A program made the translations under genes and the position numbers. A stretch of 64,000 bases of DNA, from positions 124,001 to 188,000 of the IMG/VR virus record IMGVR_UViG_3300020477_000990; one strand, 5' to 3'. How positions within the stretch are numbered: position 1 is the first letter of the stretch; every line of letters begins with the position of its first letter. The notes beneath the pieces are model-generated. The model ran no database searches and was not told the origin of the DNA. It saw only the letters and a program-made list of their open reading frames with translations. Positions 1-64,000 of the stretch are shown piece by piece.

Positions 1-2
1 CA

Positions 3-431
3 TTAAAAGCAAAAGAACTATTAGGCGAAGTAACTAATCCACAAGTACTTGCTCCGTTAGTATTAGTATTTTGGTCATATAGATATGGTGAAGAAGATGG
101 TTATACAGGTTATGATATAGAGCAAAAAGAAATAATTGAAGGTCAACTAAACAGCAATTATGATGGACATAATACTGATCCAATTGCAATGGCGGCAATG
201 AATGCTATACTAACTGCTGAATCATTAGGGCTTAATACTGCTTATTGTAAATGCTTTAATGAGCATGGATCAAAAAAGTTATTAGCTGGTAATAAAGATA
301 AAAACTATAAACAATTAGAACTAATGGTAGGTATTGGTTACAACAGTATAGAAACTGCACAAAATAGAAAATGTTTTAATATTGGTAATGCTAATGCAAA
401 AACAAGAACAGATTTATTTACTATAGTGTAA
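3..431 (+). CDS. Nitroreductase-family protein, 5'-truncated by window edge
   Basis: Frame is open from base 3; C-terminal AAMNAILTAESLGLNTAY...LMVGIGY resembles the nitroreductase fold. Confidence 0.6.
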   Translation, partial: LKAKELLGEVTNPQVLAPLVLVFWSYRYGEEDGYTGYDIEQKEIIEGQLNSNYDGHNTDPIAMAAMNAILTAESLGLNTAYCKCFNEHGSKKLLAGNKDKNYKQLELMVGIGYNSIETAQNRKCFNIGNANAKTRTDLFTIV

Positions 432-735
432 CGCCAGGCGCTTCAGCAATATTTTGATAATCAACTAAATCATAAAACTCATCTTTAGTTAATAAAACAC
501 CCATTTCTTTTAATTCTTCCCAATTGTCATTTAAATGACTTAATAAATGATCACGTTGTTCATGAACACCTTGCTCTACATCTTGATCCCATTCATTTAT
601 TTCATAGATAGAATCTAGTCGCTCATCTATTTCAAGTATTTTTGCTACAATCAAATGACTTTGGTTAATTAATTCCCGGTATTTTTTATGATCCAGTTTT
701 AGTTTTATTATTAATTCATCATATTTTCTTTTCAT
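421..735 (-). CDS. Hypothetical acidic helical protein
   Basis: ORF 421..750; second ATG (735) lies 5 nt after TAAATA at 741-746. Confidence 0.6.
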   Translation of the reverse strand: MKRKYDELIIKLKLDHKKYRELINQSHLIVAKILEIDERLDSIYEINEWDQDVEQGVHEQRDHLLSHLNDNWEELKEMGVLLTKDEFYDLVDYQNIAEAPGVTL

Positions 736-771
736 AAAAGTATTTAGCATAGAAAATGACGTATTTTCTCA

Positions 772-800
772 TTGACATCGTCCAATAATTCAGCTATTAT
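772..800 (+). promoter_or_regulatory. sigma70-type promoter, probably leaderless
   Basis: TTGACA 772-777, 17-nt spacer, TATTAT 795-800, ATG at 807 with no SD. Confidence 0.65.
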
Positions 801-806
801 TTTATT

Positions 807-1043
807 ATGTTTATAGATAATGAAAAAGAAAATACTGAATTAATTTATGATGAATACATGACCTTCACATTTAATTTAATTAAAGAAGGAACTGATCCTC
901 TACAATGTGCTGGAGTAATGATGGCTCAAGCATTAATGCATTATAAATCAGCATTAAGCCATGATGAGTATAATAAAATGGTTGAATTAATGTATGACTC
1001 TAAAGATTCTGTAAAGCAATTTCCAAAGCCAAAGTTGAATTAA
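807..1043 (+). CDS. Hypothetical phage protein
   Basis: 78-aa ORF directly behind a consensus promoter. Confidence 0.7.
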   Translation: MFIDNEKENTELIYDEYMTFTFNLIKEGTDPLQCAGVMMAQALMHYKSALSHDEYNKMVELMYDSKDSVKQFPKPKLN

Positions 1044-1900
1044 AAGTTAAATAATTTACGATTAACTGAATTATTGTTAATAATTAAATTATTTTTATTA
1101 TATTTTAGTTCATTATTTTTATCTAAGTTAAATGTTTTAGATATAAGATCCCAATCTTCCCAAAATAATTTTTTATTTTTAATTAATTTTATCTTTTCGT
1201 CAGTTGAATTAAACATTTTTCTTGCAGTACCTTTACCAGGAACAATAGGGTTGTCTCCACCTCCTTGATAATATTGATCCCCTAGTAATATTTTTGCATC
1301 AGATTGACTATAATCTCCTTTTAAATCTTCATAAAATGCAATATGATTTATTGTTAAAGGATAAAAATGTAATAATGAATAATCAATTGTTAATTCTTTA
1401 ATAAAATCAATAGCCATTTTGTGATTATAATCTATTTCACCTGTTTTTAATAAGTCTTTTATTATTTCTTTATTCAAATCACACAAAATACCTCTACTAA
1501 TACTTTTCTTATCTTTTCCTTTTCCTAGTATATCCCAATGCTTTCCACCTTCTGGTAGCAATATTTGAGTATGCACTAAAAAGGATAAAAATACTTCAAA
1601 TATATTCTTTCTAATTAATAATATAGTATGATAATACTCTTTTTTTAATTTTCTATCTAGATATGGTAATGCTTTGTAAAAATCAACAGCCATTTGCGGA
1701 CTACTTATAATAACATTATGCTCATCTTTTATTTTAGCTTTTTCATATAGGTTATAATTCGTCAATTTTGATCTATAATAATTTCTCATATTAATAGGCT
1801 TATATCCTCGCGGTGCTTTATATTCAGCTATTAAATCACTACCGTAGGTACTCCCATTGTGACTTAACCCTATAAAAATGATATCTTTATCTTTGCTCAT
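1040..1900 (-). CDS. Putative sulfotransferase-like (Stf0-type) protein
   Basis: N-terminal FIGLSHNGSTY (5'-PSB-like loop) and LIRKNIFEVFLS (3'-PB-like R...S). Confidence 0.45.
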   Translation of the reverse strand: MSKDKDIIFIGLSHNGSTYGSDLIAEYKAPRGYKPINMRNYYRSKLTNYNLYEKAKIKDEHNVIISSPQMAVDFYKALPYLDRKLKKEYYHTILLIRKNIFEVFLSFLVHTQILLPEGGKHWDILGKGKDKKSISRGILCDLNKEIIKDLLKTGEIDYNHKMAIDFIKELTIDYSLLHFYPLTINHIAFYEDLKGDYSQSDAKILLGDQYYQGGGDNPIVPGKGTARKMFNSTDEKIKLIKNKKLFWEDWDLISKTFNLDKNNELKYNKNNLIINNNSVNRKLFNF

Positions 1901-1931
1901 TGTATATGTATTTAACTACCATTGAATTAAC

Positions 1932-1962
1932 TTGACTTTTCCGCAGAAAACTGCTATAAATA
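1932..1962 (+). promoter_or_regulatory. Overlapping sigma70 and TATAAATA late-type promoter
   Basis: TTGACT 1932-1937, 17 nt, TATAAA 1955-1960; TATAAATA 1955-1962; ATG 1969. Confidence 0.65.
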
Positions 1963-1968
1963 TAGAGT

Positions 1969-2352
1969 ATGGAAAAGAAAATAAAGAAATTATTATCAAA
2001 CAGCATGGCTACAGGAATAGCTATTGTAGTATTAATTGTGTGCTTATGTATTATAATTAGCAATAATTCTCTCGAGAAAAGATCATTATTAGCTAATATA
2101 GAAGTATTACAACTAGAAGTCGTATCCTTAGAAAAAGATCGTAAAACTCTAGTAGATCATATAACTGAGATGGAAGATGAGCGTCAAATATACCTTGCAA
2201 CACTACAAGATATGAAGGCTTACAATGCTAAACTAGAAGCAAAAATTAAGAATTTAGAAACTGATATTACTACTGCTGAGTTTATGATTAATGATTTAGA
2301 ACAGAGTCTAGCTGACTTAAACAGCAAAATAGAAGCCCAACCTTTAGATTAA
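1969..2352 (+). CDS. Membrane-anchored coiled-coil protein (possibly i-spanin-like)
   Basis: N-terminal hydrophobic helix GIAIVVLIVCLCIII followed by heptad-rich region. Confidence 0.6.
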   Translation: MEKKIKKLLSNSMATGIAIVVLIVCLCIIISNNSLEKRSLLANIEVLQLEVVSLEKDRKTLVDHITEMEDERQIYLATLQDMKAYNAKLEAKIKNLETDITTAEFMINDLEQSLADLNSKIEAQPLD

Positions 2353-2414
2353 TTAACATTAATTTTAACCCATACCCAAGGTCTCTTTAAATAGTGTATA
2401 GCAGGGAGGGAGCT

Positions 2415-2732
2415 ATGGCACGTAAGAAGAACCGTTGGAATCAATGGCGTAAAAAAGCCCCCAAAGTACCTGATAATACCTGTCCTTTGATAGATGATAT
2501 ACTCACAGATCTCGAGAAGATCATGGAAGCAAACCCTATATTTGATGAGAAGAAATTCAAGCGAGTTGAGAAGAAATTAGAGCGTCTAAGAAGTCAAAAT
2601 GAAGCCCTAAGAAACAGCGGAATTTACTGGTATGAAAAGTGTAAAGATCACTTAAAAGAGATAAAACCAGATAATTTCGAAGATATTAAGAAGATATACA
2701 AAAAAATAAAACCATTTTTTATGGCGTCATAA
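2415..2732 (+). CDS. Hypothetical phage protein (KAPKVPDxTCP...SGIYWY type)
   Basis: SD GGGAGG before ATG 2415; clean ORF. Confidence 0.75.
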   Translation: MARKKNRWNQWRKKAPKVPDNTCPLIDDILTDLEKIMEANPIFDEKKFKRVEKKLERLRSQNEALRNSGIYWYEKCKDHLKEIKPDNFEDIKKIYKKIKPFFMAS

Positions 2733-2787
2733 AGCACGATTACACTACATGATACACTATACGACATACTAGTGAATAGTAAAAGAA

Positions 2788-3185
2788 TTGTACTATCTGT
2801 GCGTATGAGCACACCCTTGAAAGAAGGGTACCCAAAAAGAGAAACCGCGTCTCGGATCACCGGGGAATCACCACCGAAAAAGTAATTAGTATATGTATAT
2901 CCACGGTCCTCTTAACCGTTAAAAACAGGGTAACCACCATTGATCTATGCTTCCCCATCATGGCCTATATTGTCGCAATTGCGGAGCGGTCTGTCTTTGA
3001 ACAATGACCTTCGGTCATTATCTCCGATCACCCGAAGCACTTATGCTAACGGCTAGTCGCACGTTAGCATGGCGTAGCTTTGGCTGGGTCGTCTTTGATC
3101 AATTGCTCCCTGAATATGTGATCACCATGCTGTATATCGGAGCGACAGCTTCGCGACCTGTTAGCTCTAGGGTGTCGCTAACAGT
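2788..3185 (+). ncRNA. Candidate structured RNA
   Basis: Stems TGTGC/GCACA, ACCCTT/AAGGGT, AATGAC-cUUCGg-TCATT, ATGCTAAC/GTTAGCAT, GGAGC(2983)/GCTCC(3105), TGTTAGC/GCTAACA; the cUUCGg loop favours the + strand. Confidence 0.4.
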
Positions 3186-3218
3186 CAGTCTTAGATAGAT
3201 ATACAGCTATATGGTAGA

Positions 3219-3271
3219 GACCCCGCTGTAAACCATAGGGACCCCGCTGTAACATATACAGACCCCGCTGT
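3219..3271 (+). repeat. Three GACCCCGCTGT direct repeats, exact 21-bp period
   Basis: Copies at 3219, 3240, 3261. Confidence 0.95.
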
Positions 3272-3305
3272 GCGGTCTGATGGATTAGTCAGGAATGTAG
3301 CTGTG

Positions 3306-3414
3306 CCGGGACTAGATCTAGTCATTAGCTCCTGATCTCCAGCTTTAGCTCCGGGACTATATGTTGTGGTGGCCTCGATCTATGCCTCTCATGCGTAGAT
3401 TTATTCCGGGACTA
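3306..3414 (+). repeat. Three CCGGGACTA direct repeats
   Basis: Copies at 3306, 3351, 3406; partial CCGGGAC at 3495. Confidence 0.9.
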
Positions 3415-3445
3415 TATATAGTGGTTTTAATTAGACTAATTTTTA

Positions 3446-3474
3446 TTGACTCATTATCGATAATATGCTATATT
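3446..3474 (+). promoter_or_regulatory. sigma70 promoter with extended -10 inside the non-coding element
   Basis: TTGACT 3446-3451, 17-nt spacer containing palindrome ATTATCGATAAT, TGcTATATT ending 3474. Confidence 0.7.
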
Positions 3475-3645
3475 AAATATACAACATGGGTCGCCCGGGA
3501 CACGTATTCCTTACCGTATGGGGTCGGGCGGTCAAGTCGATCAAGCGTACGATCCGGCGATCAGCGTATGACGAGAAACAATGATGGAGCCCAGAGATAA
3601 TAGTAGCTGTATGACGGGGGACGGTAGGGTGATACAGCTACACCT

Positions 3646-3747
3646 TCAAAGAGGCTCAAAGCACTCAAAGAGCTTCAAAGACACTCAAAGGACTCAAAGG
3701 CGCTCAAAGGGGCTCAAAGGGCCTCAAAGGCGGGGCGAGGTTCAAAG
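3646..3747 (+). repeat. Ten TCAAAG repeats phased at about 10 bp
   Basis: Copies at 3646, 3656, 3665, 3675, 3685, 3694, 3704, 3714, 3724, 3742. Confidence 0.95.
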
Positions 3748-3788
3748 AGGCCAGATGGCCCCTCCGGGGCCTATATTGAGATTTAGTC

Positions 3789-3840
3789 TTGAGATGTTGC
3801 AAAAATACAACACATTTTGAGATGTTGTAGAAATACAACA
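3789..3840 (+). repeat. Two 24-bp direct repeats TTGAGATGTTGyArAAATACAACA, each an internal inverted repeat
   Basis: Copies 3789-3812 and 3817-3840 differ at 2 positions. Confidence 0.9.
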
Positions 3841-4169
3841 GGTGTTGTATAAAAGCCACAAGTTACCGTAACTGCTGTAAACACATTTGGAACACAATTG
3901 GAACAAGATTTCAACACAATTGTTAATAGCTTATTGGCCACAATATGTTGTAGGGTGTGTGATAAACGCGACACAACATCTTGTATGAAAAAAGACTAAT
4001 AATATCAATGGTTTAGCACGGTGAAGCTGTAGCTGTGCTATATGTAGTCAGGACCTGACTAGATATTGTGCCATGGTAAAATGGTCAGAGTTCGGCCCAA
4101 CCTTTGAGTAACAGTCTATTTCTTTCTAAATTTTCTCTGCTCTAGTTAATTTTCGACTGGAGTTAATAT

Positions 4170-4198
4170 TATAATAGCATAGGTTTCTATATTGTCAA
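4170..4198 (-). promoter_or_regulatory. Leftward sigma70 promoter with 12-bp operator, no downstream ORF
   Basis: Minus strand TTGACA-atATAGAAACCTATgc-TATTAT. Confidence 0.7.
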
Positions 4199-4221
4199 GA
4201 GGTTAATTTAAATATTTTTGG

Positions 4222-4249
4222 TTGACACATTGCGTAACCGTGCTACAAT
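4222..4249 (+). promoter_or_regulatory. Early sigma70 promoter
   Basis: TTGACA 4222-4227, 16 nt, TGcTACAAT ending 4249. Confidence 0.75.
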
Positions 4250-4322
4250 AAAGAATGAGCCTGTTGTAATGAATCGATAGGTATACTTAGATGAAGCAGG
4301 CTCATTTAAATAGAAAGGAAAT

Positions 4323-4700
4323 ATGTCAAATATAAGAATAGCTTACTACAGTCACAGCGAAACACCTATATCAACACTTACTAATTGTCCAGGAGATGAT
4401 TTAGTTAAGGTAGCTAGAATGTTAGAAACAACTGCGCCAACGTGGGAAGATGCTAAGAAGTATGTACACTTAACGCAACACACGTTGCAAGAACACTATG
4501 GTGTAGATGGTTATGGTGATCCTTTATGTACTAGAATAAGTGGTGTAAAGAATAAAGAAAACTTAATTGGTTTGTTTATTCATATGAGATCTAAATGGCA
4601 CTTTAGTGATAATGGTATTGATTGGATCCCAACTGAAGAAGAATTTCCAGTCGATTCTACCGAGCCTTATAAAGTTGTTAACGGATTTGTTAACGTTTAA
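4323..4700 (+). CDS. Hypothetical early protein
   Basis: SD AGAAAGGA, promoter upstream, terminator downstream. Confidence 0.8.
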   Translation: MSNIRIAYYSHSETPISTLTNCPGDDLVKVARMLETTAPTWEDAKKYVHLTQHTLQEHYGVDGYGDPLCTRISGVKNKENLIGLFIHMRSKWHFSDNGIDWIPTEEEFPVDSTEPYKVVNGFVNV

Positions 4701-4715
4701 TTTAAATTAAAGAAA

Positions 4716-4752
4716 TAAAAAAGCCCCAATACTTTTAGTAAAGGGGCTTTCT
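4716..4752. terminator. Bidirectional intrinsic terminator
   Basis: A-tract, AAGCCCC/GGGGCTT stem, T-tract, between convergent genes. Confidence 0.8.
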
Positions 4753-4790
4753 CTTGTTTAACACAACGTTACAATTGTACGTAACGTGCT

Positions 4791-5399
4791 CTACGCAACT
4801 TTAGTTGCTGTAAACTTTACTAGTTCCGAGGCACAATGTTGCCAAAAGTCTCCATCCAAGTTAACATCATAATTTACTGTTTCCTCAGCCTGCATTCCCT
4901 GTTCGCTATATTCGAAGTCTAAATACTTCTCTAATAGCTTTCTATTAAAGTTACATTCTTCTTCCATGTACTTTAATAAATTTTCTGTAAACCCATCGTC
5001 CGTATAAATTAAGCCATCGCTTTCTTTACTCGGGTTCCTATTAATTAATGCAGAGGGATCGTCAACTCCATCATACCATGTGCCGTCTTTTCCGCTTCCG
5101 TCATAGTATGCATTACCCGTAAGTCCGCCACTCCAATATATGTCATCAGCATTCATTGTACTCCAATCTTTTTTGTCGTACATTTGTCTGCTGTGTTGCG
5201 CCATTAAAACGAGATTGCTAACTTTTACTCCTTTAACTACTCCCTTACTCCATATACTATCTCCGCTAGTCCAAATACGTTTGTTAACGTTTACATCAAA
5301 TCGTAACGTTTCATCGTCTTTATCGTATTCGTAATTAACGTTAGCATTCTGCAAAAATTTAATGCCTGCTTGTACTTCTGCTAATGTATACTTTGCCAT
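4791..5399 (-). CDS. Hypothetical acidic early protein
   Basis: SD AGAAAGGA; own promoter (TTGACA at 5451-5446). Confidence 0.8.
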   Translation of the reverse strand: MAKYTLAEVQAGIKFLQNANVNYEYDKDDETLRFDVNVNKRIWTSGDSIWSKGVVKGVKVSNLVLMAQHSRQMYDKKDWSTMNADDIYWSGGLTGNAYYDGSGKDGTWYDGVDDPSALINRNPSKESDGLIYTDDGFTENLLKYMEEECNFNRKLLEKYLDFEYSEQGMQAEETVNYDVNLDGDFWQHCASELVKFTATKVA

Positions 5400-5422
5400 T
5401 TGTTTCCTTTCTGTTATTGTTT

Positions 5423-5451
5423 AACTATAGCATATTTTCCTGTTTTGTCAA
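5423..5451 (-). promoter_or_regulatory. Early sigma70 promoter
   Basis: Minus strand TTGACAaaacaggaaaatatgcTATAGT. Confidence 0.7.
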
Positions 5452-5535
5452 GTCTTTATGCTATTAATTTAATGTTAGTAACAAACCTAAAACTATTACT
5501 AATATTATAAATGTTTTTTTATAGTACATAATTTA

Positions 5536-5712
5536 CTATAACATACGTATTGTAACTGTATAGTGTAATGTTGACTGCTTAATTACACTTATATTTTTAC
5601 TAGCTTTTACTATGTCCAATAGCTTTAGCCTTTTAACTTCCTCTTCGTCGTTGTCGTAAATTTTTACTGTAGGTTCGAATAGCTTATCCAAACTTTCTTT
5701 AACTTTTTTCAT
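5536..5712 (-). CDS. Small hypothetical protein (start MKKVKE)
   Basis: SD AAGGAG before ATG at 5712; promoter TTGACA at 5765-5760. Confidence 0.6.
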   Translation of the reverse strand: MKKVKESLDKLFEPTVKIYDNDEEEVKRLKLLDIVKASKNISVIKQSTLHYTVTIRML

Positions 5713-5833
5713 TACTGCTCCTTTTATTACTGTAACTACTGTAACATACATTGCTTGTTTGTCAAGTACTAAGGGGCCGCGTAAGTCATTGAAATCATTA
5801 CATTTTTTTGGCGTGTTTAGACTAAAATAATGG

Positions 5834-5863
5834 TTGACATTATAGGTTTCTATGCTAATATAA
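5834..5863 (+). promoter_or_regulatory. Early sigma70 promoter with 12-bp operator
   Basis: TTGACA 5834-5839; ATAGGTTTCTAT 5842-5853; TGcTAATAT. Confidence 0.75.
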
Positions 5864-5896
5864 TATTAATGTTTAACACTAAACGAAAGGACAAAT

Positions 5897-6508
5897 ATGC
5901 CAAATTGGTGTAATAATAATATAATAATAAAAGGCCCAAAGAAAAAGATAAAGGATCTAGAAGCGGCGGCTAAAGAAGGACAATTTTGTAATTGGTTAGT
6001 TGCTATGCCGAAGGTTTTAGAAGATACAACTGCTGACGGGACTGAAAAACCTAAACTTAAAAAAGCAACAGGTTTTAGTGATTGGTACGATTGGCGAGTT
6101 GCCAATTGGGGAACCAAATGGGATGTAGATGCTTACGAAGGTTCAATAAAAATCAAAGAAGAACTATTAGGCAAAGACAATGGTAAAGCAGAGTTATCAT
6201 TTGGCTTTGATAGTGCTTGGGCACCTCCATTAGAAGCAATAGCAACTTACCTAGAGAAGAACGATGATGTTTCTATGAAACTATGGTATTATGAACCAGG
6301 TTGCGACTTTGGTGGAGTTTGGGAAGACTTTAACGATGATTGTTGGCAAATATCAGAAGTTCAAGATAGTTTTTTAATTAACGATCCTGTAGGTAGAGAG
6401 TTTAACGATTACTTTGGACTATTAGAATCTAGGGAAGAGTGGAGAGCTGATGAGGAAAATGATCCTAAGTCAGTTGCTAAATGGAAGGCAGTTCAAGGTG
6501 CAGAATAA
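5897..6508 (+). CDS. DUF1281/YubB ferredoxin-like domain protein
   Basis: MPNWCNN start, WYDWRVANWGTKWD and FDSAWAPP motifs. Confidence 0.75.
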   Translation: MPNWCNNNIIIKGPKKKIKDLEAAAKEGQFCNWLVAMPKVLEDTTADGTEKPKLKKATGFSDWYDWRVANWGTKWDVDAYEGSIKIKEELLGKDNGKAELSFGFDSAWAPPLEAIATYLEKNDDVSMKLWYYEPGCDFGGVWEDFNDDCWQISEVQDSFLINDPVGREFNDYFGLLESREEWRADEENDPKSVAKWKAVQGAE

Positions 6509-6848
6509 GGTCGCAAACGATAATTTACCTATTGACTATAAAGACTGCGATAGTAATACGGAAGTGATTGTTGATAAGAACGGTCACTTCCTAACGCATT
6601 ATGTATTAGCCGAAAGATTACTGCAAGTTGAGTATGCATCTATAAGAGATCAATTACGCAACGAACCATCAAGCGATACTTTAACATATATTCTTGAAGG
6701 TGGCTTTAGAGGCTTTCACAAATACACAATGGAACAGCAACGAGATGAATGGTTAGATGGTGCAGAAGATAGATGGTATCAGCTGTACGCAGATAAAGAA
6801 CTGCCATGGGAACCATATGAGGAGGATCCGATATGCAAAGTAAAATAA
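6450..6848 (+). CDS. Hypothetical acidic protein (true start possibly a GTG near 6498)
   Basis: ORF in a tightly packed operon; start uncertain. Confidence 0.65.
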   Translation: MRKMILSQLLNGRQFKVQNKVANDNLPIDYKDCDSNTEVIVDKNGHFLTHYVLAERLLQVEYASIRDQLRNEPSSDTLTYILEGGFRGFHKYTMEQQRDEWLDGAEDRWYQLYADKELPWEPYEEDPICKVK

Positions 6849-7015
6849 CAAAAGCACCTTTGATGTTAAAAGGAATAAATGAATCTTTTAATAAAAAAGA
6901 TAAAGAACTTATATCAGAAATGATTTGGGATAAGGTTAGAGAATTGCTTCCTGACTCTCCAGGTATTACTGGTATTAGTTATGAAATCAATGTACAAGTA
7001 CAGGAGGAAGAATAA
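6833..7015 (+). CDS. Small hypothetical protein
   Basis: SD GAGGA; coupled to neighbours. Confidence 0.65.
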   Translation: MQSKITKAPLMLKGINESFNKKDKELISEMIWDKVRELLPDSPGITGISYEINVQVQEEE

Positions 7016-7185
7016 TGGCTAAATGGAAAATCCATGTAGACCTAGATGCCGCTAGGGAAGAAGCAGAATATTTAGAGTCTTTAACAATTGAAGCCGATAA
7101 TGAAGATGAAGCCTTAACAAAAGCAGATCAGATAGTTAAGTCAAATATGTATGGTGGACCTTATTATAATGTGGAGGAGGAGTAA
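7015..7185 (+). CDS. Small acidic protein, DpnD/PcfM-like motif (not in ORF track)
   Basis: MAKWKIHVDLDAAREEAEYLESLTIEADNEDEALTKA..., SD AGGAGG, TAATG coupling both sides. Confidence 0.75.
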   Translation: MAKWKIHVDLDAAREEAEYLESLTIEADNEDEALTKADQIVKSNMYGGPYYNVEEE

Positions 7186-7448
7186 TGGCTAATAAAGATA
7201 AATTTTTGCTGAAGCCCAAAAATTTACTAGATAAATTTTTGCTGGATGATGACTCCGGGGTTAATTTAATGGATTTGTCAGTAGAAGAATTAAAGGATTA
7301 CAAAGAAACAATTATTGAAAAGATTGAAAAATATCTTCCAGAACTTTGTGATGATATAGATGAAGTAATAGCAATAAAGAAAGAAGCCGAAGATAATTGG
7401 GATGGATCAAATTATCCAGCAATCAATCCATTAGGAGAAGATGTATAA
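7185..7448 (+). CDS. Acidic hypothetical protein
   Basis: SD GGAGGAG, TAATG coupling. Confidence 0.75.
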   Translation: MANKDKFLLKPKNLLDKFLLDDDSGVNLMDLSVEELKDYKETIIEKIEKYLPELCDDIDEVIAIKKEAEDNWDGSNYPAINPLGEDV

Positions 7449-7717
7449 TGGCTTGGACTCAAGAAGAAGAAGAGAAGTATTTAAAGTCACCTTATAAGAA
7501 ATACAGTATAGGTATACCTTATACAGTATGGGTCGATGTAGATGCAAAGGATCAAGACGAAGCGGTTGACTTGGCTTGTAATGCTGAATTTAGTGTGAAC
7601 TTATATATTGGACAAAAGCAACATAGAAGAGTTCATGTAATTCCGGACGCAGAATTGCAAGAATATGTTGATCCTATGGTATGGTGTGAGGACGATGGGA
7701 CTTATAAACCTACATAA
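7448..7717 (+). CDS. Acidic protein, DpnD/PcfM-like motif
   Basis: VWVDVDAKDQDEAVDLA; start at TAATG junction 7448. Confidence 0.7.
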   Translation: MAWTQEEEEKYLKSPYKKYSIGIPYTVWVDVDAKDQDEAVDLACNAEFSVNLYIGQKQHRRVHVIPDAELQEYVDPMVWCEDDGTYKPT

Positions 7718-7736
7718 ACATTGGGAAAATTAATGG

Positions 7737-7765
7737 TTGACAACATAGAAATCTATGCTATTGTT
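7737..7765 (+). promoter_or_regulatory. Early sigma70 promoter with 12-bp operator
   Basis: TTGACA 7737-7742; ATAGAAATCTAT 7745-7756; TGcTATTGT. Confidence 0.75.
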
Positions 7766-7787
7766 AATAATAACAAGAAAGGAAAAT

Positions 7788-7991
7788 ATGTTTAAAACAT
7801 TTTTTAATATATTAGCAACACTTTTAATTGCCGTTGGTTTAATTATGATGGCGGGTAGTGCTAACGATTGTGATGGCAAGTGTATGGAAACTGCTAATAC
7901 AATTACAGAGATGCTTATGTATGCAGGCATTGGCTTAACTTTTATGATATGCGGAAGTGCAATTTTAATTTCAAATAAGAGGGAGGCGTAA
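7788..7991 (+). CDS. Two-TM membrane protein with a Cys-pair loop
   Basis: SD GAAAGGA; two hydrophobic helices flanking NDCDGKC. Confidence 0.75.
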   Translation: MFKTFFNILATLLIAVGLIMMAGSANDCDGKCMETANTITEMLMYAGIGLTFMICGSAILISNKREA

Positions 7992-8503
7992 TGTCAACAA
8001 GAAGTTGGGTAGCGGTGCAAAGTGCAAGTCACGATAAAGAAGGCGGCGTATGTCAATTTGTTTATTCGCATTATGACGGATATCCAAGTGGGGTAGGTTT
8101 AACTTTATTACAACACTATAACGCAAAATCAAAAGCAAAACAATTAATAAGCGGCGGAGACATTTCAATTATTGATTGGCATGGGCAAGACATTTTATAT
8201 TATGCAAAGCGAGGCAGTTGGAAAGATCCTAGAGGCGGAGACGATGAGCCGTGGGATCAAGTAAAACCTCGTTGGAAAAACAATAAGCAAAATTTGTTTA
8301 ATGCTTTTAGAAGCGACGAAGGAATGATGATTGCTTATCTTTACATTTATGAAACAGACTTAAAATGGCATTGCTACAAGGTTGATTATGATACAAAAGA
8401 TATTATAGAACTTGAGTTAGACAAAACACATTTATTAAAGTCTAGAAATAGTAATTACGACAACTACATTGAAGACAATGTAGAGATAGGTAAGGTAGCT
8501 TAA
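7991..8503 (+). CDS. Conserved-type phage hypothetical protein (STRS...HYDGYP)
   Basis: MSTRS and YSHYDGYPSGVG motifs typical of phage early proteins. Confidence 0.75.
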   Translation: MSTRSWVAVQSASHDKEGGVCQFVYSHYDGYPSGVGLTLLQHYNAKSKAKQLISGGDISIIDWHGQDILYYAKRGSWKDPRGGDDEPWDQVKPRWKNNKQNLFNAFRSDEGMMIAYLYIYETDLKWHCYKVDYDTKDIIELELDKTHLLKSRNSNYDNYIEDNVEIGKVA

Positions 8504-8685
8504 TGAAAACTTTTAAATGTTTAGATTGCGGAATAGATATTCCTGCGTCAACAGATCATTCTACAGACGAACCTTATATGTTTGTTTGTAATGATTGTAG
8601 AGATGAAATAGGAAATGGTAAGCAATGGGATGCTAATGGCTTACCATATAACTTTACAGACAAATATCATGATGAGGTTGCATAA
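8503..8685 (+). CDS. Zinc-ribbon protein
   Basis: CLDC...CNDC. Confidence 0.7.
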   Translation: MKTFKCLDCGIDIPASTDHSTDEPYMFVCNDCRDEIGNGKQWDANGLPYNFTDKYHDEVA

Positions 8686-8885
8686 TGGAACCGTATAAAA
8701 TTAAATGGTGCGAATCTTGTCAGGAGTCAACAGAACATTTTGACGATAGGCAATATAATACAGAACCTGAGAAATGGAATTGTATGCAATGTATTGATAG
8801 ACACGGTTCTAGCGATGCATTAGATAATGCTGAATATTTAGACGATTTAGATGAGGGCGAAGGTATATTGTACGACGAATATTAA
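8685..8885 (+). CDS. Acidic zinc-ribbon protein
   Basis: CESC...CMQC; 19 of 66 residues D/E. Confidence 0.7.
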   Translation: MEPYKIKWCESCQESTEHFDDRQYNTEPEKWNCMQCIDRHGSSDALDNAEYLDDLDEGEGILYDEY

Positions 8886-8910
8886 GCAAAACTGCGGTTC
8901 ATTTAGGGTC

Positions 8911-8940
8911 TTGACAGAATCCTATATTGTGCTATTATAA
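8911..8940 (+). promoter_or_regulatory. Early sigma70 promoter with operator overlapping -35
   Basis: TTGACA 8911-8916; ACAGAATCCTAT 8914-8925; TGcTATTAT. Confidence 0.75.
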
Positions 8941-8961
8941 TACTATAAAGGAAGGAACATT

Positions 8962-9396
8962 ATGTCAAAAAAAGAATATAGCAAAGATAAGCCACACGCA
9001 GATATCGGCAAATCAAAATATAGAGTTAGACAACATTACAACGCATGGGTTGAATATGATGTTGTAGCGGATTCAAAAGAAGAAGCGGAAAGTGCCGTTT
9101 TAGAACACGGTGGTATTGAAAAAATAGAATGGCAAGAAGGTTATTACAAAGATGAACCTGTTGAAGTTTATTGCAACGATTATAATTGGGATAGCGATGC
9201 AGATAGAGAATATGAAAAGCATCCGTTCGTTAGAGAACAAAGAATAAAAAAGGTTGCAGAATGTATTCCATACGAAGATAGCGATAGTATAGATTATTCA
9301 GATCCAGATTGGTCTACAGATGAATATGAATGGAAAAAAGAAGAGATGGATACAGAAGCTGGTTATAACATTATAAAAGATAAGGCGGCGTTTTAA
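8962..9396 (+). CDS. Acidic protein, DpnD/PcfM-like motif
   Basis: YDVVADSKEEAESAV; SD GGAAGGA. Confidence 0.75.
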   Translation: MSKKEYSKDKPHADIGKSKYRVRQHYNAWVEYDVVADSKEEAESAVLEHGGIEKIEWQEGYYKDEPVEVYCNDYNWDSDADREYEKHPFVREQRIKKVAECIPYEDSDSIDYSDPDWSTDEYEWKKEEMDTEAGYNIIKDKAAF

Positions 9397-10046
9397 TGGA
9401 TAGAATGATTAGAAATATTGCAATAGCATTAATGGCTTTAATAATCGTTCTGTTCATTTTCGATCAGAAGGCTCATGCGGTAACATTAACTACACAAGCA
9501 AAACATATTTTAAAAAGTGAGTTAGCTAATCATGAAATTAATAATCCAGAACATATAAAGCAGGTAAAGTGTTTAGCAGAAAACATTTACTTTGAAGCAA
9601 GAGCTGAAAGTGATGTAGGTAAAGCGGCTGTTGGTAATGTAACCAAGAACAGAGTATTAGATAGTAGATGGCCATCAACTTATTGTGAAGTAGTGCATGA
9701 AGGACCTGTTAGAGAGTCTTGGAAGACTAGAGGTAAAGATGTTGCTCAAGAAGATAGAGTATTTTGGCCCATCAAACATAGATGTCAATTTAGTTGGTAT
9801 TGCGATGGTAAGAAAGATGTTATATGGGCTAACTATGAAAAGACAGGACAAACAATTGAAGGCAATGCAAGAGCTTGGAGAGATTCAATCGAACTTGCAA
9901 TTTATATTACTGGATATGGTAAAATGATTATAGACGATAATACACACGGAGCCGTGTTTTATTATAATCATAATTTAGTATATCCTAACTGGGCACCAAC
10001 AAAAGAATATATTGGGGTAACAGGTAACCATACATTTATGAAATAA
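9396..10046 (+). CDS. Cell wall hydrolase, SleB/Hydrolase_2 family, with N-terminal signal anchor
   Basis: CLAENIYFEARAE...AVGNVTKNRV...CQFSWYCDG...GNHTF. Confidence 0.9.
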   Translation: MDRMIRNIAIALMALIIVLFIFDQKAHAVTLTTQAKHILKSELANHEINNPEHIKQVKCLAENIYFEARAESDVGKAAVGNVTKNRVLDSRWPSTYCEVVHEGPVRESWKTRGKDVAQEDRVFWPIKHRCQFSWYCDGKKDVIWANYEKTGQTIEGNARAWRDSIELAIYITGYGKMIIDDNTHGAVFYYNHNLVYPNWAPTKEYIGVTGNHTFMK

Positions 10047-10128
10047 TGGACGCGATAATATTATTTGTTATACCACCACTGTTAGGTTGGATAGTTTATT
10101 TGATAATAGAATTAAGGAGGAACGAAAA

Positions 10129-10206
10129 ATGGAAACATACGAAAATATTCCACATGATGTTGATATTATATTACAACTTCAAATGGAACAAGAATGGGGA
10201 AAATGA
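10129..10206 (+). CDS. 25-aa peptide METYENIPHDVDIILQLQMEQEWGK
   Basis: Strong SD AAGGAGG; ATGA coupling to next ORF. Confidence 0.5.
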   Translation: METYENIPHDVDIILQLQMEQEWGK

Positions 10207-10319
10207 AAAAAGAAAATAAAGAACTGCTAAAAGAGTTTTTACATTTCTGGCCACTTTCAATAGTAGTACCAGGAATGCTAATACTAATTCTGTTAGCTAA
10301 TGTCTTTAATTGGGCATAA
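10203..10319 (+). CDS. 38-aa single-TM peptide
   Basis: MKKENKELLKEFLHFWPLSIVVPGMLILILLANVFNWA. Confidence 0.55.
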   Translation: MKKENKELLKEFLHFWPLSIVVPGMLILILLANVFNWA

Positions 10320-10339
10320 GCTGGCCAGAAACTTTTCGG

Positions 10340-10367
10340 TTGACAAATGGCCGATCTGTGTTACAAT
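10340..10367 (+). promoter_or_regulatory. Early sigma70 promoter
   Basis: TTGACA 10340-10345; TACAAT 10362-10367. Confidence 0.7.
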
Positions 10368-10403
10368 AAGGAAATAGTCAATTCGAATATCAGGAGGTAT
10401 TAA

Positions 10404-10643
10404 ATGGCTGATTCAAATACGAAGTACACTTTTGTACTAGAAGCAATAAGAGCCGATGGGAAGAAAGTAATGAGATTTACTAACAAACCAGATAACAGAG
10501 CTCAGGTTTTAATCAACAATGGTTATAAACCAAAAGATGAACACTCTAAAGTAGAGTTCATTAAAATGGATGCACCAATGACGAAGCATGAATACGCGGA
10601 ATCATTAAAAAGTGCTCCGGCTGTAGCTGAAGCAACAGCATAA
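10404..10643 (+). CDS. Small hypothetical protein, monocistronic
   Basis: SD AGGAGG; own promoter and terminator. Confidence 0.8.
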   Translation: MADSNTKYTFVLEAIRADGKKVMRFTNKPDNRAQVLINNGYKPKDEHSKVEFIKMDAPMTKHEYAESLKSAPAVAEATA

Positions 10644-10655
10644 ATTTAATTTAAG

Positions 10656-10684
10656 AAGCCCCTGAAATATGGGGCTTTTTTTAT
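10656..10684 (+). terminator. Intrinsic terminator
   Basis: AAGCCCC-tgaaatat-GGGGCTT then T-tract. Confidence 0.85.
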
Positions 10685-10686
10685 GG

Positions 10687-10715
10687 TTGACAATATAGAA
10701 ATCTATGCTACTATA
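10687..10715 (+). promoter_or_regulatory. Early sigma70 promoter with 12-bp operator
   Basis: TTGACA 10687-10692; ATAGAAATCTAT 10695-10706; TGcTACTAT. Confidence 0.75.
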
Positions 10716-10735
10716 TATTAATGAAAGGGAACAAT

Positions 10736-11014
10736 ATGTCAAAAGAAATGAAGAAGGGCGATAAGCCATACGGACATCCATTACCATTCGATTGTGTAGT
10801 GTTAGAAGATCCTGAAGTAATAGCGAATCCATATAGTGGTGAGAAGATAAAACTTCAACCAGATGCGGTTGCCGTTTATGATTCAATTAAAGGTGCTGAA
10901 TTAATGGCACAAGGAATTGATGATGGAGGCCATCCTTTATGGAGACAAGTTAGAGCTGGATTGGATTGGTTTAGAAAACATTATGCAAAAGAATATATGG
11001 TGTTATTAGACTAA
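10736..11014 (+). CDS. Hypothetical phage protein (NPYSGE...AVYDSIKG...YMVLLD type)
   Basis: SD AAAGGGA before ATG 10736. Confidence 0.75.
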   Translation: MSKEMKKGDKPYGHPLPFDCVVLEDPEVIANPYSGEKIKLQPDAVAVYDSIKGAELMAQGIDDGGHPLWRQVRAGLDWFRKHYAKEYMVLLD

Positions 11015-11015
11015 T

Positions 11016-11255
11016 ATGAGATACAACGATTATTCAGATATCAGAAAAGGGGACCGAGTTTATTATCACAATAGACAAGGTCAACTACACTATGGCAAGG
11101 CCGTTTTATACGGCCCTGCAGGGTGGGTATTAGATTGTGCTCATGGATCACAGGTTGTAGGACATAATAAAAACTATGCAGGTCATAAGCATAGCAAAGG
11201 TAGACGAGAAGACGATCATTTTGGGAAGTGGCTTAATAGCCCATCAAGTATATGA
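11016..11255 (+). CDS. Small SH3-like beta protein
   Basis: IRKGDRVYY...GKAVL pattern. Confidence 0.6.
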   Translation: MRYNDYSDIRKGDRVYYHNRQGQLHYGKAVLYGPAGWVLDCAHGSQVVGHNKNYAGHKHSKGRREDDHFGKWLNSPSSI

Positions 11256-11359
11256 AAGAAACAATAATTTGGACAATTCTAGGTATAGTATCTGTAGTCT
11301 ATATATTATGGACAACAGAAACCCTATGTATTATGGGTTTAACTTGCTGGGGATTTTAG
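11252..11359 (+). CDS. 35-aa single-TM peptide
   Basis: MKETIIWTILGIVSVVYILWTTETLCIMGLTCWGF; ATGA overlap with previous stop. Confidence 0.55.
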   Translation: MKETIIWTILGIVSVVYILWTTETLCIMGLTCWGF

Positions 11360-11362
11360 GGG

Positions 11363-11393
11363 TTGACAGAATCCTATAATATGCTATTATAAT
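11363..11393 (+). promoter_or_regulatory. Early sigma70 promoter with operator overlapping -35
   Basis: TTGACA 11363-11368; ACAGAATCCTAT 11366-11377; TGcTATTATAAT. Confidence 0.75.
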
Positions 11394-11414
11394 AGTATGG
11401 AAGGAACAAAAACA

Positions 11415-12497
11415 ATGATGCAAAAAATTAAACCCCTATTATGGATATTCTTTGGAGTATATTTCTTTGTATGGGGACTAGCAGGATGTAATAATGATGC
11501 TCGTGCAAATGAGAAGCATGACTTATTAAAAACGAATAACGGAATTAGTAGTAAAGATACTACAATTAAAGGTTGGAAGTTTAGAGCAAATAAACATTTA
11601 AAGAAACATATTAAAAAGGGAGACCTTTTATATACATATGATGTAGTTTATGCTAAAGATGGATTTCCAGTTAGATGGGGAGACACATCACAAAAATTTG
11701 AATTAAGAGGTTTACAATGTACATCAGGAGGTTCTGGGGATTGTAAAAGAGAGAATGGTGATTCAAGTTCTAGAATAGAAACTCCAGTTAAAGATTCTTA
11801 CCATATGGGAAACAATTCCGAGTATTGGATTACTTGGTCTATATATGTTCCTGAAGATTATGTATTAATTCATAAAAAGTCTGGGTTAGGTCAATTCCAC
11901 TCTAACCAAGGACCTATGCCATCACAATGGGAATTTAAATTATATAATGATTATAAGCAAAGTGGTTTCCAATTATGGAATTCTGTATCAGGGGATATAG
12001 AAAAAAGATATGATGCTTGTTTTGGTTCAAGCAATTCTTTATCTAAGATGTCTGACAAGAGTGCTAAATTTCATTGGTGTGAAAAACAATATTGGAAATA
12101 TAATTTAATGTCTCTAGAAGAATTTTATTCACATAGAGGTAAATGGATTGACTTTATTGTAAATGTTAAATGGAGTAATAAAGATAAAGGACACTTTAAA
12201 CTTTGGATTAATGGTAAACAAGTAGTTAACCATCAAGGTAAAACAATGCACGATTCAAAACAATATGGATCAAAGTTTAAAGCAACATTCACTTATGGTA
12301 TGTACAACGATAATAAAAAAGGTATATGGGATGTCACAAAAGAAAGATTTGAACAGCCACTAACAATATATTGGGATGAAGTTTGGAGAATGAAGTCTTG
12401 TAAGAAACTAGACCTTGAAAGACTTGGATACTCATGTGATGCTTTAGACAATGGTGGTAAAGAACATCCAGACCTAATCCATGATAAGAGAAGTTAA
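11415..12497 (+). CDS. Polysaccharide lyase-like (heparin lyase I / beta-jelly-roll) lipoprotein
   Basis: Lipobox LAGC; SRIE, EYWITWSIYVP, GQFH, KWIDFIVNVKWS...GHFKLWING, YGMY, IYWDEV motifs. Confidence 0.75.
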   Translation: MMQKIKPLLWIFFGVYFFVWGLAGCNNDARANEKHDLLKTNNGISSKDTTIKGWKFRANKHLKKHIKKGDLLYTYDVVYAKDGFPVRWGDTSQKFELRGLQCTSGGSGDCKRENGDSSSRIETPVKDSYHMGNNSEYWITWSIYVPEDYVLIHKKSGLGQFHSNQGPMPSQWEFKLYNDYKQSGFQLWNSVSGDIEKRYDACFGSSNSLSKMSDKSAKFHWCEKQYWKYNLMSLEEFYSHRGKWIDFIVNVKWSNKDKGHFKLWINGKQVVNHQGKTMHDSKQYGSKFKATFTYGMYNDNKKGIWDVTKERFEQPLTIYWDEVWRMKSCKKLDLERLGYSCDALDNGGKEHPDLIHDKRS

Positions 12498-12520
12498 TTA
12501 GTATGTGTATTAAAATAAGA

Positions 12521-12750
12521 ATTGGGTGCAAGAAGCCAATAGTCGACAGACTTAAAATGTATCAGAGAGGTTTAGCCGATGCGGTGAGTTTACTCTTTAA
12601 ACAAACTCCATTGCGAAGTAGCAACGACCATGAACCACCGACTGTCTTGCTTGGGTGTATAAGAGCTGGGAAGCCAGGACACTTCGCAAACTTAGGTCGT
12701 TCACTAACTAGTCTTAGGAGCCGGGACTTCTTAAACAAAACAGGCTCCAT
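12521..12750 (+). ncRNA. Candidate structured ncRNA or leader with pseudoknot
   Basis: GC-rich intergenic island; TTGCGAAGT/ACTTCGCAA (9 bp) crossed by AACGACC/GGTCGTT (7 bp); hairpins GAGTTT/AAACTC and GGAGCC/GGCTCC both with TTAAAC in the loop. Confidence 0.55.
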
Positions 12751-12768
12751 ATTACAAGGAGAGGCAAT

Positions 12769-13002
12769 ATGAAAAAAATATTACCAATAATTGCAATAGG
12801 CTTTTTATTAAGTGCCTGTAGTGCAACAACTGGTGCTATTACTAAAAAGGATGTCACGACGCTAGGCGGATGTGTTGCTGGTGGTGTTGCTGGATCTCAA
12901 GTAGGTAGTGGTAGTGGTAAGAAATGGGCGATCATCACAGGGACGGTTCTGGGATGTCACGGTGGCTCAATTCTAGGTAAGAAAATCGATCCTGACAACT
13001 AA
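12769..13002 (+). CDS. Glycine-zipper 2TM lipoprotein
   Basis: Lipobox LSAC; GGCVAGGVAGSQVGSGSG glycine zipper; SD AGGAGAGG. Confidence 0.8.
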   Translation: MKKILPIIAIGFLLSACSATTGAITKKDVTTLGGCVAGGVAGSQVGSGSGKKWAIITGTVLGCHGGSILGKKIDPDN

Positions 13003-13006
13003 AAGG

Positions 13007-13035
13007 TTGACAGATCACAGAAGTATGTTATATTA
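13007..13035 (+). promoter_or_regulatory. Early sigma70 promoter
   Basis: TTGACA 13007-13012; TGtTATATT. Confidence 0.7.
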
Positions 13036-13067
13036 AAATATAAACAAAATAAACAAGAAGGGAACAA

Positions 13068-14126
13068 ATGTCAACATACATTAAAATCGTAGACGGAACA
13101 TACGGAAAGAAGGCCGGGAAACCTTTAAGTGTCAAGGGCACAATCTTTCCTATGCTAAAAGCATTTCAAACAGATAAACAGGGTGGCTTTGTCACAGTCG
13201 ATGCAATGAAGGTTCCAAACTTTCCTGCAAGGACTATTAAAGTAAGATGTGAATCACCTAAGTCATATGAGTTTGTTAATGAATCAGATTTCGATAAAAG
13301 TATTAGACACATTGATGCTAATGTGCCAGGCGAAACTGAATCAGAAGCAATTGATAGAATAAGAGAAAGATTCGATATTCTAGATACTATGACGGAAGCA
13401 ACTATGGAAGGAACGGTAAGAGCACTTATTGTTAGTGGCCCTCCAGGAGTTGGTAAATCATACGGTGTTGAAGAGAAGTTAAATGAAGCAAACATCTTCG
13501 ATAAAATATCTGAAAGCAAACCTAAATGGGAAGTTGTCCGTGGGGCAATGAGTGCTATTGGTTTGTATCAAAAGTTGTTTAAGTTTAGTAATAGAGGGCA
13601 CATATTAGTTTTAGATGATTGTGACTCTATCCTATTCGATGACGTTGCACTTAACATACTTAAGGCGGCGTTAGATAGTAGTAAGAAAAGATACATATCA
13701 TGGAATACAGAATCAAGAGTATTGGCCAACGAAGGTGTGCCAGATAGGTTTGAATTCCAAGGTAGTGTTATCCTAATTACAAACATTAAGTTCAACTATG
13801 TTAAGTCCAAGAAGTTGCAAGATCACTTACAAGCGGTAATGTCAAGATGCCATTACTTAGACTTAACAATGGATAGTGTGCGTGATAGGATGTTGCGTTG
13901 CAAACAGATAATAGCAGATGGTGAAATGTTATCCCCATATAAATTTAGTGCTGAACAAGAGCAAAAACTAATAGACTTTATATGGGAGCATAGAGATTCA
14001 CTAAATGAGATTAGTTTAAGAATGGTGACTAAGATTGCTGACTTAATGAAGATGAGTAATGATTGGGAGAAATTAGCCAGAGCAACTTGTATGAAGCGAG
14101 CAATGGCTCAGAATAGAGTTGCTTAA
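13068..14126 (+). CDS. P-loop AAA-type ATPase
   Basis: Walker A GPPGVGKS, Walker B LVLDDCD, sensor ILITN, AVMSRC. Confidence 0.85.
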   Translation: MSTYIKIVDGTYGKKAGKPLSVKGTIFPMLKAFQTDKQGGFVTVDAMKVPNFPARTIKVRCESPKSYEFVNESDFDKSIRHIDANVPGETESEAIDRIRERFDILDTMTEATMEGTVRALIVSGPPGVGKSYGVEEKLNEANIFDKISESKPKWEVVRGAMSAIGLYQKLFKFSNRGHILVLDDCDSILFDDVALNILKAALDSSKKRYISWNTESRVLANEGVPDRFEFQGSVILITNIKFNYVKSKKLQDHLQAVMSRCHYLDLTMDSVRDRMLRCKQIIADGEMLSPYKFSAEQEQKLIDFIWEHRDSLNEISLRMVTKIADLMKMSNDWEKLARATCMKRAMAQNRVA

Positions 14127-14138
14127 ACTACACAGAAT

Positions 14139-14200
14139 TGGTGCTTGTTCTGTTCCTTTCTAAAGCACCATGGGGGTAATTACTTAGGTTTTTGCCCCCA
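14139..14200 (+). other. Twin hairpin; first loop is complementary to the phage early RBS
   Basis: TGGTGCTT/AAGCACCA with loop GTTCTGTTCCTTTCTA; TGGGGGTAA/TTGCCCCCA. Confidence 0.55.
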
Positions 14201-14232
14201 AAACTTTCCATAAAATAAGAGAAAATAAGGGG

Positions 14233-14261
14233 TTGACATAATAGAATCCTATGTTATATTA
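14233..14261 (+). promoter_or_regulatory. Early sigma70 promoter with 12-bp operator
   Basis: TTGACA 14233-14238; ATAGAATCCTAT 14241-14252; TGtTATATT. Confidence 0.75.
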
Positions 14262-14291
14262 ATACTATAAACACTTAACAAAAGGAACAAA

Positions 14292-14642
14292 ATGAATAAA
14301 GTTCGTGGAATAGTCAACTCAGAAGATCCTAATATTCGTATACACAATGAAGGTATATCAGCGGCCAAGAAAGCGGCTAAAGAATATATGGATAAACACG
14401 GTGAGCCAATGTACTGTGGCTTTGCTTGGGTTAATATTAAACCTGGTACTAGCCAATTTGCTAGATCATTAAAGAAGCATAACCTTGTAGATACTACAAG
14501 TTACTATGGTGGTTATGATATATGGGATCCAGCAGGGTTCAATACACAATCAATGGATATAAAAGAAGTAGGTGCAGAGGCTTATGCTAATGTACTTGAG
14601 TCTTATGGTATTAATGCATCAATGATGTCAAGAGCTGATTAA
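14292..14642 (+). CDS. Conserved-type phage hypothetical protein (CGFAWV motif)
   Basis: CGFAWVNIKP...QSMDIKE motif; SD AAAGGA. Confidence 0.75.
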   Translation: MNKVRGIVNSEDPNIRIHNEGISAAKKAAKEYMDKHGEPMYCGFAWVNIKPGTSQFARSLKKHNLVDTTSYYGGYDIWDPAGFNTQSMDIKEVGAEAYANVLESYGINASMMSRAD

Positions 14643-14652
14643 GGAGGGCTAT

Positions 14653-14940
14653 ATGAGTAAACATAAGGTAATAGATCTAATTAAGCAAGTTAAGTCACTA
14701 ACTACTAGAGATGACTTAATTGCTATATCTAATGCGGCACACACTAGATTAGATTGGGTTAATAGATGTAAGGCACAGGACTTTACTAGAGGTGATAGAG
14801 TATCATTTACATCTAGTAGATCAGGCCGTACAATGAAGGGTACTGTAAGGAAGGTTAATATCAAGTATGTTATAGTAGACATAGATGGTACTAGCATGAG
14901 CTACAGAGTACCTGGTTCATATTTGAAATTAGTAGCATAA
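14653..14940 (+). CDS. SH3/KOW-like small protein
   Basis: FTRGDRVSF...GTVRKVNIKYVIV; SD AAGGAGG. Confidence 0.7.
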   Translation: MSKHKVIDLIKQVKSLTTRDDLIAISNAAHTRLDWVNRCKAQDFTRGDRVSFTSSRSGRTMKGTVRKVNIKYVIVDIDGTSMSYRVPGSYLKLVA

Positions 14941-14980
14941 GAGCTATACAGTAGTACTGTTGTATAGAGCTACAATACTA

Positions 14981-15004
14981 AAGGCCCTACGGGGCCTTTT
15001 TTTA
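14981..15004 (+). terminator. Intrinsic terminator closing the early module
   Basis: AGGCCC-tacg-GGGCCT then long T-tract. Confidence 0.85.
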
Positions 15005-16165
15005 TGAAATTTATTTCGTAAAAGAAAAATAAAAAAATAAAATAATTTTCCCCTGGCCGACCATGTAAATATTCGCACCCTAAAATCGAGGAGACCTAGG
15101 CTATGACGGACGTTATATTTTTTGGGTAAAAAAGGAGAGGTGTAATATAAAGGGCGGTGCTAAAAAAATTGCAGTAAAAAATTTTTAGTTAAACATATAG
15201 AAATCTGTAATGTAGTATTTTTAATAGAAAACAACCCATATATCCAATATACCCCGCGGCAAGAACAATGATGAACTCAACAGAAACGACAGTAGATCAA
15301 CTGTTATAAAGATTGTTGTCCCCCATTCTTATGAAGCAGTAAAGAACTGTGAACTCACAATGAGCTACACAATGAATCCACGATGAAGCATTGTGATGAT
15401 GCTTAAAAATTAAAATGCTATAAAAAATAGCATTTATAACAATACCTCGCGGGAGAGGTATAACTTAATGGATCACTATGACGCTAAAATGGAAAACTGT
15501 GGTAACTGTTAAGGGCTCAACAATTATAGGTTTCTAACCTACAAATATCATGTAGCCAAATATAAACCACCATACAAGTGCTATTAAAATCAACACTATT
15601 GTTGCTATGTCATCACGCATAACACTATTTAAGCAGAGGCATTAACAAACAGGACACACGGGCTTTAAAATAGGATTAAAGGCTCTTATATACGTAGTAC
15701 TAGCTATGCTTATGAACTGTACGCAAATATGCGTTAGGCCTGTTTGTAGCATACTGCTACGGTGAAGTGATTAGTCTACGGAGTGTAATAAACTGTAACA
15801 ATCTTAATAGCTATTAGGCATGGTGGGGCATGGTGGTTGCTGTAGTTAAGAGTCTTCTGCGAGAGCTGGAAAAGGAACGTAAGTTCCGTTCCACTAGCGA
15901 GCAGATATATCCGTATGAACGAGCTATATTATATCCTTTTAATAAAGTTTATTAGATTTTGTAATTTTGGTCGCAAATACAAGCAAATACAATTATAACC
16001 GCCGCACATACAAACTATACAATATAAACCCCACATACACCGCAAATACAATATAATACTATATACCCCGCACATACAAAAAATCGCAAATACAAACTAT
16101 GCAATATAAACACCCCTACAAAAAAATTTTCGCATACACATAAAATACAATATACGCCCCTTGCG
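15005..16165. other. Second large non-coding element (candidate terminus / pac / origin)
   Basis: No ORF of 60 aa or more in about 1.2 kb; many short inverted repeats; repeat array at right end. Confidence 0.7.
15973..16150 (+). repeat. GCA(A/C)ATACAA repeat array, strongly A/C-skewed
   Basis: Exact copies at 15973, 15983, 16004, 16042, 16070, 16086 plus degenerate copies. Confidence 0.9.
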
Positions 16166-16176
16166 TAAATACTATT

Positions 16177-16503
16177 ATGGAACTGTTGATTAAAGCAATT
16201 ATAGGTGGTATCATTATAGCTACAGTTAGTACTATCGGAGGACGTTATCCTACTGTAGGAGCATTTGTATTAGGTATACCATTAGCAACATTTGTTTCAT
16301 TTATCTTTATGCACTATGCAGGTGTTGACATACAAACATTTAAACTCATTAGTATACAGACTGTATACTTTGTTCTAGTCAGCTTATTGTTCTTTCCGGT
16401 GTTCATATATATGATATCCACTCATGGCTTTTGGATATCAATGCTAGTTTCAGTACTAATTACAGGTACCTTAATGATGTGTTTATTCAAGTATATACAA
16501 TAA
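16177..16503 (+). CDS. DUF3147/GlpM-like 4-TM membrane protein
   Basis: LLIKAIIGGIIIATVSTIGGRYPTVGAFVLGIPL pattern. Confidence 0.7.
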   Translation: MELLIKAIIGGIIIATVSTIGGRYPTVGAFVLGIPLATFVSFIFMHYAGVDIQTFKLISIQTVYFVLVSLLFFPVFIYMISTHGFWISMLVSVLITGTLMMCLFKYIQ

Positions 16504-16511
16504 ATATTTGT

Positions 16512-16592
16512 ATGGAATCGTATGTAATACAAGGTATATTAATTATAGTTGTAGTAGTTTTTGCTATGTACATGGGAATATACGTGTGGTAA
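16512..16592 (+). CDS. 26-aa TM peptide
   Basis: MESYVIQGILIIVVVVFAMYMGIYVW; ATG 5 nt after TAAATA. Confidence 0.5.
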   Translation: MESYVIQGILIIVVVVFAMYMGIYVW

Positions 16593-16596
16593 TGTT

Positions 16597-16692
16597 ATGG
16601 AACTGTTTAAAATAGTCTTAGGACTGTTTGCACTTTTTATAATAATAGCATTTGCACTAGGTTACATTCATGGAACATTGATTTGGTTATAA
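16597..16692 (+). CDS. 31-aa TM peptide
   Basis: MELFKIVLGLFALFIIIAFALGYIHGTLIWL. Confidence 0.5.
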   Translation: MELFKIVLGLFALFIIIAFALGYIHGTLIWL

Positions 16693-16693
16693 T

Positions 16694-16909
16694 ATGAGTT
16701 TTGAAAAAACACATAATCAATTCCATAAAGTTTATATGCACAATGTTGATAATGGAAAGACTGATACGATTTATTTAGGTTACTATACTAAACGTCTAGC
16801 TTGGCAAGAATTTAAAGAATTAAGAGATTCAAACAAATGGACTTGTATAGTATTTGATGATATAACTAAAGAAGAATTTGATAAAAGAATAAAAAGGTAT
16901 ACACCATAA
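16694..16909 (+). CDS. Hypothetical protein
   Basis: Packed ORF. Confidence 0.65.
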   Translation: MSFEKTHNQFHKVYMHNVDNGKTDTIYLGYYTKRLAWQEFKELRDSNKWTCIVFDDITKEEFDKRIKRYTP

Positions 16910-17133
16910 TGTGGGAACTAATAGCAATACTATGTACGATTGAAGGTTGTCAAGTATTTCCTGATGACGAAGGACGTGTATTTGAAGATATGCGTAAATG
17001 TGAAGAGTATGCTGAATATAGATTTTATGATACTATGGAAGAAATAAAGTTACGTGAAGCAGAAGGTCGTATGCACAAACAGTACTATTTTGAAGTAGGC
17101 TGTGAAAAGTATGATATAAACATAGACTCATGA
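16909..17133 (+). CDS. Small secreted-type Cys protein
   Basis: Hydrophobic N-terminus, FEDMRKCEEYA motif; resembles 17827..18138. Confidence 0.65.
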   Translation: MWELIAILCTIEGCQVFPDDEGRVFEDMRKCEEYAEYRFYDTMEEIKLREAEGRMHKQYYFEVGCEKYDINIDS

Positions 17134-17366
17134 AATGGTCATTAAACAAACGTAGGATGTGGTATAAACTAACAGGCATACCTATTTGGCTACATACTCA
17201 TTGCGTTAATAAAGAAACTGAACTACCATTGTTTAAAGATAAGTTTTGGGTAGAAGGTTGGAAATGCCAAGATTGTAATATGACTATTACAGAGCAAGAT
17301 GAATTTAATAGAAAAGTACTTGGTGAATATACAATTAATACGTTAGATCCTAAAGCATTTATGTAG
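17130..17366 (+). CDS. Possible zinc-binding small protein
   Basis: HTHC...WKCQDC. Confidence 0.6.
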   Translation: MKWSLNKRRMWYKLTGIPIWLHTHCVNKETELPLFKDKFWVEGWKCQDCNMTITEQDEFNRKVLGEYTINTLDPKAFM

Positions 17367-17367
17367 G

Positions 17368-17409
17368 TTGACAACATATTACAACTATAATACAATAATA
17401 TGATAAGTA
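17368..17409 (+). promoter_or_regulatory. Dual promoter for rplL: sigma70 plus TAAGTA late-type box
   Basis: TTGACA 17368-17373, 17 nt, TACAAT 17391-17396; TAAGTA 17404-17409. Confidence 0.6.
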
Positions 17410-17440
17410 TGTATTAACCAAGTATATAATGAAAGGCTTT

Positions 17441-17827
17441 ATGACAGAAGAAGCAAATAAAATAGAAGTATTAGTAAAACAGTTAGGGCAACTAACAGTA
17501 GTAGAAGCAGGTCAACTTGCAAAACAATTAGAAAAAGAATGGGACCTAGATTTAGATTCATTAACAGCAGGTGCTGGTGCTCAAGCGGCGGCTCCAGTAG
17601 ATGAAGGCAAAACAGAATTTGATGTATTACTTACAGGCTTTGACGATAGTAAAAAAATTGCAGTACTTAAAGCAATTAAAACAATTAAAGATATAGGCTT
17701 AATGGACGCAAAAAAATTTGTGGAAGGAGATTTACCGGCAACAGTAGCAGACGAAGTTTCAAAAGAACAAGCTGAAAAATTTAAAAAAGAAATTGAAGAT
17801 GCTGGTGGACAGGTACAATTAAAATAA
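17441..17827 (+). CDS. rplL: 50S ribosomal protein bL12 (L7/L12), full length
   Basis: NTD LGQLTVVEAGQLAKQLEKEW, Ala-rich hinge, CTD KTEFDVLL...KKIAVLKAI...GLMDAKKFVE...AEKFKKEIEDAGGQVQLK; SD AAAGG before ATG 17441. Confidence 0.95.
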   Translation: MTEEANKIEVLVKQLGQLTVVEAGQLAKQLEKEWDLDLDSLTAGAGAQAAAPVDEGKTEFDVLLTGFDDSKKIAVLKAIKTIKDIGLMDAKKFVEGDLPATVADEVSKEQAEKFKKEIEDAGGQVQLK

Positions 17828-18138
17828 TGTTTAAAATTTTAGTATTAGCATATCTCATTGGACAAGACCCTATAGCAACGCAACAAACATTTGCTATGGA
17901 AAAAACATTTAGTACAATGGAAGAATGTAAAATAGAATTAATGATGCAAACTCGTGATAACGGAACTTATGATGTGTTATGGGAATTTGTAGAAGACATG
18001 GATTTCAAATATGATTGGTTAGTAGCTGGTTGTAAGAATGAAGAAACCGGAGAGGAGTTTCAAATTAGTCCAGAATATCCGTTAGGTAAACCTGACGAAT
18101 TACAAGATGTGGCAGTTGATAAACAGTTAGAAGTATGA
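17827..18138 (+). CDS. Small secreted-type protein
   Basis: MFKILVLAYLIG signal-like start; FSTMEECKIEL. Confidence 0.7.
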   Translation: MFKILVLAYLIGQDPIATQQTFAMEKTFSTMEECKIELMMQTRDNGTYDVLWEFVEDMDFKYDWLVAGCKNEETGEEFQISPEYPLGKPDELQDVAVDKQLEV

Positions 18139-18260
18139 CGTGGTTGTTAATAGGAATAGTATTAGGTTTTACAATTAGAGTTTATATGTCGCCACCACAT
18201 AAATCAGAAAAAGAAAAGTTTGAAGATAAATGGAATTGGACTGGATTTGGAGGAGGTTAA
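18135..18260 (+). CDS. 41-aa TM peptide
   Basis: MTWLLIGIVLGFTIRVYMSPPHKSEKEKFEDKWNWTGFGGG; ATGA overlap. Confidence 0.55.
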   Translation: MTWLLIGIVLGFTIRVYMSPPHKSEKEKFEDKWNWTGFGGG

Positions 18261-18276
18261 TTTATAGGTAAACACA

Positions 18277-18639
18277 ATGAACCAGAAGTTGTTTAAAATT
18301 TTATTATATACATTTATGTTTTCCGGAATAGCCAATGCAAATGAAAACGAGCAAAATATAGAACTGGTTACAAAGAAGTTTGCAAACCATTTACTCCATG
18401 AAGTTGTCCCAGAAATAACAATACCAGAATATCTAAAAAATAAATTACCAGACAGTATTAGTTTTAGTGGCTTTGATGAAATGCATTATGATCGTAATGG
18501 TAACACTTACACCATAGATCCATTTAATCCAATTGATAAAATAGAATATAATTTTGGAGAAGATAAAAATAAATCAATAACTTATGACAGTAATGGTCAA
18601 GTGTACTTTCAATTTAAAAAATCATTTAACTGGAAATAA
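18277..18639 (+). CDS. Secreted/outer-membrane hypothetical protein
   Basis: Signal peptide ending GIANA; C-terminal YFQFKKSFNWK. Confidence 0.65.
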   Translation: MNQKLFKILLYTFMFSGIANANENEQNIELVTKKFANHLLHEVVPEITIPEYLKNKLPDSISFSGFDEMHYDRNGNTYTIDPFNPIDKIEYNFGEDKNKSITYDSNGQVYFQFKKSFNWK

Positions 18640-19467
18640 TAAATTATTAGCTTCTGTATAAAGTTGATTACCAAATTCTTTATGCACACTAGGACCCAAA
18701 TGCCAACCATCTCTAGCATTATCATCACGACCTAATTTTTCTTTAACGGCAGAGTGTACAGTTTTTAAATCACGGACTTTTAAACTTATTAGCCTTGTGT
18801 TCTTACAAATAAGATTTACCATATTAAAGTTTTTTATAAAATTTTCTCTAACAGTAATGTTATCAAATCCTGCAGATCGATCTGGTACAATTTTTTTATG
18901 TATAACAGTTCCATCTTCTTGAATAAACTCTCCCCAGTTTAACCAAGCATATAATACGACAACAAGATCAGGTTTAATAGTGTCAATTGATCTATAAAGT
19001 AATCTTGTAATGTAATCATTAGGAACACCAGCTACACCTAAATTAATAAGTTTAGTATTGTTTATTTTTTCTTTATTAAATCTTTGTTTTAAATGATACG
19101 GCCATATTTGTTTGTCATCTAAACCAGTACCAAACGTACTACTTGAACCACAAACTAATATTGTAAAATTTGAAGGAGAATCTATTTCATCTCCTCTATA
19201 ACCTAAACTGTTAAAAGTATAGTTAACATTATCCGATGTATAGTTCCAATCTTTATGAGGTGGGTTTAATTTTAAATTGTTAAAGTTTTTTTCATTGTCT
19301 ATTGAAAACCATTTAGCAGTTGAGTTTCGTTTAACACCTTTAACCCAATCACATTGTAACCCATTAGTTTCATCTATCCATTTAAATGATTTTGCTTCGT
19401 TGATAATATCAGGTACACCTAATGTCCAATATTGATCATTAATATCCGTTGTCGTTAAAGTCGTCAT
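18622..19467 (-). CDS. SGNH/GDSL-like protein
   Basis: VCGSSSTFG, NLGVAGVPND, DGWH. Confidence 0.7.
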   Translation of the reverse strand: MTTLTTTDINDQYWTLGVPDIINEAKSFKWIDETNGLQCDWVKGVKRNSTAKWFSIDNEKNFNNLKLNPPHKDWNYTSDNVNYTFNSLGYRGDEIDSPSNFTILVCGSSSTFGTGLDDKQIWPYHLKQRFNKEKINNTKLINLGVAGVPNDYITRLLYRSIDTIKPDLVVVLYAWLNWGEFIQEDGTVIHKKIVPDRSAGFDNITVRENFIKNFNMVNLICKNTRLISLKVRDLKTVHSAVKEKLGRDDNARDGWHLGPSVHKEFGNQLYTEANNLLFPVK

Positions 19468-19759
19468 ATAGTGTGTACGTGGCAGTTAATTCATCACCTG
19501 CTTTAATTGGTCTAATAGTCATTAAATAACACACAGGTTTTTGATGCCAATATCCTTTTATATTTCTGCAATTTGGATTATCTGAATGATTATAAAATGC
19601 ACCTAAGGCAGTTCTAATCGCACCATGTGGAAAGTTTTTATCTAATATATGAACAATACCTAATACAATATCTTCTTTAAAATCTTTAGTAGCAAATAAT
19701 CCTAATCCTTGCACATTAGATTCTTTGATAGTAATTCCGTCTGGTAGTGGCTTGTACAT
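19439..19759 (-). CDS. SET-domain protein (lysine methyltransferase fold)
   Basis: GLGLFAT...NHSDNPN...IKAGDELTATY. Confidence 0.85.
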   Translation of the reverse strand: MYKPLPDGITIKESNVQGLGLFATKDFKEDIVLGIVHILDKNFPHGAIRTALGAFYNHSDNPNCRNIKGYWHQKPVCYLMTIRPIKAGDELTATYTLYDDFNDNGY

Positions 19760-19763
19760 AATA

Positions 19764-20045
19764 TTAATCTAAGTCTAAGTGGTCGTCAGTTTCAACTAAT
19801 GGTAAAATAGTTCCATCATACATTGGTTCGCTGTGGTCACCCCAACCTAGAAGATCATACTCTTCTCTAGTAATACTCCATTCAGAAGTAAGAACTAGAT
19901 CATTGCCAACCATTGCTTTTTTAAATTTAATTCTTCCATTAGCATTAGCCTGTGTACCCATGTTTGTACTTGATGTTCCTTCTAACCATGCATTTACTAT
20001 ATCAACTGCGTTATCAGTACCGTCTGTTTTAAAAGATATAATCAT
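19764..20045 (-). CDS. Hypothetical protein
   Basis: SD AGGA; TAAATA upstream at 20077-20072. Confidence 0.7.
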   Translation of the reverse strand: MIISFKTDGTDNAVDIVNAWLEGTSSTNMGTQANANGRIKFKKAMVGNDLVLTSEWSITREEYDLLGWGDHSEPMYDGTILPLVETDDHLDLD

Positions 20046-20074
20046 AATAATCCTTGTTTCCTGTAAATATATAT

Positions 20075-20239
20075 TTATTGTTTATTCTTTTTTAATTTAG
20101 CAATACGTTCTTTTTTAGCTTTAATGCTTTGATCATAGCTCATACGTAATTCTTTTATTTCTTCAATAACACGATCGGCAAAGTCTTTTCTAGCTTTTCT
20201 TATATTTTTTTCTGTACCCACCCAAATAACTTTGATCAT
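20075..20239 (-). CDS. 54-aa basic protein (not in ORF track)
   Basis: MIKVIWVGTEKNIRKARKDFADRVIEEIKELRMSYDQ...; ATGA overlap. Confidence 0.55.
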   Translation of the reverse strand: MIKVIWVGTEKNIRKARKDFADRVIEEIKELRMSYDQSIKAKKERIAKLKKNKQ

Positions 20240-20448
20240 TTAACCCGGCTATCGTAGACATATTCACGTCCACGCATTTCACAAATCCAAACACTTCCAC
20301 GATACTGTTTAAATACCATTTTAATAGATTTTTCTAGGATTATTGTTTTATCACCATTTGGATGATTTTTAATTACTACTCCATTAGCAGTAACGCCATT
20401 ATCTGTACAGGTAATTTTTACTATTTCTTCTTCTTGTTCTCTATACAT
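20236..20448 (-). CDS. Hypothetical protein
   Basis: Promoter TTGACA upstream near 20485-20480. Confidence 0.7.
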   Translation of the reverse strand: MYREQEEEIVKITCTDNGVTANGVVIKNHPNGDKTIILEKSIKMVFKQYRGSVWICEMRGREYVYDSRVK

Positions 20449-20485
20449 ATAATTTATAATATACTACAATATTAAAATTTGTCAA

Positions 20486-20821
20486 CTATAATATTTTTAA
20501 TTTAAAGTTAAAGCAATCTGTTTTCTTTTGAAAAGTCATAACAGCCCGTTGTCTAGCTGGCCAAGAACGTGATGGTTGACAATCTTCAAAGAACCACCCA
20601 AACTTACCATCACAATATTTGTCACACCAATTAATAATTTTCATATTAATATCTAACTTAACTAATGGAACATTATATTTAAAAGATTGATTAAATCCAC
20701 AACCTTTTCTTATAAGGCCGTTATTTTCTAAACGACAATCATCATATAACCAATCACTATCCATAATACCACTTTTAACGGCTTCTCTTATATTTCTTTT
20801 AATTACAGCACGATTAATCAT
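20486..20821 (-). CDS. Hypothetical protein
   Basis: WCDKYCDGKFGW...F...DCFNFKL pattern. Confidence 0.65.
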   Translation of the reverse strand: MINRAVIKRNIREAVKSGIMDSDWLYDDCRLENNGLIRKGCGFNQSFKYNVPLVKLDINMKIINWCDKYCDGKFGWFFEDCQPSRSWPARQRAVMTFQKKTDCFNFKLKIL

Positions 20822-20898
20822 TTTTTGTAATAGTGTATGACTAATAATACTCCTACAACAATAATAGTTGCGTATGTAAAAGCAGTATAACTATCCAT
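20818..20898 (-). CDS. 26-aa TM peptide
   Basis: MDSYTAFTYATIIVVGVLLVIHYYKK. Confidence 0.45.
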   Translation of the reverse strand: MDSYTAFTYATIIVVGVLLVIHYYKK

Positions 20899-20900
20899 GT

Positions 20901-21011
20901 TTATCTGTAAATAAAAGGATCTTGTTTCTTTAGTTTTTTAATTTTTTTACGGTATGCTCGCCAGATTTTAAAGTCAACCCATTTGTCTTTTAACCATCTA
21001 ATAATAAACAT
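20901..21011 (-). CDS. 36-aa basic peptide
   Basis: MFIIRWLKDKWVDFKIWRAYRKKIKKLKKQDPFIYR. Confidence 0.5.
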   Translation of the reverse strand: MFIIRWLKDKWVDFKIWRAYRKKIKKLKKQDPFIYR

Positions 21012-21013
21012 AC

Positions 21014-22195
21014 TTAATCCCTTTTGTAATATTTATATTCAGTAATGTCAGCTAGTTCTGGAAACACGTCTTCAAAGTGTTCATTTCGAAATTTATCTAC
21101 ACGTAGCGTCCAGTCAATAAATTTCATCCAATCATGATATCCATAATCATCTTGATTCATATAATCAATAAATGTTTGTATATCTTTATTTTTATGTTCT
21201 AGTAATTTATTAGAAATAGATCTTTTAGCATCGTTAGGTAAACATTTAATATTATAATGCATTGGATAGTGCAAACTATTTAGATATACACTTATACCAA
21301 ATTCTTTAGCCCATGCTAAAAATTCGGGTATGTATAGCACGTTAAAGACGTTGATTGTATGACATATACCAACAGTAAATTTTTTACTTTGTTTATTTTT
21401 AAATTCATTAATAACGTGTAATGCATTTTTCCATTTAGCAGGATGCCTTTGGTATTCAAATTGCTTACCAATACCATCTATAGAAAATTGAATGTCAACA
21501 GACTTAAAGTGGGGCCATATACTTTGCAATGCTTCATTAGGTAATTGTGTTCCATTTGTATTATAATGAATTCCTATGTTTTTAGCATAACCTTGTTCAA
21601 CGCAAAATTGTAATAACTCAAATTGTTCTTTAATTAAAAAAGGTTCTCCTCCAGTAAAGTCGATATATTCTAATGTTGGTAATAATTCTTTAAGCTCACG
21701 CCAAAACTTTTTGTTAGTTTCTGGCCATCCATGCCTAGTGTGTTTTTCTATAGTGTTATCTTCTTTATCATAATGTTGTTGTTCAGCTATCCATTTACTA
21801 GAAGAATGTGTTCCACATATACGACATTTTAAATTACAAATGTTTCCTAGTTTTAAATCAAGATATTTTAACTTAGGTTCCTGTATTATTTCCTTTGTAA
21901 AATGATGTTGATATTTTTTATTATCTCTAATTCTTTTTGAAACTTTACCACTTGCTTCTTCACTCCAGCATTTAGCACACCCACTAGGTTTTTTACCATT
22001 TAGGAATTCTTTTCTTAGGTTTCTATAATAATCACTATTCCAAGCGTCATCAAATGTGTTATTAGATAAATTGAATGGTTGCTTGTTTTTATCAGTCATG
22101 TTATTATTATACATACAGCAAGGTTTAATCCACCCTGCGGCTGTGGACTCTAATGAGATCCATGGTAATATACAAAATGATTTAGGTACGTGCAT
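21014..22195 (-). CDS. Radical SAM protein with N-terminal twitch/SPASM-like Cys cluster
   Basis: CNLKCRIC; FCILPW...PCC...CAKCW; FTGGEP; YNTNG; start 22195 is 5 nt after TAAATA. Confidence 0.9.
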   Translation of the reverse strand: MHVPKSFCILPWISLESTAAGWIKPCCMYNNNMTDKNKQPFNLSNNTFDDAWNSDYYRNLRKEFLNGKKPSGCAKCWSEEASGKVSKRIRDNKKYQHHFTKEIIQEPKLKYLDLKLGNICNLKCRICGTHSSSKWIAEQQHYDKEDNTIEKHTRHGWPETNKKFWRELKELLPTLEYIDFTGGEPFLIKEQFELLQFCVEQGYAKNIGIHYNTNGTQLPNEALQSIWPHFKSVDIQFSIDGIGKQFEYQRHPAKWKNALHVINEFKNKQSKKFTVGICHTINVFNVLYIPEFLAWAKEFGISVYLNSLHYPMHYNIKCLPNDAKRSISNKLLEHKNKDIQTFIDYMNQDDYGYHDWMKFIDWTLRVDKFRNEHFEDVFPELADITEYKYYKRD

Positions 22196-22227
22196 AACTA
22201 TATTTAACATAGCACAAAAAGGATAAA

Positions 22228-22629
22228 ATGTCTATAGAAGAAAAATATAAGAGCTATCAAGAACAATTAGAAGTACTTACTGAAAATATGGACAAATATC
22301 AGTACCTAATTAACATTGGGTCAAAAAATTCGATGCCAGAAGAATATAAATTAGACTCATTTAAAGTACATGGCTGTATGAGTCAAGTATGGCTAGTACC
22401 AAAATATAATGAAGGTAAAATAACTTTTATGGCTGACTCTGATGCACATATTACTAGAGGAGTAGTTACTATGGTAGCAGATATTTTTAGTGGGTCAACA
22501 GCAAAACAAATACAAGAAACAAATATTGATACTATAATTAATGGACTAGGTTTATTAAGTATTTTATCGCCCAATCGACGTAATGGTGCTTATAATATGT
22601 TTCATAAGGTAAAAGATTATGCCAACTAA
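22228..22629 (+). CDS. sufE: SufE family Fe-S sulfur-transfer protein
   Basis: KVHGCMSQVWL, ADSDAHITRG, LSPNRRNG. Confidence 0.9.
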   Translation: MSIEEKYKSYQEQLEVLTENMDKYQYLINIGSKNSMPEEYKLDSFKVHGCMSQVWLVPKYNEGKITFMADSDAHITRGVVTMVADIFSGSTAKQIQETNIDTIINGLGLLSILSPNRRNGAYNMFHKVKDYAN

Positions 22630-23434
22630 AATAGCTTGTATTGGTTGCAGTTGGACTGAAGGTATTGCAGTAGATGGTCAACTTATGGACCACCAAGATA
22701 CATATCCATATCTATTATCTAAATACTTAAGAGAAAATGCAAAAAATAATGTTATGTATAATGCTGGAAGGTCGGCGGCAGGAACAGAGTATTATCATTT
22801 AGTTACTGATTATCTAATTAAAAAATTTAATCCAGATATCTTTGTTATACAATTTACAACACATGATCGTGGAATATTACCGTTAGATCCAATTGATGAA
22901 AACGAGAAAAGATTAAATTTTGGTTATGATACTATTGATAACACTTATTGTAAAATTTGGGATAACAATAAAAGTATAATGCATTTAAGTCCTGGAATGG
23001 GTGCAAGTGCCAGTAAGCATAGTTCAGAAACACAATGGGATGGTTTAATAGATAAAATTTATAACGAACGAATAAAAGGAAAAATGGCTCCAGAAGTTGA
23101 ATTAGATACATTAAAAAAATATATTGCGTTGTGGTGGGAGCAATCAAAAAATTCAGATATACAAAAATATTTTTATTATTCTCATATGTATAGTTTGCTT
23201 GATTATTTAGAAGAATTAGGAAAGCAAGTAATTCCTTTTCATTGGATGAGATATAAACCAGAATTTAGAACTAAACTTTTTGAATTGAGACCATATCCAT
23301 CTATAGAAGGATTTTTAGGTAATAAACGTTTTAAAGATTTAACTCACGATAACGGATTTCATTTTGGTGTAGAAGGACACACTACGATAGTTCAGGAACT
23401 TTTAGGTCCTGCAATTCAGGAAATAATTCAATAG
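22619..23434 (+). CDS. SGNH/GDSL-like protein
   Basis: CIGCSWTEG, NAGRSAAG, DNGFH. Confidence 0.7.
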   Translation: MPTKIACIGCSWTEGIAVDGQLMDHQDTYPYLLSKYLRENAKNNVMYNAGRSAAGTEYYHLVTDYLIKKFNPDIFVIQFTTHDRGILPLDPIDENEKRLNFGYDTIDNTYCKIWDNNKSIMHLSPGMGASASKHSSETQWDGLIDKIYNERIKGKMAPEVELDTLKKYIALWWEQSKNSDIQKYFYYSHMYSLLDYLEELGKQVIPFHWMRYKPEFRTKLFELRPYPSIEGFLGNKRFKDLTHDNGFHFGVEGHTTIVQELLGPAIQEIIQ

Positions 23435-24611
23435 CATTTTCATTACGTAATTTATCAACCATATTAGTTCTTTCCCAAAACTTTGGAATAAGATGTGATG
23501 AATCTTTTTCATACATAAAGTGAATTAATTTATCATAACGTTTTTCTTTATTGTGTGTATACTTGTCAAACCATTCTTGTTCTTGAACGTATCTTTCTTC
23601 TAAACGTTTTTTCATTTCCATTGGAAGTATTTGTATAGAAAGTTCTTCTGGTACAAACAACGGATTAATCAAACTGCCACCAACAGCGTCAACCCAACCT
23701 TTTTGTATCCATTCATGATGAAAGTCTGGTACATGGAAACTATTATATACATTTAAACAAGTTGCAAGGAACACATATACATCTGGACAAATATCAAACA
23801 TACGTTTTCTATTTTCTTCAACTTGTTCCCATGATTGTCCTTTACGTAAGTATTCTCCACGTTTACCCATGCCATCTAACGAAGCACCTATTTTAACAGA
23901 TTCAAAACGATTCCATATTTCCATAACGTCTAATTTTTTAAATACCATTTGTGAAAAGTTTGTGTTGTACTTTAATCTTACGTGATACATTTTACGTTCA
24001 TCAAGTTTTTTTAGAATTCTATAATGCTCTTCCATAATTAATGGTTCACCACCTGCAAAGTATATTTCTTCTAAGCCGTCCATATATGGTTCAACTTTTT
24101 TCCAAAATGTTTCTTCGTCTTTATAAGGTCTTATAATTTTAGGCTGATCCAATGGGCCATATAATTTTACATTATCTTCATACCAACTTGATGATAAGTC
24201 TGGTCCACAAGTTCTACATTTAAAATTACACAAATTTGAAAATCTAAAATCAATATAAGGTAAGTTAATTTTATCAACTGTACCATCTTCTTTAGTGGTA
24301 CCAATCTTATCAAAATGATTTTCAAATGCTTCGTTGGCCCAAGTTCTTGTTGTATTCAATCCACTTGACTCCATGGAATAACAACGAGTACATTCTTTTG
24401 TTGGTTTATCTTTTAACATTGCTACACGCATTTTCTTTAACTTATCTGAATTCCAAATTTCTTCAAATGATTGATCTTTTAAGTTACCAAGTATCTCATT
24501 CATAGGAGCCATACAACAAGGTAACACTCTACCATCTGGCCATGAGTGTAAATGTGTCCAAGGTAACATACAAAATCGTTTTGATTTTTTTAATGCGTAA
24601 TCTTTATCCAT
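23382..24611 (-). CDS. Radical SAM protein with N-terminal twitch/SPASM-like Cys cluster
   Basis: CNFKCRTC; FCMLPW...PCC...CTRC; FAGGEP. Confidence 0.9.
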   Translation of the reverse strand: MDKDYALKKSKRFCMLPWTHLHSWPDGRVLPCCMAPMNEILGNLKDQSFEEIWNSDKLKKMRVAMLKDKPTKECTRCYSMESSGLNTTRTWANEAFENHFDKIGTTKEDGTVDKINLPYIDFRFSNLCNFKCRTCGPDLSSSWYEDNVKLYGPLDQPKIIRPYKDEETFWKKVEPYMDGLEEIYFAGGEPLIMEEHYRILKKLDERKMYHVRLKYNTNFSQMVFKKLDVMEIWNRFESVKIGASLDGMGKRGEYLRKGQSWEQVEENRKRMFDICPDVYVFLATCLNVYNSFHVPDFHHEWIQKGWVDAVGGSLINPLFVPEELSIQILPMEMKKRLEERYVQEQEWFDKYTHNKEKRYDKLIHFMYEKDSSHLIPKFWERTNMVDKLRNENAIELFPELQDLKVPELS

Positions 24612-25632
24612 TTACTTTTTCCTCAATGACGTTAATTAATAAAGGTATTGGTAGTTCAGATAATTTAATATGGTTTCGTGATATTAAACTTTGTGTTGCA
24701 TTTGAATTTACCATTTCATTCATTTTGTTAATGTCAATATTGATTAACCTTCTTAAGTTATCCTCTTTGATTCTATGCAATCTATCTGGATAGTTTACAT
24801 AATCAAAACTATAGTTAAACATATTATGATATGGTTTAATACCAAAAAATTCTTCTAAATGCTTACACATCTTTTTTGAACCCAATGGTATAAACGGTGT
24901 TTTATATAATATTGGCTTCCACGTCTTTTCAGTAATAAAAATACTAGTATCACTAACAATACTTTCTGTTACTATATCAAAACAAGATTCTCTATATTGT
25001 GGTGGAAGTATTTCCTGATTACTTTGTTCGTCAATTGTTTTTGCATCAAAATCTAAAGTTATTGTTTGGCCTTGAAAGTTTTCATTTGCTAAATGCTTTG
25101 TGTTAGGACCGTATCTATTTAGATATGTTATATAACCACGATGGTACCAATCGTTTGAAAAAATTGATTCTACTAAATGAAATCTATGTGGTTTCGCCGC
25201 GGCGTTCATGCAAATAAAATGCTTTGGCTTTTTATCCATATACTTCTTTTTGATTTTATGTTTGTAATAATGATCTATAGTTCTTTTTAATAATGTGTAT
25301 GGATAATAAACACAATGCCCAATAACCTTTGGCTCTTTATGATTCGTTTGCCAATGCGTATAGTTTTTTTCTAAATTAGCATCGCACATTACTAATACGA
25401 TTTTGTTATGATCGTATTCACGTAATATAGTATGCAGTCGTTGTAAAAATTCATCAGGACGTTTTAAATGAATTTCACCTTCATATGAATTTGATATAAC
25501 AATATATGGTTTTTCTTTTGCGTTTAACCATAAGTCGCGAGTATTTAATAAGTCTCTAAATCCTCGATCACGACCACAATCAAAATCGTATATAAGATAT
25601 GTTTTATTATTTTGAACTATAGTATTTGGCAT
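24604..25632 (-). CDS. GT10 (fucosyltransferase)-like glycosyltransferase, TEKT family
   Basis: FICMN...KPHR; FDIVTES...FITEKTWKP. Confidence 0.55.
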   Translation of the reverse strand: MPNTIVQNNKTYLIYDFDCGRDRGFRDLLNTRDLWLNAKEKPYIVISNSYEGEIHLKRPDEFLQRLHTILREYDHNKIVLVMCDANLEKNYTHWQTNHKEPKVIGHCVYYPYTLLKRTIDHYYKHKIKKKYMDKKPKHFICMNAAAKPHRFHLVESIFSNDWYHRGYITYLNRYGPNTKHLANENFQGQTITLDFDAKTIDEQSNQEILPPQYRESCFDIVTESIVSDTSIFITEKTWKPILYKTPFIPLGSKKMCKHLEEFFGIKPYHNMFNYSFDYVNYPDRLHRIKEDNLRRLINIDINKMNEMVNSNATQSLISRNHIKLSELPIPLLINVIEEKVNG

Positions 25633-26227
25633 GGTTTGTATCTAACCTCTTTAATATACTTTTTGCCATTGAGGTACTGTAACTATCAATAGCATTATCC
25701 CAATTGTCTTTAGTTGTAAAAACATCTTGAGGAGTTAAATCTGAATGAAGCCAACTTATGACTCCGCCCCTAGGCCAAGCACCTTCTAATTCGTCATCTA
25801 GTTGCTCAGGACTCCATAAAGCACAACCTACTGCAACTTTAAATAATTTTGGTCCATTGTCTTCTGATATTAGTTGTAATAAATGTTTGCTTGATGTAAC
25901 TGAAATTCCAGATGAAATATTAACGGTATCTTTATCATGATAGTCATGGCTATGTATTATAAAAACTTGTGATGTGTTTACAGGTCCACCATAATAGATT
26001 GGTTGGTTTTTCCATTTGTCAATACATTTTAAACCCATATCTAAACATATTTCTTCTAGGTTTAAACTTCTAGATGGCTTATTAAAAATAACAGCACTTG
26101 CTCCACTGGCGTCATGCCTTATTACTGCTGAAGTAGTTTTATAAAATCTAGGATCAGCCATATGTGGCATAGCAATTAGCATACGCCCTCTAATTCTTTT
26201 TAAGCCTTTATGTGTTTCATTACTCAT
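25607..26227 (-). CDS. YqgE/AlgH family protein
   Basis: LIAMPHMADPRF...IFNKP...YGGPV...GCALWSPEQLDDEL. Confidence 0.9.
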   Translation of the reverse strand: MSNETHKGLKRIRGRMLIAMPHMADPRFYKTTSAVIRHDASGASAVIFNKPSRSLNLEEICLDMGLKCIDKWKNQPIYYGGPVNTSQVFIIHSHDYHDKDTVNISSGISVTSSKHLLQLISEDNGPKLFKVAVGCALWSPEQLDDELEGAWPRGGVISWLHSDLTPQDVFTTKDNWDNAIDSYSTSMAKSILKRLDTNHAKYYSSK

Positions 26228-26237
26228 ATACTATTAC

Positions 26238-27557
26238 TTATCTTGCTAAAAATTCTAGCAATTTGTTCCACCTTTTGTTATGATTTCTGTTAAAAAAATG
26301 ATTCCTGTTATGTTCTAGTTTTTTCCAAACACTCCAGTAAATATTATGTAATTCTTTGATATCCATTTTGCATATACGTTCAATATTGTTCATAATAATT
26401 TTTAATCTTTTAGCTCGATCTAAAATATAATCATATGACTCATCAAACATTTCAGGAAATGTTTCATATCCTTCTGAACGCAAATACTCTAGGCAACCAG
26501 GGCCACTAGTAATAATAAATGGATGGTAGTTTACAAATGGCATATAAGTTTTTTCAGTAACAAACAAAGGAGCACCTGGCTGTGATTCAAATACAGTTTC
26601 AGTTACAAAACTAAAATATGTTTCTTTAAAATGATCTTTAATTAGTACACGTTGATTCATTCCATCGCCTATAGAATTAGAATCATGATCAAGTATTATT
26701 GGTGTTTTTTCTTTAAGCCACAATTTACTATATTCGTCTATTGTATTTGCTAATTGTAAATCTTCTTGTGTTAAATAACTTCTTAAATTGCCAATGCTAT
26801 CAGGAGTAAAGTATCGATTTAAAAAACTATGTATAGTTTGATCTTGCCAACCTTTTCTATATATTTCACTCATTATATAAATTCTATGTTCTCTTGGATT
26901 TGCATTTTTACATAAGAATTTGTGTGAACGTATATGTCCATTTGTTAATTCGTCTGGTTGTATTAATTCATTTGCTACACCTTTTGTTTTGTGATTTTTA
27001 AAGTATCTTACATCACACTCATGACGATAGTTTGTTTCAAATATATTAAATGGATAAACATTTATTTTTTGATCATCACCAATTCTTTTTGCTCTTTGGT
27101 ATGCTTTATAACTTCCTACTATGTTTAAGTCTCCATAAACCATATACACTTTTTCAAAAGGAATTCCTTTATCATTAATACTCCAGATTATATCATCTAA
27201 AAATCGTGGCATAGATAAATGAAAACCTTCTGATGGGAACCATATTAATACTCTTATATTATTATTTGGATTACGTAATAATTCTAATATAGGTTCGTCA
27301 ATATAATGGAAAACGTTTTCATAAAAGAAAGCTAAATCAATCCATTCTGGCTGTATATGATAATACGTTATTTCATTTGTATGTGTGTCATTTATACTTT
27401 TAGAATTCCATTGTATATTTTGTACTTCTAGCATTTTTTCTAAATAGTTTGCTTTTACATTTCCATACCCATTTGAATTTATTTTTCTTTTGTGTGGAGG
27501 TATAGAGTTTGGTATAGGCACACCGTTAATCCAATTTTGATATAATAAATTAAGCAT
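26238..27557 (-). CDS. GT10-like glycosyltransferase, TEKT family
   Basis: FLCKN...REHR; FSFVTET...FVTEKTYMP; start MLNLLY. Confidence 0.55.
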   Translation of the reverse strand: MLNLLYQNWINGVPIPNSIPPHKRKINSNGYGNVKANYLEKMLEVQNIQWNSKSINDTHTNEITYYHIQPEWIDLAFFYENVFHYIDEPILELLRNPNNNIRVLIWFPSEGFHLSMPRFLDDIIWSINDKGIPFEKVYMVYGDLNIVGSYKAYQRAKRIGDDQKINVYPFNIFETNYRHECDVRYFKNHKTKGVANELIQPDELTNGHIRSHKFLCKNANPREHRIYIMSEIYRKGWQDQTIHSFLNRYFTPDSIGNLRSYLTQEDLQLANTIDEYSKLWLKEKTPIILDHDSNSIGDGMNQRVLIKDHFKETYFSFVTETVFESQPGAPLFVTEKTYMPFVNYHPFIITSGPGCLEYLRSEGYETFPEMFDESYDYILDRAKRLKIIMNNIERICKMDIKELHNIYWSVWKKLEHNRNHFFNRNHNKRWNKLLEFLAR

Positions 27558-28323
27558 TTTCAATCCAAGGTTTAATAACTTGTTTAGCAAAGTTCCAGTG
27601 GCAATCTGTTGACGGATGACCAATCATAATTTTTTGACCGTCAACATCATGCCACCCTTTTGCCGGAACATTAACTTTGTCTTCGTGTAATGCTCCAGTA
27701 AAACCGTTTGCAATCCCCCATTCAGCTATTCCACCATACTTTCCATGAAACCAAAATTGATTCCAATCAATTTGATCCCACCAATTGGTTAATTCAGCTG
27801 AACTTTGTATTTGTTTTTCGTATTGTTCAAATTCGTTTTTCCAACATATGAATAAAGTTTTTACGTCATTTATTTTACATAGTTTTTGTAAATGTACAAT
27901 TCCTATTAAAGTTCTTAATATTTGCTGTACATCTGAATGAGTATATTTTATATAAGCATCTAACCGATCGCTAATATGTTTACTTGTTCGAAATAAGTCA
28001 AAGTTATTTTGTTGAATGCCTCTCCACCAACGTTGGTCTCCTGTACTTTTAATCCAAGTATAATTTTCTTTTGGTACAATGTAATTGTTTGATGATTCTA
28101 TTTTTTCATCTATTACTATTTCGAATCTGTTAATTCCACTTATTTGTGATATAATGTGAGTATAAGGATAAGTTAATAATTCTAAACTAGCATTTCGCAA
28201 ACTCATTTCATTACCACTTCCACCTTCAGCAATATTAGTTAAATCAAATTGTTCTTTTAAATAATTTGCCCAAGAGTTAGGTGCATGAGTAAATGAACAG
28301 CCAGTAGTTAGAATTTTATACAT
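27550..28323 (-). CDS. SGNH/GDSL-like protein
   Basis: TTGCSFT, NIAEGGSGN, GHP. Confidence 0.7.
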   Translation of the reverse strand: MYKILTTGCSFTHAPNSWANYLKEQFDLTNIAEGGSGNEMSLRNASLELLTYPYTHIISQISGINRFEIVIDEKIESSNNYIVPKENYTWIKSTGDQRWWRGIQQNNFDLFRTSKHISDRLDAYIKYTHSDVQQILRTLIGIVHLQKLCKINDVKTLFICWKNEFEQYEKQIQSSAELTNWWDQIDWNQFWFHGKYGGIAEWGIANGFTGALHEDKVNVPAKGWHDVDGQKIMIGHPSTDCHWNFAKQVIKPWIENA

Positions 28324-28762
28324 TTACATTTCCTAGTGTTGCTAATATACTATAAATTATATTTGCCCACTTGTCAGCATCTTTTTCTGTAATAACAATG
28401 TCAGCGTCATCACCATTTGCTATAATAGGTTTTACAAACATTTCATTTGTATCGTTAAAATCTGATTTTTCTATAGTATTCATCCAAATAGTATAATCGG
28501 CTTTAAATATTTTTCTTGTTTCTAAAGTAGGGCAAATGAAATCAGCTATTACATGATGTCCTTCTTCGATCCATGCATCTGCAATATCACTCATACGTTT
28601 GGCTTGTCTTATTCTACCCATTTCACTATAGTCAAAATTTTGATCTGACTTTCTAATAGCATCAGCATTTAACCATTTTGCATTTAATAATGGATATAAC
28701 TTTGATGCCAAAGTTGTTTTACCTGATCCTGGTAATCCCATTATTAGTATTTTACTCTTCAT
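28316..28762 (-). CDS. cysC: Adenylyl-sulfate (APS) kinase-like P-loop kinase
   Basis: GLPGSGKTT, LNADAIR, GRIRQA, IADFICP. Confidence 0.75.
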   Translation of the reverse strand: MKSKILIMGLPGSGKTTLASKLYPLLNAKWLNADAIRKSDQNFDYSEMGRIRQAKRMSDIADAWIEEGHHVIADFICPTLETRKIFKADYTIWMNTIEKSDFNDTNEMFVKPIIANGDDADIVITEKDADKWANIIYSILATLGNVNV

Positions 28763-29573
28763 TTATTAACCTTTCTACGATATCATTTGCAAAACTTTTT
28801 TGTGCATCTGTTGTAGGATGACTTCCTGGAAATTGTTCGTATCCATTATCAATGCACCATTCTTTAAGACCACCATATTGGTTAGTCCATTCTTTTGTAT
28901 GACTATGATGAAACCACCAAGAGTTCCAGTCTATTAATTCCCATAAGTGAATTGCATTATCGTATTTGTTTACAATTAACTCACCACGTTCATTTGAGTT
29001 GTTTCCGTCTTGATTGTTTTGCCCTGTAAATATATCTTGCCAACACATATTAATTAATCTTAAATTGTTTGATTTACAATACCATTGTATTCTTAATATA
29101 TGTTCTAATGTTTGAACAAATTGTAATTCTTCGTTATGGAAATTTGCAAGATACATTTTCATATGTTGATTAACATCTGCATTGTCAAATTGCCAATGCC
29201 CAAAGCCTCCACCACTCTTTAACCAGTTAGAGTCTTTATGTGATTTCCATTTTCCAGTTAATGGTTGATTTTGGAACCCACCATTACCTTTCATGTCATT
29301 GTAAATTTTATTATAATTGTTACTTTCATGGTTATAAAATAATTCAAATCTATTTGGATTTGACCACATAACAATTACAGTTGGATCTTTATCTAAATAA
29401 TGTGGAATGTTAGCAAGTAAGTTTCTGCTAATTAAAGCATTACCGCTAGCCATTTCTGAACAATCAATTATTTCATAACTGTTTCCTAAATGATTAGGCC
29501 ATGCAATGTTAGGTTCTACTTTATGTCCAGTAAAACTACACCCAGATATTATTAAGTACTTTTTGTTTTCCAT
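28752..29573 (-). CDS. SGNH/GDSL-like protein
   Basis: ISGCSFT, ASGN, SHP. Confidence 0.7.
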   Translation of the reverse strand: MENKKYLIISGCSFTGHKVEPNIAWPNHLGNSYEIIDCSEMASGNALISRNLLANIPHYLDKDPTVIVMWSNPNRFELFYNHESNNYNKIYNDMKGNGGFQNQPLTGKWKSHKDSNWLKSGGGFGHWQFDNADVNQHMKMYLANFHNEELQFVQTLEHILRIQWYCKSNNLRLINMCWQDIFTGQNNQDGNNSNERGELIVNKYDNAIHLWELIDWNSWWFHHSHTKEWTNQYGGLKEWCIDNGYEQFPGSHPTTDAQKSFANDIVERLINEE

Positions 29574-30564
29574 AAATTTTTTTATATATTGTTTTTAAAT
29601 ATTTTTCACGCCAATCAGTATTAAGTGCTAATTGCTGATTGTATAGCATTTTTTCCTTTACTTGCTCAACTATTTCTGATTGTATAAATGGTAATGGTGT
29701 TGAACAAAATTTTAATATTTCTTTTTCAGGGTTATTGTTGTAATCAAATATTTCATCATACAGTTTAAATCCAAATGATTCTAAAGCGTCATAATAATCA
29801 ACAGGTTGGCCTACGCCATAAAATAAAAATAGTTGCAAGTTTAATATTGGTTTCCATGTTTTCTCAGTAAAAAATACTGTGTTGTCTTCGTGAGTTTCAT
29901 TTATAACATTTAGCCAAGATTGATACATCATATCTATTGGAACTATTTTGTCGTCTGTGTTTAATCTATCAGTTCCAGCATCTAATATAATTGGTTCAAC
30001 TTTTTCTCCAGTAGTATTATAATTACCAACTAAACTTATGTAATTGTCCATTAGTCTGTTTTCTTTACAAAAATTTACAAATTGTAAACGTTTTGGTTTA
30101 ACGGCACCGTTAAGGCTCATCATATGGCAAGTTCTATTTTCATTAAAATTATTAACATACTCATATTTCTTTTGTACGTCTAAGAAGTAAAAAGGATATG
30201 TATGCCTATGCTTAATAATTTCTTTTTGGTTACTTTCTCTGCACCAAGAAAGATATTGCTGATCAAAATTAATACTAGGCATAATCATATGAATATCATT
30301 TGGATCTATTTTACTTTCTTCTAATATTGTATGTAACTTTTCAAATACTGGTAATCCATCATCTAACGATGGACCTGGAATGTCAGCTTCAGTTAATTCT
30401 TCAATAATAAATTTGCATTCTTCATTTTGTTTTTTAGCTTTGTTATAAATTTTGTTATGTGTTATCATTAATGGCAAAGGATGTCCACTAAACAATCCTT
30501 CACGTTCTCCATTTTTACTTGGAGTATAACGCCAATATGGATAACTGTTATACAATACTCTCAT
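29536..30564 (-). CDS. GT10-like glycosyltransferase, TEKT family
   Basis: MMSLNG..KPKR; LNVINET...FFTEKTWKP. Confidence 0.55.
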   Translation of the reverse strand: MRVLYNSYPYWRYTPSKNGEREGLFSGHPLPLMITHNKIYNKAKKQNEECKFIIEELTEADIPGPSLDDGLPVFEKLHTILEESKIDPNDIHMIMPSINFDQQYLSWCRESNQKEIIKHRHTYPFYFLDVQKKYEYVNNFNENRTCHMMSLNGAVKPKRLQFVNFCKENRLMDNYISLVGNYNTTGEKVEPIILDAGTDRLNTDDKIVPIDMMYQSWLNVINETHEDNTVFFTEKTWKPILNLQLFLFYGVGQPVDYYDALESFGFKLYDEIFDYNNNPEKEILKFCSTPLPFIQSEIVEQVKEKMLYNQQLALNTDWREKYLKTIYKKIYGKQKVLNNIWV

Positions 30565-31696
30565 TAAATATTCCTTCAACTAATTTTATATGTGTCTCAG
30601 CTCTGCTTATTAAGTTAGCATAATTATAAACAGCATTTGAAAACATATCAACTGGTACACCATCTTTACATAATTTTTCAACTTGATCAATTGCTAAATT
30701 CATTCTTTTATATGCATCCGGTTCTTTATCATACTCTTCATTTATATATGGATCAAATGTTTTATAACCTTGTTCTTTTAAATTATGTAAAAAGTTTTGT
30801 GTTGATAAAGCAATAAATGGATGACAGTTTATAATTGCTTTGTATATTTTTTCTGTTGGAAAAAATTGTGGATTACAATTATGAGCACCACTATGTGTTT
30901 CTGATACTACACTAAAGTAAGTATCTAAATATAATTTTTTATCAAAAGGATAACCACTAAAGTGCTTTCCATATAATCCTTGTTTAACATTATGTTCATC
31001 TAATGAGTGAGGCCAATGCTTACATAATTTATCGTAGTCTGTTTTACTAATTAAGTCTTTGACTTCATTATAATAATCTTCTAGGCTAGGGTATTTTTCA
31101 ATATCTTCTTCTGTTCTTGTTAAAGTAATTAACCCATTATTCATTAATCTACGTTGCCAATATAAAACAATTTGTCTTAATCTCATAAACTTATCAGGCT
31201 TACCATTTAATGATAAGAATGATCTTACTGCAACTTTACGTTTTGCTTCAAATGGAGATACGTGTTCACAAATCTTTTGATCTAATATTTTTTTATAAGC
31301 ATCAACTTCATAATATGGAAATGTAATAATGTTAAATGCTTTTGGCTTTAAGTTATGTTTTTTTGCTATAATCTCATGTGTTTCTTTACCTAAATCTGTT
31401 GAGTAAAAATAATAAATTTTATGTGCTGGCACACCTTCTTTAACTAAATCGTGTCCTAATAGTATTTGTTTCTCAACGTGTTTGTCATGAGCGAACGCAG
31501 GTTCACGCATATAACATATAGCTAGTTTTTTACTAAACTTAATGGCATTCATTGGTCCGTGATACCAAACATCATGATGTATAAAAGGATAATCAACGTC
31601 ACTTCCGTAAAATGCTAGTTCATAATGATCTTTACTATTAATAAATTGACTTATTGACTCTTCTTTAATATATTGTCCAATAGTTAATGGAATCAT
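30548..31696 (-). CDS. GT10-like glycosyltransferase, TEK family
   Basis: FLSLNGK...MR; FSVVSET...FPTEKIYKA. Confidence 0.55.
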   Translation of the reverse strand: MIPLTIGQYIKEESISQFINSKDHYELAFYGSDVDYPFIHHDVWYHGPMNAIKFSKKLAICYMREPAFAHDKHVEKQILLGHDLVKEGVPAHKIYYFYSTDLGKETHEIIAKKHNLKPKAFNIITFPYYEVDAYKKILDQKICEHVSPFEAKRKVAVRSFLSLNGKPDKFMRLRQIVLYWQRRLMNNGLITLTRTEEDIEKYPSLEDYYNEVKDLISKTDYDKLCKHWPHSLDEHNVKQGLYGKHFSGYPFDKKLYLDTYFSVVSETHSGAHNCNPQFFPTEKIYKAIINCHPFIALSTQNFLHNLKEQGYKTFDPYINEEYDKEPDAYKRMNLAIDQVEKLCKDGVPVDMFSNAVYNYANLISRAETHIKLVEGIFNESIV

Positions 31697-32205
31697 TTTG
31701 TTACCTTACTGTATAATGCAAAGTCACCTGAATACAAGCGACTTAAATCATTTGAATATTTTTTAATTACGATATCGTGTATTTTTTGAATATTTAAATC
31801 GTCTTCTCTTCTTGATTCTTTTTTAATTTTAATATCTGATATTGTAGTAAAGTCATCATCAAAATTTTCTAATGTTCCAATAAAATTAAAATCATTTTTT
31901 TTAATATAAAGACTATAAGGAACACAATGCTCGTTGAAGTTGTCAAAATTACTTATAATGCTTTTAATTTTTTCTTCTGCTTCTTGTTCTGTATAACAGT
32001 TTTCTTGAAACAAATAACTTCTAAGTCGCATCATAGGTAATCTAATAAATGTAAAAGTTGGTTTAGCCTTTTTCTTTTTTGTTTCTTTCATAGATAAAGT
32101 ATTAATTATAATTGACGATGCACATTTAGGAACTACAATATAGTTCCATGTTTTATTAGAAAATATTCTTCCTGCATATCCAAATGAATTTATTATAGCA
32201 TTCAT
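31693..32205 (-). CDS. Sulfotransferase family 2-like protein
   Basis: VVPKCASS (5'-PSB) and FTFIRLPMMRLRSY (3'-PB). Confidence 0.7.
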   Translation of the reverse strand: MNAIINSFGYAGRIFSNKTWNYIVVPKCASSIIINTLSMKETKKKKAKPTFTFIRLPMMRLRSYLFQENCYTEQEAEEKIKSIISNFDNFNEHCVPYSLYIKKNDFNFIGTLENFDDDFTTISDIKIKKESRREDDLNIQKIHDIVIKKYSNDLSRLYSGDFALYSKVTK

Positions 32206-32879
32206 ACGTTTTCCTCTACCCATGGAAGTATAATTTCTTCTGCAAATTTATCATGCTGTTCTTTAGTAGGATGATTACCTTCTGCAAATCCTGGATCCCA
32301 CATTTCATCTACGCACCATTCTGCCATGCCTCCTGTTTTCTTATGAAACCAAAATTGATTCCAATCAACCAATGATACATCTATATCTATTTTTGATAAT
32401 TCATCTTTCCACCAAAAGTTTAACATTGGTATTCTATTAAGTTTGCAATACCATTGTGTTCTTGCTATGTGTTCTAAACTTTCGATAGCACCTTGTTGTT
32501 CGTTATAAATTTTTCTATATGGCTCAAACAAATGTTTTTCAGCTGAATCATTTTCTGATACTTTGTTGTCTACACCATTGCCACCATTTTTAATCCAATA
32601 GCCATTTCGTGTTTTATCTATATATGGTGAACCTTGTTCAAAGCCAAAATCGTGTTCGGTTAAAAATGCACGTCTATGAATTCCACTCCATTGGCATATT
32701 AAGACTCTAGGAAAGTCTTTTAATGTTTCACACATCTTTATTGCTTGTCTGGAAATATAGTCATTACCTGCGGCACAAGAGGCCACATTTCTTACGATAT
32801 ATTTTTCATCGAGTTTACCTGCCCAGGTCATTTCACTATTATATGTGAAGCTACACCCAGCCACTATCACATTGGTCAT
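32202..32879 (-). CDS. SGNH/GDSL-like protein
   Basis: VAGCSFT, NVASCAAGND, NHP; TTGCAT-17-TATAAT just upstream of ATG 32879. Confidence 0.7.
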   Translation of the reverse strand: MTNVIVAGCSFTYNSEMTWAGKLDEKYIVRNVASCAAGNDYISRQAIKMCETLKDFPRVLICQWSGIHRRAFLTEHDFGFEQGSPYIDKTRNGYWIKNGGNGVDNKVSENDSAEKHLFEPYRKIYNEQQGAIESLEHIARTQWYCKLNRIPMLNFWWKDELSKIDIDVSLVDWNQFWFHKKTGGMAEWCVDEMWDPGFAEGNHPTKEQHDKFAEEIILPWVEENV

Positions 32880-32922
32880 ACTAATATTATACACAAATAA
32901 TAAGATAAATGCAAATAGAAAA

Positions 32923-33486
32923 TTATAATATGTGGTCAGCTAATTTTAAATCAACTAGCTGTCTGGCCGTAAAATATTGATCACTTGGTGTGTTTAGTTT
33001 TCTTCGTACTTCTGAAAGAGTCATTCCAGTTGCTTCACGTAATATGTTCAAACATCTTAATTCACAGTTGGCATTTTCTTTCATTTGTGACCTCATATCG
33101 TGCATTTTAGATTCCATAACATCAGAATGTTGATGGTTCATTATTCCAGTATTTTTTCCAATGTATCTTTCACCCTGTTTACCCATAGCAAATATTAAAA
33201 ATCCAGCACTCATAATAGCACCAATTCCTATTGTAGAAATTGGATGGTAGCTATTTCGCATAGCGTCAATAAGTGCAAAAGCTTCATATAAATCACCACC
33301 AGTTGTATTAATGTATAGTTTTAATGTTCTTTTTGGTTTCTTAGATAAGTTAGATGATAGTATCCATTTAACAGTTGCAGACACATTATCGTTGTCAATT
33401 TCACCAGTTAGATAGTGAATATCATTGTCATGTAAGTGACTGTCTATTTTATCTGCCGCTGTGTATTGATCGTATTTTTTACTCAT
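32923..33486 (-). CDS. clpP: ClpP-like serine protease subunit
   Basis: LYINTTGG, catalytic MSAG, MNHQ, YFTA...LKLADHIL. Confidence 0.85.
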   Translation of the reverse strand: MSKKYDQYTAADKIDSHLHDNDIHYLTGEIDNDNVSATVKWILSSNLSKKPKRTLKLYINTTGGDLYEAFALIDAMRNSYHPISTIGIGAIMSAGFLIFAMGKQGERYIGKNTGIMNHQHSDVMESKMHDMRSQMKENANCELRCLNILREATGMTLSEVRRKLNTPSDQYFTARQLVDLKLADHIL

Positions 33487-33549
33487 TTAATGCACCTATA
33501 TGCACTATTTAGTGCATTTGAAATTATTATAGTATATTATAAAAAGATG

Positions 33550-33783
33550 TTATTTTTTTGACTTTTTTGGAGGGTAAGTAGCATTTTTCATACCAGCGCC
33601 AGCTGTAAAACTAGGGCCTACTTTAGGGCCATATCTTTTATTAGTATTGCTAATTTTTCCACCAATTTGTGCATCTTCTCTTTTAACTACTTTTTTTGCA
33701 CGTTTCTTACTTCCAACGCCTACAGGAGCTATTGCTCCAGCAAATCCACCAGCTACTGTTTCTGTGATATCTTTAATTCTCAT
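33550..33783 (-). CDS. Small basic virion-associated-type protein
   Basis: MRIKDITETVAGGFAGAIAP; ATG 8 nt after TAAATA. Confidence 0.6.
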   Translation of the reverse strand: MRIKDITETVAGGFAGAIAPVGVGSKKRAKKVVKREDAQIGGKISNTNKRYGPKVGPSFTAGAGMKNATYPPKKSKK

Positions 33784-33869
33784 AACAAAATTATTTATCA
33801 AAAATTATTATATACGTACATTACTTTGTATATAAATATTTAATAACATAGCAGTTAAAATGAGGTAAA

Positions 33870-34343
33870 ATGGCTTATAATACACCAGTTAATTACAGAA
33901 CTAATGACGTAACGGCATCCGGAACGATCTCTCCTTCTAGTAGTGGAGCCGAGTCAAGTAGCAACTATGTTACTGAAAGAATTTATAAAGGCTTTAGTTC
34001 TAATAATCCAAATGCTGTAAACAATATGCTTTATGATGCAGATTTAATTAAACAAGATATATATAACCATTTTATGACAGCTAAAGGTGAAAGAGTGATG
34101 CTACCTAACTTTGGTAGCATTATTTGGGATTACTTGTATGACCCACTTGACAGCCAAACAAAAAGTATAGTTGAAGAAGATGCTAGAAGTATTGTTGCCG
34201 CTGACCCTAGAGTAGAATTATTAAATATAGAGGTTGTTGGTTTTGAACAAGGAATAGTAGTTAATATTAGATTAAACATTTTACCTCAAAACATGGTTGA
34301 AGATATGGCCATTACATTTAACAACAATGGGAGTGCAATATAA
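33870..34343 (+). CDS. Baseplate wedge subunit, T4 gp25/GPW-like
   Basis: YKGFSS...DLIKQDIYNHFMTAKGERVMLPNFGSIIWDYLYDP...DPRV. Confidence 0.9.
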   Translation: MAYNTPVNYRTNDVTASGTISPSSSGAESSSNYVTERIYKGFSSNNPNAVNNMLYDADLIKQDIYNHFMTAKGERVMLPNFGSIIWDYLYDPLDSQTKSIVEEDARSIVAADPRVELLNIEVVGFEQGIVVNIRLNILPQNMVEDMAITFNNNGSAI

Positions 34344-37300
34344 TGGGACAACTAGTTAGACAAAGTAATTTATTTTCCGCAGAAGATTGGAAAGTAGTTT
34401 ATCGTAGTTTTAAAGATGCTGATTTTAAATCATATGACTTTGATACTATTCGAGCATCAATGTTAAATTATATTAGTAGAAACTATCCAGAGAATTTTAA
34501 TGACTATATTAATTCATCTGAATTTATAGCTATACTTGATTTGTTAGCTTTCTTAGGTCAAAGTTTATCATTTAGAATTGATATTAATGCTAGAGAGAAT
34601 TTTATTGATACAGCAACAAGAAGAGATTCAATTTTAAAACTAGCAAATATGTTAAGCTACAAACCAAAAAGAAATGTTCCGGCACGTGGCTTATTAAAAT
34701 TATCAGTAATTAAAACAAGTGAACCAATTACTGATTCATTAGGAAATAATTTAAGTAATACTGAAATTAAATGGAATGATCCAAACAATGCTAATTGGTA
34801 TGAACAATTTATTGCTGTATTAAATTCTTCGTTTATTACAACAAATAAATTTGGAAAACCAACACAGTCAGCAAAGATTAGTTCTATAACAAATGACTTA
34901 TATACTTTTAATAATACTAAAGCAATTTCAGTAACACAACCATTTAATAGTAAAGTAAACAATAAATCATATTCATTTGATGTTGTACCAGCAACATTTA
35001 ATACAGCAGGTTATATCGAAGAACAAACACCTGATCCATTAAATGCTTATAATTTAATTTATAAAAATGATGGAAAAGGATTTGATAGTGCCAATACTGG
35101 ATTTTTTGTTTATTTTAAAGAAGGTTCGCTATCATATAAAGATTTTAATTTTGATTCTCCGGTTGAAGATAGAGTGCAATCAATTGAAGTTAATGACATT
35201 AATAATTTAGATGTTTGGGTACAAGAAATTAACTCATCTGGGTTAACAGAAAAAACATGGTCAAAAGTTCCAACGTTATCAGGACAAAATATAATTTATA
35301 ATAGTTTAGCATTAGGAACTAGAACAATATACGAAGTACAATCAAAAGTTAATGATCAAGTTGATATTAAATTTTCAGATGGACAATTTGGTAATATTCC
35401 AGTTGGCTTATATAGAATTTGGTATAGAACTAGTGCAACCAAAGGAGAAGAAATTTCTCCATCAGATATTAAAGGAAAAGGTGTTTCGTTTAGTTATGTA
35501 AACCAAGAAGGCCAAACTTATGATTTAACAGTTCAATTTAATCTTGAATATAATGTTTCGAATTCATTTTCAAGAGAAACAATTGATGAAGTTAAAATAA
35601 ATGCAGGATCAAGTTACTATACACAAGATAGAATGATTAATGCAGAAGACTATAATGTATTTCCAATTACAAAAGTTTCTGGAATACAAAAGTTAAAAGC
35701 ATTAAACAAAACACACGCAGGGCATTCAAGATTTATTGACATTCAAGATCCGACAGGTACAGTTGCAAATGTTAATTGCGTTGGTGAAGATGGAATTTTA
35801 TATAAAGAACCAAATAATACTGAAAAGGTTTTATCAGTAATTGATACAAGTTCATATGATAGTATGGTATTAGAAGTTGAAAAATTAATTCAATCTATTC
35901 AAACACAAAACTTTTATTTTGATCCATATAAAAAAGCAATCGAGGCAATACCTATTAGTGGATATCCTTCTAAATTTGTTTTCTTATCAGCAGGTGATGA
36001 CATTGTATATTGGAGACCAATGCCAGTTGCAACATCAGGATATTATGGATATATTACACAATCGGCTCCAGCTGAAAGCGAATCTACTGCAAAAAATAAT
36101 ACAAACTTAAAGAAAGTTTGGAAAGCACCAACAACAGATAAGCATGGACTAATACGTCCAGGTTCAAGAATTGAATTTATTGATGACTATAATAATCCAA
36201 CAAAAACAATTTGGGCAACAGTTAAAGGTGTTACAGCAAATGGTGATCCTGCTAATTTAACAAATGGACCAATTCAATTAAGTGAATCAATCCCAGCTGG
36301 TTATAGAGCTAGAGCTATTATTCCAAATATAAGAACAACATTTACAACTACTGAAAGAACAGCAATTAGATCTAAATTAAGTGAGTCAACTGCAATTTTA
36401 AGCAAATTTGGTCTTGGGTATAGTTATTATAATTCTGCAACAAAAGAAGAGAGTTGGTATATTATTGATGCAAATAAAGTTGATGTATCAAGTGAGTTTA
36501 ATGTAGTTAACAATACAATTGGTGGCGGATCACAAGGAACAAATAACGATTCAAGTTGGTTAGTAAAAGCAGAGTTTACAGAAAAAGGTGCAAACACAAA
36601 TGCTAAATTTACATTTACATCAAGAGGATTAGATTATATATTTCAATCAACCAATGATGTTAGATTCTTTTATGTTAAAGATTATAAAACATTAGATAGT
36701 GCAACAGGTTTAACTATTCAAGATAAAATCGATATTTTAGCTGATGTAAACAGTAAAATTGAAGAAGGTACTGGAGCATCTGTTTTAGCAACAATTGATG
36801 TATCATTAACAGCACATCAGGCAACTACAGTTGGCAAAGATGAAATTGTAACTCAAGCTAATTCAGGAGCAAAAGGAAAAGTTAAAACGGCAGTAGCAGG
36901 TGGACAAACAATTGAGTTAACAGGAGTTTCCGGAACGTTTACAACTAACGTAGCTGATACATTAACAGGATCAGCAACAGGGGCGTTAAGTGCCTATGTA
37001 ACAAACGTAACAGGAGGTGCAGTTACAGGATTTACTAATACATCAGGAGATACATTATCGTATACTACTCCAGTTGGATTAAATTATACTACAGCACCTA
37101 AAATTTCAATGTCAGGAGGACTTGGTAGCGGAGCATCTGCAATTGCAACAGTTCATAAAGGTTTAGTAATAGCAATGCCTATTATTGATGGTGGATCAGC
37201 ATACAAGTTTCCACCAACGGTTACAATAACACCAGAGTCAATTGGTGCTAAATTAGATGAAACTATTTCTTTATCAGTAGTTGAGAATGCTTCAGAACAA

Positions 37301-38293
37301 GATGGTTATGTCGACGATAGAAAAGTAAAAGTTTCAACTTATGATTCAGATGAAGATGGTATGCCAGATCTTCCTTTAGCTATTGACAAGTTAGTTCAAG
37401 ACACATCTAATTCTAAAAATTTTATATTCTTTGAAAACTATACTGACTTTGATAACTATGTTTATTATAAATTAACAACATCAGTAACTCAACGTTCAGC
37501 ATTAACTAATAGTGGTATTGAATTTTTAACAACTACTAATAAATTTTATAGCGGTGGTGTATTACAAACAACAACAGGCTCTGAAGGAGCATACCAGGCA
37601 ACAATAGGAACTACAACTTATAAAGCATTTATTGGTAGATCATATTATACACCAGCAGGAATAAGTGATCCAATGTTTTTCCATTGGAAACATACTGCAC
37701 CTAGAGACCAAAGAATTGATCCAAGTATTAGCAATATTATCGAATTGATAGTATTAACTTCAACGTATTACGATAATGTTTTAAGTTGGACAGCTAATGA
37801 AAAATCAGTTAGTGAGTTTCCAGAAGAACCAACAGTAGAAGAATTGAATGAAATGTTTTCTTCTAATTTAAATTCATATAAAGCAATTGGAGATCAAATA
37901 ATTTATACTCCTGCGAAATTTAAATTATTGTTTGGTTCAACAGCGTCAGCAAATTTACAAGGTACATTTAAAATTGTAAAATCAGTAGGATCTACAATGA
38001 CAGATAATGAAATTAAATCAAGAACAATAACTGCCATTGATACATTTTTTGATATTACAAATTGGAATTATGGTGAAAGTTTTTATTATACAGAATTATG
38101 TGCATATATCCACAGCCAACTAGCTACACAAATAAGTTCAGTTGTTATTGTTGGTTCTGATGCAGAATCCAAGTTTGGAGATTTATTTGAGATTGTTTCT
38201 GATTCAAACGAGTTATTTTATTCAACAGCAACAGTTGACAATGTTGAAATCGTAAATGCATATACAGATCAAAATTTAAAAAAGGGGTCGTAG
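34343..38293 (+). CDS. Baseplate wedge protein, T4 gp6-like, with inserted repeats
   Basis: DFKSYDFDTIRASM...SSEFIAILDLLAF...ENFIDTATRRDSILKLA; QDRMINAEDY. Confidence 0.85.
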   Translation: MGQLVRQSNLFSAEDWKVVYRSFKDADFKSYDFDTIRASMLNYISRNYPENFNDYINSSEFIAILDLLAFLGQSLSFRIDINARENFIDTATRRDSILKLANMLSYKPKRNVPARGLLKLSVIKTSEPITDSLGNNLSNTEIKWNDPNNANWYEQFIAVLNSSFITTNKFGKPTQSAKISSITNDLYTFNNTKAISVTQPFNSKVNNKSYSFDVVPATFNTAGYIEEQTPDPLNAYNLIYKNDGKGFDSANTGFFVYFKEGSLSYKDFNFDSPVEDRVQSIEVNDINNLDVWVQEINSSGLTEKTWSKVPTLSGQNIIYNSLALGTRTIYEVQSKVNDQVDIKFSDGQFGNIPVGLYRIWYRTSATKGEEISPSDIKGKGVSFSYVNQEGQTYDLTVQFNLEYNVSNSFSRETIDEVKINAGSSYYTQDRMINAEDYNVFPITKVSGIQKLKALNKTHAGHSRFIDIQDPTGTVANVNCVGEDGILYKEPNNTEKVLSVIDTSSYDSMVLEVEKLIQSIQTQNFYFDPYKKAIEAIPISGYPSKFVFLSAGDDIVYWRPMPVATSGYYGYITQSAPAESESTAKNNTNLKKVWKAPTTDKHGLIRPGSRIEFIDDYNNPTKTIWATVKGVTANGDPANLTNGPIQLSESIPAGYRARAIIPNIRTTFTTTERTAIRSKLSESTAILSKFGLGYSYYNSATKEESWYIIDANKVDVSSEFNVVNNTIGGGSQGTNNDSSWLVKAEFTEKGANTNAKFTFTSRGLDYIFQSTNDVRFFYVKDYKTLDSATGLTIQDKIDILADVNSKIEEGTGASVLATIDVSLTAHQATTVGKDEIVTQANSGAKGKVKTAVAGGQTIELTGVSGTFTTNVADTLTGSATGALSAYVTNVTGGAVTGFTNTSGDTLSYTTPVGLNYTTAPKISMSGGLGSGASAIATVHKGLVIAMPIIDGGSAYKFPPTVTITPESIGAKLDETISLSVVENASEQDGYVDDRKVKVSTYDSDEDGMPDLPLAIDKLVQDTSNSKNFIFFENYTDFDNYVYYKLTTSVTQRSALTNSGIEFLTTTNKFYSGGVLQTTTGSEGAYQATIGTTTYKAFIGRSYYTPAGISDPMFFHWKHTAPRDQRIDPSISNIIELIVLTSTYYDNVLSWTANEKSVSEFPEEPTVEELNEMFSSNLNSYKAIGDQIIYTPAKFKLLFGSTASANLQGTFKIVKSVGSTMTDNEIKSRTITAIDTFFDITNWNYGESFYYTELCAYIHSQLATQISSVVIVGSDAESKFGDLFEIVSDSNELFYSTATVDNVEIVNAYTDQNLKKGS

Positions 38294-38296
38294 GCA

Positions 38297-41200
38297 ATGG
38301 CTGAGCAATTTGTTGCATCAAAACAATTACCAGTAGTTTTACAATCAACAAAGTTAAAAAACTTTTTTGATTCTACAGTTGACCAATGGTTTAAAAATGA
38401 AGACAATGAATTCACTCATGGATTTGTTGGAAGACGTGAAGGTAGAATTTTTGAACCAAAAAAAGATGCCTACTTAGGTGAACCGTCAGTTGATAGATTT
38501 AATTATCAACTTGAACCTTCGGTTGTAGTTAGAGATAATACTACACAAGGAATTTCATATCAAACTACATACGATGACTTTGTTAATAAATTAAGATTTG
38601 ATGGCGGCCAAATTCTAAATCATAAAAAATTATTTGAAGAAGATTATTATTCTTTTGCTCCACCTATTGACATTGATAAATTTTTAAACTATGCTAATTA
38701 TTATTGGTATCCAACTAAAGATGATTTGTCAACAGAAACAAGTGGAGTATTTCCAAGTTTACCAGCAATTGTAGTTGACGGGTCTGGTGCTACACCTATT
38801 GATCCAGCAACAGATATTATTGGAAAGCAAACATATACAGCACCAGATGCCACGGTGTTTACAAATGGTTTACAAATAAAATTTGGTCAATCAGTTACTA
38901 ATGATGCATATAAATTTAGACATACAATTACTGCAATAAATTTAAATGGCGGTGGATCTCAGTATGCAGTAAATGATAAAATTATAGTTTCAACTGTTAC
39001 TATTGGACACGTTACAAGTATTAATGCAGGGGGAACAATCACAGGAGTAGAATTAACAAATCCAGTTCTTGGTGATGGTGTTACTCCAACAGCGGTAACA
39101 ATCACAACTGCAAGTGGTAATGGTGCATTATTAACTGTTACTACATCACAAACTGATATTACTTACATAATTGAAGGTGTAGGAACAGAAATTAAATTAA
39201 TTGATATAAAAGATTTAAGGAACTTAAATGGACTAACAACTTCGTCAAAAGATTATCTAACAATGCAACGAGGTTGTAAAGATGGTAACATTTGGTCAAA
39301 AACAAACGGATGGGTACATAAAAATACATTAGACAACTATCCTAGTGTAACAACTACAACAGAAGAACAACACCTATGGGATACAGAAGGATGGGCAGGT
39401 CTTCAAACTTGGGATAGTATAACAGTATCGTCTACAACTGCATTTACAAAAACAACCGGTAGAAGAGCTACAAGACCAATTATTGAATTTAATAGTAATA
39501 TGGAATTATACGATTATGGAAAAAATCATATACTTGATGTTACAGTTATTGAAGATACATTAACAAAAACACAAATAGAATCTTATGCTAATATAACTAT
39601 TGATGGTAGGCAAATTCAAAATAGAGATACTATATTATTTCCAAGTGCGGCCAGCCAAGATGATTATGTAGCTTGGGATGGAAACTTGTGGGATCATGAT
39701 ACTGACTCAGATATATCAACAGGTGGCGGTGGACAAACTGGTGGTGATTTAGGTTGGGACGTATCTAGTTCAGCTTTTACAATTGAAGGATCTATTTGGC
39801 AAGTATCTGGTGTAGGAACAGCTCTAACACTTACACAGGTTATTACTAGTGTAAATGAAAATGATAAAGTTTATATTGATAAAGGTACAAAATATGGTAG
39901 TACTGAATGGTACTATGATGGATACAATTGGAATCAAGCACAATTAAAATCTAAAGTAAATATTGCACCATTGTTTAATTTATTTGATAATAATAAAGTT
40001 ATATTAAATGATACAGGAATATATCCATCGTCAACGTTTACAGGTTCAAAAGTATTTGGCTATAAAGTTGGTTCAGGAACCAACGATGCTGAATTAGGAT
40101 TTCCACTATCATATGTGTCTGGTAGTGGTCAAAGTGATATTGAGTTTTGTAACTATCTTAATGTCGATTCATACACATATAATACCTCAACTGCGATATC
40201 AGGATACAAGTTTTATAAGCAATTCTTGTATCCTGAAACTATTGCTAAAACTACAAACTATGAAGTAAATATAAATCCTAGTCAAAGAAATACAGCAAAC
40301 AATGTATTTTATATAAATGGTGAAGAAAGCCCAATATTGATTTTACAAAGAGGAGACACATATAATTTTAAATTTAGTTCTCCAGAAAGTGGAAGTACAG
40401 GTTACACAGGAGTAAATCATCCATTTTATATTTCAACAGGAACTCCTTGGTCATCGGGAACATATACTGGTGAATATACAACTGGTGTAACAGGATCTAG
40501 AGCATACTATGGTGGTGCTTATAGTACATTAGAATTTATAGTTCCGTCAAATGCTCCAGATACATTGTACTATCATTCTGCTACAAGTAATAATCCTGTT
40601 AAATTAGTTATAGTTGATAATCCTATTACTAAAATTAATGAAGCTACAGAAACATTTTATAGAAATGAATGGAACAAAAATTTAGGAAGTAAAAAATTAA
40701 AACAACGTTTAGTTCAAGAACATACAGTTTCAAATACAAATTTAACTACTAAACCAACACTAGAAGTTATACCAACATCTATTATAGATATGGAAGTATA
40801 TAAAAATGGAATTAGACAAAAGTTTGGTACAGATTATACTACAACTGCAAGTGTTATAATTAACTTTACAACTGCATTAGTTGAAAATGATTTTATTAAA
40901 ATTTATTACGAGACAAATGATAATACTCCAATTCGTCAAGTAAACTATTTTGAAATACCAAAGAACCTTGAATCAAATGCTTCAAATGAAGAAGTTGTTT
41001 CAGGAACATATTCAGAATTTTTCCAACACTTTGAATCTATAGTTCAAAACCAAATTGGGTTTACTGGTGATGTAAGTGGAGCAAATAATTATCGCGATAC
41101 TGAAAAAGATTTAGGAAAAGGTAAAGTTATTTTACAACATGATGGTTCACTAATGAAAGTAATGGCATTTGCTAATAATGATGACCTGGATATTATATCA

Positions 41201-44200
41201 TCAATAAGATATGTAAAAAATAGATATCAAGAGTTTCAATTAAAATTTTTAAATGCTGTAAATAAAATTCAAGTATCACAAGATGCTTCTTTGTTAACAA
41301 CTTCACAAATTGTTGATAAAGCAATTAAAAATATTACTATAGATAAAATTGCAACTGATCCATTTACATATTCATTTATGATGGCTAGTGGTGATAGATA
41401 TACTTCAGAATCTCATACTATTACAACAACTAATTATACTTGGGGAAATACAAACACATTCTTACAAAGTAGTGATACACAAGAAGTATTTAATCAAGAG
41501 CCTGGCTTAACAATTGCATCAGCATATGATCCAAAAAATGATTATGATAGTAAAGCATTATACGTTTATAAAAATAATGTATTAATGACATATAATCATG
41601 ATTATATTGTAAGTTATTCTTCATCTGGAACAAAAATTATCTTTATAGGATATGCGGCAAATAAACCAAAAGTTAATGATGTAATTTCAATTAGATATTA
41701 TACAACAATTCAACCAACTTGGATACCACCTACTCCAGCAAAACTAGGAGCGGCAAAAGTTTACCAACCGGTTGAAATATCTGATACTATAACATATTCA
41801 AGTGGAACTAGAAACTTTATACAATGTCATGATGGGTCATTTGTTTTAAAATATAATGATTTAAGAGATACTGCATTATTAGAATTAGAAAAAAGAATTT
41901 ATAACACAATCAATAGAAGATTTACTTCTAGGGATTATGTTCCATTATTAGAAATTAATCAAAAACAACCAAACTATTTTAATTCAACTAGTTGGTCTAG
42001 AAATGATATTATTAATTTAATGCGTCCAATATTTACAAGATGGGCATCAGAAAATGCATTAAACTATCATGAGAATACTGGTTATAATAATGTTCTAACA
42101 TTAACAGGAGTTTCTGGTACATTTAAAGTTGGAGAATCTGTTTCTGGTGCAAGTTCTAAAGCAAAAGGTGTAATTACAAAAATTGCAAGTAATGTAATAA
42201 CTATAAACCAAGTTATTGATAGTTTCCAACTTAATGAAAAAATAACTGGTGCAACAAGTGGTGCAGAAGGTACAACAGATCCAAATGGTGGTATTACTAT
42301 TGATTGGAAAGTAATGAATTACTCTTCATTAAAAGATCCAAATGGAAATAGTTTACCAGGACACTGGCGTGGTATGTATCGTTGGTTCTATGGAACAGAT
42401 AGACCACATACTCATCCATGGGAAATGTTAGGCTTTGCACAAAAACCAATTTGGTGGGATAATTATTATTCTTGGACGGCATCGTCGACAAGAGCAAAAT
42501 TAATAAGTGATGTTGAACAAGGTATTATTAGATCAGGCTTACGTGAAAACTATACTGATAAATCATATCTTAACGCAAATAATGTTTATAAAAAACCAAA
42601 CTTTGCGTCATATGTTCCGGTTGATAATACTGGAAAACTATTAAGTCCAAAAGAAATAGGAATTATTTCAGATAATCCTACAGAATATAATTCACAACTT
42701 GATTGGAAATTTGGAGATGGTGCTCCAGTTGAAAATGCATTTGTTGTTTCTCCGGTATATCAATATGCAATACAAAAAATATTATATTTGACAGCACCAG
42801 GTTTATATGTTGACTTGCTTTGGAATTCAAATGATATATTAAAATCATCAGCTGATGCAACTCAAATTATTGACTCTGTAAGTGGTAAAAGACCTAACAA
42901 TAAAAACTATTATGTCCATAGAGAAGTAGATGCTAATAGTATAACATATAACAGAGCTGGAGTACAAAACTTTTTAGTTGAGTATTTAAATTATGTAGGT
43001 AAGTCAGTTACAGATTCATTTGGTAATGTAATTAGAAACCTACAAACAAATTTATCATATCGTTGTGCAGGGTTTATAGACTCATCAACACTTAAAATTG
43101 AATCACAAGCATATGACTCAGTAAGTAATTCAACTAGCATTGTAATTCCAACAGAAGATATTAATATATCATTACATACAGGTGGAAGCATTGATGAAGT
43201 ATCATATAGTGGTTTTATTGTTCAGGTAGTTGAGCAAGGATATAAGATTTTTGGATACGATATAGTACATCCATACTTTAATGTACTTAGACCAATGATT
43301 TCAGGTAGATCAAAAAAACTTAGAATTGGTGGAAAAGAAGTTTCTCCAGTTTCTTATAAACCTGGAACAACGTATCATACAGATGAAATTGTTAAACATG
43401 AAGACAAATATTATCAAAGCATCACTACTCAAGTAACATTAACAACTGATACTAATCCAGATTTACAAAAATGGAAAGTGCTTAAAGTTTTACCAACAGT
43501 AGGTGGAACAGAAGTAGACCACTATTATGATTTTGATGAATCTAATGTATATCAAATTGATTATGGAACTGTATATAAAACTAGACAACAAGTTTATGAT
43601 GCAATAGTAGGATATGGAAAATATTTAGAATTAGTTGGATGGGACTTTAGTGAGTTTAATGTTGATATTGGAGAAAATAAAAATTGGGATTATAGTGCCA
43701 AAGAATTTTTATTTTGGAGTTTAGGAAAATGGGAAAAAGGAAATTATGTTACATTAAGTCCTAGTGCTGATAAATTAAAATTTATACCAGCTTCAGGTGT
43801 TGTCCAAAGTATTAAAGATATTAATAATGGTGTATATAGTGCATTAAACAAAGAAGGTTTTGGACTAGATTCAAAACAACTAGATGTTATACGTGATGAT
43901 GACATGGTAACAATATCACAAAAAGATGGAATTGGAATTTATGGATTAAGATTATCAGTTAAAGAAACTGAGCATATGATTACATTAGAAAACAAAACTA
44001 TCTTTAATGATACAATTTATAATACAATATTAGCACAAAGACAGCCACGTGTAAAAATTAATACAACTAGAACATTAGGATGGCATGGTAAACTTGAAGC
44101 AGATGGTTATATTATAAGTGGAACGTCATTGCTTAATAACTTTGAAAAATCAGTAACTGATTCTGGAAAATATTATGATATAGAATCTTCTCTTGTAGCT

Positions 44201-47200
44201 ACTAATTTTAGAGATTCAGCTATGCACTTAATTGGATACCAAGAAAGAAATTATTTAACTAATTTACAAATTAGTAAAACAAATCAAGTTAAGTTTTATC
44301 AAGGAATGATAAAACAAAAAGGTACACAAAATAGTATTGATAGATTATTAAGATCAACAACTGTAAGTACTGATCAAACATTTGATACATATGAAGAATG
44401 GGCATTTAAAGTTGGTGAATTTGGCTCAACAGCTTTTGATCAAAAAATTGAATTAAGATTAAGAGCAAACGAAGTTGTTAGTGATCCACAAACATTTGAG
44501 TTTTTATTACCATCAGATGCATCAACAACTTCAGGCTATGATAGTCCAACTGATGATGTAATTACAATTGATATTGATGATACAGTACGTTGGTTGAAAA
44601 AACCTAAAGGTGAAAAAACGTTAGCTAATTTATGGCCAGTAGTGTCTACAGTTAATACAGTAGTTCCTACATCAGGTTATGTACATTATGATGATCCAAC
44701 TTATAGAGCATTGAATTCAAATGCACTTGCTAACGTTTATTCATCAGAAACTTCAAATATAGCAATTGGGTCAACAACTTGGGTAGCAAAAGATGATGTA
44801 GCTGGAAGAGATTGGAATGCATATAAATTATATGATACCGGAGATACTATTGATAACGTAGTATCAAATGGTGATGCCAATACTGCAATGAAAGTTACAG
44901 TATCTGGTACAGGCTCAAGTATTGGAGTAGCAAAAGATTTAATTATACATAAAACATATGACGGTGATGGAACACTTGTTATGGATCCTACTAGTTGGGG
45001 CACACACAAAATAACATTATCAACTGCAACGCCAACGGCACCTACAATTACAATTCCATTTTCTGATGTAGCAGGTAGTGGTGCAGAAATGGCAGTAGGG
45101 AATATTAATGGAACGGTATCAACAGTAACAGTTACAGCAGGTGGTGATGGCTTTGCTGTAGGAGATGTAATTTCATTCTCAGGCAGTAATGGAGCAGGTG
45201 GACAAATGACTGTTAATAAAGTTGCCGGCGGAGCAGGTGCTACAGCATCGGCAGTTATAGCAGATACTTTCCCAATTACTTCAATACAAGTTTTAGAACA
45301 AGGTACAGGTTACAGTTCTGCAACTGTTAATATTTCAGGTGGTGGGGGTTCTGGTGCTACTGCAACAGCAACTATTGCCGGCGGTAAAATTACTGCTATT
45401 ACATTAACTGGTGCAGGTTCAGGATATACATATCAGCCTACGATTACAATTACAGGTGATGGAGATGACGCAACTGCTTTTGCTACACTTGGATCAAAAG
45501 CAGATGGACAAATTACATCAATTACTGTTAGCGGAGGCGGAACTGGTTATACAGCAACACCAACAGTTAAAATTACAGACGCTTCTGGTACAGGTGCAAC
45601 TGCAACGGCAGTTATGTCAGCTGGAGCGGTTGCAAGTGTTACAATAACTAATTCAGGTTCAGGATATACAGCACCAACAATTTCATTTACTGGCCCATTA
45701 AGTGGTGCAACTACAGGATCAGAACTAACACTTAATAATGGTGGAGATAATTATGCAGAAGCACCAACGGCATATTCAGTAGTTGATTCTTCAGGCACAA
45801 CAAAAACATCCGGAGTACATTATACACCAGCAACATTTACATATACAGGTGATGGTGCTAGTGGAGTATTTGGTGAAATAAAAGATATTACAATTACAGC
45901 AGGTGGTTCAAATTACCAATCACCAAGTATTAAAATTATTAATGCATCAGGAACAACAGTACATACATTAACAACACCAACTAACATTACACTTACATCA
46001 GGATCTATTACTGCGGTAACAGTTCCAACTGGAGCATGGAATAAAGGATTTAGTGCAGGAGTAATAAGTACTGCAACTGGAAAAATAACAGTTACAGATA
46101 CTAAAGCAAATCATACAGTTAACTTGTCTCCGTCATTAGCTAAAGTACACGCATTAACATCATTAACAGCAAACGTAACTACAGCATTTGATGGGACACC
46201 ATCTGTAACATTAGAAAAATCAGAAGACAATGGAGCATCATGGAGTGCATTATCTACTGCCGCTGTTGATTTAACTACCGTTGCTTCAGCAAACGTTAAT
46301 GTTACAGGAACAATAACTGACAATGCAAACGCAATTGTTAGAGCAAGTATTTCAGTTTCAACAGGAACAACTGGAAATGTTTCTTTATCATTAAATTATA
46401 CTAAAAAAGAATACGCAATAACTAAAAATGGTAATGCTGAATATATTTCAACTGCTGATAATACAACAATTAATTCATCTGGTATTAAATTATTAGATTG
46501 GAAAGATGTTAGATTAAACAATGCGTTAGCAACTGATAAAGCACACGTTGTAACTAGTACAGCAACAACACTTACAAATTTCTTAACAGGAACAGGTTTA
46601 AGCAATAGTGTTTGGACAGAAGGTGCTCTTGTTTGGTTAGATGATGACTTTACTGGTAAGTGGGGAGTATATAGATATACTGCCAATGCAACAATAGTTT
46701 CAAGTTATAATAATATACGTGGAAGTGAACCTGCAAGTTTTTCAGCGGCAGGTGGTACATGGATTTTACATAGTGGAGTAGATTACAGTAACACTTCACA
46801 AACTACTACATCATATTTTGCAAAAACAAAACGTAGACAAAAAGATAGAATAGATACAAAACAATTTAATAAAACGGTTATGTATGATGATAGAAGTCAT
46901 CAAGTTGATTTAAGTATGAATATATTTGATCCATTAAAAGGAATTTTACCTGCATCTGCAGATAGAGAAATCTCATACAAGTCAGAGTTAGATCCTGCAA
47001 TATATAATAATCATAGTGATACTACTTTAATTAGTACAAGTAATCCATGGAAGGATGACTATGTTGGAAAAGTTTGGTGGGATCAATCAACGGCAAGATT
47101 TATTGAATATGAAAGTCATGATAATGATTATAGAAGAACACATTGGGGTCGTTTGTTTGATGGAGCGTCAATTGACGTTTATGAGTGGGTTAAATCAACT

Positions 47201-50200
47201 AAAACACCAAGCACTTATTCAGGAACAGGAACAGTTAAGACAACAACAAATTATGTAAGTGAAACTGTTATTGATGCTTATACTAAAACAAATTTAACTT
47301 ATTACTATTATTGGGTTAAAGATAAAACTACAGTACCAAAATTAGATTCAAGAATAAATGATGTTGCTACGGTATCAAATACAATTCAATCTCCATTAAC
47401 ACAAGGGTTAAGTTATTTTGCACCAGTATCACCGAATTCATTTATGATATCAAATGTAGTTCATAATTTAACTAAAGACAATACTGTATTACAAATTAAT
47501 TATAGAGATCGTGCTGTAAAAGATAAAACAGATGGAGTACACGCACAATGGTTATTAATTAAAGAAAATTACAATGATGCACAAATTCCAAATCAAATTT
47601 GGAATAAAATGGTAGATAGTATTTGTGGTTATGATGCTACAGAAAAAACTGTACCAGATACAACATTGTCAATAAATGATCAATATGGAAATAAAGTTAG
47701 ACCAAGACAAACTTGGTTTAAAGATATTAAAAAAGCAAGAAAGGTATTATTCCAATCATTGAATAATATTACAACTAATATTAGTTTAGATGTTGAAAAT
47801 TCTAATTGGGATAGTACAGTTACAACATCAGTATATAATGAAAAAACAAATTGGTATTACAATACTACATTTAATGATGATACGATTATAGATGAAATTG
47901 TTGATTATAAAGCTGATATAGTTATTGCAAATTTAAATGAAGGTGATGTAGTTAAAGTAAATTATGATTATGCATCTAAATGGGCATTATACAAATATAC
48001 TGATGCAGATTATTTGGCTGGTACAACAACATCAATTGATACAGGTAATTTATCTTTAGTAAGAATTGGTTTACAAACAGCAACCACTAAACTTAAAACG
48101 ACAGTATATACTGAAGATAATTCTATAGCATTGGCTACAGAGTTAAGACAATATTTAACAGCATTAAGAAACAATGTGTTTATTAGTGATAAACTAGGAA
48201 AACAAAATGAAGTACTGTATTCATTAATAAGATATGTATCTAGTGAACAAAGTCATGTAGATTGGTTATTTAAAACAACATACATGAATGTAATTCAACA
48301 AGATACTACATTAACACAAAAAGCATCTTATGAAAAAGATCCGTTTAATGATATTAAATCATACGTTGAAGAAGTTAAACCATACAAAGCTAAAATTAGA
48401 GATTTCTTAAGTAAAAAATCTCCAGCAAGAGAAAATGCAAATATGGCAATGAGTGACTTTACATCTACGTCAGATTATGCAATTAATTCTAGTGGTAGTG
48501 GAACAACAAATCCTACTCCAAAATTTACAACTAAATTAGCATTTGATAGAATTAGTAAAAAAATAACAATACTATCTCCAACAACTAATAATATTGATGC
48601 ATGGATGGGAGTAACAGTTGCTACAATATCTGGAGCAACAAAATCAAACCCAGTTAGCATAACAGCTACCGGACATGGCTTTACAAGTGGAAGACAAGTA
48701 ACAATTGATGGTGTAAATGGAATGACTAACCTTAATACTAATACATATACTATTACAAGAGTTGATGATAATACATTTACTTTAAACTCTACTGATGGTA
48801 CAACCTATGGAGCATATACATCTGGTGGTACAGCAACGGCAGTTGGAGTATCATATACAGCAGGTAAAGAACTTAAACACAATGGTGGCTACTGGCAAGT
48901 TACAACAAATCATACTTCAGGAACATTTATATCTGATGTACAAACAGGTAAATTACAACATTATAATTTTAGTCCTGTAACTGCTCCAACAGATGTTGCA
49001 AGTATTAATCAAATTAAACAAGCAACACCAGAATCATCACACGTTGATAGATTAGCAAAATATCATTTTGCAAGTGAGTTAGCAAACGTTGATACTGCAA
49101 ATACATCTTCAGTAAGTTCGTTTGTAACGTCATTAGAAAATGCTATATCATCTTATACAGATTTAGATATACAACCAATTGGATTTGTTGTTAATAGAGA
49201 TAGAATAGGTCAAGAGTTAACTTCTTTTGCATGGGATAGTTTAAAATGGGATGCCACAGCATTAACTACAAATCCAACAATTGGATTTGCTGATGAGTCA
49301 ACTCAAAATTGGTATGATTCAAAATTTGTAAATGAAAACTTACAATGGAAAACAGGAACAGTATTTGCTAAAGATTCATTTGTAAAATATTCTGACTTAA
49401 CACACTTTACAGCTTGGACGGCATCAACAAGTTATACTGTTGGTGATATTGTTAAACATGAAAACAAAGTTTATGTTGCAAACGTAACACATAAAAATTT
49501 AACAGCAGAAACAACTATGCAAACATCACGTTGGGATGAAGTTGTAGATTTAATTTATTATACAAACGCAGAACATACTGCCGCGGCAACATTTAAAACA
49601 GATTATGATGCAGGCAAGTGGGTATTGGTACAAAAAGTTTTAGACTCTTCAGGATTTGCAAGACCAAACAACGATCCATATCCAGAAGAAGTATTACCAA
49701 TTACTCCTAGAGAAAGTTTATTCATAACTGTTAAAACTTATACAAATGTAACTGGTAGTGGTACTAATGCAGATCCATATGTTGGAGATGGAGACTTATC
49801 ACAATTCCAAATGCATTATAGACCATATGGAACAGTTACATATTTGAGACAAAAATTTGTTGACGATAGCGGAGGAAATTCAACTACAGATCATACAACA
49901 TTAAGTGACGCTTGTAGTGAATATTCAAATATCATTGTAGTATCTGATGCAAGTAAATTACCTACTCCTAAACAATCACAATTAAGTGCTGATGGAGTAT
50001 ATACTGCACAGCCAGGAATAATTTATATTGGTACTGAAAGAATAGAATATAATAAAATTAGCGGAAATAAACTTTTAGATGTAGTTCGTGGTACTAGAGG
50101 AACTACTATTGGAAGTTATAGTCCAGGAGCGGAAGTATATAGTGGAAATACACATATTCCAAGTGCAACTAGTGGATATTATAATGATACCGGTTATAGT

Positions 50201-50257
50201 GTACTTGATAGTGCAAATTCAAATAAATCTTCAGCAAAATACTTGCGAAATGAATAA
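38297..50257 (+). CDS. Giant 3986-aa baseplate/tail structural protein with modular inserts
   Basis: Follows gp25/gp6-like genes; N-terminal LPVVLQS...FNYQLEP; cupredoxin-like, Gly/Thr-rich ~40-aa repeats, FCCH-like and CBM5/12-like segments. Confidence 0.8.
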   Translation: MAEQFVASKQLPVVLQSTKLKNFFDSTVDQWFKNEDNEFTHGFVGRREGRIFEPKKDAYLGEPSVDRFNYQLEPSVVVRDNTTQGISYQTTYDDFVNKLRFDGGQILNHKKLFEEDYYSFAPPIDIDKFLNYANYYWYPTKDDLSTETSGVFPSLPAIVVDGSGATPIDPATDIIGKQTYTAPDATVFTNGLQIKFGQSVTNDAYKFRHTITAINLNGGGSQYAVNDKIIVSTVTIGHVTSINAGGTITGVELTNPVLGDGVTPTAVTITTASGNGALLTVTTSQTDITYIIEGVGTEIKLIDIKDLRNLNGLTTSSKDYLTMQRGCKDGNIWSKTNGWVHKNTLDNYPSVTTTTEEQHLWDTEGWAGLQTWDSITVSSTTAFTKTTGRRATRPIIEFNSNMELYDYGKNHILDVTVIEDTLTKTQIESYANITIDGRQIQNRDTILFPSAASQDDYVAWDGNLWDHDTDSDISTGGGGQTGGDLGWDVSSSAFTIEGSIWQVSGVGTALTLTQVITSVNENDKVYIDKGTKYGSTEWYYDGYNWNQAQLKSKVNIAPLFNLFDNNKVILNDTGIYPSSTFTGSKVFGYKVGSGTNDAELGFPLSYVSGSGQSDIEFCNYLNVDSYTYNTSTAISGYKFYKQFLYPETIAKTTNYEVNINPSQRNTANNVFYINGEESPILILQRGDTYNFKFSSPESGSTGYTGVNHPFYISTGTPWSSGTYTGEYTTGVTGSRAYYGGAYSTLEFIVPSNAPDTLYYHSATSNNPVKLVIVDNPITKINEATETFYRNEWNKNLGSKKLKQRLVQEHTVSNTNLTTKPTLEVIPTSIIDMEVYKNGIRQKFGTDYTTTASVIINFTTALVENDFIKIYYETNDNTPIRQVNYFEIPKNLESNASNEEVVSGTYSEFFQHFESIVQNQIGFTGDVSGANNYRDTEKDLGKGKVILQHDGSLMKVMAFANNDDLDIISSIRYVKNRYQEFQLKFLNAVNKIQVSQDASLLTTSQIVDKAIKNITIDKIATDPFTYSFMMASGDRYTSESHTITTTNYTWGNTNTFLQSSDTQEVFNQEPGLTIASAYDPKNDYDSKALYVYKNNVLMTYNHDYIVSYSSSGTKIIFIGYAANKPKVNDVISIRYYTTIQPTWIPPTPAKLGAAKVYQPVEISDTITYSSGTRNFIQCHDGSFVLKYNDLRDTALLELEKRIYNTINRRFTSRDYVPLLEINQKQPNYFNSTSWSRNDIINLMRPIFTRWASENALNYHENTGYNNVLTLTGVSGTFKVGESVSGASSKAKGVITKIASNVITINQVIDSFQLNEKITGATSGAEGTTDPNGGITIDWKVMNYSSLKDPNGNSLPGHWRGMYRWFYGTDRPHTHPWEMLGFAQKPIWWDNYYSWTASSTRAKLISDVEQGIIRSGLRENYTDKSYLNANNVYKKPNFASYVPVDNTGKLLSPKEIGIISDNPTEYNSQLDWKFGDGAPVENAFVVSPVYQYAIQKILYLTAPGLYVDLLWNSNDILKSSADATQIIDSVSGKRPNNKNYYVHREVDANSITYNRAGVQNFLVEYLNYVGKSVTDSFGNVIRNLQTNLSYRCAGFIDSSTLKIESQAYDSVSNSTSIVIPTEDINISLHTGGSIDEVSYSGFIVQVVEQGYKIFGYDIVHPYFNVLRPMISGRSKKLRIGGKEVSPVSYKPGTTYHTDEIVKHEDKYYQSITTQVTLTTDTNPDLQKWKVLKVLPTVGGTEVDHYYDFDESNVYQIDYGTVYKTRQQVYDAIVGYGKYLELVGWDFSEFNVDIGENKNWDYSAKEFLFWSLGKWEKGNYVTLSPSADKLKFIPASGVVQSIKDINNGVYSALNKEGFGLDSKQLDVIRDDDMVTISQKDGIGIYGLRLSVKETEHMITLENKTIFNDTIYNTILAQRQPRVKINTTRTLGWHGKLEADGYIISGTSLLNNFEKSVTDSGKYYDIESSLVATNFRDSAMHLIGYQERNYLTNLQISKTNQVKFYQGMIKQKGTQNSIDRLLRSTTVSTDQTFDTYEEWAFKVGEFGSTAFDQKIELRLRANEVVSDPQTFEFLLPSDASTTSGYDSPTDDVITIDIDDTVRWLKKPKGEKTLANLWPVVSTVNTVVPTSGYVHYDDPTYRALNSNALANVYSSETSNIAIGSTTWVAKDDVAGRDWNAYKLYDTGDTIDNVVSNGDANTAMKVTVSGTGSSIGVAKDLIIHKTYDGDGTLVMDPTSWGTHKITLSTATPTAPTITIPFSDVAGSGAEMAVGNINGTVSTVTVTAGGDGFAVGDVISFSGSNGAGGQMTVNKVAGGAGATASAVIADTFPITSIQVLEQGTGYSSATVNISGGGGSGATATATIAGGKITAITLTGAGSGYTYQPTITITGDGDDATAFATLGSKADGQITSITVSGGGTGYTATPTVKITDASGTGATATAVMSAGAVASVTITNSGSGYTAPTISFTGPLSGATTGSELTLNNGGDNYAEAPTAYSVVDSSGTTKTSGVHYTPATFTYTGDGASGVFGEIKDITITAGGSNYQSPSIKIINASGTTVHTLTTPTNITLTSGSITAVTVPTGAWNKGFSAGVISTATGKITVTDTKANHTVNLSPSLAKVHALTSLTANVTTAFDGTPSVTLEKSEDNGASWSALSTAAVDLTTVASANVNVTGTITDNANAIVRASISVSTGTTGNVSLSLNYTKKEYAITKNGNAEYISTADNTTINSSGIKLLDWKDVRLNNALATDKAHVVTSTATTLTNFLTGTGLSNSVWTEGALVWLDDDFTGKWGVYRYTANATIVSSYNNIRGSEPASFSAAGGTWILHSGVDYSNTSQTTTSYFAKTKRRQKDRIDTKQFNKTVMYDDRSHQVDLSMNIFDPLKGILPASADREISYKSELDPAIYNNHSDTTLISTSNPWKDDYVGKVWWDQSTARFIEYESHDNDYRRTHWGRLFDGASIDVYEWVKSTKTPSTYSGTGTVKTTTNYVSETVIDAYTKTNLTYYYYWVKDKTTVPKLDSRINDVATVSNTIQSPLTQGLSYFAPVSPNSFMISNVVHNLTKDNTVLQINYRDRAVKDKTDGVHAQWLLIKENYNDAQIPNQIWNKMVDSICGYDATEKTVPDTTLSINDQYGNKVRPRQTWFKDIKKARKVLFQSLNNITTNISLDVENSNWDSTVTTSVYNEKTNWYYNTTFNDDTIIDEIVDYKADIVIANLNEGDVVKVNYDYASKWALYKYTDADYLAGTTTSIDTGNLSLVRIGLQTATTKLKTTVYTEDNSIALATELRQYLTALRNNVFISDKLGKQNEVLYSLIRYVSSEQSHVDWLFKTTYMNVIQQDTTLTQKASYEKDPFNDIKSYVEEVKPYKAKIRDFLSKKSPARENANMAMSDFTSTSDYAINSSGSGTTNPTPKFTTKLAFDRISKKITILSPTTNNIDAWMGVTVATISGATKSNPVSITATGHGFTSGRQVTIDGVNGMTNLNTNTYTITRVDDNTFTLNSTDGTTYGAYTSGGTATAVGVSYTAGKELKHNGGYWQVTTNHTSGTFISDVQTGKLQHYNFSPVTAPTDVASINQIKQATPESSHVDRLAKYHFASELANVDTANTSSVSSFVTSLENAISSYTDLDIQPIGFVVNRDRIGQELTSFAWDSLKWDATALTTNPTIGFADESTQNWYDSKFVNENLQWKTGTVFAKDSFVKYSDLTHFTAWTASTSYTVGDIVKHENKVYVANVTHKNLTAETTMQTSRWDEVVDLIYYTNAEHTAAATFKTDYDAGKWVLVQKVLDSSGFARPNNDPYPEEVLPITPRESLFITVKTYTNVTGSGTNADPYVGDGDLSQFQMHYRPYGTVTYLRQKFVDDSGGNSTTDHTTLSDACSEYSNIIVVSDASKLPTPKQSQLSADGVYTAQPGIIYIGTERIEYNKISGNKLLDVVRGTRGTTIGSYSPGAEVYSGNTHIPSATSGYYNDTGYSVLDSANSNKSSAKYLRNE

Positions 50258-50297
50258 ACAGAGTATATTATAATAAGTATAAATATATACAGTTAAT

Positions 50298-50945
50298 ATG
50301 GAAAAGAATATGGAAAACGATACAAACAAAGAACAGCAAGAAACTATGCCAAATGAAGGTGCAAAAGTTAAAATGCAAGGTCATTTGCTTATTCGTGATG
50401 CTGAAACAGGTGAAGAGCTAGTTAATAAAAGAAATGCTATTCACTTTGGTAATATGGCGTTTGTAATTGCAAACGCAATGTCGTATTGGAAAACAGCTGA
50501 TAACGGCATATATCATATGGCATTTGGTAATGGTGGGTCAGACGTACTTAATACTGGTGAAATAAAATATAAAGCTACAAATACAGCTAATATTAAAGAT
50601 GATTCAGCGGCATTATACAATAGAACATATTATAAAATTATTGGTAAAGATCCAAATACAGATACTAAAAATAATGTAAGTATTGTAACTAGTTCTAGTT
50701 CATATACAGATTTAAAAATTACTTGTACATTAGATTTTGGAGAACCAGCAAGTCAAACAACTTCAGATACTGCTACTTCTGATTCAGCAACAGATTATAT
50801 ATTTGATGAATTAGGGTTATATGCTTATAATGTTAGTGGTATTGGTAGTGAATATTTGTTAACTCATGTTATATTCCATCCAGTACAAAAAAGTTTAAAT
50901 AGAGTAATTGAGATAGTATATACTATCAGGGTACAGCTACAATAA
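50298..50945 (+). CDS. Baseplate/tail-associated structural protein
   Basis: GHLLIRDAETGEELVNKRNAIH...FDELGL...THVIFHPVQKSLNR; position in tail module. Confidence 0.65.
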   Translation: MEKNMENDTNKEQQETMPNEGAKVKMQGHLLIRDAETGEELVNKRNAIHFGNMAFVIANAMSYWKTADNGIYHMAFGNGGSDVLNTGEIKYKATNTANIKDDSAALYNRTYYKIIGKDPNTDTKNNVSIVTSSSSYTDLKITCTLDFGEPASQTTSDTATSDSATDYIFDELGLYAYNVSGIGSEYLLTHVIFHPVQKSLNRVIEIVYTIRVQLQ

Positions 50946-51053
50946 TCTAAGTATATAGTTATATTATTGTGGTGTTTAATATAAATAACTTATATAAAGT
51001 TGGTATTTTATATACTACTTTAATAAAGATTGAAACGCAGGAGAAATTAAATT

Positions 51054-52391
51054 ATGCCATATACAGTAAGCAACACTAGAGGAAGTACAGTTGCAACAGT
51101 ACAAGACGGTACTACCGTAGCAGTAGGTGGTGTTACACTAATTGGTAAAAACTTCACAGGATATGGTGATATTATTGCCGAGGATTTTGTAAAATTATTA
51201 GAAAATAATGCAAACACAACTGCACCAGCAGATCCACAAGAAGGACAACTTTGGTGGGATACAACTAATCAATCTTTAAAAACAAGACTTTCAGGAACCA
51301 ACGGCTGGCTTCCATTAACAGTACACGTAGGAGCAACATATCCACACGCGGCAACAAAAGGCTCTTTATGGTACAATACAGATACAAAACAACTTAATGT
51401 TAATACAGATGGTTCAGCAACAGGTTACAAACAATTTTCAACAGCATCTGATAAATCATTTTCACAAGTTTTAACACTAGCGGCAACACACGTAGATGAT
51501 GCCGCGGCAAATAATAACGGTTATGTTGTATCAGATAATATTGAAGTAATAGCAGAAGTTGTTCAAGCTAAAAACGGTGACATTGAAGTAACAAGAGTTG
51601 TTTCTCCTTGTCATTTTAGATTTGCAGATCCAGGAAGTGGTGCAAACGTAAAAATAGAAAAAGCAATTTTTGATGGATACACAGCGGCTATTACAGTAAG
51701 TTCATCAACATCAACGCAAACAGGTACATTAATTCACGGAGTTAATACTTGGGACAGTTTACAATCAGAAGGTGTGTCAGCAGACGGACTTGTAATTGGT
51801 GGTACAACTTATGCGGCAACAGATTTTTTAAGATTATCAAAAAACACAGGACAACACGAAATTAATACTAAAATAGTTCCACCTTCACATGGTACACCAG
51901 GTCAAGCGGCAACAACACAACAAGGTACAGCTACTATTGATTTAGGTGGCGATGGAAGATTTTTTAGAAACGTTTATGCAATGTCAATGATTGCACAATA
52001 CGGTGATATAGCGGAACGTTATGAAGCTGACGATGAATATGATTTCGGAACAGTTGTTTCACTAGCAGGTGAAAAAGAAGTTACACAAACAACAGAATTT
52101 AAAGATACAAAAGTATTTGGTGTTGTATCACAAAAACCAGGTCTAAAGTTAAATGCTTTAGCTGGAGATGATGCAACCCATCCATATATTGCTTACCAAG
52201 GTCGAGTGCTAACGAAAGTTATTGGCCCAGTAAGTAAAGGTGATCGTATTGTTTCTAGTTCGACGCCAGGCGTAGCACAACTAGTAGAAGACGAGAACAA
52301 TGTTGATTACCGTGCGGTTATTGGCCGCAGTCTTGTCGACAAGACTTCGGAAGAAGTCGAAATAATTCCAATTGCAATAGGAGTAAAATAA
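51054..52391 (+). CDS. Tail fibre-like protein with C-terminal peptidase_G2/chaperone-like domain
   Basis: N-terminal LIGKNFTGYG...EGQLWWD; C-terminal YGDIAERY...GTVV...FGVVS..PG...QGRV..KV.GPV.KGD. Confidence 0.75.
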   Translation: MPYTVSNTRGSTVATVQDGTTVAVGGVTLIGKNFTGYGDIIAEDFVKLLENNANTTAPADPQEGQLWWDTTNQSLKTRLSGTNGWLPLTVHVGATYPHAATKGSLWYNTDTKQLNVNTDGSATGYKQFSTASDKSFSQVLTLAATHVDDAAANNNGYVVSDNIEVIAEVVQAKNGDIEVTRVVSPCHFRFADPGSGANVKIEKAIFDGYTAAITVSSSTSTQTGTLIHGVNTWDSLQSEGVSADGLVIGGTTYAATDFLRLSKNTGQHEINTKIVPPSHGTPGQAATTQQGTATIDLGGDGRFFRNVYAMSMIAQYGDIAERYEADDEYDFGTVVSLAGEKEVTQTTEFKDTKVFGVVSQKPGLKLNALAGDDATHPYIAYQGRVLTKVIGPVSKGDRIVSSSTPGVAQLVEDENNVDYRAVIGRSLVDKTSEEVEIIPIAIGVK

Positions 52392-52392
52392 G

Positions 52393-53325
52393 ATGGCTTA
52401 CCAACAAGGTGATACAATTACAGCGGCAGATTATAATACATTTGCCACTAATATTAACACGATTATTGGTACTGGCTCAACAGATAGTGGTTATGGACTT
52501 TCAGAGATCGCGGCGGTTTCTGCAGGTAACACAATAACAGCGGCTCAATGGAACAGCTTGTTATCAGGCTTACAAAAAGGCGCAAACCACCAAGGTACTA
52601 CATTGACGAATGCGTCAAATACTGTAGCACAGGGAGGTAACATCTTGCCATTATCTAACCTAGAGGCAGATATCACATTAATTACAACTAATAAATTAAC
52701 AGCGGCAGGTGCCAATATGGCGGCTGACACAGGTATTACAAGCACAAAAACAGCGGCTTGGACAGGAACAGAAAATCACATTTTCACAGTTACGTTTGCA
52801 TCAGCAAACGCGGCTAGACACTTTTTTAATTCAGGTGGTGAAATTAGATTAGCTGGTTCACGTGCAGGTGGTTCTTCAACTGATCAAAATACTGATTGGA
52901 CAAACTTATTATCTAATATGGGTACAGTTAAGTTTGCCGAAGGTGCAACAACATATACTGGTTCAGGCGGAACAGCGGCATCAGTTGGTTTTGACGATTT
53001 AACAACTTCAAATCAACAAATCTTTACGGCAACAGGTGCAGGTAACTATTCAAGCAACGATTATACAGCATACGCAAAAGCAGATGCGGCATATGGTTCA
53101 GCAACAGTAATTACTTTTACACTTGACTTTAAAGATGATCACGCGGCACAAACAGGAACTTACACAGGTGGCGGTTTAGGTACTGCTCCAAATGAAGGAA
53201 ATGCTTGGTCTGGCGCTGATGAAGTTGACGGAACGTTAACTAGCACAATTACTACATTTAGAGCGGATAACGCCTCTTATGTACAAGTTGCTAACCCAAC
53301 TTTCGCTACTACTGACGCACTATAA
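52393..53325 (+). CDS. Tail structural protein
   Basis: MAYQQGDTITAADYN...ITAAQWN...RHFFNSGGEIR; T/S/G/A-rich. Confidence 0.65.
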   Translation: MAYQQGDTITAADYNTFATNINTIIGTGSTDSGYGLSEIAAVSAGNTITAAQWNSLLSGLQKGANHQGTTLTNASNTVAQGGNILPLSNLEADITLITTNKLTAAGANMAADTGITSTKTAAWTGTENHIFTVTFASANAARHFFNSGGEIRLAGSRAGGSSTDQNTDWTNLLSNMGTVKFAEGATTYTGSGGTAASVGFDDLTTSNQQIFTATGAGNYSSNDYTAYAKADAAYGSATVITFTLDFKDDHAAQTGTYTGGGLGTAPNEGNAWSGADEVDGTLTSTITTFRADNASYVQVANPTFATTDAL

Positions 53326-53344
53326 TATTATAGTTAAAAAGTAT

Positions 53345-53393
53345 TTGACTTTTAAGCCTCCGTTATGTATAATAATATATACATAAACGGAGG
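53345..53393 (+). promoter_or_regulatory. sigma70 promoter embedded in an RBS-sequestering inverted repeat
   Basis: TTGACT-17-TATAAT; arms CCTCCGTTATGTATA (53357-53371) and TATACATAAACGGAGG (53378-53393). Confidence 0.75.
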
Positions 53394-53399
53394 TTTTTT

Positions 53400-53750
53400 A
53401 TGAGTGATGATCGCTTACACAAAGCACTTGAATTTGCCAATTATAGGCAGACATTCTTTAATCAAAAGCAAATCCTGAAAAATAAAAGTCAGGCATTGTT
53501 ATCATATTCTATAGAAGGTGGAACTTTTAAAGTTACACAGGAACTAATAGCATTTGTTGGAACATTTGTTCAACAAGGATATGAGGAAATAGTATTGCTA
53601 GATGTTAATGAAAATCCTATTAAGATTAATGACTTAAAGTCTTTCTTAACAGAAATTACATCGCGTTATTTTGAGGTAACAAATGATTACCACAAACAAT
53701 ATAGCGAAATGCAAACTAAAAGAAGAACTGCAAAATTGGTAGAGGCATGA
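53400..53750 (+). CDS. Hypothetical protein (possible tail assembly chaperone)
   Basis: SD GGAGG; first gene of the GT operon. Confidence 0.7.
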   Translation: MSDDRLHKALEFANYRQTFFNQKQILKNKSQALLSYSIEGGTFKVTQELIAFVGTFVQQGYEEIVLLDVNENPIKINDLKSFLTEITSRYFEVTNDYHKQYSEMQTKRRTAKLVEA

Positions 53751-54628
53751 GTCAAGGAATAGTATTTTTCGCACATAACAATACAGAAATTGATTATGGT
53801 AGCATAGCATTAGCCAATGCTCTAATGATTAAACATCATATGGGCATTGATGCTATTACTATGGTTACTGACGAAGGAACTATGAGACATTTAAAAGAGC
53901 AATATGATCAAAAGTTAATTGATAATGCATTTGAAAATATTAAAATCCAACAAAGACGTAGAGTAGAAAATAATAAACGTTATAGAGATACAAGACATAC
54001 AGTTAACTTATTACAATTTTATAATATTAATAGGTCAACTGTTTTTACACAATCACCATATGATGAAACTTTAGTTATTGATGTTGATTATTTAATTTGT
54101 AATGATACATTAAATCAGGTTTGGAAACATAAAGAAGATTTAATGATTAATGCAAAAAGTTTTGATTTATTAACTGGAAGACATCTTAAAGAGTTTGATC
54201 GTGTAGATGATTTTGGAATTGATTTTTATTGGGCTACTGTATTTTTCTTTAGAAAAAATACTAAAACAGAATTGTTTTTTAATTTATTAGAATCTATAAA
54301 AGAAAACTATCCTTACTTTAAAACTTTATATGGTATTAATACATATAACTTTAGAAATGATCATGCGTTTAGTATTGCTGTTCATATGTTTAATGGTTTT
54401 GCAAAAAGTCGATTAGTGAAAAACCTCCCAGTCGACTTTTTACAACACACATTAGATTATGATGAATTATATAATGTTAATGATAAAGGATCATTGTCAT
54501 TTCTATTAGAGAAAACAAGTGAACCAGGAAAGTTTATTCCAGCACGTACTGATGGAGTCAATGTTCATGTTATGAACAAATATTCTTTAGTAAGACAAAG
54601 TAAAAAGATAGTGGAGATGTATAGATGA
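53747..54628 (+). CDS. GT-A fold nucleotide-diphospho-sugar transferase-like protein
   Basis: GIVFFAHN...DYGSIA; SPYDETLVIDVDY (DxD); FRND. Confidence 0.7.
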   Translation: MSQGIVFFAHNNTEIDYGSIALANALMIKHHMGIDAITMVTDEGTMRHLKEQYDQKLIDNAFENIKIQQRRRVENNKRYRDTRHTVNLLQFYNINRSTVFTQSPYDETLVIDVDYLICNDTLNQVWKHKEDLMINAKSFDLLTGRHLKEFDRVDDFGIDFYWATVFFFRKNTKTELFFNLLESIKENYPYFKTLYGINTYNFRNDHAFSIAVHMFNGFAKSRLVKNLPVDFLQHTLDYDELYNVNDKGSLSFLLEKTSEPGKFIPARTDGVNVHVMNKYSLVRQSKKIVEMYR

Positions 54629-55176
54629 AAATTTTATTAACTGATATTGATGGAGTAATATTAAATTGGTCTGATCATTTTCAAAAATATTTAAAACAAT
54701 ATTATCCAGATGTAGCTTTATGGGATCCAACAGTTTTTGCTCAATCAGATAAAACTGCTGATATTATTAAGCATTATAATTATACTGCTTGGATAGGTTA
54801 TTTGCCACCATTAAGAGATGCACAAGATATATTACCAAAGTTTAAACAAGATGGTTGGGAAATTATTGCTTGTACATCTATGGGATCTGATCAATATGCA
54901 AACGCATTACGTAAAATGAATATTGAAAGTTTATTTCCAAATGTTTTTTCTAGAATTGATATTATTCCTTTTATGGAACCAAAAAATAAATGGTTAACAC
55001 AATATAGAGATAGTGGTGCTATTTGGGTAGAAGATAAATGGACAAACGCAGTAGCAGGTGCTAATATTGGGCTTAAGACATACTTAATGAAGCATGAATA
55101 CAATGCACAATATAGTGCAAACAATATTGAAAAAGTTGATAATTGGATACAAATTTATAATAAGGTAAACAAATGA
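54625..55176 (+). CDS. HAD-superfamily phosphatase / 5'-nucleotidase-like
   Basis: LTDIDGV (motif I), ACTS, WVEDK..N. Confidence 0.8.
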   Translation: MKILLTDIDGVILNWSDHFQKYLKQYYPDVALWDPTVFAQSDKTADIIKHYNYTAWIGYLPPLRDAQDILPKFKQDGWEIIACTSMGSDQYANALRKMNIESLFPNVFSRIDIIPFMEPKNKWLTQYRDSGAIWVEDKWTNAVAGANIGLKTYLMKHEYNAQYSANNIEKVDNWIQIYNKVNK

Positions 55177-56048
55177 AACAAGGTTATTTGGTAATAGCAC
55201 AGAATTCAAAAGATGCAGAAGGTAAGCCTATTAATTATGTACGTATGGCTTATGCATTAGCATTAAGCATTAAACATACACAATCACAAATTAAAAATAT
55301 TTCTATTGCTGTTATTAACAAAAATGATGTACCTGAACATTATAGATATGTATTTGATGAAGTTATTGAATTACCTTTTCAAGATGATGCTGAAATGGTT
55401 GATTGGAAAATTAATAATAAATGGAAATATTTTCATTGTACACCATATGAGCAAACAGTAATATTAGATACTGATATGTTGTTTATGACTGATGTAAGCC
55501 ACTGGTGGGAATATTTTACACATTGGGATATGATGGCAACAACTAACGTTCAAACCTATCGTGGAGAAACAATAATTGATAATCAATATAGAAAAACTTT
55601 TGGACCTAATTTGTTACCAAATGTTTATACTGCATTTTTTTATTTTAATAAAAAATCTGATATGGTGAATGAATACTTTAGTGTAGTTGAAGATATATTT
55701 AGAAAATGGGAATACTATAGAGATACAGCACTTGTATTACCAAAACAAGAATTTTTAAGTGCAGATGTTGTATATGCAATGGCTATGAAAATGTTAGATA
55801 TAGTTGAGTTTGCAACCAATCCTGTTGTTACTTGTCCAACATTTGTGCATATGAAAGCAAGATTACAAAATTGGAAATCTGGATCAACAGAAGATTGGAC
55901 TAAACATATAGGAGCATATTTTACACCAGATTGCAGATTAAAGATTGGAAATTATCAACAAACATTACCGGTTCATTATGTTGCAAAAGATTTTCTTACA
56001 AATGAGATTATTAAAAATTATGAGGAGCAAGTAAATGTCAGAGTTTAG
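55173..56048 (+). CDS. GT-A fold glycosyltransferase-like protein, paralog of 53747
   Basis: GYLVIAQN...NYVRMA; TPYEQTVILDTDM (DxD). Confidence 0.7.
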   Translation: MKQGYLVIAQNSKDAEGKPINYVRMAYALALSIKHTQSQIKNISIAVINKNDVPEHYRYVFDEVIELPFQDDAEMVDWKINNKWKYFHCTPYEQTVILDTDMLFMTDVSHWWEYFTHWDMMATTNVQTYRGETIIDNQYRKTFGPNLLPNVYTAFFYFNKKSDMVNEYFSVVEDIFRKWEYYRDTALVLPKQEFLSADVVYAMAMKMLDIVEFATNPVVTCPTFVHMKARLQNWKSGSTEDWTKHIGAYFTPDCRLKIGNYQQTLPVHYVAKDFLTNEIIKNYEEQVNVRV

Positions 56049-56649
56049 AATTCTATATTATGATCTAGAAACAAAAGACATTATTAAAATTATTCGTGAA
56101 GTGGATAGTAAACTTAATGATCCGTATTTTGAAATAACTTATGATGAAATAAAAGATTTTATTGATGGAACAAAAGTACCATCACAATATTATATAGAAT
56201 TAAATCCAAAAGATCCAAATGATTTTACAATTAAGAAAAAAGAAATACATTTAAACATACGAGAAATTGATAAAACTTTGCATAAAATTAGAATTGGAAC
56301 TGATGATGATGTAAGTTATGATATTAGAGTTGTACATAACAAGAAAGATAAAACAATTAGTTTTGAATTTAATCCTACATTAAAATCTTATATGGCTAGT
56401 AAGTATCAACTTACTGGTAAAACACAAAAATTTACAAATCCAGAAATGTTAGTTATTAATGGAACAAGTATATTAAACTTTTTTATAACACAAACAGGTG
56501 ATCCACATGACTTATTTGCGTCTTATTATGTGCCAGTTGTACAATTGCTTACTGAAGATAAGCTAGTAGCAGGGTATAAAGGAGAGTTAAATACTTGTAA
56601 TGTATATACAAGAAGAATTTATGATGATTACTTAATGGTGGAAAAATAG
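56035..56649 (+). CDS. Hypothetical protein
   Basis: Packed ORF in operon. Confidence 0.7.
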   Translation: MSEFRILYYDLETKDIIKIIREVDSKLNDPYFEITYDEIKDFIDGTKVPSQYYIELNPKDPNDFTIKKKEIHLNIREIDKTLHKIRIGTDDDVSYDIRVVHNKKDKTISFEFNPTLKSYMASKYQLTGKTQKFTNPEMLVINGTSILNFFITQTGDPHDLFASYYVPVVQLLTEDKLVAGYKGELNTCNVYTRRIYDDYLMVEK

Positions 56650-56650
56650 T

Positions 56651-57685
56651 ATGGAAATAGATACAAGTACAAAAGTTGATGATAAATCTAAGATAAAAAT
56701 ATCTGATATTGATATATTTTACCTATCATATGATGAGCCTAATAAACAAGAGCATTGGGCAGATATCAAAAGTAAAGTTCCATGGGCTAAATGGGTAGAT
56801 GGCGTTGAAGGATCAGATGCGGCACACAAAGCCTGTGCTAATAGAAGTGATACTACTAGGTTTATTACTGTAGATGGCGATAATAAGTTAGTTAATTATG
56901 AAAAATTAATTGATTTAGAACTTGACTTTTCTGATTATGAAAATTTAAATTTAGAAGAGTCTGTAGTATCTTTTACAGGTTATAATAACATTAACGGATT
57001 AATGTATGGTAATGGTGGTATTAAGTGCTGGCCAAAACAAGCAGTTCTTGATATGAAAACACACGAAGCGGCTGAGTCAGAAGGATCAGCTGTAGACTTC
57101 TGTTGGGATATGAATTATATACAATTAAACGAATGCTTTTCGCACGTATATAATAACGCAACACCGCATCAAGCCTGGCGTGCCGGATTTAGAGAAGGTG
57201 TAAAAATGTCTTTAGACAGAGGATTTAAAGTTGATTCAGTTAACTTTGAAAAAAATATCCATGACAAAAATTATCATAGACTTTTAATTTGGGCGTCTGT
57301 AGGACGAAATGTTGATAATGGTTTATGGGCAATATACGGAACAAGACTTGGTTGCTATATGACAAATTGTACTGATTGGGATTTTGTTAATGTAAGAGAT
57401 TTTGAATGGCTTAATAAATTTTGGAAAGAAGAAGTTAAACCACAATTTACAGGTAATGACCAAATGTGTCATTACGAAAAGTATCAATGGGATAAAGAAA
57501 AACTTTTAAAAGAGTCTCTTAGACTTGGTAAAGAATTAAGAAGCAAACTTGGATTACAATTAGGTGATTTAGGACCAGATGATTCAGCATTCTTTAAAAA
57601 AGTATATTGGAATCCGCCTCGCTCTGGAGCATTTGTAACAGAAAAAGGACAAGACGGAATTACTCGTTATAAAGTATTGAAATGA
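56651..57685 (+). CDS. GT-A fold glycosyltransferase-like protein
   Basis: DIFYLSYDEP...AHKACA...FITVDGDN (DxD)...YGNGGIKCW...AWRAGFREG. Confidence 0.65.
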   Translation: MEIDTSTKVDDKSKIKISDIDIFYLSYDEPNKQEHWADIKSKVPWAKWVDGVEGSDAAHKACANRSDTTRFITVDGDNKLVNYEKLIDLELDFSDYENLNLEESVVSFTGYNNINGLMYGNGGIKCWPKQAVLDMKTHEAAESEGSAVDFCWDMNYIQLNECFSHVYNNATPHQAWRAGFREGVKMSLDRGFKVDSVNFEKNIHDKNYHRLLIWASVGRNVDNGLWAIYGTRLGCYMTNCTDWDFVNVRDFEWLNKFWKEEVKPQFTGNDQMCHYEKYQWDKEKLLKESLRLGKELRSKLGLQLGDLGPDDSAFFKKVYWNPPRSGAFVTEKGQDGITRYKVLK

Positions 57686-59088
57686 CCGATGAAGTACGCA
57701 AGATCAAACAAACTAGAGATAGATTAAATGCAGTATCGCCTAGCTTCTGTACAGCAAAATGGTTACAAGTTACCATGCACTTACAGAATGGCCATACGCA
57801 TTCTTGCCACCATCCACAAACACACAAAATACCGTTAGAAGAATTACGTACAAACCCAACAGCACTTCATAATACAGAGCTAAAGAAAAAGCAACGTAGA
57901 ATGATGTTAGATGGTACACGTCCAAAAGAGTGCCAGTATTGTTGGAACGTAGAAGATTTAGGTGAGGATAGAATTAGCGATCGATACCTCAAATCCCATG
58001 ACACTTGGGCTCTTCCTCACCTAGACACAATAGCAAAGTCTGATTGGAAAGCAAACGTTAATCCAAGATATGTTGAAGTATCTTTTTCAAATGTTTGTAA
58101 TTTAAAATGTTCTTATTGTTCTCCAGCATTTAGTTCTAAATGGGTTGAAGAAATTGTACAACATGGTCCTTATCCAACATCAGATAAATTTAATAACTTA
58201 GATTGGTTACAGCAACAAAACAAAATGCCAATACCACATAGAGAATCAAATCCTTATGTAGAAGCATTTTGGAAATGGTTTCCAGATTTATATAAAACGT
58301 TAGAAGTATTTAGAATAACAGGTGGAGAACCTTTAATGTCTAAAGATACTTTTAAAGTTTTTGATTATATAATTGACAACCCAAATCCTAATTTAGAATT
58401 AAGTATTAATTCTAATGCCTGTGTGCCAGATGTTTTATTTGACAAATATATTGAAAAAATGAAACGTATTACTGGAGAAAACAAAGTTGGTAGAACAAGA
58501 TTATATACGTCAGTTGACACTTGGGGTGTACAAGCAGAATATATTAGAGATGGATTTAATTATTACCAATGGCACGACAATATTGAAAAAGTATTAAAAG
58601 AATTACCTTTAACAAAAGTGACTGTTATGTGTACAACTAATTTATTAAGTATGCCAAACTTTCATCATTTAGTAGATGACATTTATCATTGGAAAAATGA
58701 TTTTTATTCAAATGAACGCAGGGTTCCTATTACATTAGATATGGCTATATTAAGGCATCCGGTACACCAAAGTGCTGTAATATTACCACCAGAATATGCT
58801 AGTATGATGAATCCAGCATTAGCTTATATGGAGAGTCATGCAGAAACGCATAGCAATCCATATAAAGGATTCTTTGATTTTGAAATTGAAAAAATGAAAA
58901 GGTTTATTGAATATGTTAAAGCAGGACCCAATGAAGCTGAACGTATTAATTTAGATGTGTCTAGAAAAGACTTTAAATACTTTATAGATGAACATGATAG
59001 AAGACGAGGTACAAATTTTAAAAAGACATTTCCTGAGTTAGTAGAATTTTATAACTTATGTGGACAAAGTATTAAAGAGTTAGCATGA
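57682..59088 (+). CDS. Radical SAM protein with N-terminal Cys cluster
   Basis: CNLKCSYC; FCTAKW...SCHHP...ECQYCW; ITGGEP. Confidence 0.9.
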   Translation: MTDEVRKIKQTRDRLNAVSPSFCTAKWLQVTMHLQNGHTHSCHHPQTHKIPLEELRTNPTALHNTELKKKQRRMMLDGTRPKECQYCWNVEDLGEDRISDRYLKSHDTWALPHLDTIAKSDWKANVNPRYVEVSFSNVCNLKCSYCSPAFSSKWVEEIVQHGPYPTSDKFNNLDWLQQQNKMPIPHRESNPYVEAFWKWFPDLYKTLEVFRITGGEPLMSKDTFKVFDYIIDNPNPNLELSINSNACVPDVLFDKYIEKMKRITGENKVGRTRLYTSVDTWGVQAEYIRDGFNYYQWHDNIEKVLKELPLTKVTVMCTTNLLSMPNFHHLVDDIYHWKNDFYSNERRVPITLDMAILRHPVHQSAVILPPEYASMMNPALAYMESHAETHSNPYKGFFDFEIEKMKRFIEYVKAGPNEAERINLDVSRKDFKYFIDEHDRRRGTNFKKTFPELVEFYNLCGQSIKELA

Positions 59089-60608
59089 CAAAGAAACGTA
59101 AAGACGAAACATATCAACAGTATAGGGATAGGGTAATTAACCCAATATCGTCATCATGGTGTGGCGCCAAATGGTATAATGCTACTATATGGTTGAATAG
59201 CGGTACTACTGCAAGTTGTCATCACCCTCCTGCACATAAAGTACCATTAGAAGAAGTATTAGCAAATCCAAAAGCAATACATAATACCAAATATAAAAAA
59301 ATGGTACGTAAACAAATGCAATGTGGTGAAAGACCTAAAGAGTGTGAGTATTGTTGGAAAGTTGAGGACTTAGGTCCTAATAACGTTTCTGATAGAGTTT
59401 ATAAAACAGTTATATATACAGAAGATCAAATAGCCAAAGCAAGTAAAATGGATTGGCAAGATGATGTTGATTTACATACATTAGAAATTGCTTTTGATGC
59501 CAATTGTAATTATGCTTGTTCTTATTGCAATGCTAGTTTCTCAACAACATGGCAAAATGATATTAAGAAAAATGGAGCATATCAAAATTTAGTTAGTGAT
59601 GGTGCAAGAGCATTTCAACAAGATGGTAAATGGGCAATGCCATATGGAAAGAAAAATATAGGTAATCCTTATGTAGATGCTTTCTTTAAATGGTGGAAGT
59701 CAGACTTACATAAAACTTTACAAGAGTTAAGAGTAACAGGTGGTGAAGCAACAATGTCACAGGACTTTTGGCGTTTACTAGAATGGTGGCAAACTAATAA
59801 AGATTGTGAAGTACGTTTAGCAGTTAATTCTAATTTAGGAACTAAACCAGAACTTATTGATAAGTTAGCACGAGAAAGTCATGCATTTAAAGAGTTTGAT
59901 TTATATACTTCTAATGAATCGTTTGGCGGCCATGCAGAATATATTAGAGATGGATTAATATGGAATACTTGGTTAGGTAATATTCACAAAATGATGGAAC
60001 AAGGTAATGTACGTGAATTACATATGATGATGACTATTAATGCATTGTGCTTGTTTAGTATTACAGAATTTATGGACGAAATGATTAAACTAAAAGAACG
60101 TTATGGACAATTTGCACCTGCAATGAGTTTTAATATATTACGTTTTCCTAGTTTTCAATCAGCAGTAACATTGCCACAAGATATTAAAAAACGTTTAGCT
60201 GACAATTTAGAAAATTGGTTAGAAAATGTTGGAAAGAAACACGAATTGTTTTTTGATATGGAACAAGATGGTGTAAGTAGATTAATAAATTATTTACGTG
60301 AAGTAGAAGTAGGTCACCAAGGTACTTCATCTATAGAAACACGTGAAAGAGATTTTAAATCATTTTATAGTCAATATGATATCAGAAGAAACAAATCATT
60401 TGAAAACACATTTCCTGAAGATGTTGTTAAATGGTATAAATCAATACCAGATACAAATTTACAAAAGTTACAAGGTATAGTTGATGGTGATTCAACTAAA
60501 GGTAATATGATGAAAAAAGAATTAGAGGAAAGAGCTAAAACAGAAGGCTGGGTTATGAATCCGCAAGGCCCTAACCCAGGATCACAAGAATATAAAGAAA
60601 AAGTATGA
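59085..60608 (+). CDS. Radical SAM protein, tandem paralog of 57682
   Basis: CNYACSYC; WCGAKW...SCHHP...ECEYCW; VTGGEA. Confidence 0.9.
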   Translation: MTKKRKDETYQQYRDRVINPISSSWCGAKWYNATIWLNSGTTASCHHPPAHKVPLEEVLANPKAIHNTKYKKMVRKQMQCGERPKECEYCWKVEDLGPNNVSDRVYKTVIYTEDQIAKASKMDWQDDVDLHTLEIAFDANCNYACSYCNASFSTTWQNDIKKNGAYQNLVSDGARAFQQDGKWAMPYGKKNIGNPYVDAFFKWWKSDLHKTLQELRVTGGEATMSQDFWRLLEWWQTNKDCEVRLAVNSNLGTKPELIDKLARESHAFKEFDLYTSNESFGGHAEYIRDGLIWNTWLGNIHKMMEQGNVRELHMMMTINALCLFSITEFMDEMIKLKERYGQFAPAMSFNILRFPSFQSAVTLPQDIKKRLADNLENWLENVGKKHELFFDMEQDGVSRLINYLREVEVGHQGTSSIETRERDFKSFYSQYDIRRNKSFENTFPEDVVKWYKSIPDTNLQKLQGIVDGDSTKGNMMKKELEERAKTEGWVMNPQGPNPGSQEYKEKV

Positions 60609-60952
60609 GTTACATGAAAAACAAACACCCCCCATATCCTGATCCAAAAAGATTAAGGGAGCTATCAAAATTAATTGACAGATATCGTGAAAATATATTT
60701 TTAGTTTGCTTAACTGAAGGCATAACAAAAAAAGATATAATATCATACTGCACAAGATTATGTGCAATAAGGCATCTAGACGAATTATTAAATAATCCTT
60801 GTCCAATGAGATTAATATCTGAAATAGAAGATTTAGCTGAATATAAAAGATTATGCCCACATCAACAAAAACGAGTTGATAAAATAAAATACGGGTCAAC
60901 TGATGCAGAATGGCCTAAGCATTGGGGTTATTGGTCATATGATGGAGCATAA
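60605..60952 (+). CDS. Hypothetical Cys-containing protein
   Basis: Packed ORF. Confidence 0.6.
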   Translation: MSYMKNKHPPYPDPKRLRELSKLIDRYRENIFLVCLTEGITKKDIISYCTRLCAIRHLDELLNNPCPMRLISEIEDLAEYKRLCPHQQKRVDKIKYGSTDAEWPKHWGYWSYDGA

Positions 60953-61577
60953 AAATTTAGCAATATGTGGCTGTAGTTGGGCTAGTGATTTTAATAGCTC
61001 AACGTATTCAAATGATGAAGTTACAAACAATTCTCAATTATGGCAATATAATTTAGGTTATAAGCCTACAATTTATGCAAGGCCAGGAGCAACTAATTTA
61101 AAAATATATACGCAAGTAGATGAAGCAATTGAAAATGGATTTGATAGTTGTTTAGTATTATTAACATCACCTACTAGAATTAATATTGCTTGGAAAGATA
61201 CAGATGGGTGGAAAGCTGACAGTAAGTTTAGATGGGGCCGAACTGATGTTGTAAACAAATATGCTACATCTGAAATTAAAGAATATATTGGAAAATACTT
61301 TAATGAAGAGATAGAAGTATTAAATTCATTCATTATTACTGAAGCAATTTATTATAAATTAAAAGAAACTGGAAAACCTTTTTATATTTTTACCAATGCA
61401 TTTACAGATTATATTCATAAAGACTGGAAAGTTTTTAATAAAAAAGAAATAATTCAAGATGGCCCGATTAATTTAATTAAAGATAATAATTATGTAGGAG
61501 ATAATGTTCCTAATCATTTATCCTTACTTGGACAAGATAAAGCAAAAAAACTTGTAATCGCAACAATTTACCCGTAA
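60942..61577 (+). CDS. SGNH/GDSL-like protein
   Basis: ICGCSWAS, ARPGATN, NH. Confidence 0.65.
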   Translation: MEHKNLAICGCSWASDFNSSTYSNDEVTNNSQLWQYNLGYKPTIYARPGATNLKIYTQVDEAIENGFDSCLVLLTSPTRINIAWKDTDGWKADSKFRWGRTDVVNKYATSEIKEYIGKYFNEEIEVLNSFIITEAIYYKLKETGKPFYIFTNAFTDYIHKDWKVFNKKEIIQDGPINLIKDNNYVGDNVPNHLSLLGQDKAKKLVIATIYP

Positions 61578-61598
61578 TCGGCCTAAAAAAATAAAAAG

Positions 61599-61629
61599 AC
61601 TTGACAAGATCAAGTTCTGAATATAATAT
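61599..61629 (+). promoter_or_regulatory. sigma70 promoter with inverted repeat over -35
   Basis: TTGACA 61601-61606; ACTTGA-caaga-TCAAGT 61599-61615. Confidence 0.65.
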
Positions 61630-61664
61630 AGTAATTATTAAACTTAACTACCTAGGAGATTAAA

Positions 61665-61928
61665 ATGGGATTAAGCAACATAAAAGTAAAAGGTTCTTCA
61701 CAGTATAAGTTAGGAACTCAAAAACAGAGAATCCTACAATACTATTGGGGTACTGGTACTACAGTAACTACAAAAAATTTGGTATCAAGATATAAAATCA
61801 TGAAACCAACTGCAAGAATTTGTGAGTTGAGACAAGATGGTTTTGATATTAGATCTTTACGATTTGTTACTAGAGATACGAAAAGAAGTGCGGTAAAATA
61901 CCGTATTATGCAACGTAAAGCCGCTTAA
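61665..61928 (+). CDS. Winged helix-turn-helix DNA-binding protein
   Basis: TQKQRIL...PTARICELRQDGFDI; basic; SD AGGAG. Confidence 0.75.
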   Translation: MGLSNIKVKGSSQYKLGTQKQRILQYYWGTGTTVTTKNLVSRYKIMKPTARICELRQDGFDIRSLRFVTRDTKRSAVKYRIMQRKAA

Positions 61929-61958
61929 TTATAGATAATTAGGCCTAATTACACATAT

Positions 61959-61995
61959 AAAAGCCTGTAAGTCATTGATTTTACAGGCTTTTTTT
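61959..61995 (+). terminator. Intrinsic terminator with GTCATTGATT loop
   Basis: AAGCCTGTAA/TTACAGGCTT stem then T-tract. Confidence 0.8.
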
Positions 61996-62009
61996 GTGGC
62001 TTTTTTTGG

Positions 62010-62038
62010 TTGACAGATTTCTATAGTATGCTATTATA
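62010..62038 (+). promoter_or_regulatory. sigma70 promoter with operator overlapping -35
   Basis: TTGACA 62010-62015; ACAGATTTCTAT 62013-62024; TGcTATTAT. Confidence 0.75.
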
Positions 62039-62063
62039 GTTGAATATGTGGAGGTTATTAATT

Positions 62064-62636
62064 ATGTATAAATTAAAAACAATAGTTGCAGGTTTGTTTG
62101 CTATATTATTATTAACAAATTGTACAGCAACAACTGGTCAAACTGTTTCTAAAACAGATACCTATACATTAGGTGGAGCAGTAGTTGGCGGAGTTATTGG
62201 TAATCAATTTGGTAGTGGAAGTGGTAAGACTGCGGCTACTATAGTTGGAATATTACTAGGTTCAAACATTGGTAATAATATTGGTCAACAATTAGATCAA
62301 TATGATGAACTAAAACATCAAAAAGCGGCCTATCAAGCATTAGAGTATACTAAAGACGGAGTTCCAGTTAGATGGTCAAATCCAAATGGTCATAAAGGTG
62401 GAATAATGATTACAGATACTTACTATATTGAAAACGGCCAGGTACCTTGTCGTAAGTTTTATCAAGAAGTACAAATTGGTGCTAGAATAGAAACAGGTGA
62501 AGGAATTGCTTGTAGAACAGCATCAGGTAAATGGGAACTTATGAAAGATCCTAAAGTAAAGATTGAAAATGGTATGCAAGTCACTAATGATAAAGGCCAA
62601 TATATGCTAACACCTGTTGGCGTTGGTTGGAATTAA
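62064..62636 (+). CDS. RT0821/17-kDa surface antigen-like glycine-zipper lipoprotein
   Basis: Lipobox LTNC; GGVIGNQFGSGSG; WSNP...CRKF...ACR...GKW; SD GGAGG before ATG 62064. Confidence 0.85.
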   Translation: MYKLKTIVAGLFAILLLTNCTATTGQTVSKTDTYTLGGAVVGGVIGNQFGSGSGKTAATIVGILLGSNIGNNIGQQLDQYDELKHQKAAYQALEYTKDGVPVRWSNPNGHKGGIMITDTYYIENGQVPCRKFYQEVQIGARIETGEGIACRTASGKWELMKDPKVKIENGMQVTNDKGQYMLTPVGVGWN

Positions 62637-64000
62637 CTTGTATATTCTTCCCTAGCATAAGGTTCTCTAGATGGGAACCTTGTTAGGATTGTTCCTACCC
62701 TCTCAGTATTTCTCGTATCAGTATCAGGACTTCTTGTATAAAGAGTATTTGTAAAATACAATTCACCTTTAGCATTTGCTTTAACAGTCAGCCCACCATA
62801 ATTACTTGCACCAGCGGCTTCTGGTCCATTCATATGAACATTTGTTGCAGTTTCTATATGATCACCGCCACTTTTAATATTAGTACTTGCAGAAGCAGTA
62901 AAATGATTTGCTCCTGTAGTTGATAAATGGAAATCACTTCCGGAAGTAATTTTTGTATTGTTACCTGTTTTAATGTTTACTGAACCTTCAACATCTAAAT
63001 TTAAATTACCTTCAACTGACGTTAATATGTTTGTTGTATCAGATGGTTGTCCACTATCACTAGTTTTATGAGCTTTAATATTAATATGTCTTCCTGACTC
63101 AATATTAAAATCTCTATCTGCTCTAAAATTAATATCTTTTTGTGAACGCACACTAATTGAATCATTTGCCCAAACATCTATTTTACCATCATTATCAATT
63201 TCAACATATCCAGATCCTTTTTTATTAATAATATAAACATTACCATTAGATTCATCTAATAATATTTGGGCTCCAGATTTAGTTCTTAATCTAATTAATT
63301 GTTGGTCACCATCATCCATTACAAATTGGTTTGCATCTGGTGTTAATATACCAAATACTTTTGAAGGTGTTTCACGTCTAGCTGATGACGATGTTAATCC
63401 TCTATTAGTATCAGATTCTAATCCTTGTTCTCTTAATCCTTCAAAGTGTGGAGTATGTGTAGGTCTTTTAATACCTGATTCTGGTTCACTAGTACTTTTT
63501 CGTTCTTTTGTCCAGTCAACGTCATCTGCTATTTCTGATAATTTATTGTATTCAGTTACTGGACAATCTTTTGATTCTTCATCATTAGATGTAAATGTTC
63601 CTGAACGAGCAATTCCTGGAACCATATGATTCATTAAATGTTGATATAAACAACCAACAACTACACCTCTAGAAATATCACCACCAACAAACATTACTAA
63701 AACTTTATTTCCAACATCAGGTGGAATCATCCACATACCATAACTTCTTTGTGAACCACTATATGTTTTAGATGGATCTGTATTTAAATGTGGAGTAACT
63801 ATTTCGCCTGGGGCAATATTATTATTAATATTTGTTGCTCCAGCAAATGGAGAAGACCAACGAACAGTTAAATTAAGATGTGTTTCATTAACATCAAATG
63901 AGTCTGGTAAAAAATCTACATTAACGTTTGCTCCAATTAAGCGAACAGTTAGCCTACCATTTTTTTGTATATCAGCGGCACTAATAACGATAGCTTCGTA
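62633..64000 (-). CDS. Baseplate hub / spike protein, T4 gp5/Vgr OB-fold-like, 5'-truncated
   Basis: Frame open to window end; GRLTV...SPF...SYGMWMIPPDVGNKVLVMF; RLRTKSGAQILL beta-helix region. Confidence 0.85.
   Translation of the reverse strand, partial: YEAIVISAADIQKNGRLTVRLIGANVNVDFLPDSFDVNETHLNLTVRWSSPFAGATNINNNIAPGEIVTPHLNTDPSKTYSGSQRSYGMWMIPPDVGNKVLVMFVGGDISRGVVVGCLYQHLMNHMVPGIARSGTFTSNDEESKDCPVTEYNKLSEIADDVDWTKERKSTSEPESGIKRPTHTPHFEGLREQGLESDTNRGLTSSSARRETPSKVFGILTPDANQFVMDDGDQQLIRLRTKSGAQILLDESNGNVYIINKKGSGYVEIDNDGKIDVWANDSISVRSQKDINFRADRDFNIESGRHINIKAHKTSDSGQPSDTTNILTSVEGNLNLDVEGSVNIKTGNNTKITSGSDFHLSTTGANHFTASASTNIKSGGDHIETATNVHMNGPEAAGASNYGGLTVKANAKGELYFTNTLYTRSPDTDTRNTERVGTILTRFPSREPYAREEYTS

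What the first reader, a model, noticed from the sequence alone, without database searches (positions are those of the whole stretch)
3219..3485. Iteron-like GACCCCGCTGT repeats at exact two-helical-turn spacing next to an AT-rich segment
Three identical 11-mers start at 3219, 3240 and 3261, while the intervening bases differ, so the spacing is conserved rather than the filler sequence. Three CCGGGACTA copies and an AT-rich stretch follow. A 21-22 bp period is characteristic of Rep-binding iterons.
Basis: partly seen in the sequence, partly recalled or inferred. Interest (0 to 1): 0.65.

Follow-up and report, generated by a model that had tools for sequence, protein, structure and literature searches.

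The report
Conserved repeat array, phage noncoding island
Three identical 11-base repeats in a marine jumbo phage are real and recur in dozens of related uncultured phages, so they are most likely docking sites for an unknown DNA-binding protein inside a non-coding control region that also makes structured RNAs; a classical Rep/iteron replication origin is not supported.

Summary
GACCCCGCTGT starts at 3219, 3240 and 3261 and occurs nowhere else in the 328-kb phage genome. The same 11-mer, in 2-5 direct copies, sits in non-coding DNA of about 60 related aquatic phage contigs. Spacer length is fixed within each sub-lineage although spacer sequences have diverged. It differs between sub-lineages: 21-23, 30-32, 36, 40 or 44 bp.

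The origin reading is weak. The 'AT-rich stretch' is a conserved sigma70-type promoter (3446-3474). It drives a structured non-coding RNA that is well supported by compensatory base changes. An AT-rich neighbour is not conserved in 46 relatives. The island has no DnaA box. The genome has no Rep_3, lambda-O, ParB, integrase or tubulin gene, and helicase and terminase lie more than 100 kb away.

The repeats lie in a 1.5-kb GC-rich island between a covarying hairpin domain and that RNA gene. Island-specific palindromes lie between the repeats and the promoter.

My best reading (0.35) is a fixed-geometry protein-binding array that controls the island's promoter. The rivals are a transcription-primed origin (0.2), a genome-end or packaging signal as at the PA5oct terminal-repeat boundary (0.2), and an RNA-level motif (0.1). 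The binding protein is unidentified.

The parts
2829..4300 (.). Non-coding GC-rich island (about 50% GC in a 31.8% GC genome) that holds all the parts below. It lies between + strand genes that end at 2732 and start at 4323.
   Evidence: Composition and ORF maps. It is the largest GC-rich island in the genome. There is patchwork homology to L068 over the whole length.
3219..3271 (+). Array of three identical 11-mers GACCCCGCTGT, starting at 3219, 3240 and 3261. The extended consensus in relatives is a-GACCCCGCTGT-a-(a/g)-g-g.
   Evidence: Conservation, copy number and spacing in relatives.
3003..3086 (+). Two hairpins upstream of the array. The first (3003-3019) has a TTCG loop. The second (3031-3086) has 21 bp and ends in the invariant GGCGTAGC.
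   Evidence: In alignment A2 (6 sequences), 98.4% of cells are paired. 11 of 21 pairs are changed on both sides, against 2.6 in shuffles. Slid controls pair 17-45%. Two invariant U.G pairs point to the + strand.
3129..3207 (+). Insertion found only in the window, closed by a 10-bp inverted repeat (3129-3138 with 3198-3207), directly before the array.
   Evidence: It is absent from L068-type and L140-type relatives.
3306..3425 (.). Three CCGGGACTA-containing palindrome-like elements at 3310, 3355 and 3410. Between them lies the CTATGCCTCTC block (3380-3390), which is homologous to the conserved 18-mer of relatives.
   Evidence: A fourth element is at 4057. All four genome copies lie in the island.
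3446..3474 (+). Sigma70-type promoter TTGACT-17-TATATT with an upstream TG. The predicted transcription start is near 3481.
   Evidence: Promoter scan. The promoter aligns in 16 sequences, of which the scan scores 10 distinct loci at 10-11 of 12 consensus positions, 154-177 nt after the last 11-mer.
3474..3650 (+). 5' domain of a structured non-coding RNA. Helices: 3509-3515 with 3623-3629, and 3536-3541 with 3552-3558.
   Evidence: In alignment A3 (13 sequences), 100% of 169 cells are paired. 39 cells are changed on both sides, against 13.4 +/- 2.5 in shuffles. Slid controls pair 16-41%. A U.G pair is invariant. RNA-library contig X19 covers 3346-3518.
3646..3750 (+). Array of 9-10 CTCAAAG heptamers at a period of about 10 nt, in the same transcription unit.
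   Evidence: Relatives carry TCAATG/TCAAAG or TCACT arrays at the same place.
4083..4112 (.). Invariant block of about 29 nt (GGTCAGAGTTCGGCCCA-n-CCTTTGAGTA) at the right side of the island, about 750-870 nt after the array in every relative.
   Evidence: RNA-library contig X20 covers 4059-4266.

Best explanation
The three 11-mers are docking sites for a sequence-specific DNA-binding protein that has not been identified. It is probably phage-encoded and binds one asymmetric site per monomer. Together with the island-specific palindromes 40-150 bp downstream, the sites build a nucleoprotein complex of fixed geometry. That complex sits upstream of the island's strong early-type promoter (3446-3474) and sets when or how strongly the promoter fires. 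The promoter drives a structured non-coding RNA that carries a heptamer array.

Shown:
- The repeat array and its lineage-wide conservation.
- The constraint on spacing.
- The promoter consensus and its conservation.
- The RNA structure, by covariation.

Inferred:
- That a protein binds the repeats.
- That binding acts on this promoter.
- What the RNA does.

The AT-rich stretch is the promoter itself, not an unwinding element.
For: 1. The motif is unique in 328 kb. It recurs as 2-5 direct copies in about 60 phage-like contigs with GC below 0.5. Unselected flanking positions are also conserved: A at -1 in 92 of 129 sites, A at +11 in 88 of 129, and G favoured at +13 and +14 (66 and 79 of 129). 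Together this gives an asymmetric site of about 16 bp.
2. Spacer length is fixed within sub-lineages although spacers are only 36-56% identical. There are 11 distinct 40-bp spacings, 9 of 30 bp, 6 of 36 bp and 8 of 21 bp. This points to a complex with defined geometry rather than independent sites.
3. Ten distinct loci of the window's and L068's sub-lineages carry a strong promoter 154-177 bp after the last copy. Six loci of four further sub-lineages carry a weaker promoter-like site at 196-217 bp.
4. Palindrome-like elements lie between array and promoter. In this genome they occur only in the island and are conserved in relatives.
5. The array has the same orientation as the downstream transcription units in all oriented loci.
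6. The motif pair is absent from 185,579 representative bacterial and archaeal genomes, apart from unrelated tandem repeats, nearly all in high-GC genomes. It is therefore not a borrowed host regulon site.
7. The repeat region itself shows no significant intrinsic fold (z = -0.96), and G-runs that could pair with it are not consistent across relatives.
Against: - No candidate binding protein was found. No gene family is universally adjacent. The small ORFs next to the array in some sub-lineages have no homologue in this genome and no family match.
- In the 40-bp sub-lineage a small ORF follows the array, not a recognisable promoter.
- A site used once per genome and conserved this deeply is also what an origin or a packaging signal looks like.
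- Spacings of 36 bp (3.4 turns) put neighbouring sites on opposite faces of the helix, which is unusual for simple cooperative operators.
- No experiment shows binding.
Confidence: 0.35

Rival explanations
1. Replication origin of a non-classical kind. The 11-mers load an unknown initiator or helicase loader. The adjacent promoter supplies an activating or priming transcript, as at T4 oriE/oriF, lambda, lactococcal phage c2 or ColE1 (comparisons from memory). The island as a whole would be the origin.
For: - The repeats are iteron-like in form, with 21-bp spacing here.
- The locus is unique in the genome.
- A strong promoter and a structured, purine-rich transcript lie next to the array.
- GATC is mildly enriched: 11 sites against 5.7 +/- 2.1 expected.
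- In the 36- and 40-bp sub-lineages an A/T-tract region follows the conserved 18-mer downstream of the array.
- The phage belongs to the T4 superfamily, where promoter-dependent origins are the rule (family knowledge from memory).
Against: - No Rep_3 or lambda-O initiator is present.
- The island has no DnaA box.
- The helicase gene is 120 kb away.
- An AT-rich flank is not conserved in 46 loci.
- The DNA downstream of the promoter is GC-rich structured RNA rather than an unwinding element.
- Cumulative GC skew follows gene orientation only.
- In some relatives the array is squeezed into a 50-90 nt gap between two small genes.
Confidence: 0.2
2. Genome-end or packaging signal. The island is the boundary of a long direct terminal repeat (the concatemer junction). 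The 11-mer array is where terminase or an end-binding protein recognises the DNA.
For: - The closest cultured relative, PA5oct, has a 39,080-bp terminal repeat full of early genes and abundant ncRNAs (PMC7318152).
- Some 30-170 bp outside its annotated right boundary lie three 12-nt tandem repeats and TCACTT arrays, just after a promoter cluster. More repeats flank position 1.
- TCACT arrays occupy the place of the window's heptamer array in relatives L074, L079, L080 and L081.
- The site is unique and directional.
- Metagenome contigs end within 250 nt upstream of the array in 12 of 45 cases, against 5 expected. Downstream it is 3 of 45.
- A DNA contig of another sample diverges exactly at 3218|3219.
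Against: - The large terminase gene is 101 kb away.
- There is no sequence homology to the PA5oct boundary.
- Contig breaks can equally come from strain mosaicism.
- Only contigs, not raw reads, were available, so no read-start or coverage evidence exists.
- The PA5oct boundary was estimated from coverage.
Confidence: 0.2
3. RNA-level element. The 11-mers are read in a + strand transcript, either the 3' part of the upstream hairpin domain or an intergenic part of an early operon. They would serve as binding or cleavage sites for an RNA-binding protein or nuclease.
For: - The array is flanked on both sides by + strand structures with covariation and invariant U.G pairs.
- It is always co-oriented with neighbouring genes, and in some sub-lineages it lies between co-directional ORFs or 11-41 nt before an ATG.
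- Some copies can form small CCCC/GGGG hairpins.
Against: - No RNA-library contig covers 2335-3336, whereas neighbouring genes are covered (weak evidence because depth is low).
- No consistent upstream promoter was found.
- The fold of the region is not better than shuffles.
- Pairing partners are not conserved.
- A strict spacing constraint is more typical of DNA complexes.
Confidence: 0.1
4. Chance duplication or slippage product without function.
For: Short tandem duplications do arise. Three unrelated low-GC bacterial hits of the pattern are plain tandem duplications that include their spacers.
Against: - The spacers differ while the cores are identical.
- The same core is kept in about 60 diverged phage contigs whose spacers are only 36-56% identical.
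Confidence: 0.01

Closest known systems
Iteron origins of plasmids and lambdoid phages (lambda ori, pSC101, P1 oriR, RK2 oriV; from memory)
   Same: There are three direct repeats with an asymmetric conserved core of about 11 bp. Filler is variable and the period is 21 bp. As in pSC101, palindromes and a promoter lie downstream. The locus is unique in the replicon.
   Different: - No Rep_3 or lambda-O gene is present.
- The island has no DnaA box.
- The AT-rich stretch is 145 bp away and is a promoter.
- Relatives use periods of 30, 36, 40 or 44 bp.
- The promoter drives an RNA gene, not a rep gene.
T4 origins: oriE with 12-nt iterons and RepEB; oriF/oriG with a middle promoter plus a downstream unwinding element (from memory)
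   Same: The phage belongs to the same superfamily. Repeats lie next to a promoter whose transcript could prime replication.
   Different: No RepEB-like neighbour was found. The DNA downstream of the promoter is a GC-rich conserved RNA structure, not an unwinding element. There is no sequence similarity.
Terminal-repeat boundary of Pseudomonas phage PA5oct (MK797984; PMC7318152)
   Same: It is the closest cultured relative by a conserved ATPase (47% identity). At the boundary lie a promoter cluster, three short tandem repeats and TCACT-type heptamer arrays. Abundant GC-rich ncRNAs lie among early genes.
   Different: The repeat sequences and their order differ, and no DNA homology exists. Whether the window's phage has a long terminal repeat at all is unknown.
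Directly repeated operators of P2-family C repressors and Cox boxes (from memory)
   Same: Asymmetric sites occur in direct repeat. The centre-to-centre distance is about two helical turns in one phage and longer in heteroimmune relatives. The sites control an early promoter.
   Different: In P2 the sites flank the -10 region of the promoter. Here the array lies 175 bp upstream. No repressor gene is adjacent, and this is a virulent-type jumbo phage without an integrase.
Short repeat arrays beside the T7 terminal repeat (SRL/SRR heptamers) and T7 tandem promoters at the primary origin (from memory)
   Same: The heptamer array beside strong early promoters in a non-coding control region resembles the T7 left end.
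   Different: The genome has no T7-type RNA polymerase. This resemblance concerns the neighbouring heptamer array more than the 11-mers.

Membership tests
Rep-dependent iteron origin | Three or more direct repeats of a conserved core at a constant period of about 21-23 bp | tested here: met
   In the window there are three copies at 21 bp. The period is kept in the nearest relatives L140, L151 and L166. Across the wider lineage the period is 30, 36, 40 or 44 bp.
Rep-dependent iteron origin | A cognate initiator (Rep) gene next to the repeats or elsewhere in the replicon | tested here: not met
   Rep_3 and Phage_rep_O are absent from the complete genome. Flanking ORFs have no such domains. No gene family is universally adjacent. 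An initiator of an unknown family cannot be excluded.
Rep-dependent iteron origin | An AT-rich unwinding element directly beside the repeats, conserved with them | tested here: not met
   The nearest AT-rich stretch is 145 bp away and coincides with a conserved promoter. Flanks in 46 related loci are no more AT-rich than background.
Rep-dependent iteron origin | Host-factor sites such as DnaA boxes | tested here: not met
   No TTATCCACA match with up to one mismatch lies between 2800 and 4300.
Rep-dependent iteron origin | Replication starts here | not testable with these tools
   This needs marker-frequency data, 2-D gels or a plasmid assay. GC skew is dominated by gene orientation.
T4-type promoter-plus-unwinding-element origin | A promoter followed immediately by an easily unwound stretch that holds a persistent R-loop | tested here: inconclusive
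   A promoter is present. The downstream 170 nt are GC-rich and fold into a conserved RNA structure. R-loop formation cannot be tested here.
Terminase recognition site (pac/cos) or terminal-repeat boundary | Coincides with a physical DNA end or a coverage step | not testable with these tools
   Only assembled contigs of the runs were available. Indirect hints are an excess of contig ends upstream and the analogy to the PA5oct boundary.
Terminase recognition site (pac/cos) or terminal-repeat boundary | Linked to the terminase genes | tested here: not met
   The large terminase gene lies at genome position 228.6 kb and the array at 127.2 kb. Linkage is not obligatory in large phages.
Transcription-factor operator array | A fixed position relative to a promoter across relatives | tested here: inconclusive
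   A strong promoter lies 154-177 bp downstream in ten distinct loci. Weaker promoter-like sites lie at 196-217 bp in six more. None was found in the 40-bp sub-lineage with an intervening ORF.
Transcription-factor operator array | A cognate regulator has been identified | tested here: not met
   No DNA-binding domain was found in neighbouring ORFs.
Partition centromere (parS/parC/tubC) | A partner ParB, ParR or TubR with a motor protein encoded in the element | tested here: not met
   The genome has no ParB_N and no tubulin/FtsZ family gene.
CRISPR mini-array | Repeats of 24-37 nt separated by unique spacers of similar length | tested here: not met
   The conserved unit is 11-16 nt, with only 5-10 variable bases between units here.
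Any Rfam RNA family | A match at or near the gathering score | tested here: not met
   There were no matches at gathering thresholds in the window. Between 2600 and 4350 only two chance-level hits appeared at E < 10.

The most novel reading that the evidence does not exclude
The 1.5-kb island may be a previously undescribed, self-contained non-coding module of aquatic T4-like jumbo phages. It would comprise two structured RNAs, a heptamer-repeat RNA or DNA array, and two classes of binding sites used nowhere else in the genome. It would act as the phage's genome-level cis site, either the concatemer junction (terminal-repeat boundary) or a transcription-primed origin. The GACCCCGCTGT array would be the recognition element of a new family of DNA-binding proteins.
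Probability: 0.3. Interest if true: 0.7.

Novelty: new variant of a known kind. Interest (0 to 1): 0.5.

Why it matters
Replication origins, packaging signals and regulatory RNAs of uncultured jumbo phages are almost unknown.

This work yields three things. The first is a sharply defined cis element of about 16 bp shared by dozens of marine and freshwater phage genomes. The second is a conserved promoter. The third is at least one new structured RNA with strong covariation support, all within one compact island.

The element can serve as a marker for this phage lineage. It is also a concrete bait for finding its binding protein by DAP-seq or pull-down with expressed phage ORFs. If the island proves to be the genome end or the origin, it would give a first handle on how this lineage starts replication or packaging. 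It would also help to orient and complete metagenomic assemblies of these phages.

Tried and rejected
- DNA similarity to 50,697 cultured phage records found nothing for the island or for the repeats.
- Rfam gave nothing.
- A literature search for the motif found only unrelated primers.
- The pattern with an exact 10-nt gap, and the protein at 4323-4700, found no loci in viral contigs.
- The four closest relatives by the ATPase gene (63-66% identity) have neither the motif nor a homologous island in the 10 kb upstream.
- A 16-mer from the left of the island (GTAACCACCATTGATC) gave mostly chance hits in coding DNA.
- The scan of representative bacterial genomes returned unrelated tandem repeats only, nearly all in high-GC genomes.
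- A promoter for a phage single-subunit RNA polymerase was considered because the conserved A-(A/G)-G-G follows the core. It was rejected because the genome has no T7-type polymerase and the motif is used only once.
- Integrase arm sites were rejected because there is no integrase.
- A centromere was rejected because there is no ParB or tubulin.
- A phage sigma factor of the sigma70 r2 type was not found.
- An attenuator built from alternating CCCC/GGGG hairpins fits only the L068 sub-lineage.
- Resemblances recalled from memory were too weak to pursue: boxA, Ter sites, Chi, uptake sequences and the sigma32 -10 element.
- The neighbour-gene approach to the binding protein failed. No family is universal, the families near the array are absent from this genome, and they have no Pfam or PHROG match.
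- The protein at 4323-4700 is conserved downstream but looks acidic and not DNA-binding. It was not folded.
- Records of metagenome contigs, for example the 286-kb contig behind L170, could not be searched for terminal repeats.
- GC skew gives no origin signal.

Full report
**Where the window lies**

The window is bases 124,001-188,000 of a 328,149-bp virus record from IMG/VR with 31.8% GC. The same DNA is held by marine metagenome runs from several studies. The phage carries T4-type baseplate genes and an NrdC.11-like ATPase. Its closest cultured relative by that ATPase is the Pseudomonas jumbo phage PA5oct, at 47% identity.

**Checking the observation**

They are the only copies on either strand of the whole genome. 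Only one other equally spaced triple of any 11-mer exists in 328 kb. Near-matches elsewhere in the window are at the chance level.

The CCGGGACTA copies at 3306, 3351 and 3406 are also unique to this place. They are the left parts of palindrome-like elements. All four genome copies of those elements lie in this island.

The AT-rich stretch (3416-3485) is 80% AT. That puts it only in the top 3.8% of windows of this AT-rich genome.

**Surroundings**

The repeats lie in a stretch of about 1.5 kb (2829-4300) that is poor in ORFs and about 50% GC. It is the largest GC-rich island of the genome. It sits between + strand genes that have no informative family matches.

The island is packed with further repeat families:
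- 9-10 CTCAAAG heptamers at a period of about 10 nt (3646-3750).
- TGTTGCA/TGCAACA palindromes (3795-3850).
- 11-nt AACACAATTGG units (3880-3922).

No Rfam family matches, and no cultured phage has similar DNA.

**Relatives**

A relative with a 54% identical ATPase carries two copies of the same 11-mer, 22 bp apart, at the syntenic place about 9 kb upstream of that gene. A scan for two copies 6-36 nt apart found 6 viral contigs and at least 120 metagenome stretches. About 60 of the metagenome stretches are phage-like, with GC below 0.5. The rest are unrelated high-GC coding tandem repeats.

Representative bacterial and archaeal genomes contain no such phage-like pair.

Across 129 distinct sites, unselected flanking positions are also conserved: A before the core, then A, A/G, G, G after it. 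Copy number is 2-5, and two relatives have a single variant copy.

Spacing falls into classes of 21-23, 30-32, 36, 40 and 44 bp. Within a class the length is constant although the spacers are only 36-56% identical. The value of two helical turns is not a property of the element as such.

**What the AT-rich stretch is**

It contains TTGACT-17-TATATT. In 16 aligned sequences of the window's and L068's sub-lineages the same promoter (TTGACA-17-TATAcT followed by TAAATA) aligns, and in the ten distinct loci where the scan scores it, it lies 154-177 nt after the last 11-mer.

The transcript downstream folds into a conserved structure. This includes a 7-bp helix that closes about 110 nt in the window (3509-3515 with 3623-3629) and a local 6-bp helix. 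Over 13 sequences all 169 cells pair. There are 39 double-sided changes, against 13.4 +/- 2.5 in shuffles, and slid controls pair 16-41%. An invariant U.G pair marks the + strand. The heptamer array follows in the same unit.

An RNA-library contig covers 3346-3518 and another covers 4059-4266. The repeats themselves are not covered. These are low-depth contigs, so this is weak evidence.

**Upstream of the repeats**

A 21-bp hairpin (3031-3086) ends in the invariant GGCGTAGC. It has 11 of 21 pairs changed on both sides among six sequences, against 2.6 in shuffles, and two invariant U.G pairs. A small hairpin with a TTCG loop (3003-3019) also covaries.

The repeats thus sit between two + strand structured domains. 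The repeat stretch itself has no significant fold (z = -0.96).

**Testing the origin model**

Tests across relatives and across the genome weigh against the origin model:
- In 46 related loci the 250 nt on either side of the array are no more AT-rich than ordinary blocks.
- The island has no DnaA box.
- GATC is only mildly enriched.
- The complete genome has no Rep_3 or lambda-O initiator.
- It also has no ParB, tubulin, integrase, sigma70-r2 protein or T7-type polymerase.
- The DnaB-like helicase and the large terminase lie 120 and 101 kb away.
- No gene family is universally adjacent to the array.
- The small ORFs beside it in some sub-lineages are absent from this genome and unannotated.

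**Other constants**

- The array is always co-oriented with the neighbouring + strand early genes.
- A conserved 18-mer (ACTATGCCTCTCGTCACC; in the window reduced to CTATGCCTCTC at 3380-3390) follows 30-230 nt downstream. In the 36- and 40-bp classes an A/T tract comes after it.
- Palindrome-like elements of the same kind as the window's lie between array and 18-mer in the 36-bp class as well.
- An invariant 29-mer (4083-4112) lies 750-870 nt downstream in every relative.

**Hints for a genome-end role**

- PA5oct has a 39,080-bp terminal repeat with early genes and abundant ncRNAs (PMC7318152).
- Just outside its right boundary lie three 12-nt tandem repeats and TCACTT arrays, after a promoter cluster. 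Repeats also flank position 1.
- TCACT arrays replace the window's heptamers in four relatives.
- Metagenome contigs end within 250 nt upstream of the array 12 times in 45, against 5 expected.
- A DNA contig of another sample diverges exactly at 3218|3219.

None of this is direct evidence. Only contigs could be laid, so physical ends could not be seen.

**Verdict**

The repeats are a real, lineage-wide, sequence-specific recognition array with constrained geometry. I judge it about 0.7 likely that they are recognised as duplex DNA by a protein.

My best specific reading (0.35) is a control array for the island's promoter and its structured RNA. A non-classical origin (0.2) and a packaging or terminal-repeat signal (0.2) remain live. 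An RNA-level role (0.1) is less likely.

The classical 'Rep iterons plus unwinding element' model fails three of its four testable defining features. The binding protein and the function of the RNAs are unknown.

Comparisons with lambda, pSC101, T4 oriE/F/G, T7, P2, c2 and ColE1 are from memory and serve as leads only.

Noticed in passing
window 3474-3750: There is a new structured non-coding RNA behind the promoter at 3446-3474, with strong covariation support in 13 sequences. It is followed by 9-10 CTCAAAG heptamers at a period of about 10 nt. Relatives carry TCAATG or TCACT arrays instead. It could be a protein sponge, a primer RNA or a DNA-level array.
   Followed up: partly
window 3003-3086 and 3129-3207: Two hairpins covary. 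One has a TTCG loop and the other is a 21-bp stem before the invariant GGCGTAGC. An insertion found only in the window is closed by a 10-bp inverted repeat. Together they look like a second + strand structured RNA domain without an identified promoter.
   Followed up: partly
window 4083-4112: An invariant 29-nt block is shared by at least 8 relatives. Its CCTTTGAG is the complement of the CTCAAAGG repeat unit. A minus-strand promoter-like site lies at 4198-4171, and an RNA-library contig covers 4059-4266. No covariation is available because the block never varies.
   Followed up: partly
window 3310, 3355, 3410, 4057: Palindrome-like elements [CG]ACTA-N4-T[AT]GT[GC] occur four times in the 328-kb genome, all in this island. 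They are conserved in relatives and are probably operators of a dimeric protein.
   Followed up: partly
window 3795-3922: There are two TGTTGCA-N5-T(A/G)CAACA palindromes and three to four 11-nt AACACAATTGG units. The palindromes are conserved in relatives.
   Followed up: no
window 15960-16170: A second repeat-rich non-coding stretch holds about ten CGCAAATACAA, GCACATACAA and ATACAATATAA units.
   Followed up: no
genome outside the window: G000 94,952-95,270; 1-76 and 328,075-328,149: The phage encodes 16 tRNAs and a permuted (two-piece) tmRNA with tag ADENLALAA. The 75-nt 'direct terminal repeat' of the record is a tRNA-Ala gene at both ends, so the circularity and completeness call may rest on a repeated tRNA gene.
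   Followed up: no
window 38297-50257 and 34343-38293: A 3986-aa ORF carries CBM_5_12 and E1_FCCH domains near its C-terminus. It is preceded by a 1316-aa ORF with no family match. These are probably giant fibre or adhesin proteins.
   Followed up: no
window 21014-24611 and 57682-60608: There are several radical-SAM domain ORFs, one of them QueE-like. This hints at a nucleotide or DNA modification pathway.
   Followed up: no
window 3218|3219 and 4112|4113: DNA contigs from an independent marine sample (X5) match the window only from 3219 onward, or only up to 4112, and then continue with unrelated sequence. Module exchange between strains therefore breaks at the edges of conserved island elements.
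   Followed up: partly
L350 (PA5oct MK797984 37,500-41,000): About 900 bp of 50-59% GC sequence lie just inside the PA5oct terminal-repeat boundary. The stretch is annotated as non-coding but contains ATG-initiated open frames. It may be unannotated genes rather than RNA.
   Followed up: no
L120 763-951, L139 803-1006, L080 2358-2528: A family of small ORFs (55-67 aa) lies directly downstream of the 11-mer array in three sub-lineages. It has no match in Pfam or PHROGs and is absent from the window's genome.
   Followed up: partly

Follow-up and report, generated by a model that had tools for sequence, protein, structure and literature searches.

A conserved array of TCAAAG boxes in marine jumbo phages, most likely the middle of a previously undescribed structured non-coding RNA

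A group of marine jumbo phages carries, in a long gene-free stretch of the genome, a conserved array of 9-13 short boxes, which most likely forms the central module of a previously undescribed, structured non-coding RNA made early in infection, and which probably serves as a multi-site docking platform for an RNA-binding protein rather than as a DNA centromere or packaging site. The array was found in a 64,000-nt window (the whole stretch of DNA that was analysed, bases 124001-188000 of the complete 328,149-bp record IMGVR_UViG_3300020477_000990), in which a first-pass annotation had pointed to ten TCAAAG boxes at 3646-3747 and had interpreted them as a centromere-like, terminase-binding or initiator array, i.e. 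a DNA site for a protein filament or for DNA wrapping. The observation was found to be exact. The interpretation, however, is only partly supported: the array behaves as a selected multi-site binding platform, but the specific DNA readings are not supported, and the evidence points to RNA, a possibility that had not been considered.

The array and its genomic context

TCAAAG occurs on the + strand at positions 3646, 3656, 3665, 3675, 3685, 3694, 3704, 3714, 3724 and 3742, which gives spacings of 10,9,10,10,9,10,10,10,18. Over the whole window the hexamer is not enriched (44 hits on both strands, 45.8 expected) and only 11 other + strand copies occur in 64 kb, hence the Poisson probability of finding ten copies within 102 bp is, by our estimate, about 1e-24. 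The extended unit is YTCAAAGR plus a 3-4-nt linker, the + strand of the array is 65% purine, and an identical 11-mer, TTCAAAGAGGC, brackets the array at 3645 and 3741. The linkers vary, so this is not a slippage microsatellite, as the first-pass annotation had also stated; all other TCAAAG arrays found in IMG/VR are perfect 9- or 10-bp tandem repeats or coding repeats and are therefore not comparable. Two corrections to the original description are needed. The boxes had been placed on one helical face, but the mean core spacing is 9.75 bp, which for B-DNA of 10.5 bp per turn gives about -26 degrees per step and about -206 degrees over the nine regularly spaced boxes, so they do not share a face. 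The inverted copies (CTTTGA) noted at 2995, 3093 and 4102 are present, but only the one at 4102 is conserved in other clades, while those at 2995 and 3093 are specific to the window's own clade.

The phage is a marine jumbo myophage with about 31% GC, distantly related (about 40% amino-acid identity in the baseplate wedge protein) to the Rak2, PA5oct, Atu_ph07 and SCTP-2 group. The assembly closes on itself with a 75-bp overlap only, which does not reveal the physical ends. The array lies in a GC-rich island (2733-4322, 43% GC), the longest stretch of the genome without a convincing gene, and independent gene callers place no gene there in 7 of the 8 contigs that span it. The island also holds three copies of GACCCCGCTGT at 21-nt spacing (3215-3271; two copies at 30 nt in other clades) and three strong sigma70-type promoter matches. 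Just upstream of the promoter that precedes the array there are three quasi-palindromic sites (GACTA..TAGTC / ..GTGG; 3305-3425) at 45- and 55-bp spacing, which are possible operator sites; the spacing is kept in a related locus (L136, positions 5010-5137; 45 and 55-56 bp), but the orientation is opposite in another clade (clade D), which would fit operators for a dimeric regulator. The densest GATC window of the whole genome (2001-3600, i.e. genome 126.0-127.6 kb, 17 sites in 1.6 kb) overlaps the island, which has 11 sites against about 6 expected; this may reflect methylation-linked control.

The flanking genes have no known family. The 125-aa gene downstream (4323-4700, + strand) is conserved, but its confident structural model (pLDDT 84) has no structural match (best Z 3.3) and gives no clue to function. 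Its promoter, TTGACA-16-TACAAT, lies at 4222-4249 on the + strand. A leftward sigma70-type promoter, TTGACA-16-TATTAT (4171-4198, - strand), is conserved, and both hexamers and the 16-bp spacing are kept in two related loci, L136 and L153. The RNA that it would produce has at positions +54 to +81 an invariant block, GGTCAGAGTTCGGCCCAACCTTTGAGTA (4083-4110), which holds the conserved inverted box (4102-4107). Read in that sense, the block contains a single CUCAAAGG box next to a G-U-rich hairpin, so a second RNA may share the same binding site.

Conservation among relatives

Searches with blastn and tblastn against 50,697 deposited phage records found no match for the island or for the 125-aa gene, and searches with the flanking 286-aa and 170-aa genes revealed no relatives. 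However, metagenome contigs from several ocean samples carry near-identical and 84-89% identical versions, in which every hexamer is intact while the linkers differ and the units are reshuffled. Homologs of the 125-aa protein led to clades with only 54-58% protein identity that carry the same island with the same order of elements, and exact matches to the invariant 26-nt block (4083-4108) then retrieved the island from 6 IMG/VR and 107 metagenome contigs. Among 35 distinct arrays the box is TCAA[A>T>G>C]G, degenerate copies (TCATAG, TCAGAG) fill the apparent double gaps, and the number of boxes is 9-13 (mode 10, then 11), apart from two irregular arrays with 4-5 strict matches. Of 316 intervals, 268 (85%) are 9 or 10 nt. 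A copy number that is freely variable and unphased among relatives had been named beforehand as an argument against a binding array, and this is not what we observe. A still more distant clade has eight boxes of a different sequence (TCACGA) at 10-13-nt spacing, again spanning about 90 bp, in an analogous gene-free stretch and followed directly by T-runs.

Sequence signals of a probable transcribed, folded RNA

A sigma70-type promoter, TTGACT-17-TATATT with an extended -10 TG, is found at 3446-3474 (+), with a predicted RNA start at about 3481. In all lineages with enough flank a promoter of the form TTGAC(A/T)-17-TA(T/C)A(A/T)T is conserved, at 159-171 nt before the array in all but one of them (185 nt in that one), and its hexamers are kept while the spacer has diverged in every clade. 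In 26 of 35 distinct lineages a canonical + strand intrinsic terminator (GGGGTGTTGCA..TGCAACACCC plus five to eight T) lies 65-160 nt after the array, while 12 have a mostly weaker site on the - strand. In the window's own clade our terminator scan found none, but the homologous region holds TGTTG..CAACA hairpins (3795-3850, +), the first of which (3795-3812) is followed by TTTT at 3815-3818 and is the likely, weak, terminator. Immediately after the array there is a GC hairpin, GGCCCC-TCC-GGGGCC (3757-3771, +), where relatives have a GC-rich segment plus a T-run instead (T8 in the related locus L133).

The segment between the predicted start and the array (3481-3645, +) folds into a structured leader with helices 3487-3491/3589-3593, 3493-3495/3527-3529 and 3536-3543/3550-3558 and a pre-array hairpin 3603-3615/3629-3641. 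In 9 sequences the helix 3536-3558 has 7 of 8 pairs changed on both sides, with a covariation score of 0.62 against 0.23 for the shuffles (0 of 500 reach it) and at most 0.22 for slid controls, and in 30 sequences it keeps a U-G pair in 30 of 30, while neighbouring pairs switch among AU, UA and CG. The left half of the island is structured too. A long hairpin of about 20 pairs at 3029-3086 (+) has 98.8% of cells paired, 11 of 20 pairs changed on both sides and two U-G pairs in 13 of 13 sequences, with a covariation score of 0.31 against 0.105 for the shuffles (0 of 500 reach it) and at most 0.08 for slid controls. A short hairpin at 3003-3019 (+), AATGACC-TTC-GGTCATT, has a stem with at least six different sequences in other clades (TAGATCA/TGATCTA, CTGTGC/GCACAG, TATCAC/GTGATA, TTGAAC/GTTCAA, TAGAACC/GGTTCTA), and a compensatory C-G to G-C change is seen in the related locus L127. 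G-U pairs would be A-C mismatches on the other strand, so these are + strand RNA structures and not DNA cruciforms.

Within the array, thermodynamic folding of 16 lineages predicts that the boxes are unpaired with probability 0.53 and the linkers with probability 0.23, whereas the antisense strand gives 0.41 and 0.42. Adjacent linkers close a box 74 times of 281, against 58.9 +- 5.6 for shuffled linker orders (P about 0.005); this signal is modest (z about 2.7), but it is seen only on the + strand and only when G-U pairs count, as the - strand gives 19 and Watson-Crick pairs alone give 14. The high GC content of the island is typical of structured RNA in AT-rich genomes. Scans of the island in two clades against Rfam 15 gave only chance-level hits (best E 0.13-0.68, well below the gathering scores), and no tRNA or tmRNA was found.

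Some frame is open across the array on the + strand in every lineage (ORF 3581-3820, 79 aa, in the window), which would correspond to a short basic repeat peptide. However, the frame is open because neither the box nor the G/C-rich linkers can form a stop codon, units of 9 and 10 nt shift the frame, and length differences between lineages are not multiples of three. Start codons, frames and lengths (44-180 aa) all differ and only one of the contigs' gene callers called it, hence we reject the coding reading as most improbable.

Three metatranscriptome runs hold parts of the stretch, with contigs at 2962-3113 (contig X18, which includes the short hairpin), 3346-3518, 3586-3653, 4255-4606 and 4270-4446. 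Contig X19 begins at 4255, where the promoter at 4222-4249 predicts the 5' end of the mRNA of the 125-aa gene, so these sigma70-type signals appear to work in the natural host. The contigs in the island cover parts of the leader and of the left half of the island but none covers the body of the array; they are thin (depth 4-5), carry no strand information and, in the absence of a silent control stretch, could be DNA carry-over, so that we regard them as supporting evidence and not as proof. One of them (3346-3518) runs across the promoter, indicating that the transcription map is more complex than one unit.

A predicted box-array RNA and its candidate partner

The explanation that we favour, with moderate confidence, is that host RNA polymerase starts at about 3481, transcribes a structured leader of roughly 165 nt and then the array of roughly 100 nt, and stops at the TGTTG..CAACA hairpin with a U-run (about 3795-3818), which would give an RNA of about 340 nt here and up to about 450 nt in relatives. 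In this RNA the G/C-rich linkers would pair with each other, largely through G-U pairs, and hold the UCAA(N)G boxes unpaired or in small loops, thus offering 10-13 equivalent, evenly spaced docking sites. We infer that it binds many copies, or a ring or filament, of one RNA-binding protein, acting as a sponge or as an assembly scaffold early in infection. The array, its conservation, the promoter and terminator signatures, the covarying + strand structure and the absence of a conserved ORF are established by the analysis, while it is by inference only that we propose that the RNA is made, that its boxes bind a protein, and which protein this might be. It must be noted that the tight 9-10-nt spacing and the near-constant number of boxes resemble helical phasing on DNA, or ring binding, more than known sponge RNAs, whose site number and spacing vary.

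The phage has neither CsrA nor TRAP, and no consistent match to IHF or CsrA motifs (including GGA) was seen by eye in the boxes. The phage does, however, encode its own Hfq (67.5 bits; 68 aa; genome 7162-7341; locus L269, 1483-1689), and Hfq genes are almost absent from deposited phage records. It belongs to a tight clade of 68-aa marine proteins, and its nearest cellular relatives are alphaproteobacterial. In all phage copies the stretch TIFLINGVKL is invariant, the His of YKHAIST is Asn, and the basic rim is replaced by IDKN-like residues; by analogy with established Hfq structural work, these positions are assigned to the distal, proximal and rim RNA-binding surfaces, respectively. In related contigs (locus L273, 2484-2666) a 60-aa gene with an Hc1 histone-like domain (PF07432) follows directly after hfq, which looks like a small cluster of nucleic-acid-binding genes. 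The phage Hfq, alone or competing with host Hfq, is the best candidate partner, but no more than a candidate: each box contains one A-A-N triplet whose third position is the only variable box position, which fits the A-R-N rule of the distal face, the part of the phage Hfq that stays invariant. Several Hfq hexamers can bind one RNA through ARN blocks of varying spacing (PMC9890229), and CrcZ sequesters Hfq through A-rich motifs (PMC4063720). On the other hand, known distal-face sites are runs of contiguous ARN triplets and not single triplets 9-10 nt apart (PMC9890229), and the co-occurrence of hfq with the island rests on this one genome, as the IMG/VR contigs are fragments of 21-31%.

A more far-reaching, and on present evidence rather unlikely, possibility is that the RNA and the phage Hfq form a dedicated viral ribonucleoprotein, in which each box places one A-A-N triplet into a distal-face pocket, so that about two hexamers (12 pockets) are threaded by one RNA. 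The phage Hfq, having lost the canonical proximal-face histidine and the basic rim, would then be specialised for this RNA, the particle could capture or displace host Hfq-dependent regulation early in infection, and the 1.1-kb structured region would be a new class of large ornate phage RNA.

Among known systems, the protein-sponge small RNAs (CsrB/RsmZ for CsrA, CrcZ for Hfq) are similar in being independent promoter-to-terminator units without an ORF, a property that the array shares by sequence signals, and in carrying many copies of a short motif in loops or single-stranded stretches separated by short paired segments, which for the array is predicted and not probed. The phage-encoded array differs in the motif (UCAA(N)G instead of GGA or AAnAAnAA), in the far more regular number (mode 10-11) and spacing of sites, and in the covarying 165-nt leader, and no sequence or Rfam relationship was found. 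The TRAP-binding sites of the Bacillus trp leader, 11 (G/U)AG triplets with 2-3-nt spacers wrapped around an 11-subunit ring, likewise combine short conserved boxes with non-conserved spacers of fixed length, on RNA and in a number near that of a protein ring; however, box and period differ (6+3-4 nt here, 3+2-3 nt in TRAP sites), and the array is not an attenuator before a gene. The large ornate phage-associated RNAs GOLLD and ROOL (PMC12286853) are long, GC-rich, heavily structured non-coding regions of unknown function carried by phages, but neither Rfam model matched, these RNAs are not known to have a phased box array, and the structured region described here may be one RNA or several.

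A literature search revealed no paper that describes this element and none that uses the phrase "phage-encoded Hfq". These phages are widespread, as the island was found in more than 110 contigs from many ocean samples, and yet their longest non-coding region matches no described RNA family or DNA element. If our reading is right, it adds a phage-encoded, highly regular multi-site RNA to the short list of sponge or scaffold RNAs and pairs it with one of the very few phage-encoded Hfq proteins, i.e. a testable case of a virus bringing both an RNA chaperone and a possible matching RNA to take over host post-transcriptional control. It also shows that phased short repeats in a phage genome should not be read as DNA sites by default.

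Alternative explanations

The main rival, which we consider possible but less likely, is that the array works as double-stranded DNA, where a phage or host protein would bind the direct repeats cooperatively and coil around or wrap the DNA, as a replication-initiator array, a packaging site for a ring-shaped small terminase or a partition centromere. It is kept alive by the conserved number of boxes, the 9-10-bp spacing and the total length near 100 bp, also approached in the distant TCACGA clade, by the GACCCCGCTGT repeats and the quasi-palindromic sites whose orientation flips between clades, and by the GATC excess of about twofold, as P1 pac and oriC are rich in GATC, R1 parC has ten 11-bp repeats, and ring-shaped small terminases have 8-12 subunits. 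However, a profile search for tubulin (TubZ/PhuZ, PF00091) gave no hit in the 328-kb genome, although the model detects its targets in 13 control genomes; the ParM model (StbA_N, PF06406) gave no hit either, but it was silent in all control genomes too and is thus uninformative, and only a sub-threshold CbiA/ParA-like hit was found. R1 parC, other ribbon-helix-helix centromeres and tubC share with the array about ten short direct repeats at roughly one helical turn, but here there is no adjacent partition operon, and the array lies about 165 nt downstream of a promoter, within a predicted transcription unit and with no ORF following it, instead of overlapping an operon promoter. The neighbouring genes show no partition or DNA-binding family or fold. 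A small-terminase recognition (pac) site lies in or next to the terminase genes, and packaging series start there; TerL lies at genome position 228.6 kb, about 100 kb away, TerS was not identified, and contig breaks cluster at about 5463-5534, where many independent metagenome contigs of this phage end or rearrange in what looks like a strain-variable spot, and not at the array. The arrays of CCTAAAG-type heptamers beside the T7 terminal repeat at the concatemer junction, a motif for which the literature search returned no paper, similarly repeat a short A-rich box about ten times with variable linkers in a non-coding region of a lytic phage, but they flank the physical genome ends, while nothing in the assembled contigs places an end at the island. 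Iterons of replication origins are usually 17-22 bp long and lie next to an AT-rich unwinding element and usually a rep gene; here the boxes are 6-8 bp at 9-10-bp spacing in a GC-rich segment, no rep-like neighbour was found, and GATC is enriched about twofold. The helical drift of the boxes argues against a double-stranded-DNA role, and the covarying G-U-containing hairpins and the + strand linker complementarity would remain unexplained. Should the DNA reading nevertheless prevail, the element would mark the origin or packaging site of an uncultured jumbo-phage group, for which none is known.

A transcription-primed origin, in which a purine-rich transcript from the promoter at 3446-3474 stays hybridised over the array as an R-loop, as in the T4 oriF/oriG origins or ColE1 RNA II, would combine both views and is suggested by the purine bias, by the conserved promoter at a fixed distance with an AT-rich stretch around it, and by the iteron-like repeats and GATC enrichment in the island. 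We find it doubtful, because the conserved terminator and the covarying leader indicate a discrete folded RNA rather than a primer, and because an R-loop does not need an exact hexamer or exposed boxes; cumulative GC skew shows no turning point here, as it follows gene direction, and is not informative on the origin. It is still less likely that the boxes act by RNA-RNA pairing, as a decoy for an RNA with CUUUGA-type sequences such as CCUUUGAG in the invariant block, which would be exposed if that block were transcribed rightward. A 14-nt, 86% complementary match does link 3723-3736 with 4095-4108, and the block is invariant in over 110 contigs, but position 5 of the box varies freely (A, T, G or C) without any matching change in the single invariant partner, the block lies beyond the terminator, and the conserved leftward promoter would transcribe it in the sense that yields a box and not an anti-box.

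Other features of the genome

The second-largest gene-free stretch of the genome (1.2 kb, window 14941-16176) holds 29- and 39-nt tandem repeats (unit CGCACATACAAGCAAATACAATATAAACC) at 15972-16111 and could be another regulatory or origin-like region. A 3986-aa ORF (38297-50257) lies directly after the 1316-aa baseplate wedge gene (34343-38293). The window also contains several radical-SAM genes (21014-24611 and 57682-59088), and just upstream of it, at about 122.66 kb of the genome, lie a ribosomal protein L31 homolog (PF01197) and a nitroreductase, which together look like auxiliary metabolic or translation genes.

What the first reader, a model, noticed from the sequence alone, without database searches (positions are those of the whole stretch)
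4179..62024. A 12-bp pseudo-palindromic operator AYAG-N4-CTRT shared by at least 8 promoters in two fixed registers
Copies: ATAGGTTTCTAT 4179 and 5842; ATAGAAATCTAT 7745 and 10695; ATAGAATCCTAT 14241 (all 2 nt downstream of TTGACA); ACAGAATCCTAT 8914 and 11366; ACAGATTTCTAT 62013 (overlapping the ACA of TTGACA). Two more lie in the second non-coding block (ATAGAAATCTGT 15197, ATAGGTTTCTAA 15526). Arms are conserved in either orientation while the centre varies, as expected for a dimeric regulator. This defines an apparently undescribed phage regulon that also touches both non-coding elements.
Basis: partly seen in the sequence, partly recalled or inferred. Interest (0 to 1): 0.72.

Follow-up and report, generated by a model that had tools for sequence, protein, structure and literature searches.

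The report
Conserved dyad inside phage early promoters
A 12-base mirror-symmetric motif sits between the -35 and -10 boxes of about half the strong early promoters of an uncultured marine jumbo phage, and it is conserved like a protein-binding site, most likely an operator for an unidentified regulator, although no binding has been shown.

Summary
The window lies in a 328-kb marine jumbo myovirus of the Rak2/PA5oct-like, host-RNAP-dependent group. That genome has 25 canonical early promoters (TTGACA, 16-bp spacer, TGn, TAnnnT). Eleven of them (8 in the window) carry AYAGR-WW-YCTAT in the spacer; 0.03-0.04 are expected by chance.

Only two registers occur:
- Class B starts at the ACA of TTGACA (-31 to -20).
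- Class A starts 2 nt after TTGACA (-26 to -15), and its CTAT arm overlaps the TRTG/extended -10 element.

In orthologous promoters of related contigs the arms never change (0/186 pairwise differences). The centre changes at 0.30 per site and the flanks at about 0.5.

Sister lineages have the same promoter architecture but no motif. Permuted and shifted control patterns are about as frequent in unrelated phages. The motif is therefore not a property of the promoter type. It is a clade-specific element under selection.

Three further copies flank a tRNA-Leu(CAG) gene that has no -35 box.

The promoters are also PeSL-like terminator-promoter cassettes, which duplicate and shuffle.

Best reading: an operator for a dimeric DNA-binding protein, probably a repressor. 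The binder is unknown. The only recognisable candidate, the HTH_39 winged helix at 61665-61928, is untested. The claimed link to the second non-coding block is weak.

The parts
4171..4198 (-). Class A promoter (TTGACAatATAGAAACCTATGCTATTAT). The dyad is at 4179-4190. It points into the first non-coding block and stands back-to-back with the motif-less promoter at 4222-4249.
   Evidence: The orthologue in G001 keeps ATAG/CTAT while the centre and the 2-nt linker differ (set S7).
5834..5861 (+). Class A promoter, dyad at 5842-5853. It drives 5897-6508 (DUF1281_C-like protein). It is preceded by an AAGTCATTGA hairpin and T-run at 5783.
   Evidence: The G001 orthologue retains the dyad.
7737..7764 (+). 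Class A promoter, dyad at 7745-7756. It drives the small membrane ORF 7788-7991.
   Evidence: The promoter at the same locus in G001 is class B, so the class has switched at one locus (set S8).
8911..8938 (+). Class B promoter, dyad at 8914-8925. It drives 8962-9396 and the cell-wall hydrolase gene 9396-10046.
   Evidence: The hydrolase orthologues in G001 and G004/G005 also sit behind class B promoters.
10687..10714 (+). Class A promoter, dyad at 10695-10706. It lies directly after the intrinsic terminator at 10653-10680 and drives 10736-11014.
11363..11390 (+). Class B promoter, dyad at 11366-11377. It drives 11415-12497 (polysaccharide-lyase-like protein). It is a near-duplicate of the promoter at 8911.
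14233..14260 (+). Class A promoter, dyad at 14241-14252. It drives 14292-14642 and 14653-14940.
62010..62037 (+). Class B promoter, dyad at 62013-62024. It follows an AAGTCATTGA-containing terminator hairpin and drives the glycine-zipper lipoprotein gene 62064-62636.
   Evidence: The orthologous promoter is conserved in L043, L057 and L066.
15197..15208 (+). Degenerate class-A-like copy (TTAAACatATAGAAATCTGTaaTGTAGT) in the second non-coding block. It is probably decayed or weak.
   Evidence: No comparator sequence was available.
61665..61928 (+). HTH_39 winged-helix protein (87 aa, pI 10.9). It is the only small DNA-binding regulator recognisable in the genome and therefore only a candidate binder.
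   Evidence: It is 88-90% identical in L043, L057 and L066, where the neighbouring genes are 70-78% identical.
4222..4249 (+). Canonical promoter without the dyad, used as an internal control. Others of this kind are at 5424-5451(-), 5738-5765(-), 10340-10367 and 13007-13034.

Best explanation
The 12-bp dyad AYAGR-WW-YCTAT is a cis-regulatory site, an operator. It is recognised by a dimeric sequence-specific DNA-binding protein that is specific to this phage clade, most likely phage-encoded. The site lies within the 16-bp spacer of a subset of host-sigma70-type early promoters.

Bound there, at -31 to -20 or at -26 to -15, the protein would compete with sigma region 4 or with sigma region 3 (the extended -10 contact). 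It would therefore turn down or shut off these very strong promoters. This would give one group of early and accessory genes a common control: MoxR ATPase, DUF2201/VWA protein, cell-wall hydrolase, polysaccharide-lyase-like protein, outer-membrane lipoprotein, several ORFans, a non-coding transcript and a tRNA-Leu(CAG).

The two registers are the two places where the promoter consensus already supplies most of one arm: ACA from TTGACA, and TAT from TRTG. Those are the easiest places for a site to arise, and the places where it overlaps polymerase contacts most.

The promoters themselves are PeSL-like terminator-promoter cassettes that duplicate and shuffle, which spreads the site.

Shown here: the element, its registers, its selective conservation and its clade specificity. 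Inferred: that a protein binds it, the sign of the regulation, and the identity of the binder.
For: 1. Eleven of 25 canonical promoters carry the dyad, against about 0.035 expected. Only two registers occur.
2. Arms are invariant and the centre is variable. In 21 distinct class B promoters, G-28 and CTATA (-23 to -19) are 21/21, while -27 to -24 and -18/-17 vary. In 7 class A promoters, ATAG and CTAT are 7/7 with a variable centre and linker.
3. In five orthologous class B sets the pairwise differences per site are 0/31 (G-28), 0/155 (CTATA), 0.30 (centre), 0.44 (-18/-17), 0.11 (-10 hexamer) and 0.46-0.55 (flanks).
4. The same positions relative to the hexamers carry different conserved bases in the two classes. 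Class B has T at -20 in 21/21, whereas motif-less promoters have A at -20 in 25/27. The constraint therefore does not come from polymerase.
5. Sister lineages G006, G007 and G010 have the same TTGACA-N13-TGn-TAnnnT architecture but 0/12, 0/16 and 1/23 motif copies. Unbiased sampling of orthologues of two downstream genes finds the motif only in the closest relatives.
6. Permuted and shifted control patterns give 30 and 20 stretches in IMG/VR. The real pattern gives 39, of which about 24 are relatives of this phage.
7. Three ATAG-N4-CTAT copies flank tRNA-Leu(CAG), where there is no -35 box (window-corrected P about 3e-5). One copy upstream of the tRNA is kept in G001.
8. The core survives a register switch, both within one cassette family and at an orthologous locus.
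Against: - No binding protein has been identified. HTH_3, RHH_1, HTH_17, HU and sigma70_r2 families are absent, and the lone HTH_39 protein is untested. The complex prediction was not run by the tool.
- In each register 3 of the 4 arm bases on one side are dictated by the promoter, so the evidence for dyad symmetry rests on fewer free positions than it seems.
- A at -19 is invariant in class B, and the palindrome does not explain it.
- The motif is not enriched outside promoters, apart from the tRNA locus.
- Several promoters are obvious recent duplicates (8911/11363, 54025/57547, 7737/10687), and four share an upstream AAGTCATTGA box. Part of the similarity is therefore descent.
- Most close relatives were first found by searching for the motif, although the two gene-based searches recovered the same relatives.
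- There are no expression data with 5' ends.
Confidence: 0.45

Rival explanations
1. No dedicated binding protein exists. The two spacer types are signatures of two sub-families of PeSL-like terminator-promoter cassettes. They spread by duplication and recombination, and are kept similar by gene conversion and by selection for promoter strength or DNA shape.
For: - Near-identical promoter pairs occur within the genome.
- The 10-mer AAGTCATTGA occurs only four times in 328 kb, each time 40-50 nt upstream of a motif promoter inside a hairpin and T-run.
- Gene order differs between G000 and G001 at promoter boundaries, and one locus has switched class.
- PeSLs with near-consensus sigma70 promoters are documented in T4-type phages (PMC2839356, PMC4122927).
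- One arm in each class is promoter-encoded.
Against: - Drift or conversion does not predict arms with 0/186 differences next to a centre at 0.30 per site across orthologues.
- The centres are not homogenised within a genome.
- Class B's T at -20 opposes the general preference for A at -20.
- Sister lineages with the same cassette-rich early region have unconstrained spacers.
- Copies at the tRNA-Leu locus lie outside any sigma70 promoter.
Confidence: 0.27
2. The dyad binds a factor that acts positively or as a timing switch rather than as a repressor. For example, the factor could keep these promoters in use after host sigma70 -35 recognition is altered, or recruit polymerase at -35-less sites.
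For: Copies upstream of tRNA-Leu(CAG) lack a -35 box. At genome 116429 and at G001 60113 and 34538 the copies abut a T4-type late box, TATAAATA. That late box is the most enriched intergenic 8-mer, so a T4-like temporal programme exists.
Against: - The promoters already have a perfect -35 and an extended -10, so they need no activator.
- Two registers half a helical turn apart are unfavourable for a face-specific activator contact.
- The spacer is 16 bp, not the 19-20 bp of MerR-type activation.
- Only 1 of 29 TATAAATA sites in the genome carries the dyad.
Confidence: 0.13
3. The dyad is a recombination site, the target of a site-specific recombinase or nuclease, that mobilises promoter-gene cassettes.
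For: Rearrangement breakpoints and a class switch coincide with promoters. The PeSL literature leaves site-specific recombination open (PMC4122927).
Against: - Twelve base pairs is short for known recombinase sites.
- No recombinant junctions were seen. The one apparent junction in read data is explained by the paralogous promoter outside the laid stretch.
- No recombinase was sought or found next to the sites.
Confidence: 0.07

Closest known systems
PeSLs (promoter-early stem-loop cassettes) of T4-type phages (PMC2839356, PMC4122927)
   Same: Repeated near-consensus sigma70 early promoters, often preceded by a terminator stem-loop. They cluster in hyperplastic regions full of ORFans and are associated with gene shuffling between relatives. 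The phage here also has a T4-like late box (TATAAATA).
   Different: No dyad element in the spacer is described in the PeSL passages I read. Here half the cassettes carry one, in two registers, under stronger constraint than the -10 hexamer. Only some promoters have a clear upstream stem-loop.
Dispersed operator regulons of phage repressors, such as the L5/TipsytheTRex repressor with more than 20 operator/stoperator sites (PMC9283540)
   Same: One short site repeated many times across a phage genome. Contacted positions are invariant and the middle of the site is variable. Some sites overlap promoters.
   Different: The L5-type sites are asymmetric 13-mers bound by a monomer, depend on orientation, and are frequent in intergenic spaces outside promoters in a temperate phage. 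Here the site is symmetric, almost confined to promoter spacers, and the phage shows no sign of lysogeny.
Classical dyad operators that overlap the promoter core (LexA, TetR, phage 434 and lambda type; named from general knowledge)
   Same: Dyad symmetry, conserved arms with a degenerate centre, and a position that excludes RNA polymerase.
   Different: The 12-bp site has arm centres only about 8 bp apart, which is shorter than typical helix-turn-helix dimer sites. The cognate protein is unknown.
MerR-type spacer operators and T4 MotA-box middle promoters (general knowledge)
   Same: A factor site located between or over the -35 and -10 elements.
   Different: MerR promoters have 19-20-bp spacers, whereas this one is 16 bp. 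MotA boxes replace the -35 element, whereas here the -35 is a perfect TTGACA.

Membership tests
sigma70-type extended -10 promoter | -35 hexamer close to TTGACA, a 16-18-bp spacer, TGn, and a -10 TAnnnT | tested here: met
   All 11 motif promoters have TTGACA, a 16-bp spacer, TG at -15/-14 and TAnnnT.
sigma70-type extended -10 promoter | Transcription start mapped downstream of the -10 | tested here: inconclusive
   Metatranscriptome contigs cover the region in patches without 5'-end information, and DNA carry-over is not excluded.
PeSL cassette (T4-type phages) | Near-consensus early promoter repeated many times in hyperplastic, ORFan-rich regions | tested here: met
   Thirteen canonical promoters lie in window 4-14 kb among small ORFs that are mostly without Pfam or PHROG hits.
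PeSL cassette (T4-type phages) | Stem-loop or terminator immediately upstream of the promoter | tested here: inconclusive
   Clear for 10687, 62010, 54025, 57547 and 5834 (hairpin and T-run, four of them with the AAGTCATTGA box). Not evident for 7737, 8911 and 14233.
PeSL cassette (T4-type phages) | Association with indels and rearrangements between close relatives | tested here: met
   G000 and G001 differ in gene order and content at promoter boundaries, and one locus has switched class.
PeSL cassette (T4-type phages) | Mini-circle formation by recombination between cassettes | not testable with these tools
   This needs inverse PCR or deep sequencing of infected cells.
Dyad operator of a dimeric repressor | Inverted-repeat arms conserved, centre degenerate | tested here: met
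   The position tables and the orthologue substitution counts show it.
Dyad operator of a dimeric repressor | Overlap with RNA polymerase recognition elements | tested here: met
   Class B overlaps the ACA of the -35 box. Class A overlaps the T-17/A-16/T-15 of the TRTG element.
Dyad operator of a dimeric repressor | A cognate DNA-binding protein encoded nearby or in the genome | tested here: inconclusive
   Only one HTH_39 winged-helix protein was found. HTH_3, RHH_1, HTH_17, HU and sigma70_r2 were not found. HTH_39 is present in G000, G004/G005, G008 and G010 and absent from SCTP-2, PA5oct, Atu_ph07, G006 and G007. That distribution is suggestive only.
Dyad operator of a dimeric repressor | Demonstrated binding and a regulatory effect | not testable with these tools
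   The protein-DNA job was not folded by the tool.
MerR-type spacer operator | Over-long spacer of 19-20 bp with the dyad centred in it | tested here: not met
   The spacer is 16 bp in all cases.
T4 MotA-box middle promoter | -35 element replaced by a box centred at -30 | tested here: not met
   A perfect TTGACA is present in all cases.
L5-type stoperator | Asymmetric, orientation-dependent site that is frequent in intergenic spaces outside promoters | tested here: not met
   The site is symmetric. There is no excess outside promoters except at the tRNA-Leu locus.

The most novel reading that the evidence does not exclude
The dyad is both a transcriptional operator and the crossover or recognition site of a cassette-mobilising system. 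In that case the phage's early 'morons' would be exchanged as promoter-gene units at a defined 12-bp site, an integron-like arrangement inside a lytic jumbo phage. This would explain the register switches and the promoter-bounded rearrangements.
Probability: 0.07. Interest if true: 0.8.

Novelty: new variant of a known kind. Interest (0 to 1): 0.45.

Why it matters
Transcriptional control in jumbo phages that depend on the host polymerase is almost unexplored. For the Rak2/PA5oct-like group only -35/-10 boxes have been reported (PMC7318152).

A clade-specific operator embedded in half of the early promoters would imply a phage-encoded circuit that times or limits a defined set of early accessory genes, including envelope-acting proteins and a tRNA, in an abundant uncultured marine phage.

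It also gives a concrete, testable handle: a 12-mer, 11 target promoters, and internal control promoters that differ only in the spacer. The promoters could be useful as strong, possibly switchable parts.

The case also illustrates how operator sites can arise where the promoter consensus already provides one arm.

Tried and rejected
- Chance is rejected.
- A general feature of strong phage promoters is rejected. Permuted (TATCA) and 1-nt-shifted control patterns give 30 and 20 stretches in IMG/VR. The real pattern gives 39, and only about 15 of those are unrelated to this phage.
- A feature intrinsic to polymerase in this promoter architecture is rejected. Sister lineages G006, G007 and G010, and more distant orthologous promoters, lack it. 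The cultured relatives SCTP-2, PA5oct and Atu_ph07 show no such spacers.
- Known RNA families: none in the window or in the two non-coding blocks. There are no tRNAs in the window.
- Megablast against GenBank phages found no match. A blastn of a related contig's class B promoter (L008) also found none.
- RNA evidence: metatranscriptome contigs overlap the region but give no 5' ends.
- An apparent recombinant junction at 10715 in DNA run X1 is most simply the paralogous minus-strand promoter at 4198. That promoter lay outside the stretch I laid, so I do not count the junction as recombination.
- Complex prediction with two copies of the winged-helix protein plus promoter DNA was not folded by the tool. 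It is no evidence either way.
- The winged-helix fold model (pLDDT 76) gives only generic wHTH matches such as Stf76, PadR and MarR, with E >= 0.12. Its homologues are only close relatives.
- A weak CC/C bias in the spacers of G010, which also has an HTH_39 gene, was considered as a second operator type. It is too weak to claim.
Full report
**Context.** The window is bases 124001-188000 of a 328,149-bp IMG/VR virus record with terminal repeats and 31.8% G+C. Its baseplate wedge protein is 38-44% identical to those of Salicola phage SCTP-2, Agrobacterium phage Atu_ph07 and Pseudomonas phage PA5oct. These belong to the Rak2-like group of jumbo myoviruses, and PA5oct is reported to rely on host RNA polymerase and to have TTGAC/TATAATA promoters (PMC7318152). 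The DNA occurs in many marine metagenomes. The most enriched intergenic 8-mers are TATAAATA(C), which is the T4-type late box, and GGTTGACA. The phage therefore appears to run a T4-like programme, with host-sigma70 early promoters and a separate late class.

**The observation.** Read in promoter orientation they fall into two classes.
- Class A is TTGACA-nn-ATAGRWWYCTAT-G-Y-TAnnnT, at window 4198(-), 5834, 7737, 10687 and 14233.
- Class B is TTG-ACAGRWWYCTAT-A-nn-RTG-C-TATnnT, at window 8911, 11363 and 62010, plus genome 54025, 57547 and 92566 outside the window.

All have a perfect -35, a 16-bp spacer and an extended -10. The loose 12-mer is not enriched genome-wide: there are 27 hits, and the number outside promoters is no higher than chance. 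However, 11 of the 25 canonical promoters carry it, against 0.034-0.037 expected and a maximum of 2 in 20,000 simulations. Site 15197 is a degenerate class-A-like copy. Site 15526 does not fit the consensus. Sites 4934 and 62154 are coding-sequence hits that look like chance.

**How much of the dyad is free.** With the -10 hexamer at -12 to -7, class B occupies -31 to -20. Its left arm, ACAG, is ACA of the -35 box plus one free G. Class A occupies -26 to -15, and the TAT of its right arm is the T-R-T of the TRTG/-16 element, which most promoters here have anyway. Each class therefore has one largely free arm: YCTAT(A) in class B and ATAGR in class A. The free arm of A is the exact reverse complement of the free arm of B, and the 10-nt core AGRWWYCTAT is shared, for example AGAATCCTAT in 8914, 11366 and 14241. 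Offsets 5, 6 and 7 would also fit a 16-bp spacer, but only offsets 3 and 8 are used, in this genome and in its relatives. Those are the two positions at which the promoter consensus donates an arm and at which a bound protein would overlap sigma contacts most.

**Evidence for selection.** Pattern scans and gene-based searches of IMG/VR recovered related contigs with 65-85% nucleotide identity (G001-G005, L006, L014, L043, L062 and others). These give 21 distinct class B and 7 class A promoters.
- In class B, G-28 and C-23, T-22, A-21, T-20, A-19 are invariant, while -27 to -24 (R W W Y) and -18/-17 vary.
- In class A, ATAG and CTAT are invariant, while the centre and the two linker bases vary.
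- In five orthologous class B sets the pairwise differences per site are 0/31 (G-28), 0/155 (CTATA), 0.30 (centre), 0.44 (-18/-17), 0.11 (-10 hexamer) and 0.46-0.55 (flanks).

The free arm is thus better conserved than the -10 box. Motif-less canonical promoters prefer A at -20 (25/27), whereas class B always has T there. The constraint is therefore additional to, and partly opposed to, the general promoter preference.

**Clade specificity.** I used three controls.
1. In IMG/VR the class B pattern gives 39 stretches, about 24 from relatives of this phage. A permuted arm (TATCA) gives 30 and a 1-nt shift gives 20, so unrelated phages hold it only at background level.
2. I sampled orthologues of two downstream genes without reference to the motif. 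The MoxR-like ATPase gene is preceded by a sigma70-like promoter in 55 of 61 distinct contigs, but the dyad is present only in the three closest (89-90% amino-acid identity). For the DUF1281-like gene, only G001 keeps it among 59 contigs.
3. Sister lineages G006 (242 kb), G007 and G010 have clusters of 12-23 promoters with exactly the same TTGACA-N13-TGn-TAnnnT architecture, but 0/12, 0/16 and 1/23 dyads, and low spacer information.

SCTP-2, PA5oct and Atu_ph07 show nothing comparable. The dyad is therefore not a property of this promoter type or, as far as can be judged, of the polymerase. It is an addition specific to one clade.

**Copies outside sigma70 promoters.** Three ATAG-N4-CTAT copies lie within 150 bp around a tRNA-Leu(CAG) gene at genome 116279, 116300 and 116429. 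This is 7.6 kb upstream of the window and has no TTGACA. P(>=3 in 200 bp) is 8e-9, or about 3e-5 after correcting for windows. In G001 the orthologous tRNA is preceded by ATAGAAACCTATAAATAAT. In G000 116429, G001 60113 and G001 34538/G003 9599 the dyad abuts a TATAAATA late box. This supports a discrete element that can function away from the -35/-10 frame, and it leaves room for a role other than simple repression.

**Cassette behaviour.** Several promoters are near-duplicates (8911/11363, 54025/57547, 7737/10687). The 10-mer AAGTCATTGA occurs only four times in the genome, each time 40-50 nt upstream of a motif promoter and inside a hairpin and T-run; three of these promoters are class B and one is class A. 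Terminators directly precede 10687 and 62010. Between G000 and G001, gene order and content change at promoter boundaries, and the promoter in front of the 7788 ORF is class A in G000 but class B in G001. This matches the PeSL concept described for T4-type phages (PMC2839356, PMC4122927). It means that part of the similarity is descent. It does not explain invariant arms beside a drifting centre, and the survival of the core through register switches argues that the core itself is what is selected.

**Controlled genes.** The genes behind motif promoters are:
- a MoxR-like AAA ATPase and a DUF2201 metallopeptidase/VWA protein (outside the window);
- a DUF1281_C-like protein;
- a small membrane ORF;
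- an operon with a Hydrolase_2 cell-wall hydrolase;
- a polysaccharide-lyase-like protein;
- a glycine-zipper/17-kDa-antigen-type lipoprotein;
- ORFans;
- the minus-strand transcript entering the first non-coding block.

None of these looks like a regulator.

**Candidate binder.** Six-frame searches of the whole genome found no HTH_3, RHH_1, HTH_17, HU or sigma70_r2 domain, and a single HTH_39 winged helix at 61665-61928. That protein is basic (pI 10.9). It is 88-90% identical in L043, L057 and L066, where its neighbours are 70-78% identical, and it sits directly upstream of the class B promoter at 62010. Its model is a generic winged helix. HTH_39 is present in G000, G004/G005, G008 and G010. 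It was not found in SCTP-2, PA5oct and Atu_ph07 (complete genomes without the dyad), nor in G006 and G007 (partial). The protein-DNA prediction was not run by the tool. A host factor cannot be excluded. The host is unknown; the outer-membrane-type lipoproteins point to a Gram-negative host, and the phage tmRNA tag ADENLALAA resembles, as I recall them, the tags of gamma-proteobacteria.

**Verdict.** The operator interpretation is the best-supported reading (about 0.45, or about 0.6 counting the variant with positive control). A purely cassette-descent explanation (about 0.27) is the main rival. In kind this is familiar: an operator inside promoters, carried on PeSL-like cassettes. In detail it is new: a clade-specific 12-bp dyad in two promoter-anchored registers in a lytic marine jumbo phage. 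Interest is moderate.

Noticed in passing
window 2733-4160: A non-coding block with about 40% G+C in a 32% genome. It holds tandem GACCCCGCTGT x3 (3220-3270) and about ten CTCAAAG-type 9-mers (3650-3735). Convergent promoters at 3446(+) and 4198(-) face into it. There is no Rfam match, and parts are conserved in G001. It could be an iteron or origin-like region, or structured RNAs.
   Followed up: partly
window 14941-16176: The largest non-coding stretch of the whole genome (1236 bp). It starts after a strong terminator at 14980-14999 and holds CAAATACAA/ACATACAA-type repeats at 15960-16140. There is no Rfam match and no comparator sequence was found.
   Followed up: partly
genome 116197-116645 (7.4-7.8 kb upstream of the window; locus L040 4198-4646): tRNA-Leu(CAG) is flanked by three ATAG-N4-CTAT copies with no -35 box. 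The downstream copy overlaps a T4-type late box (ATAGAGTTCTATAAATAAT). G001 has ATAGAAACCTATAAATAAT upstream of its orthologous tRNA.
   Followed up: partly
window 5783, 61969; genome 53973, 57506: The 10-mer AAGTCATTGA occurs only four times in 328 kb. Each copy lies inside a hairpin and T-run 40-50 nt upstream of a dyad-bearing promoter, forming a composite terminator-promoter cassette.
   Followed up: yes
window 17429-17827: A phage-encoded ribosomal protein bL12 (L7/L12): Pfam Ribosomal_L12 at 1e-21 plus the N-terminal dimerisation domain.
   Followed up: partly
window 21014-24611 and 57682-60608: At least four radical-SAM genes, two of them with SPASM domains, lie in two groups. This could point to peptide or nucleic-acid modification chemistry.
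   Followed up: no
window 38297-50257: A single 3986-aa ORF lies directly after the 1316-aa baseplate wedge gene. PA5oct and Atu_ph07 have giant genes in the same position.
   Followed up: no
genome 94952-95270 (locus L039 4953-5271): A phage-encoded tmRNA with tag peptide ADENLALAA, with several tRNA genes nearby. It may give a clue to a gamma-proteobacterial host.
   Followed up: no
window 12769-13002 and 62064-62636: Two glycine-zipper/17-kDa-antigen-type lipoprotein genes. The second lies behind a class B promoter. They could be envelope-acting or superinfection-exclusion-type early genes.
   Followed up: no
G010 (loci L287-L290): A 43-50% G+C relative has about 20 promoters of the same architecture with a weak bias of its own in the spacer (C at -26, -25 and -23). 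It also encodes an HTH_39 protein 36% identical to the one here. The bias is too weak to call a second operator type.
   Followed up: partly
window 4222-4249; SCTP-2 140695, 141169, 141406: The motif-less promoter at 4222 begins TTGACACATTG. That start is conserved in G001 and recurs in three tandem SCTP-2 promoters (two reading TTGACACATTG, the third TTGACACAATG), so it may be another conserved spacer type.
   Followed up: no
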